A DNA stretch of 64,000 bases from a bacterium (lineage in GTDB: Archaea; Thermoplasmatota; E2; JACPAO01; JAHFTW01): the NCBI GenBank assembly GCA_040390065.1, contig JAZJZE010000001.1:128001-192000 (forward strand). The letters run 5' to 3'. A model generated the notes under the pieces. The model was not told the origin of the DNA. It made no database searches and saw only the letters and a list, made by a program, of their open reading frames with translations. Position numbers and translations under genes: made by a program. This document shows positions 1 to 64,000 of this stretch, in pieces (the first letter of the stretch is position 1; every line of letters starts with the position of its first letter).

Positions 1-745
1 CGACGGCGTTGTGCGCGACCGCGAGAGGATAGGGATAGCCGACGTAGGCGGCATCGCGGCAGCTTGGCAGAAGCCTTGCGACGGCAGCCAAGTCCGGTGC
101 ATCGATGCGAAATGCGTGTTGCGCGCGGTCATGCAAGCGTGCGACGTAGCTGCCCGCCGCGACGTCGACGGCCCAGCAGCCCGCCGGTCCGTTGCGTTGG
201 AGCCACGCAGCGAGCGGCACTCCGTCGGCCTCGATGGCGCTGCGCTTGGATACGCCAATGACCACGGTGTGTGGGTGGGCCGCTGCCTCGATCCGATCCG
301 CCATGGCCTGCGCGTGGCGGGGCAGGCCGCGCAGTGCGCCATCCACCAGGACGGTGCCGGGTCTCATGACGGCCTGTTGGATCGCATTGAATTCGGCGAG
401 CGAGCGCAGCGCCTCGGCCCACGCCTCCGCCGACGACGCGCGGGGCGCCTCGAGGCCGACAACGGCAAATGCATCGTCGAGCAAGCCCTGGGCTGCGGCT
501 GGCGTCGTGGCATGGATGCGGGTCGGGGGCTGCGTGCGGGGTCCCGGCCAGGTCACGCACGCCGCGCGGACGGCCACGGCCCAGATGGCGCCGTTGTCGA
601 CCAGCACGGCGTGGCTGCCATCGATTGCGGCGGCTTGCAGGCCCCCAGGTCCAGGGATGAGAGGATGGAACACGCGGCTCGGGGGCGGCGGGGTGGCCGC
701 GACCCTGGCGATGGCCCGGGCGGCTTCCTGGAGGTCCGGGTCCAC
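1..745 (-). CDS. nurA: NurA-family DNA double-strand break repair nuclease (3' end runs off the window)
   Basis: Translated by hand because it is not in the ORF track. GTG at 745 follows GGGGAG; motifs AAIDGS, LVDG, VIGVSKRS and GYPYPLAVAHN are characteristic of NurA. Confidence 0.8.
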   Translation of the reverse strand, partial: MDPDLQEAARAIARVAATPPPPSRVFHPLIPGPGGLQAAAIDGSHAVLVDNGAIWAVAVRAACVTWPGPRTQPPTRIHATTPAAAQGLLDDAFAVVGLEAPRASSAEAWAEALRSLAEFNAIQQAVMRPGTVLVDGALRGLPRHAQAMADRIEAAAHPHTVVIGVSKRSAIEADGVPLAAWLQRNGPAGCWAVDVAAGSYVARLHDRAQHAFRIDAPDLAAVARLLPSCRDAAYVGYPYPLAVAHNAV

Positions 746-858
746 GGTCTCCCCACTAGGGCCAGCGTTCATCGCCCTTTGCCAGGGAAAAGCGAACCCA
801 AACGGCCGCGCAACCGACTCGAAGGGTTCATTTCCTGTGGACCGGCTGCAAATCCGGG

Positions 859-2412
859 ATGCATATGGGCCAGGCCGTGCCACCGGGGGGAATCCTTCCG
901 CTCCTCAAGGAACTCTTCGTCCACCATGGGCACATGGTTTCCGAGGAGGCCCAACTCGAGGGCCGCAGCGGCACCGTGTACGCCGTCCCACTCCTTGCGG
1001 AATCGGAGACCGGAGCCGTCGTCATCGGGGCGCACGAAGGCCCAGGCCCGCTGACCGCCGCCGAGGTCGAGGAGTTCGCTGCCACCGTCGCAGATGTCGC
1101 TGCCGACCGCGGGGTCCTCTGCCATGTCGGCGGCTGCGACCCGGACGCCGCCGAAGCCGCGCAAGGAATCTTCCTCTGGGACCGCAGCCATCTGGCCAGC
1201 CTCGTCGGCGAGTACCGCGTCGCCGAGGCGATGGGGGAGAGCACGGTGCCTTTGGCCTTCGAAGCCCCCGTGCCGACGGAACGCCTTGTCGCCGAGAGCG
1301 TCGCCGACATCCTGCCCGACGCCTTCACCATCTCCGAGCCGGAGATGCCGATCGCTGCCGAACCCGAAGCCGCCCCCGACTTCGTCGCCTTCTCCGCCGC
1401 GTTTGCGGAGCCGGAGCCCACGATCGCCGCCGCGCAAGCCCCCGTCGATCCCCTGCCGGAACCCACGCCCGCCGGCCGGTCGTACAGTCCGTGGGCCGAC
1501 ATGGCCTCGGCGCACGCGCCCATTCCCGCCATGCCGGCAGCCGCAGTGCCGGTATCGCCGCCCGTCGTCGCCGCCCCGCCAGCGCCGCCCCCGGCGTCTT
1601 TGCCCCCGCCCGCGCCGCGCATCGCAGTGCCGGACTCCCCGTTCGGGATGCTGCTGGCCGCAAGTGCCGCTCCGGCGGCCGCATCGTACGCCCCGCCAGC
1701 CGCAACCGCCGCCGTGCCTCCGCCCGCGCTTGCTGCCCCGTTCAATCCGTGGAATGCGCCGTCATCGACGCTCGCCCCAGCCGCCGCAATCGGCGCCGCC
1801 GCTGCCGCACCGCCGCGCCACCAGTCCTACTCGCGCCCGCTGCTGCCCGTCAAGCTGCGCCCGGAGGACGCCCACAAGAAAGTGCGCGACCGCCTCTATT
1901 CGATGTCGAGTGCGGAACTCATCCTGCACCCCGTGCACCTGTACGACTACGAGTGCGACCTCCTGCAGGAAGGCAAGCTGTCGTTCGACACCGAAGACGG
2001 CCGCGTCCAGGTCCACGGCTCGGACAAGTCGACCTTGGACGTCGACCCCGACGCTGCAAACCCCGACGCACCGACGGCGCTCGCGATGGCGCACAACCAC
2101 AACGTCACGGAACGCGTGCTGCGCATCGCGGAGGACCGGGCCCAACAACTCGCCCTGGCACACGTCATCAAGAAGCATACCCGCACCATCGACGTCCGCG
2201 TCCCCGACGAGAATCACTCCTTGTACTACACGGAGCGCCGCAAGTTGGAGCCGAAGGCCGAGCAAGTCCGGTTGCGGCCGCTTGGCATCTTCTTCCGACC
2301 CGTCTGGCGCCTGCACGGCGACAACGGCTACGTCGACGTCGACGCCGTCGACGGGCGCGAGTTGGACGTGCAACTCGTTGGCTCGCGGCATGGCGCCATG
2401 ATTTTGGAATGA
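859..2412 (+). CDS. Protein with an N-terminal Mrr-like restriction-endonuclease-fold domain (apparently inactive), a Pro/Ala-rich linker and a conserved-looking C-terminal domain
   Basis: LEGRSGTVYAVPLLA...LWDRSHLASL resembles Mrr_cat, but the PD-(D/E)xK residues are missing. Long PA-rich linker and strong GC3 codon bias. Confidence 0.6.
   Translation: MHMGQAVPPGGILPLLKELFVHHGHMVSEEAQLEGRSGTVYAVPLLAESETGAVVIGAHEGPGPLTAAEVEEFAATVADVAADRGVLCHVGGCDPDAAEAAQGIFLWDRSHLASLVGEYRVAEAMGESTVPLAFEAPVPTERLVAESVADILPDAFTISEPEMPIAAEPEAAPDFVAFSAAFAEPEPTIAAAQAPVDPLPEPTPAGRSYSPWADMASAHAPIPAMPAAAVPVSPPVVAAPPAPPPASLPPPAPRIAVPDSPFGMLLAASAAPAAASYAPPAATAAVPPPALAAPFNPWNAPSSTLAPAAAIGAAAAAPPRHQSYSRPLLPVKLRPEDAHKKVRDRLYSMSSAELILHPVHLYDYECDLLQEGKLSFDTEDGRVQVHGSDKSTLDVDPDAANPDAPTALAMAHNHNVTERVLRIAEDRAQQLALAHVIKKHTRTIDVRVPDENHSLYYTERRKLEPKAEQVRLRPLGIFFRPVWRLHGDNGYVDVDAVDGRELDVQLVGSRHGAMILE
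2358..2377. other. Palindromic site CGAGTTG-GACGTG-CAACTCG at the junction of the gene-end duplication
   Basis: Perfect 7-bp inverted arms around a 6-bp spacer; the GACGTG spacer recurs at 2673-2678 and 31530-31535. Confidence 0.5.
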
Positions 2413-2416
2413 CAGA

Positions 2417-2620
2417 ATGAGACCCAAGCAGCGAATCGTTCTGAACATCGCATGCGGTGCTGCCGCAGCAGCCGTGGCCTGGATTGGCTTTGGAGTCCTG
2501 GTAGAACGGCGTGCATCCCATAATGCGGTCGACTTCGCCAATGCCATCACCCCCTGGGCATTCGCCGCGGTATCTGCTTCCTGCTTCGGCTATGCAGCTT
2601 GGGTCGCCTGGGGCGCCTGA
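2417..2620 (+). CDS. Small two-TM membrane protein (67 aa)
   Basis: Two hydrophobic segments; fills the space between the two duplicated gene ends. Confidence 0.5.
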   Translation: MRPKQRIVLNIACGAAAAAVAWIGFGVLVERRASHNAVDFANAITPWAFAAVSASCFGYAAWVAWGA

Positions 2621-2621
2621 A

Positions 2622-2678
2622 TCAAGGCCGCAGCGTCCACAGCACGCCTTTCCCTTGCGGTGCCACGGTCTCGACGTG
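2622..2678 (-). pseudogene. Diverged copy of the last 18 codons plus stop of the RibD-type reductase gene
   Basis: Encodes HVETVAPQGKGVLWTLRP* versus HVENVAPQGKGVLWTLRP* at 31479-31535; 8 differences in 57 nt, 7 of them synonymous. Confidence 0.9.
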
Positions 2679-2743
2679 TACCTCCATGGCTCGCGGCATG
2701 GCGCCATGATTTTGGAATAAGCCGTTCCGCTCTGCGGCAGAGT

Positions 2744-3015
2744 TCGGGCAAGCACAGATTCCACAGAACCACTTTCGGTCCCGTCTGGTGGTGACCTCGG
2801 ATTTCCTCGAATGGCGTCCGCCAGAATTCCGCAGATGGATTTGGCAGGCATTGCCAAGATTTCCGCACAGCGTTCGGCACGGCGCTGGGCATGGATTCTC
2901 AGGAATCGTGCCGGATTCCAGCCTCATTCATCTGAGGAATTCTGGGGAAGCCATTCCAGTGCGGCGCTAGAGCCGTTGCAGCGCGAAGCCAAGGATTTCT
3001 GCGGAATCTGTGTTT
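2744..3015. repeat. Nested-palindrome intergenic repeat, copy 1 (right end displaced to 31439-31453 by the island)
   Basis: Outer IR CACAGATTCCACAGAA (2753-2768) / TTCTGCGGAATCTGTG (2997-3012); inner IR CCAGAATTCCGCAGATG (2821-2837) / CATCTGAGGAATTCTGG (2929-2945); small hairpins inside. Confidence 0.8.
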
Positions 3016-3051
3016 ACCGACCTTTACGAGTCGGGTAACTATAAGTCATAG

Positions 3052-3651
3052 GTGTTGTCTATCTGGTGTGTGAAGCCAATCCATGCCGGCCGTTGGGTGT
3101 CGCTGCTGGAGGATGAAGATGTGGCCCGCTGGCAATCGAACCTGGGAACGGGGTCGCGCAACACGGCCGGCACGTATCTGCGCATCCTCGGGCCGTTTGT
3201 GACGAAGCACCACTTGACGCCGAAGAGCTACATCGGGCTGCCTGCAAAGCGTCGTGAGGATCTCTTGACGGACTACATCACGGACCTGGTTTCCGCCCCC
3301 AAGTCGCCGTCGTATATCCTTGTCGTTAGGCAAGCCATCCTGTCGTGGTTGAAGTGGAACGACGTTGAGGTGCGGCGTCGCATCAAGATTCCCAGCCGCA
3401 ACAACCATCCAACTCTGCGCGACGCGTACATTCCGACGCAGGACGATTTGCGACGCGTCCTGCATGCGGCCGATGCTCGAGGCCGCACGGCATTGGCATT
3501 CATCGCCTACGCTGGCCTGCGGCCCAGTGTCCTGGGGAACTCCAACGGGCAAGACGGGCTCCGTTTCAGTGACTTGCCGGAGGCGCACTTTGTCGGCAGG
3601 CCATGCCCAGCTACAAGGTGGCGCACCTCCACGAACAAGGCCAGGACATGA
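3052..3651 (+). pseudogene. Truncated tyrosine recombinase/integrase
   Basis: N-terminal core-binding region followed by the box I motif AYAGLRPSVLG...DGLRFSDLPE. Similarity ends near 3595, with no HxxR box or catalytic Tyr. Confidence 0.8.
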
Positions 3652-3887
3652 TCATCGTGCCCTTGGAGGCCAAGTTCGGGCGCTTGTCCGATAGCGACCA
3701 GGAGGCAACAATTGCGGCGCTCCAGGCGTGCGCCACAGCCGCCGGCCTACGAGGAACAGTCGTCCCCACCTGGACGGAAGGAGGACGCATGCGCTTTGTT
3801 GCCCCGCAGGCATGGCATCCCTTCTTTCGCAGCCTATCCCCGCAGGCGGTGGCTGCCAGCATCAATCGGGAATTGACCTGTCGCTAG
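3603..3887 (+). CDS. Small hypothetical protein (94 aa)
   Basis: VAHLHEQGQDMIIVPL...GLRGTVVPTW...APQAWHPFFRS resembles a small hypothetical family I recall from bacteria; it occupies the position of the lost integrase C-terminus. Confidence 0.65.
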   Translation: MPSYKVAHLHEQGQDMIIVPLEAKFGRLSDSDQEATIAALQACATAAGLRGTVVPTWTEGGRMRFVAPQAWHPFFRSLSPQAVAASINRELTCR

Positions 3888-3941
3888 TCCGGAGCGCACG
3901 CGGCAAGCCCGCAGAGGATATGGTCGCACGCGACAAACCGA

Positions 3942-4808
3942 GTGGCCGAGAGGCAGGGCAACAAGCTTCTATGGGCATCGGTTGCCAAGGCCATGGCTTC
4001 GGGCCGGTCTCAGATTGATCTCGTCGATGCCCTGTTTGCAGGCCTCGATATTCTCCATACAAAGGGGTCACGGCTTATGGATCGAGCCCTCGCAAACCTT
4101 GCCGTCGGTCTGGTAACGTCTGCCAAGAATCCCGTTGCCCGGCGAGTCGTAGTGGACGAATGGCACCACCTTCAACTGGGCGGTGACAACGACAGCATCC
4201 AAGCCGCGATTGATTTTGCCGTAAATCAAGGATGGTTGGTGGAAGAGAAAGGCGCCTTGAGGCCAGACGGCGGGGGCGCCACGACCCTGGAAACCCAAAT
4301 TAGCGATGCGTTCGAGCTGTTCGTCTCGGCGCTAATCGGAAAGCACGGCCCGGACGCCTTCGATCGTCATCTGGACGCGGCGGTTCGCCCATTCTTCGGC
4401 GCGTGCGTGCGAGAACTGATGCGGCACTCCGTCGAGGTAGCGATACGGGGAAATCAGGCGGCCGTCGTCGACTGGAACCAGGTCCGAGACGCTTGCCGCA
4501 CAATTGAGAAATCGCACCCGATTGCGCAAGGCAGGAACATGGCAGACCTCTTTGTCGAGTGGGTCAGACAGAGTCAAGGCAAGGCCCTCGGCCCGCTGGC
4601 GGCAAATCTTGCGGTTCTTGCTGCGAGTGTCCGCCTATTTGCGGGACGAAACGCGTTTGGAAAGGCCAACCGCGAGGCGCTTTCTGGGTCCATCGTCGTA
4701 TGGGACGCAAACGTCCTCATTCACTACCTCTGCCCCGCCTCAAGCGATTGGAGTTCGTTGGCAACCCAAAGTTTGGATGACCGCGATATCCTGAGTGGGC
4801 TAGCGTGA
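3942..4808 (+). pseudogene. Hypothetical protein ending in the start of a PIN-like domain (probably truncated)
   Basis: IVVWDANVLIHYL near the C-terminus is the first PIN motif, but the ORF stops about 30 aa later. Confidence 0.45.
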
Positions 4809-4949
4809 GCGGACGGGGGCCGCCGGGGGCCAGTCGCCTAGACCGGGTGTTCGCACCCTGAGGATGCCCCGGACGGGCCATCCGTGCGGATGGGTGCCTG
4901 GCAGCCCGCCAAGAGGAAAACGAAGGCCAACACCGCGGTCGCCTTCGTG

Positions 4950-6419
4950 TCAGACCCGCCCCGGCGTGGGAACTCTGGTGTACTCCCTTTCCCGGCCGCG
5001 CCGCTCACAGGCGATAATGCCGCGCGCCTCAAGCATTGCTAGACGGTAGCGGACGTTGCTGCGCGGCCAGCCATGCGACGCCATTGCGTCGGCGATGCTG
5101 GATTGACTGCATGGACCTAAGGACGCGACCGTCGAGGCCAAGAGGGCGTTCCTGGGGTCGCCGAGGGCCGCCACGGTGCTCCAGTTGGCGTCGTATCGCC
5201 CATGGTTTTCGAAGAAGCGCTTCCGGTTCCCGTCCCTTTTCTCGACGACCAGGCCGGCCCGCTTCAGGACGTGGAGGTGGCGGGTGAGGTTGCCTTGGTG
5301 GATGCTGAGTTCGTGGGCAATTGTGCGGAAGTTTGTGCCGGGGTGCTCCTCCACGTAGGTGAGGATGAGGCGTCGACGCGGATGATCCAAGGGCTGCTTG
5401 ACGAGGAGTCCGCCAAGGAGTTTCCAGGCCACCCAGGCCATGATTCCCAGGCCGGTTGCGACGATGGCGGTGGCACCGGCTTGCGCGGGTTGCAGGAGTC
5501 CAGGTACGGTGCGTTCATCGACAAGGACGCTGGACGGGTTGCCTCCGATTCGGGCAGCCATGTGGCTGTCGTCCACGCGGTGGATATCCGTCAACGTGAC
5601 GTTGCCTTGGGTTGAGAGCGTGCCCGTGCAGTTGCAACTGTCGGACAAATTTGCAAGGGGGAGGCGCAGGACACCGTCGACGCCCAGGTCAAGGTGGTCG
5701 GCCCCGGCCGCAAACAAGGGATCGGGGGCATCAAATACCAACGAGCCCCCGCTGACGTTCGCCTCTTCGATGGATTCGCGTCCAACGTAGAGATTGCTTG
5801 TGGGAGAGAACTCGATCTGTGCGCCGCCTCCGCTAGGGCACTTGCCCCAAGAGAAGTTGCAGGACGTGGTCGCGGCCGCCCATTGGAGGTAGGTAATCCC
5901 CGTCGCAACGACATGCATGCCTCGAGCGTGACGGGATTGAATGGCGACCGTGTGCGCGGGGGATGCTTGATCCTGATAGTTGGTGTAGCCTTCGGGCTTG
6001 GCAGCACTCGCCATGAAGGTGCCCTTTGGAACGAGGAGCGTGCCATTGAATTCCGCCTGAATGCGGATGGACTTCGCCATAATGATGAGATGTCCGGCTC
6101 CTTTCGAGCCGTAGTGAAGGGCAAGGGAGCCGGCACCGGTATCCCAGGGATCCGTCGTGGCCGGCCCCGCGTGCTCGGCATACCCAAAGACGGGCGTGAA
6201 CACGGCGAAGTCGGCCGGCCGCGTCGTGTTGACGATATGCCCGGCACTCCACACCACTTGGCCATCTCCACCAGATAGCGGGACGGTGACAAACGCCCAC
6301 GTCGCGTTTGCAGCCAGGACTTTTCCTCCAACTTCTGCTGGGGAGTAGAAGGATGAGGACCCCTGCGCGGACGCGGCGCTAGCCAGCAACGCGAGTACTA
6401 GGCCAACGGTTGCTCGCAT
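4950..6419 (-). CDS. Membrane-anchored one-component regulator: signal peptide, extracellular domain, TM and tandem winged HTH
   Basis: N-terminal signal peptide, TM segment AIVATGLGIMAWVAW, then HPRRRLILTYVEEHPG...LTRHLHVLKRAGLV and a second wHTH. Confidence 0.8.
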   Translation of the reverse strand: MRATVGLVLALLASAASAQGSSSFYSPAEVGGKVLAANATWAFVTVPLSGGDGQVVWSAGHIVNTTRPADFAVFTPVFGYAEHAGPATTDPWDTGAGSLALHYGSKGAGHLIIMAKSIRIQAEFNGTLLVPKGTFMASAAKPEGYTNYQDQASPAHTVAIQSRHARGMHVVATGITYLQWAAATTSCNFSWGKCPSGGGAQIEFSPTSNLYVGRESIEEANVSGGSLVFDAPDPLFAAGADHLDLGVDGVLRLPLANLSDSCNCTGTLSTQGNVTLTDIHRVDDSHMAARIGGNPSSVLVDERTVPGLLQPAQAGATAIVATGLGIMAWVAWKLLGGLLVKQPLDHPRRRLILTYVEEHPGTNFRTIAHELSIHQGNLTRHLHVLKRAGLVVEKRDGNRKRFFENHGRYDANWSTVAALGDPRNALLASTVASLGPCSQSSIADAMASHGWPRSNVRYRLAMLEARGIIACERRGREREYTRVPTPGRV

Positions 6420-7255
6420 TGGAAGTCCTTGAACTCGTGGATGCGGCCGTCGAAGTTGATCTCGTACAACGCCTGCGCTTCACCCACGTACGGGTTTGGC
6501 CGGGCGGTCGCGTACAGGAGGGGAGAATAGAGTTGGCCGGTCGTCGGATCAAACTCATGCCCGGGGAACTTGAAGGTGTAGTTCCATTGCATGTAGCTGA
6601 TTCCTTGGCCGTTTGGCCAGGCGTACCGGATGGCGGCTTCGAACGGGATGACGTCGGTCTCCGTGGAGTTCATGGACAGCCTATTGGTGCCGGTCCCGTT
6701 CGTGATGGTCCAGCGCCAGTCGTGGCTGCCAAGCACCAAGGCAGCGCTGGCAGCGCTGGCATGGCCGGTTCCGGCGTAGGCCGGCAGGTGGTATCTGTCG
6801 TGCAGCCAACTGGCGACTGCTGTATCGTTGACCATAATGGCATGGACGATTTCCGTGGTCACGGCGGGACCATCGCAAGCGGGAGGGGGGACGGCGTTGT
6901 CGGCGGTGTCAAAGACCATTAGGAGGGGGCGTTCGAAGGAACCCAGCTTGACGCGATCACATGATAGCAGATTGTCATAGACGTAGCTCTGCGCGCGAGG
7001 CGCCGCCTTCCAACCCTGAGGAATCTCGCCCGGAGCCGTCATCGTCGGGAAGGGGCTCCTGGCTTCCAAGCCGGTGCAGTTGTTGCCAATCATGCCCGCC
7101 TCTCCCGGGGCCGGAATGAACGTGGTCGTTGTGCTAGATGTTGGTTGCGTGGTCGTGCCGTCGTAGGAACTCGTGCCTTGGCTGATCCCATCCGCCCGCG
7201 GTCCACCGCACCCGCACAGGGCGAGGCAAATGAAGGCCAAGGCAAGTCGTGACAT
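6398..7255 (-). CDS. Putative lipoprotein
   Basis: Lipobox-like LALCGC and Thr-rich linker; overlaps the next gene. Confidence 0.7.
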   Translation of the reverse strand: MSRLALAFICLALCGCGGPRADGISQGTSSYDGTTTQPTSSTTTTFIPAPGEAGMIGNNCTGLEARSPFPTMTAPGEIPQGWKAAPRAQSYVYDNLLSCDRVKLGSFERPLLMVFDTADNAVPPPACDGPAVTTEIVHAIMVNDTAVASWLHDRYHLPAYAGTGHASAASAALVLGSHDWRWTITNGTGTNRLSMNSTETDVIPFEAAIRYAWPNGQGISYMQWNYTFKFPGHEFDPTTGQLYSPLLYATARPNPYVGEAQALYEINFDGRIHEFKDFQCEQPLA

Positions 7256-7258
7256 CCC

Positions 7259-7648
7259 TCACCAGGAGGCAGTTGGCGGCGGGCACTCGACATAGCCCGG
7301 TTCCGAGATACAAAACCAGATGTGGCCGCCGAGGACCGAGTCATCGTTACGCTGGATCCAGACCGAGTGGCCATGGAAGCCAGGGAGTTCGGAATCGACG
7401 TCACCCATGTCATGACCACCACTTGCGGGGAGGCCGTAATGCGTCAACACGCAGTTCACGCGGTCCTGCGCAGACATCGGGACGCCAGGCTGCAGGCACT
7501 CGTTGATAGTGGACTCCAACTTTACGCAAGGCTCGTAGAGTTGCGTGTTCCACACGTCTTCGCATGGCACGTTGCCGGCGTGAGCGGGCATGGCAAAGAG
7601 GGGAGCAATGGTCACGACTGCGCACAAGGCGAATGAAAGGTTCTTCAT
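7259..7648 (-). CDS. Small secreted Cys-rich protein (129 aa)
   Basis: Start refined to MKNLSFALCAVV...PAHA (signal peptide); six Cys in the mature part; first gene of a three-gene unit. Confidence 0.6.
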   Translation of the reverse strand: MKNLSFALCAVVTIAPLFAMPAHAGNVPCEDVWNTQLYEPCVKLESTINECLQPGVPMSAQDRVNCVLTHYGLPASGGHDMGDVDSELPGFHGHSVWIQRNDDSVLGGHIWFCISEPGYVECPPPTASW

Positions 7649-7789
7649 CGACACTCCCCCGAGCAACCCCCCTTTAGGGGGACGTTTCTCGACCCCCCCG
7701 CTGGTATGTAAGCCTTGTCTGGAGCTTGGTGAATCGAATGGCAAGAATCGCACTCCCCAGGCTAAGACGTCCCCGCCAATCGGTCGCTC

Positions 7790-10700
7790 ATGCATGCACG
7801 GGGCGCAAGCTCGCAGGGGCGCATCGGGAATTTGGCCAAGTCTGCGAAGTCTCCAAGGGCGTGGTCGTCCGTTGCGTGCATTGCAATCTTCGTGCTGGGC
7901 GCCCTTGCCCCAGTCGCCACTTCGCAGTTGCCCCCGCCTCCTCAACCTCCGACCATGCCCCTGACGCCTTGCTCCGTGGGGACGGGGTACGAGCCGGACT
8001 GCATCGTGCCGTGCGAGCCGCCGGCGACGGGTTTCCAGCCCAACTGCTTGCAGCAATGCCCCACGGACCAGCCTGGACTCTTCCAGCCCGCATGCATCGG
8101 CCCCTGCCCACCCAACACCCTAGGCCCCGCCACGCCGGGCTGCGTGCCGGTTTGCCCCGCCGACGAGTACCTGGGACCCCGCGACGTAGGCAACGCCGGC
8201 CTGACGGTGCGTGGCTGCGTCTACATCGACCCCGCCATGAACGGCAAGCTCGACGCCCAGGATCCAAGCCAAGACGGTGTTGTCATCTTCGTCGACCTCA
8301 ACAACAATACCCTGCGAGACCCCGGCGAAACGTATACGACCAGCAGCCAAGGCGGCTACTTCACCATGAACGTCGGCGTCATCGCATCCACGTCGGCGAC
8401 ACTCCGCGAAGTTGTGCCGTCCGGCTTCGCCCAAACCGGCCCACGGCCAAGCACGGATGCGTGGAGTCGCTGGTTCTACTACAAACTGCAACCGTCAACG
8501 CATGAGTATGACGGCTTCAACTTCGGCAACTTCGCAGCCTGCCTGAACTACAACGTGACTCCCCCGTCGGTCAACCTGACCGCCCCGTCCTACAACGTGA
8601 CGCCTCCTTCGGTGGCCAACTGCACGCCCGTGCCGGATACGTGTCAATCGTACGGTCAGATCTTCCGCAGCTGCGACCCCTTCGCTCAACCGCCCCCATG
8701 CACGCCCGGCATCCCCGGCATCTTGCCTCACGAATGCTTGCCCGTGCCCCACCCAATCTCCCCTGGGAATTCGACGGGTTCAAGCGGCGACCAGAACAAC
8801 ACCTGCCTGCCAGCCACGTCGGGCACACTCGATAGTGGAGCGGACCTGGATTCCTGCGGCCCCGTGCCAGGCTATGATTGGCCCAACACGCCCTTCATGG
8901 GCGGCGGCACCCCGGCTCTCTGTGCTTGCGGCGAATCCGGCGGAGGCGGCCAAGGCGCCGCCGGCACCGTGAACCTCTACACGGGCGAAATGAAGCTGCA
9001 AGTCACGCCCGCAGTCCTTCCCGTCAGTCGCGGCTTCGAATTCGCCTTCAACATGACGTACCGCAGCAGAAGCCCCAACGCAACCGCAGGAGACAACATG
9101 TTTGGCCCGCGGTGGGACTACTCGTACGGCGCCTACATCCACGACGCGGGCGGCCCCCTCGTGCTGCACCCCGGCAACGGGCAAGCCATCCCCTACACGT
9201 CTATCACCGCGACCGTGTGGGTGCCGCCGCCGGGCTTCTACAACCAAATCACCGTCCACAACTCGACCGCGTACGATGTGCTCGAACAGCACGGCATGGT
9301 TCGCACCTTCACGAAGGCCAGCACCCTGTATCCCTACGATGGTTCGGCGCAGGACTACAAGCTCACTGGAATCACGGATCCAAACGGCAACCATCAACGC
9401 GTCTGGCCAAGCCACGCCGTCATGGACACCCAAGGCCGCCTCATCTTCTTCGGGGAACTCGACGCGACGACCATGGGGTGGCACCGCGGCTCGTCCGAGA
9501 CGGACCCTTACTACATGCCGCCCGAATTGCCCGGCTGGGGCATCGCGGAAATCGAAGGCATCAAGCTCCTCAACTCCGACGCAATCCATTGGACGTCCGC
9601 CTTCAATTGGGCGACTGGGTACTGGGACATCAAGAACACCGCAGGCGACCTGGTCAGCTACCCAGGCTGCACGGTGGCCTGCATGAACTACACGGACAAC
9701 GCCGGAGTCTGCGATGACCACTGCGGCGCGGACGGCTACAGCATCCAGTACCGCGAACTTGCCCACTTCAACGACATGCCAGCCGACGGCAACCCATGCC
9801 TCGGCGGCGTCGCTGGATTCGGGGGCGCAGGCGGCGGCTGGGGCTACGACGTAAGCCGCGACGGATCACCGTGCCGCATGACGAACTTCAACGACCCCAT
9901 GGGAACATCCCTCGAGACCAACAGCTACGATGGACGCGACCGCGTCGTCTCCCAGGACGGGATCCACAAGTACGGTTTCCAATACGATGACACCGCGTGC
10001 CATACGACGTACTGGAACGAGGGCCACAACCGCCTCGACTACTACTGCCTCGACCACCAGCGACCCTTGACGGTGAAGATGGTGGAGTACACGAATCGCC
10101 ACGCCAACCCAGACGATCCACCCTCCTATTCGACGTATTACACGTACAACCAGAACGGCGAAGTCACGGCCATCCATTGGCCCCGCGGCAACCTGGACGA
10201 ATACGTGTACGACGACTCCAACAGCGACGTTCGTGCGCAGGGAAACGTCATCTGCCACATCCAGGACCCCGGATCCTTCCTCGTCGGTCTGGACGGGGAG
10301 CCGCAGTTGCCAATCATTACTAAGTACACGTACAACGCCACGTTCCAACGCGTCGCGAGCGTCGTGGATGCGCGCGAGTCGTATCCCGGCTTCATGCCAC
10401 CCCAGGGCCAGGTCACGCCGGGCCGGTTCACGTCCACGTATGATTATGATGAGCATGGCAACCTGATCCATGCGGCGTACCCGGAGAGCCGAAGCGAGTC
10501 CTGGACGTACAACACGTATGGCCAAGTGCGAAACCACACGGATGTTCTTGGCACGACGGAGAACTTCACCTACTTCGCCTCCAATGGGAAGTTCACGGAT
10601 GCCGGCGACGCGGAAGGCTATCTCGCTCAACACGTCCAAGACATCACGGGCTTCCGCCTTGTTACCACCTACACTAGGGACCGGGATGGAAACCCGACGA

Positions 10701-13700
10701 GTGTGACGGATCCGCGCGGCAACACGATCACCCTCGAATTCGCTCCCGGGTGCATCTTGAAGAAAGCCAAGGCGCCCAATCCCCTTGACTACACGGCCCA
10801 GATTGACCATAACGCCGCCCGCGACGTCGTGGAGACGAAGCAGCAAGGGGACAAGCATGGCGTCGACCACGTCGAGAAGCACCTCTACGACGCTGCCGGC
10901 GACGAGGTCGTCACGGAGAAGGATGCCACGCGTCCCGATGGCCCCGGTGCAACCAGCCAGGACACGCATCCCATCACGTTCCACTGCTACGACCAGAGCG
11001 GCAACGTCCTCTTGGAACGCCGCCCCGAGTCCGCCAACGGGCACCAGTACTGGGACCTCACCGCGACCATCTATGACGAACGCAACCGCGCCGTGTGGAC
11101 GACGCGCGGCGACATTCCCGCCAATTGGTGGGCGCAAGGCATGCGCCTTGCCCCCGGTTGCGGGGCGCCCTTCGTGCCCGCCCCCGGGACGGTCGGGGAT
11201 CTTGGCGCTTCCTGCGTTGATTCGAGTGGTGGCCACTATTCCGGGTACGGCCTGAACGCCGCCGGCCAGCCGCCCGATTCGTCGCCCGAGATGCGTGGCA
11301 CTACGTCGACGGACGCCAAGCCGACGCCGATTCTCCCCACGGGTTGCCCCGCAGTCAGCGAGGAGAACATCCAGGCCGGCCTCTACGTCCTGGCGCATGG
11401 CTCCGTCCAGTCGACGATCGTGCATGGCTACGATGCCAACGGCAACCTAGCGTGGGAGCGCGACGGCATGGGCAACTACACGCGGTACCTCTACGATGGC
11501 TACGACCGCCTCATCGCCACGGTGGACGCATTGGGGGGACACTCGGAGAAGAAGTATGATCCCGTCTCAAACGTTATCGAGGAACGCTTCTGCGGGGAAC
11601 TCGAATACAATGCCGCGCTAGCGCCCCTGGACGGAGTCCCCGTCTGGGGCCCCCTGACGTCGACGGTGACGTGCCTCCGGACGGCGCAGACGCAACTCTA
11701 CACGCGCACCACTTCCAATCATGATGATGCGAATCGCGTCTACGAGACCAACGTCCTGTTCCAGGACTTGGCAACGGGCCTGCCTCTAACGGATGGGCCG
11801 CTTGCACCGAATGACGGGTACGTGACGACGCGCACGGAATTCGATGCCGCGGGCCACGTCACGAAGACCACCAACGACAACAACCACGCCTCCACCACGA
11901 AGTATGACGCCCTGGGCAGGACCAATCAGACCGTCGATGCCGCGGGCAACAAGGTGAACACGACGTACGACAAGGGCAGCAACCCCGTCAAGACGACACA
12001 GACCTGGGTCTGCCCATTGTCGGCGTCGATCTGCACCGGCATCGATTCGCGAATCAGTTCCTACGATGAATTGAATCGTCAGAACTCGACGACCGACAAC
12101 GTCGGCGCGAAGACGAACAGCACCCTCAACGCCGCCGGCCAAGCCGTCAACACCACTTCGCCTCTTGGACACTACGTCAAGCACTTCGTCGACGCCCTCG
12201 GGCGCACCATCATGGACCAATACGATTCGTCCTGGTATGACGTGCACGACGCCTACGTCACCCTCACGTTCAGCACGAGCGTGACTTACACGTCGCAACT
12301 CGTCAACCTGGGGGAGTACAACGTGACGCGCCTGACGTTCTCGAATGGGACCGTGATGCGGTTCAAGGAGGTGCCATCCATCAGCACGTCCGGCGGCCTA
12401 GCGACGATTAGCGGCGAGAAGCTGCTGCCCCACAAGACGTTGCACAAGGAGCTTCTGAACGTCACGTATGACTACGATGCCGATGGGCGCCTCGTTGGAA
12501 TGATTGATGGCCTGCACCAGCGCACGGATTACTTGTACGACGCCCTCGGCCGCAAGACGAGGGAAACCGCGCCGGATGGGACGCATCAGGACTTCGTGTA
12601 CGACGCCAACGACCGCGTCACCACGTTCTCGGACCCGAACGGCAACGTCGTCGAATCGACGTATGACGCACTCGGACGCACCCTCACCATCCACCTTGCG
12701 ACGGCGGGAACGGGCGTCGTTGGCTCGACGGATCAAGCCTTCACGTACGATCCCATGGGCCACCAGATCACGGCGACGGATTCCAACGCGGCGGATCCGA
12801 CACAGACGCACATCGTCGCCACGACGTACGACTCGCTCGGCAACGTCCTCACCGAGACGGAGGACGGCGCCACGGCGACGAGCACCCACGACGGTCTCGG
12901 CCACCGCACCAGCCTGACGTATCCCAGCGGCTGGAAGGCATCGTACGCCTTTGATGCCTTGGAACGTATGGCAAGCATCTCGACGAGTGATGCCCCGACG
13001 GCGAGCACCCTCGTGATGCAGTACAAGTACGAGGGCAAGAACCGCGTCTCCTCGCGGACCTTCGGCACCGGCGCCATGGTTGAGTCCTTCGACTACGATG
13101 CCGCCGGCCGGCTTGCGTCGCTTGCCTACTCCGCGGCGGGCGTCGGGTTCTTTTACGCGTACGACGCAGATGGCCGCCTCACGAGCAAGCAGAAGACGCA
13201 CCAAGGGACGGACTCGGAGTCCTACAACGTCGACGCCCTGGGTCGCCTCCGCTCCTTCAACCGCGGCGACCTCCCCGTCGCGGACACGATGAACCAGAAG
13301 TGGGACTTGGATCGCGCCAACAATTGGGCCAGCAACGCCAAGACCACGGCGAGTGCCGGCTACAAGGTCGCAGCCAGGACGCATTCGACCACGAATGAGA
13401 TCGTCAACGAGACCATCGGCGGCATCAGCAAGACCCTCACGTATGACGCGAATGGCAACCTGCTCAGCGACGGCTCAAGGGAGTTCAAGTGGGACTTCAA
13501 GAACCGCCTCCGCGAAGTCAAGAACGTCGCCGTCTCGCCGAGCATCGTCGTGGGCAAGTATGAGTACGACGCCGGAAACAGGCGCGTCAAGGCGGAGAAC
13601 CCCCACACGGGTGTCACCGTCACGTTCTTCAGCGACGGCATGAATGAAGTCCAGGAGACATCCACGTTGCCCGGCGAGCTCGTCAAGCAGTACCTCTACG

Positions 13701-14761
13701 GCAGCGGCGTTGACGAACTCGTCCTCCAGGACAACGTCCAAACGGACGCCACGACGGGCGCCGTGACGTTGAGCAATCAGGCGTACTTCGTGCAAGACGA
13801 GCAGATGAGCGTCTACGGCGTCACCGACGACGCCGGCGTCCTCCTTGAGGGGTACGAGTATGATCCGTACGGACACGCAACCGTCTACACGCCCGCAACG
13901 GGTTCGAGCGTCGTCACCTTCACCGCAGCGGATTCAATCATGACTTCAGGATTCGCGAAGTCCGCGTACCAATACACGGGACGACGATACGACTCGGCGT
14001 CGGGCCTGCTGTACTACCGCAGCCGATACATGGATTCGGACTTGGGGAGATTCATTTCGAAAGACACGATTGGAGTGTGGGGCGACAAGACTGGCCGAGG
14101 TAACTCCTACGGTTACGTTTCAGACACGCCTGGAGGTCATGTCGATCCCGGCGGTACACAGCGACTTCCGTTCGGGATGGGCTACGGCAGTCCCGGCTCG
14201 CGCATGCAGGAGCAACGCGATTGGTGGGAGGCCGAGAGGATGGAGCAAGCCGTCCACTCTTCGCCCCACGGGGGACATTCATCTGGCGTCTGCGGAAGCC
14301 CCAACACCTATTATAGCTACGTTAGCCGCATGAGGGAAAACTCGAATCCGGATTGCAAAATTCTAATCGATGAGAGTTACAACATTTCTGAGCGTGATTT
14401 GGTGGAGGCATCGGCCCTGTACCAGGAATTTGGCACGCGCTTCAAGGGGGCTGTCATGGCCTCCATCATGAAGGGCGGGGATTCGGGGGCAACGTTCTAC
14501 TTCGGGGATGGCTGGGGTCCGTTGCGCGCGGAATTCACCACATCTTACCTCGGCTTTTTTGCGAAGGACATTTCGTCGGCCGACCAAGCCGCCTTTGTCT
14601 ACGGCCTCCCAAGTCGCCCCCTGGTATCGATGCCAATCACCCTTCCTTGCAACGATAGGGTTTTCATTTGGGGATTGGCCGCATCTGGAAACGGCGACTC
14701 GTGGATTTTTGCCGCTCGCGGATCGGACATTTCTGTCGGTGCGCCGAGGTGGGTGGATTGA
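7790..14761 (+). CDS. RHS/YD-repeat polymorphic toxin (2323 aa) with signal peptide, SdrD-B-like domain and unknown C-terminal tip
   Basis: VNLYTGE and FGPRW (DUF6531-like), many YD repeats, RHS core YTGRRYD..GLLYYRSRY..LGRFISKD, and a PGGHVDPGG cleavage motif at about 14128-14155. Confidence 0.92.
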   Translation: MHARGASSQGRIGNLAKSAKSPRAWSSVACIAIFVLGALAPVATSQLPPPPQPPTMPLTPCSVGTGYEPDCIVPCEPPATGFQPNCLQQCPTDQPGLFQPACIGPCPPNTLGPATPGCVPVCPADEYLGPRDVGNAGLTVRGCVYIDPAMNGKLDAQDPSQDGVVIFVDLNNNTLRDPGETYTTSSQGGYFTMNVGVIASTSATLREVVPSGFAQTGPRPSTDAWSRWFYYKLQPSTHEYDGFNFGNFAACLNYNVTPPSVNLTAPSYNVTPPSVANCTPVPDTCQSYGQIFRSCDPFAQPPPCTPGIPGILPHECLPVPHPISPGNSTGSSGDQNNTCLPATSGTLDSGADLDSCGPVPGYDWPNTPFMGGGTPALCACGESGGGGQGAAGTVNLYTGEMKLQVTPAVLPVSRGFEFAFNMTYRSRSPNATAGDNMFGPRWDYSYGAYIHDAGGPLVLHPGNGQAIPYTSITATVWVPPPGFYNQITVHNSTAYDVLEQHGMVRTFTKASTLYPYDGSAQDYKLTGITDPNGNHQRVWPSHAVMDTQGRLIFFGELDATTMGWHRGSSETDPYYMPPELPGWGIAEIEGIKLLNSDAIHWTSAFNWATGYWDIKNTAGDLVSYPGCTVACMNYTDNAGVCDDHCGADGYSIQYRELAHFNDMPADGNPCLGGVAGFGGAGGGWGYDVSRDGSPCRMTNFNDPMGTSLETNSYDGRDRVVSQDGIHKYGFQYDDTACHTTYWNEGHNRLDYYCLDHQRPLTVKMVEYTNRHANPDDPPSYSTYYTYNQNGEVTAIHWPRGNLDEYVYDDSNSDVRAQGNVICHIQDPGSFLVGLDGEPQLPIITKYTYNATFQRVASVVDARESYPGFMPPQGQVTPGRFTSTYDYDEHGNLIHAAYPESRSESWTYNTYGQVRNHTDVLGTTENFTYFASNGKFTDAGDAEGYLAQHVQDITGFRLVTTYTRDRDGNPTSVTDPRGNTITLEFAPGCILKKAKAPNPLDYTAQIDHNAARDVVETKQQGDKHGVDHVEKHLYDAAGDEVVTEKDATRPDGPGATSQDTHPITFHCYDQSGNVLLERRPESANGHQYWDLTATIYDERNRAVWTTRGDIPANWWAQGMRLAPGCGAPFVPAPGTVGDLGASCVDSSGGHYSGYGLNAAGQPPDSSPEMRGTTSTDAKPTPILPTGCPAVSEENIQAGLYVLAHGSVQSTIVHGYDANGNLAWERDGMGNYTRYLYDGYDRLIATVDALGGHSEKKYDPVSNVIEERFCGELEYNAALAPLDGVPVWGPLTSTVTCLRTAQTQLYTRTTSNHDDANRVYETNVLFQDLATGLPLTDGPLAPNDGYVTTRTEFDAAGHVTKTTNDNNHASTTKYDALGRTNQTVDAAGNKVNTTYDKGSNPVKTTQTWVCPLSASICTGIDSRISSYDELNRQNSTTDNVGAKTNSTLNAAGQAVNTTSPLGHYVKHFVDALGRTIMDQYDSSWYDVHDAYVTLTFSTSVTYTSQLVNLGEYNVTRLTFSNGTVMRFKEVPSISTSGGLATISGEKLLPHKTLHKELLNVTYDYDADGRLVGMIDGLHQRTDYLYDALGRKTRETAPDGTHQDFVYDANDRVTTFSDPNGNVVESTYDALGRTLTIHLATAGTGVVGSTDQAFTYDPMGHQITATDSNAADPTQTHIVATTYDSLGNVLTETEDGATATSTHDGLGHRTSLTYPSGWKASYAFDALERMASISTSDAPTASTLVMQYKYEGKNRVSSRTFGTGAMVESFDYDAAGRLASLAYSAAGVGFFYAYDADGRLTSKQKTHQGTDSESYNVDALGRLRSFNRGDLPVADTMNQKWDLDRANNWASNAKTTASAGYKVAARTHSTTNEIVNETIGGISKTLTYDANGNLLSDGSREFKWDFKNRLREVKNVAVSPSIVVGKYEYDAGNRRVKAENPHTGVTVTFFSDGMNEVQETSTLPGELVKQYLYGSGVDELVLQDNVQTDATTGAVTLSNQAYFVQDEQMSVYGVTDDAGVLLEGYEYDPYGHATVYTPATGSSVVTFTAADSIMTSGFAKSAYQYTGRRYDSASGLLYYRSRYMDSDLGRFISKDTIGVWGDKTGRGNSYGYVSDTPGGHVDPGGTQRLPFGMGYGSPGSRMQEQRDWWEAERMEQAVHSSPHGGHSSGVCGSPNTYYSYVSRMRENSNPDCKILIDESYNISERDLVEASALYQEFGTRFKGAVMASIMKGGDSGATFYFGDGWGPLRAEFTTSYLGFFAKDISSADQAAFVYGLPSRPLVSMPITLPCNDRVFIWGLAASGNGDSWIFAARGSDISVGAPRWVD

Positions 14762-15663
14762 GTCGTAGCTTCTGCTTCATTCTGTTCGTGGTTTCAGCCA
14801 TGTCGTTAGGCGGGTGCGGGGGCCCTCAGCAACCGTCCGGCAATCTCCCCTTTGGCGCTGAAGGGTGTTGGCATCAGCCGGGCAGTTTCTCACAAGCGCT
14901 GGCCGGCTTAGACCATCATTCAGGTAGTGTGGGTGGGGTGCAGGTAGTTCCTCTTGGTCAACGTGAGCTGGGACTGCCTTTCACCAACGTCACGGTTGAC
15001 GCATTCTTCAATGGCCGCTACTGGCTCATGGCAGTCGCCTATGAGTATTCCGATGTGGAATTCAGGCTTACCCCGGCCAATGGAACGCTGGTCGGCCTCT
15101 GGGTCACAATTTCTTCACCCGCAGAGCAAACTGCTCGCGTAACGGTGACGCCAGCCCTCCGCAATGGTGCCCGGGATTTCCTCCATGCCGTAGCTGACCT
15201 TGACGAACGCCAGGCTGCGGCCGTGGTCGACCAATGGATGAATCAAACCGAGCCACGCGATTACCTCTACTGGGAGGGTTCCCTCGACCTCCGACTGCCC
15301 CAGCTATTCGGTTCCCTGAACGTCGACATGACGGGGAATAACCCCCCCCAGGTGGAGTCGCCTTGGGACTTCCGTTTCCGGGCGGGGTACGTTGCTGGAA
15401 TCGCGAGGGTGGGCCCAGATTTCACACCAGTTGGTTTTGCCGTGTTGTCGACAGATCGCGTCTACCTCCACTTCGAGGAATCGCCGGGTAGCATGAACGA
15501 AGCGGACTTCCGCCTCGCGGCTCGCGAGCTTCTGTCGGCCATGAAAATGTCTGAGCCCACGTTTGATGGTCTCAAGTATTCGAGTGCCACGGGGAGCGAG
15601 ACGCCTTGCCGTGGTGAGACCATGCCGCAATACAACCCCGCTCTACCCAAGAATCGACCATAG
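14758..15663 (+). CDS. Putative cognate immunity protein (lipoprotein-like)
   Basis: TTG start overlaps the RHS stop (TTGA); hydrophobic N-terminus with SLGGC lipobox. Confidence 0.6.
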   Translation: MSRSFCFILFVVSAMSLGGCGGPQQPSGNLPFGAEGCWHQPGSFSQALAGLDHHSGSVGGVQVVPLGQRELGLPFTNVTVDAFFNGRYWLMAVAYEYSDVEFRLTPANGTLVGLWVTISSPAEQTARVTVTPALRNGARDFLHAVADLDERQAAAVVDQWMNQTEPRDYLYWEGSLDLRLPQLFGSLNVDMTGNNPPQVESPWDFRFRAGYVAGIARVGPDFTPVGFAVLSTDRVYLHFEESPGSMNEADFRLAARELLSAMKMSEPTFDGLKYSSATGSETPCRGETMPQYNPALPKNRP

Positions 15664-15741
15664 CAGGCGGCGCCCAATCCACGTGTTGCGCTCATGCCGC
15701 CAACGGCAACGTCCTTTCGGATGAAACGTGGTACGCGCCCC

Positions 15742-15900
15742 TCATGTTTGCTCATATTCAGGGGGTTTTGACGTTGCCCTTTTGGTCACTTCCTCGTAAA
15801 ACTCGCGGGGAGTCCGCCAGCCCCATCGTTGCCTCTCTTTGACGAGGTTGTATTCAAGCCGGGCGGTTTCGACGATTTCTCGCGGGCAATCGTTCCATCC
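15742..15900 (-). pseudogene. IS3/IS481-type transposase C-terminal remnant
   Basis: RLEYNLVKERQRWGWRTPREFYE resembles a degraded integrase-core YN..RPH..LG..TP.E motif. Confidence 0.45.
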
Positions 15901-16193
15901 GTTCAAGATCGTGGGATTTGGCCGGATCCTTTCCCTCGCGGTGATTCCCTTCGTGCGGCGATCCCGCCAGGGCAGCTGAAGCCTAGGCCGTCCCCTTTGC
16001 GTGGCGCGTTGGTCCTGCGGGAGCTCGGCCACGCGTGGAGTCGTCTTTTTCTCGTTCAGGCCAGCGCCTGTCCGACGCCCTCTATGATTCCCTTGGTATC
16101 GGGAGAAATCATGCCCAATGCGGTTTGCAATCCCTGCCCGTCTGATTCGGCCCCGTCGCCTGCCTTCCGTCTCCTTTCTTCGAGAGGGGGTGA

Positions 16194-16550
16194 TTGATGA
16201 GTGATTTGATGCGGCCGGCGATGCCGACGGTGGTGTTTCTAGTGCTCCCGGGCGTCGTCTGGGCGTACGTTGCGACGACGACTGCCAATACGAATGTCCC
16301 GGAGGCGCAGAAGGGAATCATCACGTTCGTGGGGATCCTGTTCACGCTTGGCGGGTCGTGGGTGATCTGGAAGATGTTCGAGCGTGCGGGGGAACTCCCA
16401 TGCGTCTTGAACACGGTGGCCAGTGGCAGTCGCGCGGAGGAATCTGCGCCGTTCGTCGCGATAAACCACTCAGGATATCGTGATGGCGGGTGCCCCCGTG
16501 GCGTCAGTCGAGCGGGTCTGGGCTCTGCTTCAGTTCATAACGAGGATTGA
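16194..16550 (+). CDS. Possible small two-TM membrane protein
   Basis: Two hydrophobic segments and a GAGGGGG RBS-like sequence upstream; tail overlaps the convergent gene. Confidence 0.3.
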   Translation: MMSDLMRPAMPTVVFLVLPGVVWAYVATTTANTNVPEAQKGIITFVGILFTLGGSWVIWKMFERAGELPCVLNTVASGSRAEESAPFVAINHSGYRDGGCPRGVSRAGLGSASVHNED

Positions 16551-17412
16551 GCGGGGAACCTGGAAGCGCAAGTATGGCGTCTCGGCTGCGAAGGCGATCC
16601 AACTGAATCTCCACGATGTCATCCAACAACGCGGGGCTAAGGCGGTGTCCGAACAGGCGAGTCAACCTCCGGCCAAAACCGTACCCGGCGCGGCGCCCCC
16701 TGTAAAAGTCGTCGTGAATTCGCTCCATTAGTTCGCGTCGCGTGAATGTTCGGGCGTCCGCGTCCAGAAGTCGAAAGAGCCCGGCCTCCGACATCATGAA
16801 TTCTGCCCAAGCGGCCTGCCGCTTCTCAAAATGGCGGACCAAGAGAAAGATGACGGCGCAGACGAAGAAAACCGCCGCCGTCGCAGCAGCGACAAGAGGG
16901 GAATTCAAGGGAATCCACCGACCAAACACACTGTCCTTCAGTTGGCCGCTGAACGTCCACAACGCCCCAATCGCAACGGCGATTCCGCCCGAGGTCATCT
17001 TTGGTGGAGCCGCGGCGCGTCTAAACGTCCCCCGCGCGTTGTCAAGAAACTCGCGGCGGCGGACCGATTCGGCTGCCGGCGATGAGGCCTGACTTCGCAG
17101 GGCCACTTCCATCAGGCTGCGCACTTGGTCAAACGGTACCAAGGCCCTGCTCTCAGGAACTCCCGTTCCGGCATCGGCCCTTTTTTCCAGCGCCGCCAAT
17201 GCGCTCTTGACCTGGAGAAATTCCTCTTTGTCAAATTCATCGGCGAACCGGCCGTTCTGGCCGGCGTGGTCGGGATGGAGTTCGGCCAGACGGAGGCGAA
17301 GCTCCCGCTTGACCCCCTCTTCGTCGCTAGCCGATGCTTTCAGCCGCAACCTCTGCACAATTTCTTGCACTTCATCGGGTTGCACAAGTTCGTCCAACCC
17401 AGCCTCGAACAT
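16504..17412 (-). CDS. J-domain-like (HPD) protein with two TM helices
   Basis: VKRELRLRLAELHPDH...EEFLQVKSAL is J-domain-like; two hydrophobic helices follow. Confidence 0.6.
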   Translation of the reverse strand: MFEAGLDELVQPDEVQEIVQRLRLKASASDEEGVKRELRLRLAELHPDHAGQNGRFADEFDKEEFLQVKSALAALEKRADAGTGVPESRALVPFDQVRSLMEVALRSQASSPAAESVRRREFLDNARGTFRRAAAPPKMTSGGIAVAIGALWTFSGQLKDSVFGRWIPLNSPLVAAATAAVFFVCAVIFLLVRHFEKRQAAWAEFMMSEAGLFRLLDADARTFTRRELMERIHDDFYRGRRAGYGFGRRLTRLFGHRLSPALLDDIVEIQLDRLRSRDAILALPGSPLNPRYELKQSPDPLD

Positions 17413-17560
17413 GAATCCTTCTTCAGACCTGCAGAGGGTGCCGGCCCCCAATCGGGGGGCCTGTCATGGCGGACTACCCATCGGAAATCCACCGCTATAT
17501 CCCTTCCGAGGATATCGCGCGCCCATAGCGTTCTTTCGCGTTCGCTTGGGCGCCCGCTAA

Positions 17561-18139
17561 TTAGTACAGGATTTCTGACCACTTTCCAAGGGCCGCCGTT
17601 CCCCACGCAAATCCGAGGAAGAATAGGCCCACCAGCAAGACTAGTTGGAGGCCAGAAACCAGTGTCTGGCCATGCACCGCCTGGACGAATCGGCCCAGCG
17701 GAGTGTCGTCCCCGCGGCCGACGAAGGCGACGGCTCTCCTCAGTTGGCGGTTGGATTCGGCAAGGGCCGCGGAAGCAAGCCAGCACGCCGCCCACAAACT
17801 CGTGTTGGAAATGGCCACTAGGTGCGCCACGGGAAACCCGCGGGCGGGCAACGAGTGTTCCAATAACCAGCCGTAGAACGTGAGAACGGCAATATGGAGA
17901 GCCAGGATGGCAGCCGGCCACCTAAGCAGGGCTGCGTCCCGGAGCTTCCTTAGCTCGAGAATCTGATTGGCCATGCATTCCAGCTGATCTTTGGAAATGG
18001 CTTCGCCCAGGTCGCGTCTAGGTAACGTGCGAAAAATCCAAGCCAAACCGAAAGACACTGCAAAACCGAGAAACGCTGCCATCGCGGCGTCGCCGGCGTT
18101 TGGGGCGATCGCATTCGCGGCAACTGGGTGAAGTTTCAA
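17561..18139 (-). CDS. Hypothetical multi-pass membrane protein (start uncertain)
   Basis: Four hydrophobic segments. Confidence 0.5.
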   Translation of the reverse strand: MKLHPVAANAIAPNAGDAAMAAFLGFAVSFGLAWIFRTLPRRDLGEAISKDQLECMANQILELRKLRDAALLRWPAAILALHIAVLTFYGWLLEHSLPARGFPVAHLVAISNTSLWAACWLASAALAESNRQLRRAVAFVGRGDDTPLGRFVQAVHGQTLVSGLQLVLLVGLFFLGFAWGTAALGKWSEILY

Positions 18140-19635
18140 CCATTTCCTATACGCTGCGCGACGTCACGACAGGACTGGACATCAATACCGCCAACGTGGT
18201 CCTCCCGATTGCGTGCATCAACGACCCACCCTACGCGGGAACGGATACTTACGGCGTCATCATCAACGCGCCACTAGCCCTCCTGTCCCCACCAGTGACC
18301 ACCAACGATGGCGACATCGAAGGCGGAATCACCATCACCTCGATCCCCGTGCAACCCATGCTTGGCGCCATGGCCACCATCTCGGGTTCCAGCATCATGT
18401 ACCAACCAAAGGCCGGCTACCTCGGAGCGGACTCCTTTTCGTACACGATTACTGATGTTGGCGGGTTGCAAGCGACGGCGACCGTGAACATCGCAGTGAA
18501 ACTGAACAATCCGCCGACCGCCGCCTTCACGATGAACCCCACGGCCGCACACGTAGGCGAGCCCGTCACGTTCGTCGACACGAGCCATGACCCGGACGAG
18601 GGCGATTCGGCCGCCGCGTGGGCCTGGGACTTCGGCGACGGCTACACCGCTGCCACCGCGAATCCGCAACACATCTTCGGCGTCGCCGGCGGCGTCAAGG
18701 TATGCCTTGCCGTGCAGGACCACTACAACGCCCCGAGCGGCCCGATGTGCAGGAGCATGGCCATCCAGCAGCCATCCGGGACCCCGCCCGGGCCGCCCGC
18801 AACGCCGCCAACGAGTGCCGGGCCCGACGCAGAAGCGCCCAGCAACCTCTCGGCGCAGCAGGCCGTCCTTCATGTCGACGCCGGCACAGACCAACTCGCC
18901 AAGGAAGGGCAGGTCGTTGTCCTGCACGCGGCGGCCCCCCCAGAGGCCTCGCTTCACTGGACCCAAACCGCTGGCCCCCATGTGGAGCTTGTCGCCGACG
19001 CCACGCCGTCGCCCCACTTCCGGGTCCCATCCGTTCCCGGGCCGGTGGCAGTCCTGTACTTCGAAGTGCAGGCAACGATGCCAACCGCGACCGCACAGGA
19101 TGGTATCATGATAAGCGTGCAGGTCGACAACGCGCCCACGGCGAAGGTGGTCCCCGACGCAATCGTGTCGTCAACCAGAGGAGTCCTTGACGGCTCGCAA
19201 TCGAGCGGGGACCCGAGCCGCCCCCTTTCGTTCAAGTGGACACAATGGGAAGGCCCGGCCGCAACCATCGCAGACCCCACTGCGCCAACGACGGCCGTTG
19301 CCCTGCCCGACGCAGGCGCCACCTACCGCTTTGTCCTCGAGGTAAGCGACGGCAGGTCGTCCAGCATCGCTGTCGAAACCCTGACCACGACGGCGCAGGC
19401 CCAAGCTGAACCGGACAGGTTTGCCGCCGCACCACCCCTGGCGCCCGGGCGACTCACCCCAACACAGGAAGGTCTCGATGCCAACGACGTTCCCCCGCTG
19501 CTCATTCTGCTGTTTGGCATCTTCCTGGTGGGTGGCATCGCCGCGGCCATCTACACGTGGCGAAGATCCCGCCGCGAGCCGCCCACCCTGGCCCCACTAC
19601 AAGGGGCCCACCACGCCGACGACTTGCCACGATGA
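18100..19635 (+). pseudogene. N-terminally truncated surface protein: Ig-like (Big_9/tandem-95), PKD and PKD-like repeats, C-terminal TM
   Basis: YQPKAGYLGADSFSYTITD, WAWDFGDG and LDGSQS..FKWTQ motifs; C-terminal TM with basic tail; no signal peptide or convincing start. Confidence 0.7.
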
Positions 19636-19742
19636 AACATCCAAGTCAGCCCCCGGGGGAATGCGGTCCGTCTCCAACCGACCAAACCACCCACACCGGC
19701 CCGCCCCCGGGGGACACCTATCAGTCAGGGACGGTGCGACGG

Positions 19743-20405
19743 CTAGAGGATGTAGGGCGGAAAGAAAAGGCGAGCGCCATTCGTACCGTCATGCAGGACC
19801 GGACGGACTTCGAGGCGATACTTCTCGCCAAGCCAGATACCCGTGGGAACTACGACATTGCCCCGCAGGCGGACTCGATCACCGGCCCGGATTAGCATGT
19901 CGTTGCTGTCCTTGCCGGGGAAGTGTCGTTGGATGCTCTGGACTTCCCAAGGCGGCAGGTCACCTTCGCCCGCCATGGGGACCACCTTGACCCACAGGAC
20001 CGCGCTGTCCTTGTGGCCGGAATTCAGGATATCAAAGTCGACCTCCTTCACCTCACCGCCTTGCAGGCGCAGGAAAGGGTTTCCCCGAATTTCCGCAATC
20101 TCGAAGACAGCGCGATCCCGCTTGTCCTGCATCTCAAGCAAATTCTGTTGCTTGGCCATCAGCGTGGCCTGACGTTTTAGGAGCTCTTGTTGTCGCGATG
20201 TGACTTGGTACAAAAGGACGGCAACGATGAGGGCCCCAAACGTTCCCACCGCCTGCAGGCCAGCGGAGAAGTGTTCATCGCGGCCAACTAGGATTGCGGC
20301 GAAACCGAAAATCAAGGTTGCCCCGACAATGGGCAATACGACTCGAGTGAGTCGAAGCCACGGCTTCTCAACGGCGCGGCCCCAATCGTCGGCTTTGACG
20401 GGCAT
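19743..20405 (-). CDS. Hypothetical membrane protein (2 TM, coiled coil, soluble domain)
   Basis: Hydrophobic N-terminal helices followed by a Q/L-rich coiled segment. Confidence 0.6.
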   Translation of the reverse strand: MPVKADDWGRAVEKPWLRLTRVVLPIVGATLIFGFAAILVGRDEHFSAGLQAVGTFGALIVAVLLYQVTSRQQELLKRQATLMAKQQNLLEMQDKRDRAVFEIAEIRGNPFLRLQGGEVKEVDFDILNSGHKDSAVLWVKVVPMAGEGDLPPWEVQSIQRHFPGKDSNDMLIRAGDRVRLRGNVVVPTGIWLGEKYRLEVRPVLHDGTNGARLFFPPYIL

Positions 20406-20524
20406 CGAATGCCCCTATGCCCGGGTGTTCGCTTGGACGTATCGACGCGCCGCGTCGGGACCCCAATCCGAACTGCCGTCCATTCCGGGGCGGCGCCGCC
20501 TGCGCCAGATGCAAGAAACCTCTG

Positions 20525-20600
20525 CGCGGCGCGCAAGGGCTGCGCTCCTAGGCCGGCTTTCGCCGGCTCGTCGTCGCGCCGCCGTGCGGCGGCTCGACGC
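20525..20600. repeat. GC-rich multi-hairpin repeat, copy A
   Basis: Near-identical to 24005-24079; differences include the loop of the GCCGGC hairpin. Confidence 0.85.
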
Positions 20601-20736
20601 TGCGTGTCCCCGCGGCAAGGCTTTGGCGACTCAGGCCGGGCGGGCAGGACGTTCGGAAACCTTGCTCCGCAGGTGTTTCAGGTCTGGCCGTTCAGGATGC
20701 GATGCTGGGAGGAGGAGTCCCCAGTTTCATCGCAGA

Positions 20737-23700
20737 CTAGCACGAGAACTGGTTGTAGGCTCCAAGTTCAGTGTCGGAATACGCCACGAGGCCGGGACCG
20801 GCGATTTGACTGCGCGCCATCATCGTCTTGGCGCTGGGCAAGAAGGACGTGACCCACCCGCCGCCTCCCGGGATTCCTGGAGTGGCCGGAATGTACGTCT
20901 GGATGCGATTGGCCGGAAGCCCGGCGTGGACGCCGCCAATGACGTAGAGATTTCCCACGGACGGGCCGCTGGTGCAGATTCCGGCCACGGCGCCACTTAC
21001 GCCGTACGGCAGCGGCGGCACCAGGGTCGGGGACAGCCACGTCCCGCCGCAGTAGTCGTACACGTCGACGCGAGTCAAGTCGGGCGTGCCCAGGCCCGTG
21101 TTCCCGCCCACGAGGTAGATGTATTCCGGAACGCCGCCTGGCAGGCACGCGTTGTCCACCCACCAGGCTTGGCCGGCAGCAGCCAAGTCTTCTCTGGGCG
21201 TCGGCATGGCACCCGTCGTGGACCACGTCTTGCCGACGACGTTGTACGTCTCGAACGTCGATAGGGGGGTGCCGCAGTACATGCCCGCGCATTGCGCGCC
21301 GCCGAAGACGAGGACCTTTGAATTCACGTACACAGCGCTAAGGCCGGCGCGCGGCGTCGGCATCGGGTTGGGCTCCAGGCTCCACGTGCTCGTGAGGGGA
21401 TCGGGGAGGATCTTGCCGTGCAGCTGGTAGCGTTCGACCTTGTCGCACGTCCCGCCGGGCCCCGTGCAGAGGCTGCTTGGGCCGACGCCGCCAAAGACCC
21501 AATAGTCTTCCTCCCCGAGAAGAGGCTGGGGTTCGCCGGCAGCTCCGGCGGCTTGCGCGCGAGGCACGATGGCCGGCGCGATCGGGAACCACGACCCGGG
21601 TACGCCGGGATAGTCGTAGGACCGCGTTGCGGCCAATGTGCCGTACGGCAGGCAAAGAGGTCCGCCTCCGTGGCTGACGATGAGTCCGCTGGACTTGGTT
21701 GCGGCTCCGGCGGCCGTCTCGGGACAATCGGGTGGCAACGCGCAGCGTTGGCCTGGTGGCATCCCCGGGGGCAAATGGTCCGGGTCGCAGAGCAGAATGA
21801 GGCTCTGGATGGGCGTCTCGATTACCAACGACGTGGCGGCGATGCCTGGAATCTCGGCGACGACCGCGATGGAGAAGTAGTCCCGATTGACGGAGCCAGG
21901 CGGGTACACGAGGACCGGCGGCGGCGTCCACGTGACGATTCCCGTGGTCGCATCAATGGACAGGGGGCCCCAGGGCTGCGCAAAGGTGGCCCCAGCCTCT
22001 GGCGTCGTGGCGAAGCGGTAGATGGGTCCAGGCAGGGCTCCCAACGGGGGCGGATTCGTAGCCGAGAAGGGGATCTTGCAAGGGCGCGCGATGGCGCATA
22101 CGTAGACGGGTGTGAAGGCGGGGATGGGACTGCCAATCAAGGCGCCCGCCGTCACGGTCGTCGTGAACCGGGACGGCTGCAGCGGGTTGTTGTCGTGGTG
22201 GTCGATGACACCTGGCGGCAGACTGGGGGACGGATTGTCCAGCCATGGCGGCCCCTGGGCGACGGCGGTCCAGCCGATTGGCGGCGATGGTGCAGCTACG
22301 GAAACGTAGGCGTGCGTGACGGGTGCCCCGGCGGGGTCGGTCCAGTCGGCGAGGAAGTAATTCAGCGACGCAACGACGGACGTCACCCGTCCGGACAGCG
22401 TCGTTGGTGGCGTGCCGTCACCGAAGTCCAGGATTCCCCATGGAACAATGGCCCCCGGTACGACGGTTGCTCCACCGTACTTGAGGAGATTTCCTGCCCA
22501 TTGCCCTTTGAAGACGACGGATCCCGGCGTCGTCGGGGCCCAGTACAGGGTGCCGCCGCGCACTTCGTACGTGGCGCCGCCGCGGAACGCCGGTGCAAGA
22601 TAGGATGCCGCGTTGCCGTAGGCCCCGTATTGCACGCTGATGCCCGCCGCCGGGCCCGCAACCGTGTGCAGGCCGATGGCCATGGAGGAAGCGCGGGCAC
22701 ACGAGTACCCGCTGCTTCCAACGGAGGAGAATCCTGTCAGCGCCGCGCCATCGACCAGGACCGATGACCCCGTTGGGGCCGCCACCATCGCGAAACGGGC
22801 CGAGAGGGGGCCTGGGAAGTGGTACAGGCTGTAGACGGGGTAGAAGGCGGTGACGGGATCGAGTTGCGTCATGGCCGGGTCGCCTTGGCCGCTTGGGCTG
22901 CCGGTCTCCATTTCTCCCTTCAGGTACTCCACGACGCTCACGGCGTGCGTGGCCACAATGGCGGCGTCGCTCGTAACGGTCACGTCGACGTAACTGTACG
23001 CCGACGGCAGCGCGTACGGCGTGCCGGAGACAGTGACGCTGGTTGCGCCAGGCACGAGTGCCATGATGCGGACCAGGTCGCCCTCACTGCCCCGCAGGGG
23101 ACTACGGCAAAGGATGTAGGTGCTTCCCCAAGACGAGCGGGGCCACACCTGCTCCTCGATGTGATCGCAGGCCAGCAGCAGGATGATGTTGCTACACCGC
23201 GTTCCCTCCAGGACCCCGATGGGCTGATCGGCGGTGACAAGTGATCCAGTCAGGTCATTCGGGGCCTCGATTTGTGCCGCCGTGCACGGCGGCAGGGCGA
23301 AAGAATACGGCATGCCAGCCGCCATGGCAGGCAAGCCTCCGCCCGCGGTCGTCGTGACCGTCGGCGTGACCGTGACAGTAGTCGGAACCGAGGCGATGAC
23401 CACGATTTCGGCCGGCTCGGAAGGGGATAGTGGCGTGTACGTCGTGATGACGTAATCCGTCCCCCAATCCGTCTCCGGCAGCAGTTGGGACACGTCGTTG
23501 CTGGCCATCGCTGGATCGTGATCGTTGAGCTGGGAAACGCCAATCGGCGCCGTGGAGGAAATCATGTACAATCCGTTGGACGTCATCGCGGTGCCCGCGA
23601 CGTTGGCGTAGCTGAACCCGGGATTGCTCGACGAGCCTGCGACGGGATAGAAGGAACTCGTGCCGGAAGCGCAGGATGTCGCCTTGACGGTCGCCGCCGT

Positions 23701-23913
23701 CGGAAACGGGTCTGCAAACGCGACTTGCGTGCACCCCGCCGCGCAGCCGGGCATGCCGGCGTGATTGTCCATGCCAAAAGACCAGAAGACCAGTCCGGAC
23801 GACACTGCCGAGTCGGCAGTTGGTGCCACCGTCATGACGGAGGCCCCGACGGCCGTGACGAGCAACAGGACGGCGGGGAACACCTGGACGTTTCGAGGAT
23901 GCTTGCGGGTCAC
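20737..23913 (-). CDS. Secreted protein with IgGFc-binding N-terminal domain, PKD-like segment and C-terminal Kelch repeats
   Basis: Signal peptide; LLPETDWGTDY, DLTGSLVTADQPIGV, CDHIEEQVWP and GDPAM motifs; Kelch units such as MPTPR...KVLVFGG...FETYN...W. Confidence 0.85.
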   Translation of the reverse strand: MTRKHPRNVQVFPAVLLLVTAVGASVMTVAPTADSAVSSGLVFWSFGMDNHAGMPGCAAGCTQVAFADPFPTAATVKATSCASGTSSFYPVAGSSSNPGFSYANVAGTAMTSNGLYMISSTAPIGVSQLNDHDPAMASNDVSQLLPETDWGTDYVITTYTPLSPSEPAEIVVIASVPTTVTVTPTVTTTAGGGLPAMAAGMPYSFALPPCTAAQIEAPNDLTGSLVTADQPIGVLEGTRCSNIILLLACDHIEEQVWPRSSWGSTYILCRSPLRGSEGDLVRIMALVPGATSVTVSGTPYALPSAYSYVDVTVTSDAAIVATHAVSVVEYLKGEMETGSPSGQGDPAMTQLDPVTAFYPVYSLYHFPGPLSARFAMVAAPTGSSVLVDGAALTGFSSVGSSGYSCARASSMAIGLHTVAGPAAGISVQYGAYGNAASYLAPAFRGGATYEVRGGTLYWAPTTPGSVVFKGQWAGNLLKYGGATVVPGAIVPWGILDFGDGTPPTTLSGRVTSVVASLNYFLADWTDPAGAPVTHAYVSVAAPSPPIGWTAVAQGPPWLDNPSPSLPPGVIDHHDNNPLQPSRFTTTVTAGALIGSPIPAFTPVYVCAIARPCKIPFSATNPPPLGALPGPIYRFATTPEAGATFAQPWGPLSIDATTGIVTWTPPPVLVYPPGSVNRDYFSIAVVAEIPGIAATSLVIETPIQSLILLCDPDHLPPGMPPGQRCALPPDCPETAAGAATKSSGLIVSHGGGPLCLPYGTLAATRSYDYPGVPGSWFPIAPAIVPRAQAAGAAGEPQPLLGEEDYWVFGGVGPSSLCTGPGGTCDKVERYQLHGKILPDPLTSTWSLEPNPMPTPRAGLSAVYVNSKVLVFGGAQCAGMYCGTPLSTFETYNVVGKTWSTTGAMPTPREDLAAAGQAWWVDNACLPGGVPEYIYLVGGNTGLGTPDLTRVDVYDYCGGTWLSPTLVPPLPYGVSGAVAGICTSGPSVGNLYVIGGVHAGLPANRIQTYIPATPGIPGGGGWVTSFLPSAKTMMARSQIAGPGLVAYSDTELGAYNQFSC

Positions 23914-24004
23914 GAGGGCTCACCAGGAAAGCCGAAGCGACGTCGCCCTCGGCAGACCTCATTCGTGCCCGCCTTGATGTACCTTGGGAGCCCAGCCGTA
24001 GCCC

Positions 24005-24107
24005 CGCGGCGCGCAAGGGCTTCGCTCCTAGGCCGGCCGCGCCGGCTCGTCGTCGCTCCACCGTGCGGCGGCTCGACGCCACGTCTCGCCGCCGCAAGCG
24101 CGCCGCG
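24005..24107. repeat. GC-rich multi-hairpin repeat, copy B (complete, 10-bp terminal IR)
   Basis: CGCGGCGCGC (24005-24014) / GCGCGCCGCG (24098-24107) enclose two hairpins. Confidence 0.85.
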
Positions 24108-24475
24108 CCCAAGGGGACCGCCGCCGCCGACACCAACCACTGTCCGACGCTACGGGAATTGTACTAGAGGTCGAAGGAGCCATGACGCGAATCGAGGTCA
24201 TCGACGCCGTGCCATTGTGCGCGCAGGCATGAAGAACGTCCCCATTTTTCGCCATCGTCGGATGGATCTCCCGCGCGATGGGCCGACAGGAACCCACTCG
24301 CAGCGGCGCGACCCAGAAGACGCTGCGGAGCGCCAGTCATGTCGTCGCAATCCACCACGGGCTATCGCAAGTGGCATGCCTTGCATTGCGTGGTCCGCGA
24401 GGCCCGTGCTGATTTCTCGCAATTCACGGCTAGGTCTATCGCGGCCTGGGCCATTTGAGGGCTGGACGGCGCCGC

Positions 24476-25447
24476 ATGATTCACAAACCACTGCATTTCC
24501 TTGGATTGGTCGCCCTGGCCGCGGGCCTTCTCGTTCCTGCCGGGGCGGACGGGCTCAGCCGGGACGTCAGCCGGACCATATATGAGACCGGAGCGCACGC
24601 CCAGACGACGGGCATCGGATGGTTCCAGAACGTGCCCCACCTGGTCTGCGTTATCGAGGTTTTCGGCGTACCGGGCGAGGCCGGCGCCGCGTACTACTCC
24701 AACTTGCGCATCTACCCGAACGTGGGGGCGACCCAGGCCATCCCGCCGACCGTGCCGCCCGTGCCGTTGGCCTGCCCGGCGGCCATCAATCCCGCCTGTA
24801 ACAACCCGGGCCCGGTGGACCCGTGCGCCATCCAGGTTGGCGGGATTAGGGCGGACGAGGGCTTGTTCATCGCCCAACGGGCCTGGCACTGCCATCTGGA
24901 CGCGGTCGACAACTGCTACGCAGTGCTCGGTACCGCCAAATGGCTTTTGTCCACGTGCCCGTGGAACAATGCAGCCTGGGCCTTTGCGGTCCAGAACAAG
25001 GGCACCTTCCGCGGAACTCCCCAGGACGGAGTGCTCATGAGTGCGAGCATGACGTGCGGCGCCCCGGCCGCCGCCGAGGCGGACTACGACGTCACGGCGT
25101 TCATCGACACGTACGGCGACGGCTTCTCTGGATCGTACAACAACCACGTCCCGCTTGGGGCCATCGTGGCGCCGGGCATCGGGGACTACTACGTGTACTC
25201 GTGCTACCAAGTGGACAAGTTCATCGTCACGGGCGCGCCTCTGCCGGTCTCGCACACGGACGCGGCCGCTATGACGAAGTCGCACGACTGGGCCCTCATC
25301 CTGGACCCCGCCGCACCGCCCCTTGTCCACACATTGTCAATCGTCACCCACGTCGGCGTCACGCTCAACCTGCAAGGCGTCTACGATCTCAGCGGCCAGA
25401 ACGGCTGCCAGGCCCAGGCCAACGCGCCGATTGTCCTCACGCCGTGA
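24476..25447 (+). CDS. Secreted Cys-containing hypothetical protein
   Basis: Signal peptide MIHKPLHFLGLVALAAGLLVPAGA; strong GC3 bias. Confidence 0.7.
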   Translation: MIHKPLHFLGLVALAAGLLVPAGADGLSRDVSRTIYETGAHAQTTGIGWFQNVPHLVCVIEVFGVPGEAGAAYYSNLRIYPNVGATQAIPPTVPPVPLACPAAINPACNNPGPVDPCAIQVGGIRADEGLFIAQRAWHCHLDAVDNCYAVLGTAKWLLSTCPWNNAAWAFAVQNKGTFRGTPQDGVLMSASMTCGAPAAAEADYDVTAFIDTYGDGFSGSYNNHVPLGAIVAPGIGDYYVYSCYQVDKFIVTGAPLPVSHTDAAAMTKSHDWALILDPAAPPLVHTLSIVTHVGVTLNLQGVYDLSGQNGCQAQANAPIVLTP

Positions 25448-25592
25448 TAAAAACGCGGGGCAGTACGCTCCTTGCGAAAAGGCAACCCATCACGCAATCC
25501 TACCCAGGATTGTGTCATGCCTAGCAGTGCGACTTCAAGAGCACGTACAGAATCCATGGTTCGTGAACCCCAACCGGCGTCGGGTCCTTGCA

Positions 25593-26417
25593 ATGGAATT
25601 GCTTCCGTTTGCCCTTGGTGCGTCCGCGTACCTGGCTGGATTCCTGGCGTGGGCAGCGTTCTCCAACTTCTATGGCCTCGGCTTCTTGGCCCTCACGGCC
25701 CAGCAGTACCTGGCGGCAGGGATTGTAATCCTCGCCTTGATTTTTGGATGGACGTTCCTCGTTGACCAATGGGACCTTCGAATTGAGGAAACGGTTTCAC
25801 ATGCTTGGAGCCGGTGGGCGACGCGCGCCTCTTTTCATTGTGTGGCACCCTTTGTAGTTCTAGTTCTCGTCCTGTCTGCAGTGCAAGCCCTTCGCGGCGT
25901 TACCTTGGTCCGAGTTGACATCATTTCGTTCAGCGTGGCAATCGCCTTGGTGGCACTCGCAATGGACGCGATGCTGGCGGGAATTGAACGCCGGGCCAGC
26001 AAGGCCCCCTCGACACGTGCACCCCAGCACGAAGAAGATCAACGGCGATTCCTCGCAGAGGCGCGAGCAGCACGACGGCGCGGAAGGACTATGCTACGTA
26101 CACCGGTTGTTGCTGTCGCATTTGTCGTACTATTTGGCGCCCTTGCCTTGCCGCATGTGGAGCCAGGGTTTGGCGGCGCCCGGCCGCGTCAGGCGATTCT
26201 AGAGTTGGATGGCGCGAGCTTGAGCGATTCGTTGAAGCACTTACTCTTGGCGAACGACACCCTCACAGCCGGTGGCACCGTCCGGACCGTGCCGGTCAAC
26301 ATCTTGTTCATTGACGGGGACGAGGTTCTGTTTCGACTGGTAGGACAAGACCTTCAGAAGGGAGCTTTGTACTCCATCAACTGGGCAACCGTCCATTCAA
26401 TCACATGGCTATCATGA
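25593..26417 (+). CDS. Hypothetical multi-pass membrane protein
   Basis: About five hydrophobic helices and a C-terminal soluble domain. Confidence 0.6.
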   Translation: MELLPFALGASAYLAGFLAWAAFSNFYGLGFLALTAQQYLAAGIVILALIFGWTFLVDQWDLRIEETVSHAWSRWATRASFHCVAPFVVLVLVLSAVQALRGVTLVRVDIISFSVAIALVALAMDAMLAGIERRASKAPSTRAPQHEEDQRRFLAEARAARRRGRTMLRTPVVAVAFVVLFGALALPHVEPGFGGARPRQAILELDGASLSDSLKHLLLANDTLTAGGTVRTVPVNILFIDGDEVLFRLVGQDLQKGALYSINWATVHSITWLS

Positions 26418-26673
26418 TGGATCAGCCCACGCCCCAATTCGGAACGGATATTTCGATGGGCGCACCAGCCGGGGAGGCCAGCTATCGTTGGCATGGCGGA
26501 GCCCGCCATTTCAAGGGGGAGGCTCGACCATTTGTTTGCCCAAGGGGCTGCCGGCGACGGCCCCAGAACTAGTTCCGGAGGCCCGTGCTTGGCTTACTGT
26601 CCCCGTTGCGACCGTCATGCATGCTTTTGCTCGCCTCGCTGAAACCGCAATCGCTGCCGTTAGCGAACGTAAT

Positions 26674-28380
26674 CTAGGCGTCAAGGGCCAGCTTGGCGAT
26701 GTAATTCTTGTCCACCTTCACCACGTCGCGCCGCTCCGGCTTGATCCAATAGAGAAATGGCGAGGGCTTCCGCCATGCAATTCCCAGGCGTCCGTTGGTG
26801 ACAAGGTAGCACTTCTTGCGGGCGCGTGTGAGGGCAACAATGTATTGGCAGACCTCAATCTCGGCCGGCGCGGCTTTTGGAAGGTCGCCCGCATTCATGC
26901 CCACTATGAACACCCACCCGGCGGAGAGACCCTTGGCGCTGAAGGCCGTTGTCAAGCCGATTTCTGGCACCACCCTCTCGCCGTCGTCCTGCGGACCACC
27001 AATCCAGGCTTCAATCTCCGTCCAAGGGTACCCGGTCGCCGCTGCCAACGCCATCCTTTCCTGCTCGGAAAGCTCCTTTTTCAGTGCAGCGGCAAGCAGC
27101 GCGGCAGCTTCGACGTGCTTGGCCACAAATTCGGCCGGAAGAAGTGCGCATAGTGGGCCGCGACTGGCGAGCGCCTTCGGCAGAATCGTCGCGAGGAGCG
27201 TCCCGTCCACCGCTCCAACAACGAGTCGCCAACCCAGGTTCGAGCCCGGGTTTCGCGACAGCATCCGATAACCATCCAGACGCCTTCTGGTGACGGGCGG
27301 TTCCGCCTTTAGGAAGGCGACGCCGTTTCGCTTGGTAGCCAAGAAGTCATGGACCATGGTGAGGTAATGCTTCGGTCCGATGATCATGGCGGCCGGGTAT
27401 TTTCCTTTCGCCGCATCCCACTCGGACTTTGGCATCTTTCGGAGTTCGCCTTCGACGAACATGCCCACATAATTGCGGCCGGCCTTGCCCGCAATGGTGC
27501 ATTCGGCCTGGACGATCTTCGGGTACTGCTTGCTATCAGCGCCTTTGTCCGGCGTGTATGTCAGGTACTGTTTGTCAACCCTGTCACGGAACAGGCCGGC
27601 TTTCTTGGCGGCTGCGACGACATCGTGGACTGCGTCGACAATAACGGAAGTACATCGCCCGCAATAGGGCAGCTCGAAACGCTCAAACTCCGGGTTCTTC
27701 GCGGCCTCCCGCAGGTGTTTCGGATGCGCGTGCCGGAAGGCGTAAAGTGCTTGGTCGTCATCCCCCGCAATAAGCACGGGACTTCTGGCAGATAGCATCT
27801 GGAGAAACCGCACTTCCAGGGCGTTGAAGTCCTGGTACTCGTCGACCACGATTTGATCGTACACGGGCACAGTTCGCTTCCCGGTCTTGAATTGGTCAAG
27901 GACTCGGTAGACCGCATCGTTGTGGCCAACCGCGTCGTAGTAGTTGCCGGCATCGAGAAAAAACGGAATGCGCTCGTCTTCGACGAGTAGGCAAAAAGCA
28001 TCCTCGAACTTGTCCCTGGGGCCGCCGACCACGACGGAGTCTTCCGCAATCACCAAGTCGAGCGCGGGGTAGTATTCGAAGTCCTTCGTCAGACCGTCCC
28101 CCGGCAAGATGTGAAGCTGCTGCTTCGCATATGCGTGGAACGTGGCCACATCTGCATAGCCGTCGAGTTCCGCCTTCAGTTCGGTGGCGAGACTGTTGAT
28201 GAAAGTCAGCGCTAGGCACTTTCCCTGCTTGCCTGCCAAGGCTTCCCTGAAGGTGAATGTCTTCCCTGTTCCTGCGCCGGCCACCACGATACGTTTCTTC
28301 GACGTTGAAGCCACAATCTTGGCGACGCAGGCCTTTCGCAACGTTGCTTCATCCGCTGGTCCAGCGCCCGCCAAGGCCAC
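26674..28380 (-). CDS. Compact UvrD/SF1 helicase
   Basis: Motifs AGAGTGKT, LTF, VVDEYQD, GDDDQ, SAKGL and ALTRARKK. Confidence 0.9.
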   Translation of the reverse strand: MALAGAGPADEATLRKACVAKIVASTSKKRIVVAGAGTGKTFTFREALAGKQGKCLALTFINSLATELKAELDGYADVATFHAYAKQQLHILPGDGLTKDFEYYPALDLVIAEDSVVVGGPRDKFEDAFCLLVEDERIPFFLDAGNYYDAVGHNDAVYRVLDQFKTGKRTVPVYDQIVVDEYQDFNALEVRFLQMLSARSPVLIAGDDDQALYAFRHAHPKHLREAAKNPEFERFELPYCGRCTSVIVDAVHDVVAAAKKAGLFRDRVDKQYLTYTPDKGADSKQYPKIVQAECTIAGKAGRNYVGMFVEGELRKMPKSEWDAAKGKYPAAMIIGPKHYLTMVHDFLATKRNGVAFLKAEPPVTRRRLDGYRMLSRNPGSNLGWRLVVGAVDGTLLATILPKALASRGPLCALLPAEFVAKHVEAAALLAAALKKELSEQERMALAAATGYPWTEIEAWIGGPQDDGERVVPEIGLTTAFSAKGLSAGWVFIVGMNAGDLPKAAPAEIEVCQYIVALTRARKKCYLVTNGRLGIAWRKPSPFLYWIKPERRDVVKVDKNYIAKLALDA

Positions 28381-29204
28381 AAGGGCTCCACAGCCAACCC
28401 CGAGATGAGGCTAATGCTGCAAGAAGGAACGGCGGGGTCCTGCGTGCGCCCGCCTGCAAGGGCGCCGCGCCTTCGCGCCACCTGAACGGCTACGGGCCTG
28501 CTGGGGCCGGGGTTGGTGTCGGAAGGGCCTGGGGTCCTCGATGCCCGGGCTGGGCGGCCTCCCCGACCAGGCCCTGCGTCAGTTAGGTTCGGCCGCGGCC
28601 CGGGACTGCGCCGTCCGGGCGGGGCCGTTCGTCGGCCGGCTGCGCCGGGGCTCCGGACGCTCCAACGGCCGGTATGCGCGTGCCTCTTGCGAGCAGCTTC
28701 GTAATTCGCGGTAAGATGGCGCTTGTCCTGGGCCTTGTTCATGTGACGCAGATTGGTGATGCCTCATTCATTCGGGCTCTGGCCGAACCACGACTTGTCT
28801 TGCCGGTCACATTTCTCGTCGCCAGCAGCGATGTCGATAGCCTCCATCGTTTATGGTGCCGGTGGACGGCCCGACGGTGCGGGACGCAGACATGCGCTCT
28901 TGGGTTTGATGGGCGAGTGCACTCTCGGATTGAGAGTATCGCCGCGGGAAACGGCTGCAAGTGGGCCCGGCTTCTGCCCGCTGAAGGCCCTCCTTCGTCC
29001 TTGTTGGGTGGATGCCTTGGATCCGTGGACTTTGGCCGGACTGGAGGTGACGGGGGCTCGAAGTTCTATGGCGGCTCGAAGTTCTACCCCAGCGGGGTCC
29101 GCGGTCCCGGCTACCTGGCCCAGAAGTCTGCCGCGCTTCGACGGACGAAGTGGACCCCCGGTGAAGTCCCGGGCTTCCTCTGGTTTGGCGGCCGCGCCGC
29201 GGGC

Positions 29205-31004
29205 CTACGCGTAGTACGGGCTCAAGTCCAAGCCACCCGGCTTGGGGGCGTTTGCGGCTGTCGCCGCGGGCGGCGGCGGAACGGGAGGCAATTTCTGTAG
29301 GACTTCCTCCGCTTTCTGTTTCACTTTGTCCTTCAGGCGCTCAATGGGCCCCTTCTCGGGAAACATGTCGCCCGACAACCTCGGCAAAACATGCGTCGTG
29401 AAGGCGTCGACGAGGCGGTCCCTTCGGCGGTCCGAATTGTCGCTGGCTTTCTTGGCGATTCTTCCGGCCGTATCCATCGCTGCAAGTAGGGTCAGGGTTT
29501 CGCCGTCCACGGCGTGCCGCGACCAGACGCCGCTGCCGCGGTCCAGTTCCTTCCACCCCCACTGGACGTGTTCGTTTGGTCCCAGGCGTTCGAGGATTAG
29601 CTGCGCGTCCTCGGTGCGGCAACCGATGTAAGTGCTTCCCTCCTTCTCGTGGATCCAAACATCCCTCCAGAAGGGCTCGGGGGCTTGCGCAGCAATCTCA
29701 GGAGCAACAGGATTCGTGCGAGCTTCCGGGAGGAGCATACTAGCGTCAGCCTTGGTTTCGGGGAGGGCTTCCGAAAGAGGTGTGCAAGGGCTGCCGGTCT
29801 CCGTCACGTTGGGGGCCGGCAAGCAGCCGGCAACTTCCTGGGCCCTGTCGTTGGCGTCGCACGCGCCCTCATCAAGTGCGGGTCCGAGACACATGTCGGT
29901 CATGACCGTCGGCGTCGACCCCTCAGGTACCTGGGGCGGCATGCGGGCACTCTGCGACTGCGCCGGACTGGGCGACGCCACGGCATCGTCGGATGCATGG
30001 CCTTCCCGATGTCCCGACTGTTCCTGCGGCGACTCTTTCCTGTCGTCTGCGCCTTGCAACTGACTGACGTCGGAGGGGCGACTCGATGTGGCGGCGGCTG
30101 CAGAATCGAGCGCGCGTTGCAGGTCGTCGCGAAGGTCTTGAAGATGGTGCACTTCGCCGTCGAGCGCATCCCGCTGGCTGCGTAGGTCGTCGCGCTGTCG
30201 AGTGGCCCAGGCAACCTCCTGTTGGCGACTCGTCAAGGCCTCTTCCGCTTCATCCAACTCCGCTTGTACTTGCGCGCGGCGAGCCTTGAGAACCTCATGC
30301 TCCTCTTGGGCGCGGCTTCCTCGGTTCCCGACGGCGTGGGCACGGCGCCTCAAGGTGGCAAGGCGCGCCTCCAGGTCGCTAACCTCGCGCTGCTTCGTGG
30401 CGGCCTGCGCTGCCGTGCTTTGGATCGTGGACTGCAAGGCGTTGATCTTTCCGGTGAGGGTCTGCAGGTGCCTGGCGGCTTGGGCCTCGTCTTTGTGGTA
30501 GGCAAGGAATTGCGCCGCCTTTTCGGGGGTGAGAAGGAGGCGCAAGGCGTCCTGTGACATGCCGGTTTCGGTCTCCGCGATTCTCAATTGAGCCGCAACG
30601 CCCCCCGCCGCGTCGAGGGTCGTTAGGGCTTCCAGGGGCAGCTCTAGCAGGCGCGCCCGGGCAGCTAGGTCTTGCGTGACGGCCTCCAGATCATCAATTG
30701 CGGCTTGTTCTGCTTGTGCCCGCACGGCGTGGACCTCTTGGCGCAAGATGGCCTTGGCTCCTTCCTCGTCCTCCAAGTCTTCGGCTAGGACATCGAGGGT
30801 CGCCTTCAGGCGGACTCGGCGGGCCACATTGGCAAGCGTTGATCGAGGCGGCGAAGCGACGGGGGCCGGCGTGGTTCGTGCAAGGACGGCGGTGATAGTC
30901 TTGACGTCGTGGCCCGTTTCCTTGGCGATTCTGGCCTTGCTGTACCCCGCCGCGTGGAGTTTCCTGATTCGGTCGGCCTCATCCGGCGCAATCATGTGAG
31001 CCAC
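29205..31004 (-). CDS. N-terminal HTH plus long coiled-coil protein of the island
   Basis: IRKLHAAGYSKARIAKETGHDVKTITAVL HTH followed by a heptad-rich region. Confidence 0.75.
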   Translation of the reverse strand: MAHMIAPDEADRIRKLHAAGYSKARIAKETGHDVKTITAVLARTTPAPVASPPRSTLANVARRVRLKATLDVLAEDLEDEEGAKAILRQEVHAVRAQAEQAAIDDLEAVTQDLAARARLLELPLEALTTLDAAGGVAAQLRIAETETGMSQDALRLLLTPEKAAQFLAYHKDEAQAARHLQTLTGKINALQSTIQSTAAQAATKQREVSDLEARLATLRRRAHAVGNRGSRAQEEHEVLKARRAQVQAELDEAEEALTSRQQEVAWATRQRDDLRSQRDALDGEVHHLQDLRDDLQRALDSAAAATSSRPSDVSQLQGADDRKESPQEQSGHREGHASDDAVASPSPAQSQSARMPPQVPEGSTPTVMTDMCLGPALDEGACDANDRAQEVAGCLPAPNVTETGSPCTPLSEALPETKADASMLLPEARTNPVAPEIAAQAPEPFWRDVWIHEKEGSTYIGCRTEDAQLILERLGPNEHVQWGWKELDRGSGVWSRHAVDGETLTLLAAMDTAGRIAKKASDNSDRRRDRLVDAFTTHVLPRLSGDMFPEKGPIERLKDKVKQKAEEVLQKLPPVPPPPAATAANAPKPGGLDLSPYYA

Positions 31005-31478
31005 ACCTTCATGGTCGACATCAAGGTGGGAAGGGAGCCTTAAGGTTTAGGCAGTTACTTGCTGAAGTAGTGCATATTGGGCGACCTGAGCTTGGCTGCG
31101 ACTTAGGCCGCGAACGTCATTTTCCAGTGATAAGTCGCCTTGGAACGAAAAACGGGAAGTTGGGAATTCCCCGGGAAGGCACCAGATTTCGGATGATTTA
31201 TCCAGGCCGCACCGGGTGAACCAGGGATGGCGATTGGACGTTGGCGCCCCTCATAGCAGATGTTTGGGATTCGGAAGGGGGCGATTCTGGGAGGCCCACT
31301 CCCCGAGTTCCAACGGAAATCCAAGCCCACCTCAATGCCGGACCCCGGCAACAGCCTGAAGACGCACCTACCCTTGCAACGCCAACGCGGCGGCCTCTCC
31401 TTAAGGGAGGTATTCCACGACCCAAAACGGTCGGTAAGTCTGTGTTTGCCCGAGAGCCATTCGCGAGCCGCGCCCGCG

Positions 31479-32117
31479 TCACGGTCGCAACGTCCACAAC
31501 ACGCCTTTCCCCTGCGGCGCGACGTTCTCGACGTGCAGGCGGCGGCCGATCATGCTGGGCTTGCCGTCGAAGATGGACGGCCCCGTTCCGCCGATGAGGA
31601 CCGGCGCCATGTACAGCGTCCAACGTTCGACGAGGTCCGTGTTCAGGAAGGAGCGGATGACTTGCGCGCCGCCTTCGACGAGAAGGTCACGGACGCCGCG
31701 TTCGTGCAACGCCTCCATGGCGGCGGCGACGTTGACGGTCCCCGCTGCATCGGCGGCGACCTCGACGGCCTGCGCCTTGGGCCACTGCGCCCGGATGCCG
31801 GGGCCGTGCAGGATGACCGTCGGAGCCGAGCCGTCCACGACGCGAGCGCCCTTGGGGGTTCGTCCTTTGGAGTCCAAGACGACGCGCACCAATTTCCGGT
31901 TGGGCGAGACGGGCGCGAACTCCTCCTTGACCTTGAGGTTGGGGTCGTCACGCATGATGGTGCCGACGCCGACCAGGATGGCATCGACGGAAGAGCGCAG
32001 GAGGTGCACGCGGCGCCAATCCGCGTCATCGGACAGCGGCATCGCGGCGCCGTCCGGGGCGGCAATCTTGCCGTCGAGGCTGCAGGCGCAGTTGAGAAGG
32101 ACCCGTGGCCGTCCCAC
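31479..32117 (-). CDS. 2,5-diamino-6-(ribosylamino)-4(3H)-pyrimidinone 5'-phosphate reductase (archaeal RibD/Rib7 type)
   Basis: RPRVLLNCACSLDGKIA, DAILVGVGT..DDP and LLVEGG motifs; start refined to GTG at 32117. Confidence 0.9.
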   Translation of the reverse strand: MGRPRVLLNCACSLDGKIAAPDGAAMPLSDDADWRRVHLLRSSVDAILVGVGTIMRDDPNLKVKEEFAPVSPNRKLVRVVLDSKGRTPKGARVVDGSAPTVILHGPGIRAQWPKAQAVEVAADAAGTVNVAAAMEALHERGVRDLLVEGGAQVIRSFLNTDLVERWTLYMAPVLIGGTGPSIFDGKPSMIGRRLHVENVAPQGKGVLWTLRP

Positions 32118-32170
32118 GTTGCGGGGTATGGACCGTTTGTTTAAGGAGGCGACGCGGGGTGGCCGAAGGC

Positions 32171-32992
32171 GTGGCGGACGTCGCACCCCAACCGGCAACG
32201 CCGCCGCCACCGCCCGGTCCGCCCGGGAAACTGACCCTCATCGGCGCCGGCCACGTGTTCCAGATCGAGGACGCCATCCGGCAGGCCATCCTCGCGTTGC
32301 AGCCCGATGTCGTGTTCGTGGAACTCGACCGCGGCCGCCTGAACGGCCTCATCGAGAAGCGCCGGGGCAACGCGGCGCAGCCGAAGGGGGGCTTCGTGCA
32401 CAAGCGCCTCGCGAAGGTGCAGGAATCGGTTGCCGGCATGTACGGCGCCGACGTCGGCGGCGAGATGCTGGGAGCCGTCGGGGCCGCGCAGCAACTTGGG
32501 GCCCGTGTGTCTTTCATCGACGATGCCGCCGAGGACACGCTTCGCCGTGCCCTCTCCCAACTGACGTGGCGCGAGAAGTTCCGCGCAGTCGGCATGCTGA
32601 TCGGCGGGGCCGCCAAATCAGCCATCCCGCGCAACCGGCGCAACGCCAAGGCCGACATCGAGGCCGAGATCAAGCGGTACCAGGACGACCCCGAATCCGT
32701 GCTGGGCCCCGAGGGCGAGTTGGCGCGCAAGTTCCCGACCATCCACCGCATCGTCATCCGGGAACGCGACGAGAAGATGGCAAAGCGCATCCGGACGCAA
32801 CTCGCAGGAATCCGCCACGGCGTCGCCGTCATCGGCGACGGGCACCTCAACGGCATGATCCCGATGCTTGCCGACCTCAAGCCGACCGTGTTCCGCCTCG
32901 CCGACGTGCGCGACGGACGCCTGCCGCGGGCACTGCCGTTTGCGACGGGCACCACGGAGAAGATCGGGTTCTCCCTGCAGATTCGGACGTAG
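32171..32992 (+). CDS. TraB/GumN family protein
   Basis: LIGAGHV, PDVVFVELD..R, GGEM, VIRERDEKMA and VAVIGDGHL motifs. Confidence 0.85.
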   Translation: MADVAPQPATPPPPPGPPGKLTLIGAGHVFQIEDAIRQAILALQPDVVFVELDRGRLNGLIEKRRGNAAQPKGGFVHKRLAKVQESVAGMYGADVGGEMLGAVGAAQQLGARVSFIDDAAEDTLRRALSQLTWREKFRAVGMLIGGAAKSAIPRNRRNAKADIEAEIKRYQDDPESVLGPEGELARKFPTIHRIVIRERDEKMAKRIRTQLAGIRHGVAVIGDGHLNGMIPMLADLKPTVFRLADVRDGRLPRALPFATGTTEKIGFSLQIRT

Positions 32993-33048
32993 CGGCAGAT
33001 ACGGTGCCCACCACAACCCTCAAAACTCCCGGGGCGTGGCTTTCTCCT

Positions 33049-34158
33049 ATGCGGAACCTGTTGGCCCCCTTGGCCGTCGCCGTCATGACCTTGACAGTCC
33101 TGTCCGGCTGCTCGACGCCGCAAGCCCCCGTCGAAGCCCCCCCGATTGTCGCGCCAGCTGGCCCTGACCCGGCCGCCTACGTCGTGCCCCCCGTCCCCCA
33201 CGTGGACGCCGCCGCGCTGCTGGCCGACCACGCCGCCTTCGTCACGAAGAACAACCTGCGCGCCGACAACGTGCCGACCCACGAGTCCGCCCGCGTCGAC
33301 CTCTTGGCCCACTTCGCCTCGTACGGCCTCGACACGTACCGCTTCAACTTCACGACCGGCATTCCGCAAGCCGACATCATGGGCGTCAAGTGGGGCGTCG
33401 ACCGCGAGCACTGGGTGTTCGTCGGTGGCCACTATGACACGACGACGTGGGACAAGGCCGCCACGCACTCCATGGGCGACTCCGCCGTCAGCCAGGGCGC
33501 CTACGACGACGGCTCCGGCACCATGATCGCCGTCCACCTCGCCAAGGCCTTCAGCAACGTGACCCCGTACTACACGATTGCCTTCGTCGCCTACGACGGC
33601 GAGGAGCGCGGCATCCAAGGCGCTGCCGCAATCGTGGACGACGTGACCGGCGGCAACTCGACCGTCGCTGCCCACTTCGGCGTGCCCCGCATCACCATCG
33701 TCGGCGACCTCGACCTCGACATGGTCGGCATCAACTGGCCCGGCACGAGCGCGCCCATCGACCTCATGACCAACAGCAAGGCCCAGAGTGCCCAGATTCA
33801 CGCCCAGTGGAAGAAGCTCGGCTACCCGGACAACCAACTCATCGAGAAGGACGGCCTCAAGCTCGGATCGAGCGACTACTCCGCGTTTTGGCGCCAGGAC
33901 CAGCCGACCATCCCGACGGTCTTCTTCATCAGCGACTTCGAAGAGATCGGCGTCGGCAGCGCGCCGGATGCGGTGCAGACGCCGTTTGGCGCGTACCCGT
34001 TCTGGCACATGACGGACACTGTCGAGACGATGACGGCCATGGCCGGTGGCCCGGGCCCTCTTGAGCAAGGCTTCGACACGGCGGCCAACCTGGGCGCCTT
34101 CGTCGTGCACTCCATGGCTTGCCAGCCGCTTGTCAAGCTCGACGCCGTGGCGCGCTAG
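33049..34158 (+). CDS. M28 family aminopeptidase, lipoprotein
   Basis: VLSGC lipobox; GGHYDT, GAYDDGSG, DGEERG, LDMVG and SSDY motifs. Confidence 0.9.
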   Translation: MRNLLAPLAVAVMTLTVLSGCSTPQAPVEAPPIVAPAGPDPAAYVVPPVPHVDAAALLADHAAFVTKNNLRADNVPTHESARVDLLAHFASYGLDTYRFNFTTGIPQADIMGVKWGVDREHWVFVGGHYDTTTWDKAATHSMGDSAVSQGAYDDGSGTMIAVHLAKAFSNVTPYYTIAFVAYDGEERGIQGAAAIVDDVTGGNSTVAAHFGVPRITIVGDLDLDMVGINWPGTSAPIDLMTNSKAQSAQIHAQWKKLGYPDNQLIEKDGLKLGSSDYSAFWRQDQPTIPTVFFISDFEEIGVGSAPDAVQTPFGAYPFWHMTDTVETMTAMAGGPGPLEQGFDTAANLGAFVVHSMACQPLVKLDAVAR

Positions 34159-34187
34159 TCTCGCTGGTTAGTCCCGCCCCGCGGCTG

Positions 34188-34392
34188 CACTCAGATTTCA
34201 CAGAGGCCTCTGGGTTCATGCCGGAATGACAGGGCACTGGATGGGTACGGCCCCGACAGAATTTCGCAGATGAACTGTCGCCGCACCACGACCACGGCAG
34301 TCCATCTGGGGAATTCTGGCGGTGCCCGTCGAGTCCAGGCGCAGGCAGCAGGATCAGGCCAAGCAAATTCTGGGAAATCGGTGTCCGCCCGA
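34188..34392. repeat. Nested-palindrome intergenic repeat, copy 2
   Basis: Outer CAGATTTCACAGA / TTCTGGGAAATCGGTGTCCGCCCGA; inner CAGAATTTCGCAGATGAACTG (34257-34277) / CAGTCCATCTGGGGAATTCTG (34298-34318); lies between convergent genes. Confidence 0.8.
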
Positions 34393-34409
34393 GCCGAGTC
34401 CGAAGGGAA

Positions 34410-34628
34410 TCACGCCTTGCGCAGTTCGCGCAGCGTCTCGACGACGTCGCCCAGATAGGCCAACGCTTGCCCCGCGTGCCCAATCTTCTCGCGCACGTCG
34501 TTGGCCTCTTGCGCCCAAAGGAGGAGGATGCGGATGTCCTCGATGTTCTTGTTGATGGTGAGCTTGAGGGAATCCTCGTAGAGCTGGTTCTCTCGAGGCG
34601 CCGGGGGCGAACCCGGAGGCATGGCCAT
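34410..34628 (-). CDS. Small hypothetical helical protein
   Basis: 72-aa ORF with host-like codon usage downstream of the protease gene. Confidence 0.55.
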   Translation of the reverse strand: MAMPPGSPPAPRENQLYEDSLKLTINKNIEDIRILLLWAQEANDVREKIGHAGQALAYLGDVVETLRELRKA

Positions 34629-34680
34629 GGAGGCGGGACGCCCAGGAGGGTCTTGAAGGGAACGGCCGGCAACCGGGCGA

Positions 34681-35445
34681 CTACGCGCCGTAGATCGACT
34701 TGATCCCCAGGATGTCGCCGTCGCCCAGCGTGCGCTTTTGGGTCTCGCCATAGTTGGCGTAGGCGTACATGGTCAGGCAGGCAATGCCGCCGCCCTTGGG
34801 GTGGTCGAGGCCGAACGTGTGCCCAATCTCGTGCGTGGCGATGTTGAGCACGTCCATGGCACCGGAGGAGCCGTCCGTCGCCCAGGCGTAGTAGGTGTTG
34901 TACTGTCCGTCCGATTCGACGGCTTGCCCCGAGTACCGGTTGTACCACGTCGTGGTGACCGCGATGGTGGTCGAGGCGCCGAGGGACACGAAGTCAATCT
35001 GGTTCACGCCGTCGAAGGTGCCCGCCGCGGCCGTGGAGCCAGCCGTGACGCCCGCGAAGATGCTGGCGGCGGTCTGCCCGTCCCAAGTCTGGCCTGCCGC
35101 ATCGAAGAGGCTCGCGTACGAGGATGCCGTGGCGGAATACGGGGCCGCCCAAGCCCAGCCGGCCTTGCGGAAGTTGTCGGGCTCGCAGTCGGTGCCGGGA
35201 TCGCTGCCGCCGCCGCCTCCACCCCCGCCGCCGCCACTGGGCCGTGCGTTGCTATCCGTGTGACGGTAGAATCGTTCGAATGCAATCGCGTCATTGTCGC
35301 TCCGGACGCCCTTCTCCCAGACAAGGCGGCCATCTTGGTCGTAGCCGCGCTCCGTCACCCGGTCCGAACCATGGGGCGATGCGCCCGCCGGAACCGCGAG
35401 CGGCAAGAGGAACAGAGCAACGAGAAGGGGGGCGGTTCGCAGCAT
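34681..35445 (-). CDS. Secreted matrixin (M10) family zinc metalloprotease
   Basis: Signal peptide; HEIGHTFGLDH and Met-turn TMY. Confidence 0.9.
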   Translation of the reverse strand: MLRTAPLLVALFLLPLAVPAGASPHGSDRVTERGYDQDGRLVWEKGVRSDNDAIAFERFYRHTDSNARPSGGGGGGGGGGSDPGTDCEPDNFRKAGWAWAAPYSATASSYASLFDAAGQTWDGQTAASIFAGVTAGSTAAAGTFDGVNQIDFVSLGASTTIAVTTTWYNRYSGQAVESDGQYNTYYAWATDGSSGAMDVLNIATHEIGHTFGLDHPKGGGIACLTMYAYANYGETQKRTLGDGDILGIKSIYGA

Positions 35446-35674
35446 GGCAACCGACCCTGATTCGGCCCGGCGCCCTCTTAACGGTTCGGGCGCGAATCCA
35501 TATCATCGAGGGTGACAGACGTCCTACCAAACCGGTCGACCGCCGGCACGGGGGCAAGGTCGGCCCAACCGCGGGGTATGCCCCTGGGGTACGTCAGTCA
35601 TGCCGCCGGCGGGGGGCATGGCCGTTTCCTCGGGTTTCGCCCCGCGAATCCCTATTCGCCCACGCCTTCGTAAT

Positions 35675-35816
35675 CTCCGCGTCGCTTCGCTCGCTACGGG
35701 CTCAGAGGGATTCGAACCCCATCGGACGGCCCTTGCGGGCCGCCCTGCGGGGTCCGATTCCCGTCTTGCCCTCCGCATCGCTTCGCTCGCTACGGGCTCA
35801 GAGGGATTCGAACCCC
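35675..35816 (-). repeat. 46-bp direct repeat of the tRNA 3' end plus trailer (35675-35720 and 35771-35816)
   Basis: 45 of 46 bp identical; includes the last 24 nt of the tRNA. Confidence 0.9.
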
Positions 35817-35866
35817 CGTCTGCGGGTCCGAAGCCCGCCAGTCTATCCAAGCTAGCCTATGAGCCC
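35793..35866 (-). tRNA. tRNA-Arg (anticodon TCG)
   Basis: GGGCTCA...GCGGG-CT-TCG-GA-CCCGC...GGTTCGAATCC...TGAGCCC-G cloverleaf; CCA is not encoded. Confidence 0.95.
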
Positions 35867-36081
35867 AGCGAAGCTGGCGAGTCAGGCGCTGCGGATAATG
35901 GCTGCGGGCTATGCCCGCCGGTCTGCGACTGGCATCGTGGCGCAGCCGATGTCGGTCGCAGCGAGGCCGCAGGCCGAGCGGACCGGTCGGTGCCGCGTGC
36001 GGCACCGGGCGGGATCCAAGCCAGCCTATAGGCCCAGGGAAAAAACGAGGGGGAGGAAAGGGAAAAGGGAATCGGACGGGC

Positions 36082-36858
36082 TTACTCTTCGTCGTCTTCC
36101 TCGTCGTCCTCGTCGTCGCCGGCGGTGAGGTCCTCGACTTTCTTCGCCTTCTCGGCTTCGATCTCGGCGAGTTGGTCGACGACGGGGGCGCCCTCTTCGC
36201 CGGGGGCGACGGGGGCGGCGGGTTCCTGGATCCTGATGACTGGGGTCTCGTCCGTCTCGATGGAGGGGGCCGTGAGCATCTCGGACTTGCCGATCTCGAC
36301 GCGGCGCACCGGGTGGATCTTGCGGGCTTCCTTGAACATGACGTTCGTTAGTTCGCCAAGCAGGATGTCGGCCAGGAAGCCGGAAAGAGTGTTGCGTTCG
36401 GCCGATTCCGTGAGGATGCGGCCCATGATGCGGCGGATCTCCTGCGACTGCGTCGTCTGGCAGCGGCGGTCGGTGACGGCGAATGGCTTGACGCGGATGC
36501 GCGAGCCGTCCTTCGTCTTGAGGTCGAAGACCGCGGGGATCTTCGAGTTGCCGCGGCGGGTGAGGCGGCGGATGTAGTCGGACGTCATCGTGTGGCCGAC
36601 GTACTGCGTCTTGGCGTTGAGGTCGACGACCTCGGAGACCTGGAAGTTGAGCTTGATGTGCATCTGCTTCATGTCGCCGGTGAGTTCGCTGAGCGTGACC
36701 TCGACGGTGCGGCCGGCGAGCTTCTCGGGTTCGTCGGCGAGGGTCTCGGCCAGGGTGGCGTTGTTGAACGATGCCGGGGCGGTGACCTTGTACCAGTTCT
36801 TTGCCTTCCACTTGTCTTTCGTGCGTCGGGCGGCGACGCGGGCGCGGGCGAGGGCCAT
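36082..36858 (-). CDS. rps3ae: 30S ribosomal protein S3Ae (eS1)
   Basis: KDKWKAKNWYKVTAP, DYIRRLTRRGNSKI and KIHPVRRVEI motifs; acidic tail. Confidence 0.97.
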   Translation of the reverse strand: MALARARVAARRTKDKWKAKNWYKVTAPASFNNATLAETLADEPEKLAGRTVEVTLSELTGDMKQMHIKLNFQVSEVVDLNAKTQYVGHTMTSDYIRRLTRRGNSKIPAVFDLKTKDGSRIRVKPFAVTDRRCQTTQSQEIRRIMGRILTESAERNTLSGFLADILLGELTNVMFKEARKIHPVRRVEIGKSEMLTAPSIETDETPVIRIQEPAAPVAPGEEGAPVVDQLAEIEAEKAKKVEDLTAGDDEDDEEDDEE

Positions 36859-36933
36859 GGCTCGGCCGACATGCACCCCCTATTTCAAACGACTGTCCCA
36901 AACTTGATACAATCGTTTGTGGTCCGATGCGTC

Positions 36934-37245
36934 ATGCTGGTGGAAAATCCCCTGCTCGCGTTCCTGGGGCGGCGTGGCCGCGGCGCCGTCGTGGAGGCGC
37001 TGCGCCGCAATCCGGCTCGCCTCTGGTCCGTCCGGGATTTGGCGCGTTTTGCCGACGTGGCCCCGATGGTCGCAAGCCGCGCGGCTCGCGAGTTGCAGGC
37101 GCTTGGCGCACTCGACGTCGTACGACCCGGGCGCGAGGTCCGCATGCGGTTCCTCCCGGATTCGCCGGCCGGATTCTTCCTGGCCAACCTCGAAGTGCCC
37201 GACGTCGTGCCGGCGCGAACGCCGCCTATGCGCCGAAATTCTTGA
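36934..37245 (+). CDS. Small winged-HTH protein
   Basis: WSVRDLARFADVAPMVASRAARELQALG. Confidence 0.7.
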   Translation: MLVENPLLAFLGRRGRGAVVEALRRNPARLWSVRDLARFADVAPMVASRAARELQALGALDVVRPGREVRMRFLPDSPAGFFLANLEVPDVVPARTPPMRRNS

Positions 37246-37438
37246 AGAGGTACTGCACGCCGAGGTAGATGAGGACGCCAATGCCCACCACGATGGCCAC
37301 TTTCACGAGAGTGATGGCCGTCCGGATGAGGAGCATGCCGATGACGATGACCGCAAGGAAGAAGATCCACGACCATGGGATCGTGAAGTCGCCAACCTTG
37401 AAGCCGCCGTCCAGGAGCACCGTCGCAAACCCTTGCAT
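37226..37438 (-). CDS. Small membrane protein (70 aa)
   Basis: Highly hydrophobic, two TM segments. Confidence 0.65.
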   Translation of the reverse strand: MQGFATVLLDGGFKVGDFTIPWSWIFFLAVIVIGMLLIRTAITLVKVAIVVGIGVLIYLGVQYLFKNFGA

Positions 37439-37514
37439 ACGAGGGAAGGGGTGGGCGTCCCTTTGAACTCTCCGACGCCATCAACCTTTTACGGCCCGGG
37501 GCGCGTCGACCGGT

Positions 37515-47778: not shown

Positions 47779-47944
47779 ACACAGATTTCCCAGACCTGCC
47801 TCTGAATCATGTGGGCGTCGCGCACCAGAATTGCCCAGATGCACTTCCCCCGGCGTGGGGCCGCTGTTTCCGGAAACGAAAGTGCATCTGTGTCATTCTG
47901 ACGCAACCTGAGCGCCTCACAAATCCGTTCTGCGAAATCTGTGT
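47779..47944. repeat. Nested-palindrome intergenic repeat, copy 3
   Basis: Outer ACACAGATTTCCCAGA (47779-47794) / TCTGCGAAATCTGTGT (47929-47944); inner CAGAATTGCCCAGATGCACTT / AAGTGCATCTGTGTCATTCTG; lies between convergent genes. Confidence 0.85.
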
Positions 47945-47997
47945 CCAGCGGGAAAAGGGCTTTGGCCAGGATGTCTGGGCACCGTGGGCCCGCCCGT

Positions 47998-49404
47998 CTA
48001 TTGACCGCCATCCAGCGATGGATGCAGCCCCCACTCGGGCTTCAACACGTACAGACCAGTGTGCATGTCGGGCACGACGAGGTAGCCCTGATGTGTCCAC
48101 CCTGCGCCCCAGACGAAGGGCACGAGCGGCACGGGGACTTGGAAGAACGTGGCTGGCACGACGTTGGGCAAGTCATGTGGCTGGAACGCGGCGAGTGTCA
48201 CGGGCTTGGCCTGGCGGTCCTTGGTGCTGACGTCGAACACCCAGGCGCCGCCGTGGTACCAGCCGATGGCCACTTGTCCGGTCGGCGTGGCGGCAATCTC
48301 GTGCGCCGAGAACATGTAGCCCTGCCAAGGCAGCGTGGGTTTGATGGGCAAGCGCCACGTTCCCAGCAATTGTGGGTGCGTCGGATCGGTGACGTTGACA
48401 ATCGACACGACGTCGCCCGTGCTGCCTTCCTGCGGGATGTTGACGAACGACTCGCCGGCGAGGATGACGAGGGCGCGGCCGTCGACGAGGTGCGGGATGG
48501 GCGTCTGCTCGTGCCAGCCGGTCCACGGGTCCGATGAGGGGCCGTCGTAGAGCAGTTTGGGGTCGGCCGGGTTCTCGATGTCGTAGATGCGGAAGCTGTT
48601 GGATGCCCCCGTGTAGAGGACCCACCTGCCCGTCGCGGGGTGGCGCTGCGCTGTGGCGTCGTGCACGCCGGGGACGGTCGCGGCCACGGAGAAGGTCTGC
48701 GTGGCGCGGTCGAACGCGACGATCTCGGTGATCTCGGTGAAGACGTAGTCGGTGCCGTTGATGTTGGCTGTCTGCAAGTTGTGCGAGCCTTGCACGTTCA
48801 CGAATGCGGCAAAACGCGGATTGGCCCGGTCCGTGACGTTCACGGCCACGATGCCGTTGCCTTCCTCGCCCGGAGCATGCGGTTTCGAGGCATCGACGCA
48901 CGTGCCCTCGACGCTCGACTGCGGGTTCAGGGGACCAAGCGTCTGGCAGCCGTAGAACACGTAGTTTCCGTCGTCGGAGAAACGCGCCGTCCAGCCGTCG
49001 GCTGTCGACGGGTACCACGACACCGCCTTGGGCGCCGCCGGGTCCTTGATGTCGATGATGGCGAAGGCCAAGCCGCCCTCCATGCCGGAGACCACGGCCC
49101 AGTCGCCCCAAACGTCGACTTGCGTGATGGAGCCGCGCGTGCCGACCGGCAGGATGTCCTGCAGGCCGACGTGGCCGACCACCTCGAGGCCGTGGCCGCC
49201 GGTGTGCAGTTCGGGCACCTCGTGTGCGTGGTCCGGGTCGATGACGGTCGAGAAGTCGAAGGTTGGCGCCGGCGGCACGAACGGGGGGAACGGGTCGACC
49301 GTCAGCGCCGATGGACCGCCATCCGAACCCGCGGGGCCCGTCGTGGAACAGCCGGCAGCGACGACGGCCACGGCAAGCAAGGCGGAAAGGGGGCTCAGGC
49401 GCAT
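47998..49404 (-). CDS. LVIVD-repeat (beta-propeller) lipoprotein
   Basis: VAAGC lipobox; repeated IIDIKDP, AVNVTDRANP, IYDIENP and IVNVTDPTHP; FSAHE; YHGG. Confidence 0.85.
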   Translation of the reverse strand: MRLSPLSALLAVAVVAAGCSTTGPAGSDGGPSALTVDPFPPFVPPAPTFDFSTVIDPDHAHEVPELHTGGHGLEVVGHVGLQDILPVGTRGSITQVDVWGDWAVVSGMEGGLAFAIIDIKDPAAPKAVSWYPSTADGWTARFSDDGNYVFYGCQTLGPLNPQSSVEGTCVDASKPHAPGEEGNGIVAVNVTDRANPRFAAFVNVQGSHNLQTANINGTDYVFTEITEIVAFDRATQTFSVAATVPGVHDATAQRHPATGRWVLYTGASNSFRIYDIENPADPKLLYDGPSSDPWTGWHEQTPIPHLVDGRALVILAGESFVNIPQEGSTGDVVSIVNVTDPTHPQLLGTWRLPIKPTLPWQGYMFSAHEIAATPTGQVAIGWYHGGAWVFDVSTKDRQAKPVTLAAFQPHDLPNVVPATFFQVPVPLVPFVWGAGWTHQGYLVVPDMHTGLYVLKPEWGLHPSLDGGQ

Positions 49405-49509
49405 GCCGGGGCAGACGGGGGCCGCCATATCGCATTTTTGCGCATCGGCATCCGGTCAAGCAAATCCACCCCAAGGCCCTTTAATGGCCCCCTCGGTCGC
49501 GCAGTTGCC

Positions 49510-50199
49510 ATGCCGGACCGAAAGGACCTGGACCGACCCGCGACCGTCATCCTCACCGCGTTCGGCATCGTGTTCATGGCCGCAAGCATCCCGTTCCTGC
49601 CGGGGCTCTACTGCCTGTCACAATCGCACAACCCGGACCTCTGCGACAAGTTGCCGGCGACAGCCGTCGTGTACGACGTCGCTTGGACCCGGGTGGCCAT
49701 CGGCTCGCCCCAAGCGACCACCCTCACGACGGCGCCCGGCGATGCAACGGCGACCATCACGGTCTCGGACCAGATCGTCGGCGACATCCACGTCAAGATG
49801 GCCGGCCCGTCCGAGTGCACCGACACCTACAACCGCAACACGCAGAGCCCGGCGACGATGACGTGGACCCTCAAGTTCGACGGAACCACCATCAAGGAGC
49901 CAACGACGTTCACATGCGGCGCCCCCTTCGACGAGACGGTGACCCGGCACGCCGAGCCAGAAGTTGCTGCCGTCAGGGCGCTCAACGACACCGATGCCGC
50001 GACGCAGGTCCACAACGCGACGAAGGCGCAACGTGAGACTGGCAGCTACACGCTTACCATCCATGCGGACCGGCAGCCCGGCACCGTCCCGGACCTTCCC
50101 CCGGCCAACCCTGCTGCGACGATCTCCATCAAGATGACCATCGTCGCCGACGGCTTCGCAAGTGCCGCCAACCTCCACAAGATGGAGGCGTCCAAGTGA
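49510..50199 (+). CDS. Membrane-anchored hypothetical protein
   Basis: N-terminal TM and Thr-rich beta-type ectodomain; stop overlaps the permease start. Confidence 0.75.
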   Translation: MPDRKDLDRPATVILTAFGIVFMAASIPFLPGLYCLSQSHNPDLCDKLPATAVVYDVAWTRVAIGSPQATTLTTAPGDATATITVSDQIVGDIHVKMAGPSECTDTYNRNTQSPATMTWTLKFDGTTIKEPTTFTCGAPFDETVTRHAEPEVAAVRALNDTDAATQVHNATKAQRETGSYTLTIHADRQPGTVPDLPPANPAATISIKMTIVADGFASAANLHKMEASK

Positions 50200-51959
50200 G
50201 CGCCATCCCTAACAAGGGCAGCAGCACCCAGGCCGGTTTCCTCGCGCGCGGCATGTCGCGTTTCGGCTACCGCAAGAACGTCGACCAGCTCCTCGCCGAG
50301 GCGCACGACAAACAGGGCCTGGCGAAGACCCTGACCGCCTCGAACCTGGTCATGCTGGGCGTGGCCGGCATCATCGGCGGCGGCATCTTCGTCCTCGTCG
50401 GGTCCGGCATCATCAAGGCCGGCGCCCTCGTCGTGCCCGCCTTCATCGTCGCGGCCCTCATCTGCACCGTGGCCGGCCTGGCGTACGCCGAACTCGCCTC
50501 CGCCATCCCCGCATCGGGTTCCGCCTACGCATACATCTACACGGCCATGGGCGAACTGCCCGGATGGATGGTGGCTTGGGCCCTCATCCTCGAATATGCC
50601 GTCGGCGCAATTGCCGTCGCCGTCGCCTGCCGCAACAACCTGCTCGCGGTCATCAAGCAGGTCACGTGGATCTTCAACCCGGCCGACGCCGCCGCCCACA
50701 AGGACTACTTCACTGACCCGAGCAATCCATCCCTGTTCGGGTGGACGCACAGCCCGCTCGAGGCCGTGCGCGTGACGAACCTGGACGGCAGCTCCACCTA
50801 CCTTCATGGCATCATCAACATCCCGTCCATCATCATCGTCCTCCTCGTGACGATGCTCCTGGTGAAGGGCACGAAGGAGTCGGCGCGGTTCACGTCCGTC
50901 CTCGTCGTCCTCAAGGTCGCAATCCTCCTCTTCGCCATCGGGACCGCGCTGTTCTACTTCGACTCCTCCAACTTCGCGGACCCGCTGCCGCACCCGACGC
51001 CAGACGCCCCGAACATCCCGGACGTCCGGCAGTTCGGCCAAGCGGTCCTCGCCGCGTTCGGCGCCGCCGCCATCATGTTCTTCGCCTACATCGGATTCGA
51101 TTCCGTGTCGACCACCGCAGAGGAGACGAAGAACCCCAAGAAGGACCTGCCCATCGGCATCCTCGGCAGCCTCGGCATCTCGACCTTGCTGTACATCCTG
51201 GCGGCTGGCGCCCTCGTCGGCGCGTCACACTGGACGACGTTCGTGGGTGACTCCGCGGCCGCCAAGGCAGCCGCCGGCGAACCCTTCGGCTACGTCTTCG
51301 AGCAGCACGGTGCGCTCTCGATCACGCTCAGCAACGGCTCGCATTTCAGCCTCGGCGCCTTGCTCGTGAGGCTTGGAGCCATGATCGGAACCACGTCCGT
51401 CCTGCTGGTCCTCATCCTCGGCGGCGTGCGCGTCTTCTTCAACATGAGCCGCGACGGCCTCCTGCCTGGATGGATGAGCAAAGTGGGCCCGCGCGGCAAC
51501 CCCGCCAAGACCACGTGGTTCTACGGCGCCTTCACGCTGTTCTTCGCCGGCCTCCTGACGCTCGACGCTGCCGTGGAACTCGTCAACATCGGCACCCTGT
51601 TTGCATTCTTCATGGTCGTCCTGGCGGTCTGGATGTTCCGGCGCCGCCGCCCCGACGTGGAGCGGCCCTTCCGCATGCCGCTCTGGTCCGTCATGAACCG
51701 CAACGGCAAGCCCGTGCTGCCCATCCTGACCATTCTCGGCCTCCTCGGCATCATGGCCCTGATCTTCAGCCTCGACCCATTCACCCTCGTCGCGTCGGCG
51801 GCGTGGGCCGGCCTGGGACTCCTGGTCTACGCTTTCTACGGTATCCGCCACTCGAAGGAAGCGCACCACCGCCACGTCATGGCCAACCAGGAGTTGCCGG
51901 ACCCGTTCGCGGTCGGCCGCCCGGCTGGAACGACGGAAGAAGCGCCCCGCAAGAAGTAG
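50196..51959 (+). CDS. APC-family amino acid permease
   Basis: GIIGGGIF, YAELAS.IP.SGSAY.Y and FFAYIGFD..STTAEETKNP motifs. Confidence 0.95.
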   Translation: MSAIPNKGSSTQAGFLARGMSRFGYRKNVDQLLAEAHDKQGLAKTLTASNLVMLGVAGIIGGGIFVLVGSGIIKAGALVVPAFIVAALICTVAGLAYAELASAIPASGSAYAYIYTAMGELPGWMVAWALILEYAVGAIAVAVACRNNLLAVIKQVTWIFNPADAAAHKDYFTDPSNPSLFGWTHSPLEAVRVTNLDGSSTYLHGIINIPSIIIVLLVTMLLVKGTKESARFTSVLVVLKVAILLFAIGTALFYFDSSNFADPLPHPTPDAPNIPDVRQFGQAVLAAFGAAAIMFFAYIGFDSVSTTAEETKNPKKDLPIGILGSLGISTLLYILAAGALVGASHWTTFVGDSAAAKAAAGEPFGYVFEQHGALSITLSNGSHFSLGALLVRLGAMIGTTSVLLVLILGGVRVFFNMSRDGLLPGWMSKVGPRGNPAKTTWFYGAFTLFFAGLLTLDAAVELVNIGTLFAFFMVVLAVWMFRRRRPDVERPFRMPLWSVMNRNGKPVLPILTILGLLGIMALIFSLDPFTLVASAAWAGLGLLVYAFYGIRHSKEAHHRHVMANQELPDPFAVGRPAGTTEEAPRKK

Positions 51960-52028
51960 TCCGGTCTCGTGGCTACATCCGGCCCGCGCGTCGAAGTCTT
52001 GAAATAAACCCCCAGAGTCGCGCCGACC

Positions 52029-52373
52029 GTGGACGAGAAAGACCTGGACGACGACGACGTCATGGACGACGACGTCGAGGAGATCGTGCGCGACGAGCCC
52101 AAGGCGAGCGCGCCGCCCACGCCGGAAGGTCCGGGTTTCGTCGGCCGCATGTGGCACTACCAGCACGCCATCAACCGCAAGTGGGACGGCATGGGCAAGG
52201 GCCGCATCGCTCGCGTCCTGCGCATGGCGCGCAAGCCGGAGCCCGAGGAGTTCCGTCAATCCGCCGTCATCGTGCTCGTCGGCATCGCCATCATCGGCGG
52301 CATCGGCTTCTTCATGTATCTCCTGATGAGCGGCTTGATCCACTGGATCGACACCAACCTCAAGGGCGTTTAG
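52029..52373 (+). CDS. secE: Protein translocase subunit SecE / Sec61-gamma
   Basis: RVLRMARKPEPEEF..GIAIIGGIGF; lies upstream of spt5. Confidence 0.92.
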   Translation: MDEKDLDDDDVMDDDVEEIVRDEPKASAPPTPEGPGFVGRMWHYQHAINRKWDGMGKGRIARVLRMARKPEPEEFRQSAVIVLVGIAIIGGIGFFMYLLMSGLIHWIDTNLKGV

Positions 52374-52560
52374 CGACCTGCAAACAGGTCGATCATTTGC
52401 GATGCCCTGCGCCGGCTTCGCCTCGCGGCATCGCGGCGGGGGACTGCCGCCCCCCGCCCCTGGCCCCCCGCTGAGGGGCCTGCCGGCCCCCGCAACCCCC
52501 CGCGGGCTCGCGCGGCGGCGCTCGCTGCAAGGCGCTCCTTCGTGACCTGCGTGCAGGTCG
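52374..52560. repeat. GC-rich multi-hairpin (REP-like) intergenic element
   Basis: Bounded by similar hairpins CGACCTG-CAAA-CAGGTCG and GACCTGC-GT-GCAGGTC, with GGGG/CCCC stems inside. Confidence 0.45.
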
Positions 52561-52671
52561 ACAAGCCGGCCGCGGTTTCGGCGACTTTCCGCCTCCGAAG
52601 AAGTGAAATAAGGGCCGTTCCTCGCCGCATCTACCCCGTTTTCACCCAGCGGGAGCAAGCGGTGAACTTTC

Positions 52672-53370
52672 ATGGCTGACGAAGACAACCTTGGCATCCT
52701 CCCGACGAAGGAAGAACTGGAGAAGAAGGCCCAGGCCAAGCCCGCGCCCGCCGCGACGCCGGAGGCGCCCGCCGCCCCCGCCAAGAAGGGTCGCAAGGCC
52801 AAGCGCGCCGAGATCGCCGACACCGAGCCCGCGCCACTCGTCGGCACGCAGATCCTCGTCCTCAAGACGCAAGTCGGCCAAGAGCGCCGCGTCGCCGAGG
52901 CCCTTGGCAACAAGGCCCGCCGCTTCAAGGTCCCCATCCTCGGCCTGCTCGCCCCCGCGGAGCTTCGCGGTTTCGTCTTCGTCGAGACCAACAACCCGCT
53001 CGAGGCCGAGAAGTCGATCCGCGGCGTGTCCTACGCCCGCGCCCTCGTGACGCGCAACGAGGAGGTCCGCGACGAGAACGGCAACATCGCCCGCGACCGC
53101 CGCGGCAAGGTCGTCACCCGCAAGATTCCGGTCGACATCCCGTTCAGCGAGATTGCCCACTTCCTGACGCCGGTCTCCGCCGTCGCGAAGATTGCGGAAG
53201 GCGACATCGTGGAACTCGTGAGCGGTCCGTTCCGCGGCGAGAAGGCGAAGGTCACCCGCGTCGACGACACGAAGGAAGAGATCACCGTGGAACTCATCGA
53301 GTCCATGGTGCCCATCCCCATCACGGTGAAGGGCGAACACGTGCGCGTGCTCGAGAAGAGCCAGGCATGA
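52672..53370 (+). CDS. spt5: Transcription elongation factor Spt5 (NusG family)
   Basis: KTQVGQE, LRGFVFVE and KOW motif EGDIVELVSGPFRGEKAKV. Confidence 0.96.
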   Translation: MADEDNLGILPTKEELEKKAQAKPAPAATPEAPAAPAKKGRKAKRAEIADTEPAPLVGTQILVLKTQVGQERRVAEALGNKARRFKVPILGLLAPAELRGFVFVETNNPLEAEKSIRGVSYARALVTRNEEVRDENGNIARDRRGKVVTRKIPVDIPFSEIAHFLTPVSAVAKIAEGDIVELVSGPFRGEKAKVTRVDDTKEEITVELIESMVPIPITVKGEHVRVLEKSQA

Positions 53371-53549
53371 CCACACCAGTCGCGCCGGGCGACCTCGTCC
53401 TCGTCATGCAGGGGATGTTCCAAGGACAGCACGCCACGATTGTTGCGGTCGACGCGACCAAGGGGACGGCCAAGGGCAAGATCGTCGCATCGTGGATGCC
53501 TTTTGCCATGACGTTCAAGTTGGCGAACCTGCGTCGCGTCAGCGCCTGA
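53367..53549 (+). CDS. Stand-alone KOW-domain protein (60 aa)
   Basis: PGDLVLVMQGMFQGQHATIVAVD matches the KOW consensus; ATGA overlap with spt5. Confidence 0.7.
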   Translation: MTTPVAPGDLVLVMQGMFQGQHATIVAVDATKGTAKGKIVASWMPFAMTFKLANLRRVSA

Positions 53550-53699
53550 GGCCACCTTCGGCCTGGGCGGCCGCCATGACGCTGACCGAATGGCGCTACG
53601 GCAGCCGGGGGGGCGCATGTGGCCCCCTGCGCCTCGGACCGCAGGCCAACCCATGGGAACCGGTAGGGGCATAAGGGCGCGACTCGAATCGGCCTTGCG

Positions 53700-53903
53700 T
53701 TGGACTGGATGGCCATCGGTCTCGGCGGGCTTGGTGGGCTGCTGCTCTACCTCGGCTTTCCCTATCGCCAACGCCGGCGCGGATGGGGGCTGACGGAGCG
53801 GAAGCCCGGATGGGTCGACTTGCCGTGGGTGCCCAACCTGATTCTTGCCGCTGGTCTTCTGCTGGTCGCGGCGGCCGTCGTCCGCTTCGCCCTACAGGGT
53901 TGA
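53700..53903 (+). CDS. Small two-TM membrane protein
   Basis: Two hydrophobic helices with a basic loop. Confidence 0.55.
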   Translation: MDWMAIGLGGLGGLLLYLGFPYRQRRRGWGLTERKPGWVDLPWVPNLILAAGLLLVAAAVVRFALQG

Positions 53904-54218
53904 CGGGTGCCCCAAGAAACACGCTCCGCTCGTGGGAGAAACAAGATACCGGTCGGACCGCCAAAAATGATGGGTTGGTGGAGTCAGGTGGGTGGTTGTC
54001 GTGTGCTGCCCGGTCCCGTGAGGGTCCAGGTGGCATGCGGCCCGACCGGCAAACACGATGATACCGCGAGGGTGGATAAGAGGCAAAGTCGTGTATCCCA
54101 ACTGACGACCGCCCGCCCCTGCCCGCCTGGGGGGGAGGAGCCCATGCGCAGGGCCGCTTCCTCTCGATACCCGGGATACGCCGACAAGGCTTTTACCCTC
54201 GGCACGGGGTCTCCAGAT

Positions 54219-54764
54219 ATGACTTCGATGACGCTGATGCGCCTCCTGACCACCTACGCTGTCCTCGGTGGCCTCGTTCTCGTGGCCGTCGCCCCAGTCC
54301 ATGGCGACCCCGGAAACGGCAACGGCGGCGGCCAGGGCAATGGCAACGGGGGCGGAAACGGCGGCGGCAACAATGGTGCCGGCTCCGGCAGCAACTCCAC
54401 GAGCGGCGGCTCGTCGTCCGGCAACTCGACGAGCTCGTCGTCCAGCTCCTGCACCGAGTCGTGCTCGCAGGGAAACTCCACCTCCAGTTCGTCCAGCCAG
54501 GGCGGCTCGAATGGGGGCAACGCCATGGTGTCGGGGGCAACGGGCGCCGCCTCGGGCGCCATCAACTCAGGATGCAAGCCGGTGGCGCTCGAGACGGGAC
54601 CGGACCACCCGATGCGTCTCACGCTCAACCCGCTCCTCGGCTGGGTCTACATCAACCGCAACTGCCTAAAGGAATCCGTCGACCAGGTCGGCGCGGCAAT
54701 TGACTACGCCTTGCCGCCCCTCGGTCAAGCCGTCGTGAAGACTGTCCACAGCCTGATTGGATGA
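54219..54764 (+). CDS. Secreted Gly/Asn/Ser-rich protein
   Basis: Signal peptide ending APVHG; GNGNGG and poly-Ser tracts; ATGA overlap with the next gene. Confidence 0.7.
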   Translation: MTSMTLMRLLTTYAVLGGLVLVAVAPVHGDPGNGNGGGQGNGNGGGNGGGNNGAGSGSNSTSGGSSSGNSTSSSSSSCTESCSQGNSTSSSSSQGGSNGGNAMVSGATGAASGAINSGCKPVALETGPDHPMRLTLNPLLGWVYINRNCLKESVDQVGAAIDYALPPLGQAVVKTVHSLIG

Positions 54765-56338
54765 ACGCCAACCGCACCGGCCGCCGCGCGCGCCTGCAAG
54801 GCCGCGTCCCTCTCAAGGCAGCGGGAATCGCCGTCGTGTGCATGCTCGCCTTGCTCCCGATTGCGTCGGCACAGGCAAGTCTGGCGTCGGCGGAGGTCAC
54901 CTTCGCCAAGGCCAGGCTTTCGGGCAGCGTCGACGAGCGTTCGAGCGTGGACCTGCTGTACTTGCACCGCGAAGGCGCCCGGCCCGACGTCAACGCCCCG
55001 ATCATCGAGGCGACGGGCATCGTCAATGCCACCGAGTACGACTTGACCGCCTACGAGGCGGAGGCCGTCATCTACGAGAACACCGAAGGCGCCGTCTGCA
55101 TGGAGCCACTGTACTCCCTCGGCGTTCGCCACGGCTGCTACGAGCGCACCACCTACCTGCCGGCGGCGGGCACGGCGACGCTGCGCGGCGTCCAATCCTA
55201 CTACACGATCAACGTCCTGCGGCGCGACGGCGCGCCCCTCGACTTGGCGGCCTCGTACAAGCGCGCTGACCTTGCGCCGATGTCCGCCCCCGCCATGGAC
55301 GAAGGGGGAATCGCCGCCGCCGACCCCGGCCGTGCCAGCGATGTGGGCGGAAGTTCATGGAGTCGCCCGGTCGTGCCTGGCGACCACATCGAGACCGCCT
55401 TCACCGGAACGGGCAGCATCGACATCACCGGAAACGTCGTGGTCGAGATCGTCGGCATCGACTTCACCCTCACGGATGGCGCCGACCAGCGCACCCTCCA
55501 CAGCGGCACGGACCACCAGGCCACCGGCCCGGCGCCTGCCGGAGCCATGAGTTACCACTTCCTGCGCCTGCAAATCGCCGGCGGCCGCTTGCACGTCGAG
55601 ATGAACGACGACGCGACGGACCTGCGCTGGACGTCGACGCAGTCGACAGCACTCATCGAGGGCCCCTTCGCTCTCGAGAGCGCCAAGGGCACCGTCCACC
55701 TCGACGACGGACAGGACGTCGCGCTGGCCTCTCAGACGCTGAGCGGGGACGGCAGCAACTCCCTCAAGATCGCGCCGGGTTCTCAGCAACTCTCCGGACA
55801 AGTCACGCGCCAGACCGTCCAGCCGCAGACCACCGTTGCGGCCTCGGCGGCATCCGGCCCTCTGGCCCTTGCGGCCATCACGGCGGTCGTCCTGGCCCTC
55901 GCTCTTGCAATCGTGGCCCTGGCGCGCCGCCGCCACACGCCGCTCTTGGCGGAGGTCGAAGCGGCCATCGAAGCCGGCCACTACCGCCGCGCCGCGCGCG
56001 ACGCCGGACGCATCCTGCGCCGCCGCCCCAACATGGAGGACGCCCTCCTGAGCCGCGCGATTGCGCTGTGCAAGAGCGGCCACCCGGAGCGCGTCGTGCG
56101 GGAAGTCCAGGCGCACCTCGTGAAGGGCAAGCCCACCGATGGCTCACTCCACTACGTCCTTGGCTTGGCCTACCTGGACCTCGGACAGCGTCCGCAGGCC
56201 GAAGCCGTGTTCCAGGAAGCCCTGCGCCGCACCCCCTCGCTGCTCAATGATGTACAGGGGAAACTGGGTGTTGCGGGCACAACTACAAGAACCCCGGGAC
56301 CTCTCCAGGGCCCGGAGTCCACGCATGGCTACGCATAA
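54761..56338 (+). CDS. Signal peptide + ectodomain + TM + cytoplasmic TPR protein
   Basis: TM segment LALAAITAVVLALALAIVAL; TPR motif LHYVLGLAYLDLGQRPQAEAVFQEAL. Confidence 0.85.
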   Translation: MNANRTGRRARLQGRVPLKAAGIAVVCMLALLPIASAQASLASAEVTFAKARLSGSVDERSSVDLLYLHREGARPDVNAPIIEATGIVNATEYDLTAYEAEAVIYENTEGAVCMEPLYSLGVRHGCYERTTYLPAAGTATLRGVQSYYTINVLRRDGAPLDLAASYKRADLAPMSAPAMDEGGIAAADPGRASDVGGSSWSRPVVPGDHIETAFTGTGSIDITGNVVVEIVGIDFTLTDGADQRTLHSGTDHQATGPAPAGAMSYHFLRLQIAGGRLHVEMNDDATDLRWTSTQSTALIEGPFALESAKGTVHLDDGQDVALASQTLSGDGSNSLKIAPGSQQLSGQVTRQTVQPQTTVAASAASGPLALAAITAVVLALALAIVALARRRHTPLLAEVEAAIEAGHYRRAARDAGRILRRRPNMEDALLSRAIALCKSGHPERVVREVQAHLVKGKPTDGSLHYVLGLAYLDLGQRPQAEAVFQEALRRTPSLLNDVQGKLGVAGTTTRTPGPLQGPESTHGYA

Positions 56339-56870
56339 GAGCCAAGGCATGAAGGGTCTGGTCCGCTCAATCCTCTCGGTCGGCAACGTGCTCGGCCCCG
56401 AGGAGGAAGCCCATCTTCTCGAACAACCACTGCGCCGCCGCTTGCTCGACATGATCGCCGAACAGCCCGGCATCCACGCAAGCCAGCTTTGCCGCAGCGC
56501 CGGCGAGCCATGGGGCACCGTGCAATACCACCTCAGCCTGCTGCACAAGGGCGAGATGGTGACTTCCGTGGAGGCCGGCCGCGAGCGCCGCTTCTTCCCG
56601 TCCGAGGTCGACCCACGCCGCGCCCGCCTGCTGGCGCTTCTGCACCAGGGCCGCCGCAGCGAGATCGCATCCTTCATCCGCGACCACCCCGGCTCGCGCC
56701 AAGTGGACATCTGCGACGCCCTCGACGTGTCACGCAAGACGTTCCGCTCCAGCGTCGAACCCATGGTCGAGGAAGGCCTCGTGAACGAGCGCCGCAGCCT
56801 GCAGGACAACCGGTACTTCCCGCAAGACGGCCTCGTCGAGATCCTCGGACCTGGGAACATCGGGTCGTAG
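56325..56870 (+). CDS. Tandem winged-HTH transcriptional regulator
   Basis: RRRLLDMIAEQPGI..GTVQYHLSLL and a second wHTH, IRDHPG..ICDALDVS. Confidence 0.88.
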   Translation: MATHKSQGMKGLVRSILSVGNVLGPEEEAHLLEQPLRRRLLDMIAEQPGIHASQLCRSAGEPWGTVQYHLSLLHKGEMVTSVEAGRERRFFPSEVDPRRARLLALLHQGRRSEIASFIRDHPGSRQVDICDALDVSRKTFRSSVEPMVEEGLVNERRSLQDNRYFPQDGLVEILGPGNIGS

Positions 56871-56877
56871 GTCGCGT

Positions 56878-57966
56878 GTGGCATCTGGATCTGGGCCGGC
56901 CGGCTTTCTTCTAGCCAGTCTGTTCCTGCTTGCCGGCTGCGGGGGCTTGGGAGATCCAGCAACCCTTGCCGGCGACGACCCGACGAACGGCACCGCTGGC
57001 GTCAATCTCGTATCAGCGCGCGACATATCCTGCGCGTCGGACCCGCAGTTCTTGCAGGCGGCAGACAACGGCGCCGACCTGATTGTTACCATCAGGTCAA
57101 GCAACCTGACGCTGCTGCAAGCCGGTTCAGCGAACGTCAACGCGCCCGAATTTGGGGTGTTCCTTCCCCTTGCCCCCGGTGGCCACATCCAAATTGAAGT
57201 CGCGGACGATGAAGGCGACGGAGCGAGCGTCCCCTGCGATGTCGCCGCGGGGCCGGGCCGCATCGCGGACGTGCTGTGGGACGGCCATGCCAGGACCGTC
57301 GATTTGCAGGGCGACGGGCCCGGTTCCGTGGCCGTCCGGCTGGAACTTGGGTTTGCGCCCAAGTTGCTTTCGGAGGTGCATGCGGCCGAGGAGACGCCAA
57401 ACGGCGCGACCATTGCGTGGACCCCTCTGGAGAAGCTCGACTCCGTCGAGGTGCTGGTGTCGCCGGGAAAGGTATCGTCCGCGACCCGCACGGCGTCGAG
57501 CCTTGGGGTAGGTGGCTTGTGCGATGGCATGGCATACCAGGCCCGCGTCATCGCCGTGGCGGGCCGATGGCACATCGGTCAGGCGTTGGACTTTGCCTTG
57601 CCCAACGAAGCGCCCGCCGCGCCGCGGGTGTTGTCTGCCCACCTTGATCGCTGGGGGACGTCCGTCGCATGGGAGAACCCAAGCCCCCATGACACGGACA
57701 GATTCGAGGTCTATGCTGGCCCCGCCGGCTTTTCGCCGGATGACCGCCACTTGCGTGCGGTGGACCGCAGTCCGGGCGTGTACTGGGACGAGCGTCAGAC
57801 GTTCCAACCCGCAAGCGGGGACGCCGAGGTCGTCATCCGGACCCTTGACGACGGCGGCCTGACGACCGATTCCACGCCGTTTGCCATTGGTGACGGCGAC
57901 GTGAAGGGCACCACCTTCGGAATGCATGAGTGCCAACCACCCGGCTCGGCGCCCTCGTGGCCCTAG
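56878..57966 (+). CDS. Lipoprotein with fibronectin-III-like repeats
   Basis: LLAGC lipobox; ATIAW..GL.DG.AYQARVIAV; PNEAPAAP..VAWE. Confidence 0.7.
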   Translation: MASGSGPAGFLLASLFLLAGCGGLGDPATLAGDDPTNGTAGVNLVSARDISCASDPQFLQAADNGADLIVTIRSSNLTLLQAGSANVNAPEFGVFLPLAPGGHIQIEVADDEGDGASVPCDVAAGPGRIADVLWDGHARTVDLQGDGPGSVAVRLELGFAPKLLSEVHAAEETPNGATIAWTPLEKLDSVEVLVSPGKVSSATRTASSLGVGGLCDGMAYQARVIAVAGRWHIGQALDFALPNEAPAAPRVLSAHLDRWGTSVAWENPSPHDTDRFEVYAGPAGFSPDDRHLRAVDRSPGVYWDERQTFQPASGDAEVVIRTLDDGGLTTDSTPFAIGDGDVKGTTFGMHECQPPGSAPSWP

Positions 57967-58027
57967 CGGTTCGGGTGCCGCGCCGCAGGCCTAATGAGTT
58001 ATCAGACACGCCCTCGTCGCCGTCGTC

Positions 58028-59218
58028 GTGAAGGTCGGACTCGTCGGCAAGCCGAACGTCGGCAAGTCGACGTTCTTCGCGGCCGCGACGCTTGCGGAGG
58101 CGGCCATCGGGAACTATCCGTTCACGACCATCAACGCGAACCACGGCGTCGGCTACGTCCGCGTCCCCGACCCCGGCGCCTCCTTCGGCGTCCACAGCAC
58201 GCCTCGCCATGGCAAACTCGTCGGCGCGACGCGCTACGTGCCCGTCGAACTCGTCGACGTCGCCGGCCTTGTCCCCGGAGCCCACGAAGGCCGCGGCCTT
58301 GGCAACAAGTTCCTCTCCGACCTGTCGCAGGCGGACGCGCTCATCCACGTCGTCGATGCCGCCGGCGCCACCGACGCCGAAGGAAACGTGCTTCCCCAAC
58401 GCGGGCACGACCCGCTTGCGGACGTCGCGTTCCTGGAGGACGAGATCGACTGGTGGATCGAGGGCATCCTCGAGGACGGTTGGGACCGCATGGCCAAGCG
58501 CATCCAGATGGAGGGCCGCAAGCTTGAGGTCGCAATCGCGGAGAAACTCGGCGGCATCGGTGTCGGCGAGGCGTTGGCGGCGAAGGGCCTGCGAGAGGCC
58601 GGGTTGTTTGGCAAGAAGCCGACGGAACTGCACGCAGAAGGCCTGTTGGCATTGGCCCGCGCCATCCGGAAGGCGTCCAAGCCCATCGTGCTGGCGCTCA
58701 ACAAGGCGGACCTGGCCACGCCCGCAGAACTTTCCGCCATCGAGTCGAAGCTCTCGCTGCCGCACGTGCGAACGAGCGCGCAGTCGGAACTCGCGCTGCA
58801 GAAAGGCGCCCAAGCCGGCCTCATCGACTACGCGCCGGGCGCCGCGATGTTTGCAGCGAAAGGCACGCTCACGGCGGCGCAGCAGAAAGGCCTCGACTAC
58901 ATCCGCGACCACGTCCTCGGGCCGCTCGGCTCCACCGGCGTCGTGCCGGCCATCGAAGTCGCGGTCTTCCAACTCCTGCAACGCATCCCCGTCTTCCCCG
59001 TCGAGGACGAGGCGAAGCTCACGGACAAGGAAGGCCGCGTCCTGCCCGACTGCCACCTCGTCGCCCCCGGCACGACGGCGCGCCAGCTTGCGTACAAGGT
59101 GCACACGGACCTCGGCGAGCACTTCATCCGGGCGATTGACTGCAAGACAAAACGGGCCATCGGGCATGACCACGTCCTTGCGGCCGGCGACGTGGTGAAG
59201 ATCGTGGCGAAGGCGTGA
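58028..59218 (+). CDS. ychF: OBG-family ATPase YchF (archaeal type)
   Basis: GKPNVGKST, NYPFTTI, DVAGL and NKAD motifs; TGS domain. Confidence 0.96.
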   Translation: MKVGLVGKPNVGKSTFFAAATLAEAAIGNYPFTTINANHGVGYVRVPDPGASFGVHSTPRHGKLVGATRYVPVELVDVAGLVPGAHEGRGLGNKFLSDLSQADALIHVVDAAGATDAEGNVLPQRGHDPLADVAFLEDEIDWWIEGILEDGWDRMAKRIQMEGRKLEVAIAEKLGGIGVGEALAAKGLREAGLFGKKPTELHAEGLLALARAIRKASKPIVLALNKADLATPAELSAIESKLSLPHVRTSAQSELALQKGAQAGLIDYAPGAAMFAAKGTLTAAQQKGLDYIRDHVLGPLGSTGVVPAIEVAVFQLLQRIPVFPVEDEAKLTDKEGRVLPDCHLVAPGTTARQLAYKVHTDLGEHFIRAIDCKTKRAIGHDHVLAAGDVVKIVAKA

Positions 59219-59308
59219 CGGCCCTGGCCTGCGGTAAAAACCCTCCTGTTGCCCTCCTGGCCCTGGGCGAGAAACCTTAATGGCCCGTAGGCCTGCCCCG
59301 CACCGTCC

Positions 59309-59674
59309 ATGAGCACGCCGCTGGCCGCATCCCGGCGCGTCAAGGAGAACCGCTTTTTCCAGAACCGCGTGGAAATCGCGCCTCCCGCGCCGCCGGCACT
59401 CCCAGGTTCCGCCTCGCCTACCAAGCGCCTCGAAGACGAGGACGAGATCAAGGTCTTCCTGCACGACGAGGGCCCGGTCGCTGACGGCGTCCGCCGTGTC
59501 CTTGCTGCCGTGAAGGCCAAGCGCGCCGAGCTCGGCAACGAGTGGGACGTCCGCGGCGCCGTTGCGCACTTCGTCCAGGCCTACCACCACGCGGTGCCGA
59601 AGGCGGACAAGGAGTACGTCCGCGGCATGAACCTCGCGCTCAAGGTCTACTTGGGACAGAAAGAGGGATTGTGA
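59309..59674 (+). CDS. Hypothetical protein
   Basis: Host-like codon usage; TGATG coupling to the next gene. Confidence 0.7.
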   Translation: MSTPLAASRRVKENRFFQNRVEIAPPAPPALPGSASPTKRLEDEDEIKVFLHDEGPVADGVRRVLAAVKAKRAELGNEWDVRGAVAHFVQAYHHAVPKADKEYVRGMNLALKVYLGQKEGL

Positions 59675-60306
59675 TGGCGACGCGAAAGGCAAGCACGACG
59701 AAGCACGCCAAGACCGCGCCTGCCCCGCACACGGCGAAGGAGATCCTCGCCGCCGTGAAGGGCAAGAAGCTCAAGGTCGACGCACACGTCGACGCGCCCA
59801 CGAAGCCGCGCGGCAAGAAGGAGCCGCTGCGCGCCAAGGAGATCCTGAAGAACGCCAAGGCCGGCAAAGTCGAGACGAACCAGGACGCCCTCGAACCGCA
59901 ACTGCGCCGCGCCGCCGACATCCTCAAGGAACTCCGCAAGGAGCACTTCGAGTTCCACCACGCCGGCGCCGCCAAGAACGCCTTCGACCCGAACGCCTTC
60001 AACGAGTTCTTCATGGCGGAAATCGAGGCCGAGATCGCCAAGGTCGCCACCATCTACAACGACCGCTTCGCGCGCTGGCGCTGCCAGTGCTGCGACGTCA
60101 TCATCCCCGTCCCCCGCCGCACCACCGTGTACCACGGCGACTACGTCCTCGAGCACGACGACACCCTCGGCCTCATCGTCAACGGCGAGCGCTGGGTGCC
60201 GAAGGCCGAGACGCCCCTCGAAGTCGTCCAGCCGGGCCGCCTCAGGAACCCGTGGACCGGCCGCACCATCGAAGGCAAGGACGCCGGAACGACTGGCGCG
60301 TACTAG
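59674..60306 (+). CDS. Hypothetical protein with a Lys/Ala-rich N-terminus and a CQCC motif
   Basis: MATRKASTTKHAK..; repeated AKEIL; very strong GC3 bias. Confidence 0.75.
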   Translation: MATRKASTTKHAKTAPAPHTAKEILAAVKGKKLKVDAHVDAPTKPRGKKEPLRAKEILKNAKAGKVETNQDALEPQLRRAADILKELRKEHFEFHHAGAAKNAFDPNAFNEFFMAEIEAEIAKVATIYNDRFARWRCQCCDVIIPVPRRTTVYHGDYVLEHDDTLGLIVNGERWVPKAETPLEVVQPGRLRNPWTGRTIEGKDAGTTGAY

Positions 60307-61025
60307 CGCCGGCGCCGTTTCCCGGGCAGCGGCACGGGTCGCTGCGCATCCGGCCCCAAGCGCAAAGCCACGAGCGGAGCGAGGGCCAGGAGCACCTTCC
60401 CCTCGGCCTTGCGCACGTGCTCCTCCATCGTGGTGCGCGGCCGGCCAAGGCGTCGCGCGATGTCCTGCATCGTCGCCGTGCGCGGGACGTCGTAGTAGCC
60501 CGCGGCCATCGCGGCCAGCAGCGCCTCGGATTGTTTCCCCGTGAGGCTGCCCAGGATGTCGGCGGCCGTGAACATGAACTGCTCCTCGACGACGGGGGCT
60601 TCGAGCTTGCGCTTGGAGAGGATCTCGAACTCGCCCATCGCGCGCAGTTTGCGGAAGAAGCCAGGCAGCAGGGCTTCGTCGAAGCAGAAGACGCGAAACG
60701 TGTCCCACCCGGCCTGCAGGACAATGGGCGGGATGAGGAGGCAACCGTGGTCCTCGACGAGCCGGCTCACGGACGGCGCGGTTCCATGCGGGCAGTTGAA
60801 CACCAGCGTCCGAGGCGGCGCCCGTTCGTCGCCGAGGCGGCGCACACCATCCAGTTCCCGCGCGAAGCGGCCTGCAATCGCGGTCGTTTGTGCGGCGTCG
60901 CGTGCTTGGATCTCGACGACGTCGTTTTGCAGGTTGCACCACAGGACGAGGCGGGCATCCGGGTGCGCCGCCGCGATGCGCGTCATGGGGCGGTCCCGCC
61001 GCAAGCGGAAGACGACGTGGATCAT
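60303..61025 (-). CDS. Bacterio-opsin-activator-type (HTH_10) regulator
   Basis: LTGKQSEALLAAMAAGYYDVPR..ATMQDIA..EEHVRKAE. Confidence 0.9.
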   Translation of the reverse strand: MIHVVFRLRRDRPMTRIAAAHPDARLVLWCNLQNDVVEIQARDAAQTTAIAGRFARELDGVRRLGDERAPPRTLVFNCPHGTAPSVSRLVEDHGCLLIPPIVLQAGWDTFRVFCFDEALLPGFFRKLRAMGEFEILSKRKLEAPVVEEQFMFTAADILGSLTGKQSEALLAAMAAGYYDVPRTATMQDIARRLGRPRTTMEEHVRKAEGKVLLALAPLVALRLGPDAQRPVPLPGKRRRR

Positions 61026-61129
61026 GCGCGCGCCAAGGTCTCCGCCCTCATGAAACGATAGCCGTCACATGACGGTTCCGGCAAAGCCCGTCATTTGACG
61101 GCATCGGGCTCTTCCCATGCGGCTGGCTG

Positions 61130-62413
61130 TTGGCCCTCGTGCCTCACTCCAAGCGACCAATCCACCCGGCCTGGCTCATCCTTGCCGTGGCCTTCCTCGC
61201 GGTCATCCTGCCAGCCGCCATCCGCGGCCTGCTGTCCATCCTGGCCGTTCCCCTCGAGTCGGAGTTTGGCTGGGGCCGCTGGGTCGTCTCGGCCGCCGCC
61301 GGGACCAGCATGCTCCTGTTCGGTATCCTCGGCCCCTTCGTCGCCGCAGCCGTCGACCGGTATGGAGGCCGGCGCGTCATGGTGGCGGGCCTGGTCCTCC
61401 TGGTGGCTAGCACGGCGGTGGCCCCGTGGGTTCGCGACCCCTGGGGCTTCATCCTCTTGTGGGGCGTCATGGGCGGCCTCGGTTCGGGTCTCTTGGGGAT
61501 CGTCTTCGGCGCCTCGGTCGTTGACCGCTGGTTTGCCAAGCGGCGCGGTCTTGCCATGGGCATCCTGAGCGCGGCCATCGCGACAGCCCAGCTCGTCGTC
61601 TTGCCGCCGGCCGCCCTTCTCGTCCACGCCTACGGATGGCGGGCCGGTGCCATCGTCGCCGCCCTGCTCGCCTCCGTCGTCCTCACGGCAGCGCTTCTAT
61701 GGATGCGAAACCGCCCCGGCGACGTCGGCCTCGGCCGCTACGGCGAGTCGGCGGAGGCGACGCAGAGTCAGCCGGCCCGCATGGGCGCCCTCCCGGTCCT
61801 CCGCGAGGTGATCGGCCGGCCCGCATTCTGGATGCTGGCCTTCCCGTTCTTCGTCTGCGGCCTCACGACGGGGGGCCTCATCGCCGTCCATCTCGTGCCC
61901 GCGTCGCTCGAGCACGGCATGCCCGAGATGGCGTCGGTCATGCTCCTGTCCACGATTGGCATCTTCGACTTCGTCGGCTCATTGTCCTCCGGCTGGTTGT
62001 CCGACCGCTGGAACAACGCCCACCTCCTCGGAGCCTACTATGGCATCCGGGGCCTCTCTCTCCTTGCGCTTCCGGCCGCCTTGAACGCGGGCGCGCCGGC
62101 CATGGTCATTTTCACGCTCGTCTACGGCCTCGGTTGGGTCGCAACGGTTCCGCCCACGGCGAGGCTCTGCACGGCGCTCTTCGGCGCCCGCGGCCCCGTC
62201 GTCTTTGGTTGGGTCTACGCGGTCCACCAGGTCGGCGCTGCCGTGGCCGCCCTCGGCGCTGGCGTGGTCCGAGACGCAACGGGTTCGTACTCACCGGCCT
62301 TCATGGCGGCGGCCATCATGGCCCTCGGGGCCGCTGCGATGTCATTGTCCATCCGGGTGCCGGCCGCAACTGCCAACCCTGCACCAGCACCGATCGCTTC
62401 GGAGGCGGCATGA
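61130..62413 (+). CDS. MFS transporter
   Basis: About 12 TM; DRYGGRR, WFAKRRGLAMG and GWLSDRW motifs. Confidence 0.93.
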   Translation: MALVPHSKRPIHPAWLILAVAFLAVILPAAIRGLLSILAVPLESEFGWGRWVVSAAAGTSMLLFGILGPFVAAAVDRYGGRRVMVAGLVLLVASTAVAPWVRDPWGFILLWGVMGGLGSGLLGIVFGASVVDRWFAKRRGLAMGILSAAIATAQLVVLPPAALLVHAYGWRAGAIVAALLASVVLTAALLWMRNRPGDVGLGRYGESAEATQSQPARMGALPVLREVIGRPAFWMLAFPFFVCGLTTGGLIAVHLVPASLEHGMPEMASVMLLSTIGIFDFVGSLSSGWLSDRWNNAHLLGAYYGIRGLSLLALPAALNAGAPAMVIFTLVYGLGWVATVPPTARLCTALFGARGPVVFGWVYAVHQVGAAVAALGAGVVRDATGSYSPAFMAAAIMALGAAAMSLSIRVPAATANPAPAPIASEAA

Positions 62414-62757
62414 GCGAAATGGCCCGGCCCCGCGCCTACGTCTTGATCGACGTGGACGTGCACGACGCGGCGCAGTACGCCAAGTACCTGCCCCTCGGTG
62501 ACATCGCGGCCGCAGCCAACGGAGCCAAGTTCCTTGCACGGGGCGGCCAAGTCGTCCCCCTCGAAGGCGGATGGCAGCCGCGCCGCGTCGCCGTCCTAGA
62601 GTTTGCGGACGTCGATGCCGCGCGGCGTTGGTACGATTCGCCCGAGTACAGGAAGGCCAGGGAGGCCCGCGCCGGCGCCGCCACCTTCCGGGCCGTCATC
62701 GTCGAAGGCATCCCCCCTGATTGGCGGCAACCGGTCCGCCCGGCGGCTGTTAAATAG
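62410..62757 (+). CDS. DUF1330 family protein
   Basis: GAKFLARGG..LEG.W..VLEF..ARRWYDSPEY..R. Confidence 0.88.
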   Translation: MSEMARPRAYVLIDVDVHDAAQYAKYLPLGDIAAAANGAKFLARGGQVVPLEGGWQPRRVAVLEFADVDAARRWYDSPEYRKAREARAGAATFRAVIVEGIPPDWRQPVRPAAVK

Positions 62758-62881
62758 GGGTTGTTCGTCGCAAATCTTGCAAGAGCGGCTTCGGCCGCAC
62801 TGGCTCTGGAATGTGGCCTTCGGGCTGAACCGGAAAAACCGCGCCCCCCTGCTCATGCAGGGATGCACGAAGGTGCACCAC

Positions 62882-63517
62882 ATGCCCAACGCGTACCACT
62901 ACATCGGAGAAGCCTGGAAGAACCACGAGAACGGCTACGGCACGGCCCAATGGAGCCGCCTCGTGGAATGGCGCGCCGGCGACTCGTTCGTCCGCGTCGA
63001 CCGCCCCCTGCGTCTCGACCGCGCCCGCAGCCTGGGATACAAAGCCAAGCAAGGCATCGTGATCGTCCGCGCCCGCGTCCGCCGTGGTGGCCTGCACAAG
63101 GTCCGCCCGGTCCAGGGCCGAGTCCCCTCCAAGATGGGTGTCAACAAGATCACGATGCGCGAGAACATCCAGTCCATCGCGGAGATCCGCAGCTCCAAGC
63201 ACTTCCCCAACCTGGAGGTCCTCAACTCCTACTGGATCGGCGAGGACGGCAAGCACCAGTACTACGAGGTCATCATGGTGGACCCGCACCACCCGTCCAT
63301 CATCAACGACAAGGACCTCGGCTGGCTCGCCACGACGCCGGCGACGAAGCGTGTCCTGCGCGGCCTGACGTCGGCCGGCAAGAAGCACCGCGGCCTGCGC
63401 TACAAAGGCAAGGGCTCGGAGCACACGCGCCCGTCCGTCCGACAGTCCGGCGTGCGCGCCAAGGACAAGCTCCTGTGGAAGAAACAGGACCAGGCGCGCA
63501 GAATCCGCGTCAGCTAG
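62882..63517 (+). CDS. rpl15e: 50S ribosomal protein L15e
   Basis: RLDRARSLGYKAKQG, NLEVLNSYWIGEDG and RGLTSAGKKHRGL motifs. Confidence 0.98.
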   Translation: MPNAYHYIGEAWKNHENGYGTAQWSRLVEWRAGDSFVRVDRPLRLDRARSLGYKAKQGIVIVRARVRRGGLHKVRPVQGRVPSKMGVNKITMRENIQSIAEIRSSKHFPNLEVLNSYWIGEDGKHQYYEVIMVDPHHPSIINDKDLGWLATTPATKRVLRGLTSAGKKHRGLRYKGKGSEHTRPSVRQSGVRAKDKLLWKKQDQARRIRVS

Positions 63518-63671
63518 GCGAAGCCTGCGACACGCCTGATTCTGAGCGGCCTGCCGCTGCGGTCCGACTTGCTCGGGCCGCAGCGCCAGGCGTGCCGCAT
63601 GCGTGTCATCCAGCCGCCCTCGACCGTCGATGGCGCAGCTCACGTCGCTGCGCAATGGCTAAGCGAAGCGC

Positions 63672-63872
63672 ATGCCATTGCGCCGCGTGGCATTCACCCA
63701 CAACGGCTACACCCTGCACGCACGCGAGGTCGCCTTGAAGGGCGGCCACAAGCAGGTCATCTATTTCTTCAGCCAGCGCAGGCCTCAAAGCGGCATGCCG
63801 GTCGAGATGCCCGAAGGGTACGACGTGGCCGTCAACAAGCGCACGGGGCTGCCGTACCTGAAGAAGAAGTAG
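63672..63872 (+). CDS. Small basic protein; stand-alone form of the NGYTLH..YFF..TGLP domain
   Basis: FTHNGYTLH..IYFFS..PEGY.V.VNKRTGLPYLKKK aligns with internal domains of 38886..39932 and 40431..41273. Confidence 0.85.
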   Translation: MPLRRVAFTHNGYTLHAREVALKGGHKQVIYFFSQRRPQSGMPVEMPEGYDVAVNKRTGLPYLKKK

Positions 63873-64000
63873 TGCGGCGCGACGGTTTCGCCTCGCTCAC
63901 CCATCGCGCCGGGGGCCGCCGTCGGCGACCCGCACGCGCTCGCCTGCGGCTCGCGCGTCGCGCCTGTTGGGCCACAACCTCTTGCAAGTTGTTTGCGGCG

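What the first reader, a model, noticed from the sequence alone, without database searches (positions are those of the whole stretch)
2744..31453. Integrative element that appears to target a dispersed palindromic repeat family rather than a tRNA or gene
Seen: TCTGTGTTT occurs at 3007-3015 and 31439-31447. Excising between the two copies gives a circle junction GGTCGGTAA-GTCTGTGT-TTACCGACC, a perfect 9-bp inverted repeat around an 8-bp asymmetric spacer, with weaker symmetry further out; the integrase ORF starts at 3052. The same excision leaves a chromosomal site TTCTGCGGAATCTGTGTTTGCCCGA that pairs 23/25 with the repeat's left arm (2744-2768) and ends in GCCCGA like repeat copy 2. Established: inverted arms around a 6-8-bp spacer are the architecture of tyrosine-recombinase core sites. 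Inference: attB is the outer arm of a multicopy intergenic repeat, so the element could have many neutral landing sites in the genome.
Basis: partly seen in the sequence, partly recalled or inferred. Interest (0 to 1): 0.9.

Follow-up and report, generated by a model that had tools for sequence, protein, structure and literature searches.

The report
Archaeal island inserted in palindromic repeat
A 28-kb foreign gene island in an uncultured archaeon sits inside one arm of a small repeated palindromic element instead of at a tRNA gene, where relatives of its now broken integrase normally insert.

Summary
TCTGTGTTT occurs only at 3007-3015 and 31439-31447. TTACCGACC and its complement lie just inside both island ends. 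Removing 3016-31447 restores the right arm of a 272-bp hairpin repeat: 23/25 pairing with 2744-2768, and 12/12 and 11/12 outer bases matching two other copies, against 2/12 and 3/12 in place.

The repeat is a real family: 9 paired copies in this genome, and its arm occurs in 13 of 13 genus genomes.

ORF 3052-3651 is the N-terminal ~185 aa of a divergent archaeal tyrosine recombinase. An intact homolog folds like XerA, Cre and lambda Int. The catalytic part is missing from the whole assembly, so the element is a fossil.

Most homologs sit at tRNA 3' ends: 15 of the 19 closest phylum loci, and a sibling in this genome with a 22-bp tRNA-Val repeat. The tree sister (G001:C165, intact) abuts a broken palindrome arm at the same AATCTGTGTT position.

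I found no empty site and no circle. Best reading: site-specific integration into the repeat arm, by a lineage retargeted from tRNA. This is a new variant of a known kind.

The parts
859..2412 (+). Left flanking chromosomal gene (Mrr_cat restriction-endonuclease-like N-terminal domain)
   Evidence: Pfam PF04471, E 1.7e-5. In 8 of 10 same-genus loci examined, its ortholog is a convergent neighbour of the RibD_C gene.
2417..2623 (+). Small hydrophobic ORF (67 aa) just after the Mrr-like gene
   Evidence: Six-frame translation. No significant Pfam hit.
2622..2685 (-). Displaced duplicate of the 3' end of the RibD_C gene. It encodes the same last 18 residues with one change, plus the stop.
   Evidence: Direct repeat D4, 2604-2678 vs 31461-31535, 80% identity; translation.
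2673..2720 (+). Duplicate of the 3' end of the Mrr-like gene, joined 'body to body' to the RibD_C fragment at a GACGTG microhomology
   Evidence: Direct repeat D10, 2365-2410 vs 2673-2718, 91% identity; translation.
2744..3015 (.). Palindromic MITE/REP-like repeat: left arm, body, and right arm up to the crossover
   Evidence: 97% identical over 273 bp to C1:123688-123960. Aligns with 8 other copies. Folds as one long hairpin, -63.4 kcal/mol, z -4.7. No Rfam family.
3007..3015 (+). Left copy of the 9-bp direct repeat (core of attL)
3014..3022 (+). Island-side 9-bp arm TTACCGACC (putative integrase core-binding half-site)
3016..31438 (.). Inserted island, about 28.4 kb, with lower G+C than its flanks
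   Evidence: G+C 0.58-0.68 inside against 0.70-0.72 at 1-2000. Absent between the orthologous flanking genes in 8 same-genus loci.
3052..3651 (+). Truncated tyrosine-recombinase (integrase) gene. Homology covers only residues ~1-185 (to about nt 3606): the N-terminal DNA-binding domain plus the first catalytic Arg region.
   Evidence: Alignment A1. tblastn with 5 intact homologs finds no C-terminal part anywhere in the assembly. Fold of an intact homolog. Weak phrog_1 'integrase' hit, E 0.036.
4950..6419 (-). Cargo: 489-aa winged-helix (HTH_20/MarR-like) protein
   Evidence: Pfam
7790..14761 (+). Cargo: 2323-aa RHS-repeat protein
   Evidence: PF05593, E 1e-35, 9 stretches
18100..19635 (+). Cargo: PKD/Big_9 surface-type protein
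   Evidence: Pfam
20737..23913 (-). Cargo: IgGFc_binding plus Kelch protein, flanked by ~95-bp direct repeats (20525-20619 and 24005-24098)
   Evidence: Pfam; repeats D7 and D17
26674..28380 (-). UvrD-like superfamily-1 helicase
   Evidence: PF00580, E 2.6e-21
29205..31004 (-). 599-aa protein of unknown family with a weak N-terminal HTH. No evidence that it is a transposase.
   Evidence: Pfam hits are below cut-off. The Atlas model is poor and gives no usable hit.
31429..31437 (-). Island-side 9-bp arm, the inverted copy of 3014-3022
31439..31447 (+). Right copy of the 9-bp direct repeat (core of attR)
31448..31459 (+). The severed outer end of the repeat's right arm
   Evidence: 31439-31459 is 21/21 identical to C5:98881-98901. 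12/12 and 11/12 match to family ends.
31479..32210 (-). Right flanking chromosomal gene (RibD C-terminal domain reductase)
   Evidence: PF01872, E 5.6e-42
34190..34383 (.). Another, more diverged copy of the repeat family in the window
47780..47943 (.). Another copy of the repeat family in the window

Best explanation
Bases 3016-31438 are a decayed integrated mobile element of a Thermoplasmatota archaeon. It entered by tyrosine-recombinase site-specific recombination. The element's attP core had two perfect 9-bp inverted half-sites (now at 31429-31437 and 3014-3022) around an 8-bp spacer. It recombined with a similar but imperfect site in the outer part of one arm of a ~275-bp hairpin-forming MITE/REP-like repeat. 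Strand exchange took place within the shared TCTGTGTTT, which now flanks the island. The integrase belongs to a pan-archaeal family that normally uses the 3' end of tRNA genes. The lineage formed by this copy and G001:C165 appears to have been retargeted to the repeat arm motif (GGAATCTGTGTT), which occurs many times per genome in this genus. The integrase later lost its catalytic domain, so the island is now fixed. Shown: the insertion into the repeat, the direct repeat, the symmetric arms, the family and fold of the integrase, its truncation, and the tRNA habit of the family. Inferred: that this integrase made the insertion, that the repeat arm is its regular attB, and the exact exchange points.
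For: (1) Both motifs are unique in the window and sit exactly at the island ends. (2) Excision restores the repeat arm: 23/25 against 19/25; outer 12 nt 12/12 and 11/12 against 2/12 and 3/12; 21/21 identity of 31439-31459 to a copy on C5. (3) In 8 of 10 same-genus loci the two flanking genes are convergent neighbours 7-630 bp apart, with no island. (4) The model of an intact homolog (pLDDT 85.8) matches archaeal XerA (E 1.2e-6), Brujita Int, IntI, XerH, Cre and lambda Int, each with probability 1.00. The 40-sequence alignment keeps R169, R238 and Y323 invariant and R289 and H315 nearly so. (5) Geometry: the core ends 37 nt before the ORF start. The sibling island on C11 has a 22-bp direct repeat at the tRNA-Val 3' end, 38 nt from its integrase. 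In 15 of the 19 closest phylum loci a tRNA ends 19-45 nt upstream. (6) G001:C165 is an intact integrase and the tree sister of this one (SH-like support 0.905). It abuts a palindrome whose right arm breaks after AATCTGTGTT; 15 of 17 bases there match the window, and GGTAAC follows 19 nt later in both. That palindrome keeps the left end of a family with 11 matches in G001 (0 in the control) but lacks the right end. The combined pattern occurs only at these two places in 32 family genomes. (7) Landing sites are many: 9 paired copies here, and the arm occurs in 13 of 13 genus genomes at 3 to 94 matches each, with 0 in controls.
Against: The integrase is only an N-terminal fragment, and no C-terminal piece exists in the 89%-complete assembly, so activity cannot be assumed. 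Most homologs are at tRNAs: 15 of 19; 20 of 40 with a co-oriented tRNA or T-loop upstream, plus tRNA 3' fragments in others; and the C11 sibling. Only two repeat-associated cases exist. They share just 37% identity, and the sister grouping rests on ~175 columns. The shared core is 9 bp, against 12-22 bp in tRNA-targeting siblings. The far end of the G001:C165 island was not found. No empty site or circle was seen, though only assembled contigs of one run, the likely source, could be examined. The relatives also lack the repeat, so they give no base-exact empty site. The duplicated gene ends at 2622-2720 are not explained by a simple integration.
Confidence: 0.6

Rival explanations
1. The insertion is a one-off secondary-site event. 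The element's integrase normally targets a tRNA gene, like its relatives, and landed by accident at a 9-bp look-alike that happens to lie in a repeat arm. On this view the repeat is not its dedicated attB.
For: The family norm is tRNA. The identity is only 9 bp. Palindromic repeats are common in the intergenic DNA of this genus, so chance adjacency is not rare. G001:C243 has an intact hairpin near a truncated integrase with no sign of interruption.
Against: The island ends carry no tRNA-like sequence: no tRNA or Rfam hit lies nearer than 35792. The predicted attP half-sites are perfect inverted copies of each other, and by eye they resemble the bases flanking the core in the repeat arm. An independent element, G001:C165, has the same junction motif and the same spacing.
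Confidence: 0.15
2. The island is a transposon that inserted with a 9-bp target-site duplication. The 9-bp inverted arms would be its terminal inverted repeats, and it would have a target preference for the repeat arm.
For: A 9-bp direct repeat flanking the insert and short terminal inverted repeats are classic transposon marks. The 599-aa ORF near the right end has weak HTH_38/HTH_7-type hits.
Against: Pfam scans of 27 ORFs in or beside the island named no transposase family, and the Atlas search of the 599-aa ORF gave nothing. The inverted arms do not abut the direct repeat symmetrically: one extra base (31438) lies on the right side. A recombinase gene of a family with proven integrase fold starts 37 nt from the junction, with the geometry typical of that family.
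Confidence: 0.07
3. The island did not enter this genome by its integrase. A circular DNA from a related donor integrated by homologous recombination in the RibD_C 3' end. That circle carried the Mrr 3' end, the repeat with the island already inside it, and the RibD_C 3' end, closed at a GACGTG microhomology. The insertion into the repeat would have happened earlier, in the donor. This complements the best explanation rather than excluding it.
For: The order is Mrr gene, small ORF, RibD_C 3' fragment (2622-2685), joined body to body to the Mrr 3' fragment (2673-2720), then repeat, island and RibD_C gene. This is exactly what a single crossover of such a circle predicts. Both full genes carry GACGTGCA at the breakpoints. 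The RibD_C fragment differs from the gene at about 20% of bases but at only one of 18 residues. That pattern points to divergence in two functional genes, not decay in place.
Against: The homology is short (about 60-75 bp) and only 80% identical. A tandem duplication followed by divergence is not excluded. No donor sequence was found.
Confidence: 0.35
4. The true element targets the 3' end of the RibD_C gene. Its att sites would be the imperfect 75-bp direct repeats 2604-2678 and 31461-31535, and the palindromic repeat would be part of the element.
For: Direct repeat D4, 80% identity. Islands often restore the 3' end of a target gene and leave a displaced fragment at the far end (general knowledge, recalled; the abstract of PMC4383910 in the listing says this for tRNA genes).
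Against: It leaves the adjoining Mrr 3' duplicate unexplained. It puts the att site about 370-430 nt from the integrase, whereas the family spacing is about 20-90 nt. It does not explain why the repeat arm is split between 3015 and 31448, nor the symmetric 9-bp arms at exactly those points. Other copies of the repeat exist without any integrase.
Confidence: 0.06

Closest known systems
Archaeal non-suicidal ('pNOB8-type') tyrosine integrases of integrated elements at tRNA genes. The family names are from the review PMC8371274 (passages read) and the listing of PMC5861418.
   Same: Tyrosine-recombinase fold. The integrase gene stays whole next to one att site. A short direct repeat flanks a large island. 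Most members of this protein family sit at tRNA 3' ends.
   Different: The target here is the arm of a multicopy palindromic repeat, not a tRNA or a single-copy gene. The family is not recognised by Pfam or NCBIfam models. Membership of the named pNOB8 or SNJ2 families themselves was not tested, because no reference sequence was at hand.
Neisserial filamentous prophage Nf1 / MDA island integrating into dRS3 repeats (PMC3898611, passages read)
   Same: A mobile element whose chromosomal target is a short dispersed palindromic repeat family with hundreds of copies, giving many possible landing sites.
   Different: Bacterial. The target is a 20-bp repeat. From recall, not from a call: the Nf1 enzyme is an IS110/Piv-type transposase rather than a tyrosine recombinase.
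Integron integrase IntI acting on palindromic attC sites (PDB 2a3v is among the fold matches)
   Same: A tyrosine recombinase whose substrates are imperfect palindromes present in many copies.
   Different: IntI recognises folded single-stranded attC and moves small cassettes (recalled). Nothing here shows structure-specific recognition, and the island is 28 kb with ordinary core-type symmetry.
Insertion sequences that target REP/BIME palindromes or transposon ends (IS1397, ISPpu10, IS1111-type IS4321/IS5075). These are recalled and come from no call.
   Same: Mobile DNA that uses another repeated or mobile element's palindrome as a safe, multicopy target.
   Different: Those are small IS elements with DDE or DEDD transposases, not a large island with a tyrosine integrase.

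Membership tests
Tyrosine recombinase (integrase) superfamily | Two-domain fold: N-terminal core-binding domain plus C-terminal catalytic domain | tested here: met
   Tested on an intact homolog (G001:C99, 453 aa), not on the window copy. Model pLDDT 85.8. Foldseek top hits are XerA 4a8e (E 1.2e-6), Brujita Int 5vfz, XerA 5hxy, IntI 2a3v, XerH, Cre and lambda Int, each with probability 1.00.
Tyrosine recombinase (integrase) superfamily | Catalytic residues R..K..H/Y-x-x-R..H/W..Y present in this copy | tested here: not met
   The homologs keep R169, R238 and Y323 invariant and R289 and H315 nearly so. The window ORF aligns only up to about residue 185, which covers the first Arg region. The rest is absent from the window and from the whole assembly. 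This copy is a pseudogene fragment.
Tyrosine recombinase (integrase) superfamily | Match to curated sequence models (Pfam PF00589/PF02899, NCBIfam) | tested here: not met
   No Pfam or NCBIfam hit at E <= 1 other than noise. Only phrog_1 'integrase' matched: E 7.8e-5 for the C11 sibling and 0.036 for the window. The PDB profile search gave nothing significant.
Site-specifically integrated mobile element (att-bounded island) | Direct repeats at both ends, with the integrase gene next to one of them | tested here: met
   9-bp repeat at 3007-3015 and 31439-31447. The ORF starts at 3052.
Site-specifically integrated mobile element (att-bounded island) | Empty site in related genomes that rejoins exactly at the repeats | tested here: inconclusive
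   8 of 10 same-genus loci have the flanking genes adjacent with no island. They are only 65-75% identical and lack the repeat too. Restoration of the repeat arm serves as an internal surrogate.
Site-specifically integrated mobile element (att-bounded island) | Excised circular form or attP junction | tested here: inconclusive
   Only assembled contigs of one run, the likely source, were available. They show no joint and no relevant loose end. No match in viral contigs.
MITE / REP-like dispersed palindromic repeat | Multiple dispersed copies with conserved terminal inverted arms and a size under 300 bp | tested here: met
   9 paired copies of 164-260 bp between arm motifs. 52 arm-like hits against about 9 expected. 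The arm occurs in 13 of 13 genus genomes, with controls at 0. Hairpin fold z -4.7.
MITE / REP-like dispersed palindromic repeat | Target-site duplications and a cognate transposase (MITE), or a RAYT-type enzyme (REP) | not tested
   Copy flanks were printed, but no consistent duplication was evident by eye. I did not search for a parent transposon or a RAYT.
DDE-type transposon with 9-bp target duplication | Transposase gene inside the element | tested here: not met
   No transposase family among the Pfam results for 27 scanned ORFs in or beside the island. Several ORFs remain of unknown function.
SSV-type 'suicidal' archaeal integrase | attP inside the int ORF, so that int(N) and int(C) fragments abut the two junctions | tested here: not met
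   The fragment starts 37 nt inside the left junction and reads inward. Its break, at about 3606, is internal. No C-terminal fragment lies at the right end or anywhere else.

The most novel reading that the evidence does not exclude
A lineage of archaeal tRNA-type tyrosine integrases has switched its attB to the arm of a genus-wide REP/MITE-like palindromic repeat. This would give large islands tens of equivalent, gene-neutral landing sites per genome, a transposon-like freedom achieved with a site-specific recombinase. It would also make the repeats hot spots for island gain, loss and repeat-to-repeat rearrangement. A bolder form holds that recognition uses the hairpin or cruciform character of the repeat and of the perfectly palindromic attP, as integron integrases do with attC.
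Probability: 0.4. Interest if true: 0.7.

Novelty: new variant of a known kind. Interest (0 to 1): 0.55.

Why it matters
Integrases of archaeal and bacterial islands are known for single-copy targets, chiefly tRNA genes. A multicopy neutral target would change how such islands spread, stack and rearrange genomes. It would also offer a natural example of a retargeted integrase within a family whose other members have clear tRNA sites, which is useful for studying how site specificity evolves. The 2021 review of archaeal tyrosine recombinases lists tRNA, intergenic and protein-coding targets. Its text has no occurrence of 'MITE' or 'repeated sequence'. The only dispersed-repeat precedent I found in print is bacterial, Nf1/dRS3. 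The case here is a fossil with two examples, so it is a lead rather than a demonstration. An intact candidate enzyme (G001:C165) exists for testing.

Tried and rejected
Empty site or circle in reads: the look-up of sequencing runs gave one holder, X1, which is probably the source and is kept as contigs only, plus two runs of the same study holding next to none of the words. When laid on 29500-33500, one X1 contig spans the right junction unchanged. The only loose end at 31439 is the C5 copy of the repeat. There are no joints. Contigs drop rare variants, so this says nothing either way.

SSV-type split integrase: rejected.

C-terminal half displaced by a nested insertion: rejected for this assembly.

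ncRNA or tRNA as target: Rfam finds only the tRNA at 35793-35866, and ARAGORN finds only that tRNA.

Integrase annotation by sequence models: Pfam, NCBIfam, the search for homologous proteins ('longer') and the PDB profile search all gave nothing useful. The TAL-effector rows are low-complexity noise.

Free or viral form: the left island end and the integrase profile found nothing in viral contigs.

Far end of the G001:C165 island: not found among 11 repeat-end matches nor by a gapped pattern. G001 is 71% complete.

Conserved element backbone: island proteins have no homologs next to other integrases within the flanks I held. They have only paralogs of cargo type (RHS, PKD, HTH and a 330-aa protein) elsewhere in the genome, including inside the C11 island.

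The 599-aa ORF: the Atlas search was uninformative.

G001:C243: its hairpin upstream of a truncated integrase is intact, so I do not count it as a third case.

Paper supplements were not consulted.

Full report
**Setting.** The window is contig C1:128001-192000 of a 2.68-Mb, 50-contig, 89%-complete assembly with 65% G+C. Contigs of a same-genus genome (G001) carry record titles reading 'Thermoplasmatota archaeon'. One other same-genus contig is titled 'Halobacteriales', which I take to be a label problem.

**The observation.**
- TCTGTGTTT lies at 3007-3015 and 31439-31447, and nowhere else in the window on either strand (expected 0.18).
- TTACCGACC lies at 3014-3022 and its complement at 31429-31437. 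These are again the only two matches.
- Joining 31447 to 3016 would therefore give 9-bp perfect inverted arms around an 8-bp spacer.
Without excision it is 19/25.

**The repeat is real and is split by the island.**
- Bases 2744-3015 are 97% identical over 273 bp to a second copy at C1:123688-123960, just outside the window.
- They fold as one long hairpin (z -4.7).
- A 16-mer from the arm, with up to 3 mismatches, finds 52 places in the genome against about 9 expected. Of these, 18 form 9 inward-facing pairs 164-260 bp apart, and the pairs align as one family.
- The family has nested inverted motifs and two kinds of outer end. Nearly every end carries GGAATCTGTGTT.
- The decisive test: the 12 bases at 31448-31459 match the outer end of the family 12/12 (C5 copy) and 11/12 (left arm of the second copy). 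The 12 bases now following 3015 match 2/12 and 3/12.
- 31439-31459 is 21/21 identical to C5:98881-98901.
- So 28.4 kb has been inserted into the right arm of a pre-existing repeat copy.
- The arm 18-mer, with up to 2 mismatches, occurs in 13 of 13 genomes of the genus. There are 12 matches here, up to 94 in G007, and none in reversed-pattern controls. The family is old and dispersed.

**Surroundings.**
- In 8 of 10 same-genus loci fetched around the RibD_C ortholog, the Mrr-like gene and RibD_C are convergent neighbours with 7 to about 630 bp between them. The other two loci have no Mrr hit in the stretch held.
- None of the 8 gaps contains the island or the repeat.
- These relatives are only 65-75% identical. 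They show that 2413-31478 is lineage-specific, but they give no base-exact empty site.
- Island G+C is about 0.58-0.68, against 0.70-0.72 on the left flank.

**The recombinase.**
- ORF 3052-3651 has no Pfam or NCBIfam match.
- It is homologous to 430-455-aa proteins in this genome (contig C11) and in relatives.
- It aligns with them only over its first ~185 residues.
- Five intact homologs used as tblastn queries find no further piece anywhere in the assembly, and the other frames downstream show none. The gene is a truncated remnant.
- The family is wide: 40 of 401 sampled Thermoplasmatota genomes, 55 metagenome loci, and 23 genome loci titled Bathyarchaeota, Nitrososphaerota, Hadesarchaea and others.
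- A 40-sequence alignment keeps R169, R238 and Y323 invariant and R289 and H315 nearly so.
- The AlphaFold model of an intact member (pLDDT 85.8) matches archaeal XerA, Brujita integrase, IntI, XerH, Cre and lambda Int, each with probability 1.00.
- It is a tyrosine recombinase family that the curated libraries miss.

**Where the family integrates.**
- Of the 19 closest phylum loci, 15 have a co-oriented tRNA gene ending 19-45 nt before the integrase.
- Of 40 full-length genes from metagenome and genome contigs, 15 have such a tRNA by ARAGORN and 5 more have a T-loop motif. One has an opposite-strand tRNA and 19 have none.
- Among the 19, L071 and L097 carry 18- and 12-nt tRNA 3' fragments identical to those of tRNA-adjacent siblings.
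- In this same genome, the intact sibling on C11 lies 38 nt from a 22-bp copy of the 3' end of tRNA-Val(GAC). That tRNA sits 92 kb away. This is a canonical island, and it also holds RHS, PKD and other paralogs of the window island's cargo.
- The family habit is therefore tRNA 3' ends.

**The exception has a partner.**
- In a tree of the N-terminal ~175 columns, the window fragment is sister to G001:C165 (SH-like support 0.905). Pairwise identity is only 37%, and other members reach 45%.
- That intact 430-aa gene is preceded by a short palindrome built from the same CACAGATT motif.
- The palindrome keeps the left outer end of a G001 repeat family (11 matches, 0 in the control). Its right arm stops after AATCTGTGTT, where unrelated sequence begins.
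- Aligned with the window, 15 of 17 bases before the break agree, and both have GGTAAC exactly 19 nt after it.
- The pattern combining these two motifs occurs only at these two places in 32 genomes of the family.
- The other end of that island is not assembled.

**Mechanism.** The core lies 37 nt from the ORF start, which matches the family geometry. It is flanked on the island side by two perfect inverted half-sites. By eye, the bases beside the core in the repeat arm resemble those half-sites, with one-base differences. This is the anatomy of a tyrosine-recombinase core site. A transposon reading fits less well: it needs a transposase, which was not found in Pfam scans of 27 ORFs, and its ends would be offset by one base.

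**What complicates the story.**
- Left of the repeat lie a duplicate of the last 21 codons of RibD_C (2622-2685, minus strand) and a duplicate of the last 15 codons of the Mrr-like gene (2673-2720). They are joined body to body at GACGTG, a sequence that both full genes contain.
- The RibD_C copy differs at about 20% of bases but at only one residue.
- This topology is what a single homologous crossover of a circular DNA carrying donor flanks would leave. A tandem duplication could also produce it.
- It suggests the island may have entered this genome together with its repeat from a relative. It does not alter the evidence that the island was inserted into the repeat.

**Literature.**
- The review of archaeal tyrosine recombinases (PMC8371274, passages found by term search) describes tRNA, intergenic and protein-coding targets. 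It has no occurrence of 'MITE' or 'repeated sequence'.
- A search for integrase, MITE, attachment site and genomic island listed nothing on point among the 12 papers shown of 491.
- A bacterial precedent for a dispersed palindromic target is Nf1/MDA at dRS3 (PMC3898611, passages).
- That no archaeal case is in print rests only.

**Verdict.** I judge insertion into the repeat arm near certain, integrase-mediated site-specific entry likely (about 0.6-0.7), and a dedicated repeat-targeting lineage plausible (about 0.4), on two examples of which this one is dead.

Noticed in passing
window 2604-2720: Duplicated 3' ends of both flanking genes (RibD_C, 80% identical; Mrr-like, 91%) are joined body to body at a GACGTG microhomology. 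The topology is that of a circle integrated by a single crossover, or of a tandem duplication.
   Followed up: partly
G000 contig C11:34047-126105: A canonical sibling island of about 92 kb. It has a 22-bp direct repeat equal to the 3' end of tRNA-Val(GAC), and an intact 434-aa integrase at C11:124744-126045 that starts 38 nt from the distal repeat. It holds paralogs of the window island's RHS, PKD and 330-aa proteins.
   Followed up: partly
window 20525-20619 and 24005-24098: Direct repeats of about 95 bp (88-97% identical) flank the 1058-aa IgGFc_binding/Kelch gene. This may be a nested insertion or a duplication inside the island.
   Followed up: no
G000 genome, e.g. C3:18947, C3:45249, C5:47151, C12:22250, C21:15925, C43:26607: A second repeat family of about 12 copies shares the CACAGATTCC motif but continues with a conserved ~45-nt tail ending ...GGTGAGCTCTTGC. 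There are also short hairpins built of GGAATCCACCGAATCCACAGAAAC, for example at C3:18255 and C9:251800.
   Followed up: no
L058 (G001:C243), about 90 nt upstream of a 320-aa truncated integrase: A perfect 31-nt-arm hairpin made of three tandem CACGAATT-type units. It is intact, so it was not counted as an insertion target.
   Followed up: partly
Loci L068-L090, L147-L148, just after the tRNA 3' end: tRNA-adjacent members of the integrase family share an island-side motif, (T)GGGTTCAA..CC, about 5-15 nt after the tRNA. It resembles a T-arm and may be the element-side core half-site.
   Followed up: no
L017, L018 (G001, G009) and L012, L013 (G008, G011), between the Mrr-like and RibD_C genes: The same intergenic slot holds different small genes in different relatives: an AbrB/SpoVT-like ORF in two, and a 65-70-aa helical ORF in two others. 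The slot is a recurrent insertion point.
   Followed up: no
L132 versus G004:C11: A contig identical in its integrase to same-genus genome G004 is titled 'uncultured Halobacteriales archaeon', whereas other same-genus contigs are titled Thermoplasmatota. This is probably a taxonomic mislabel in the record.
   Followed up: no
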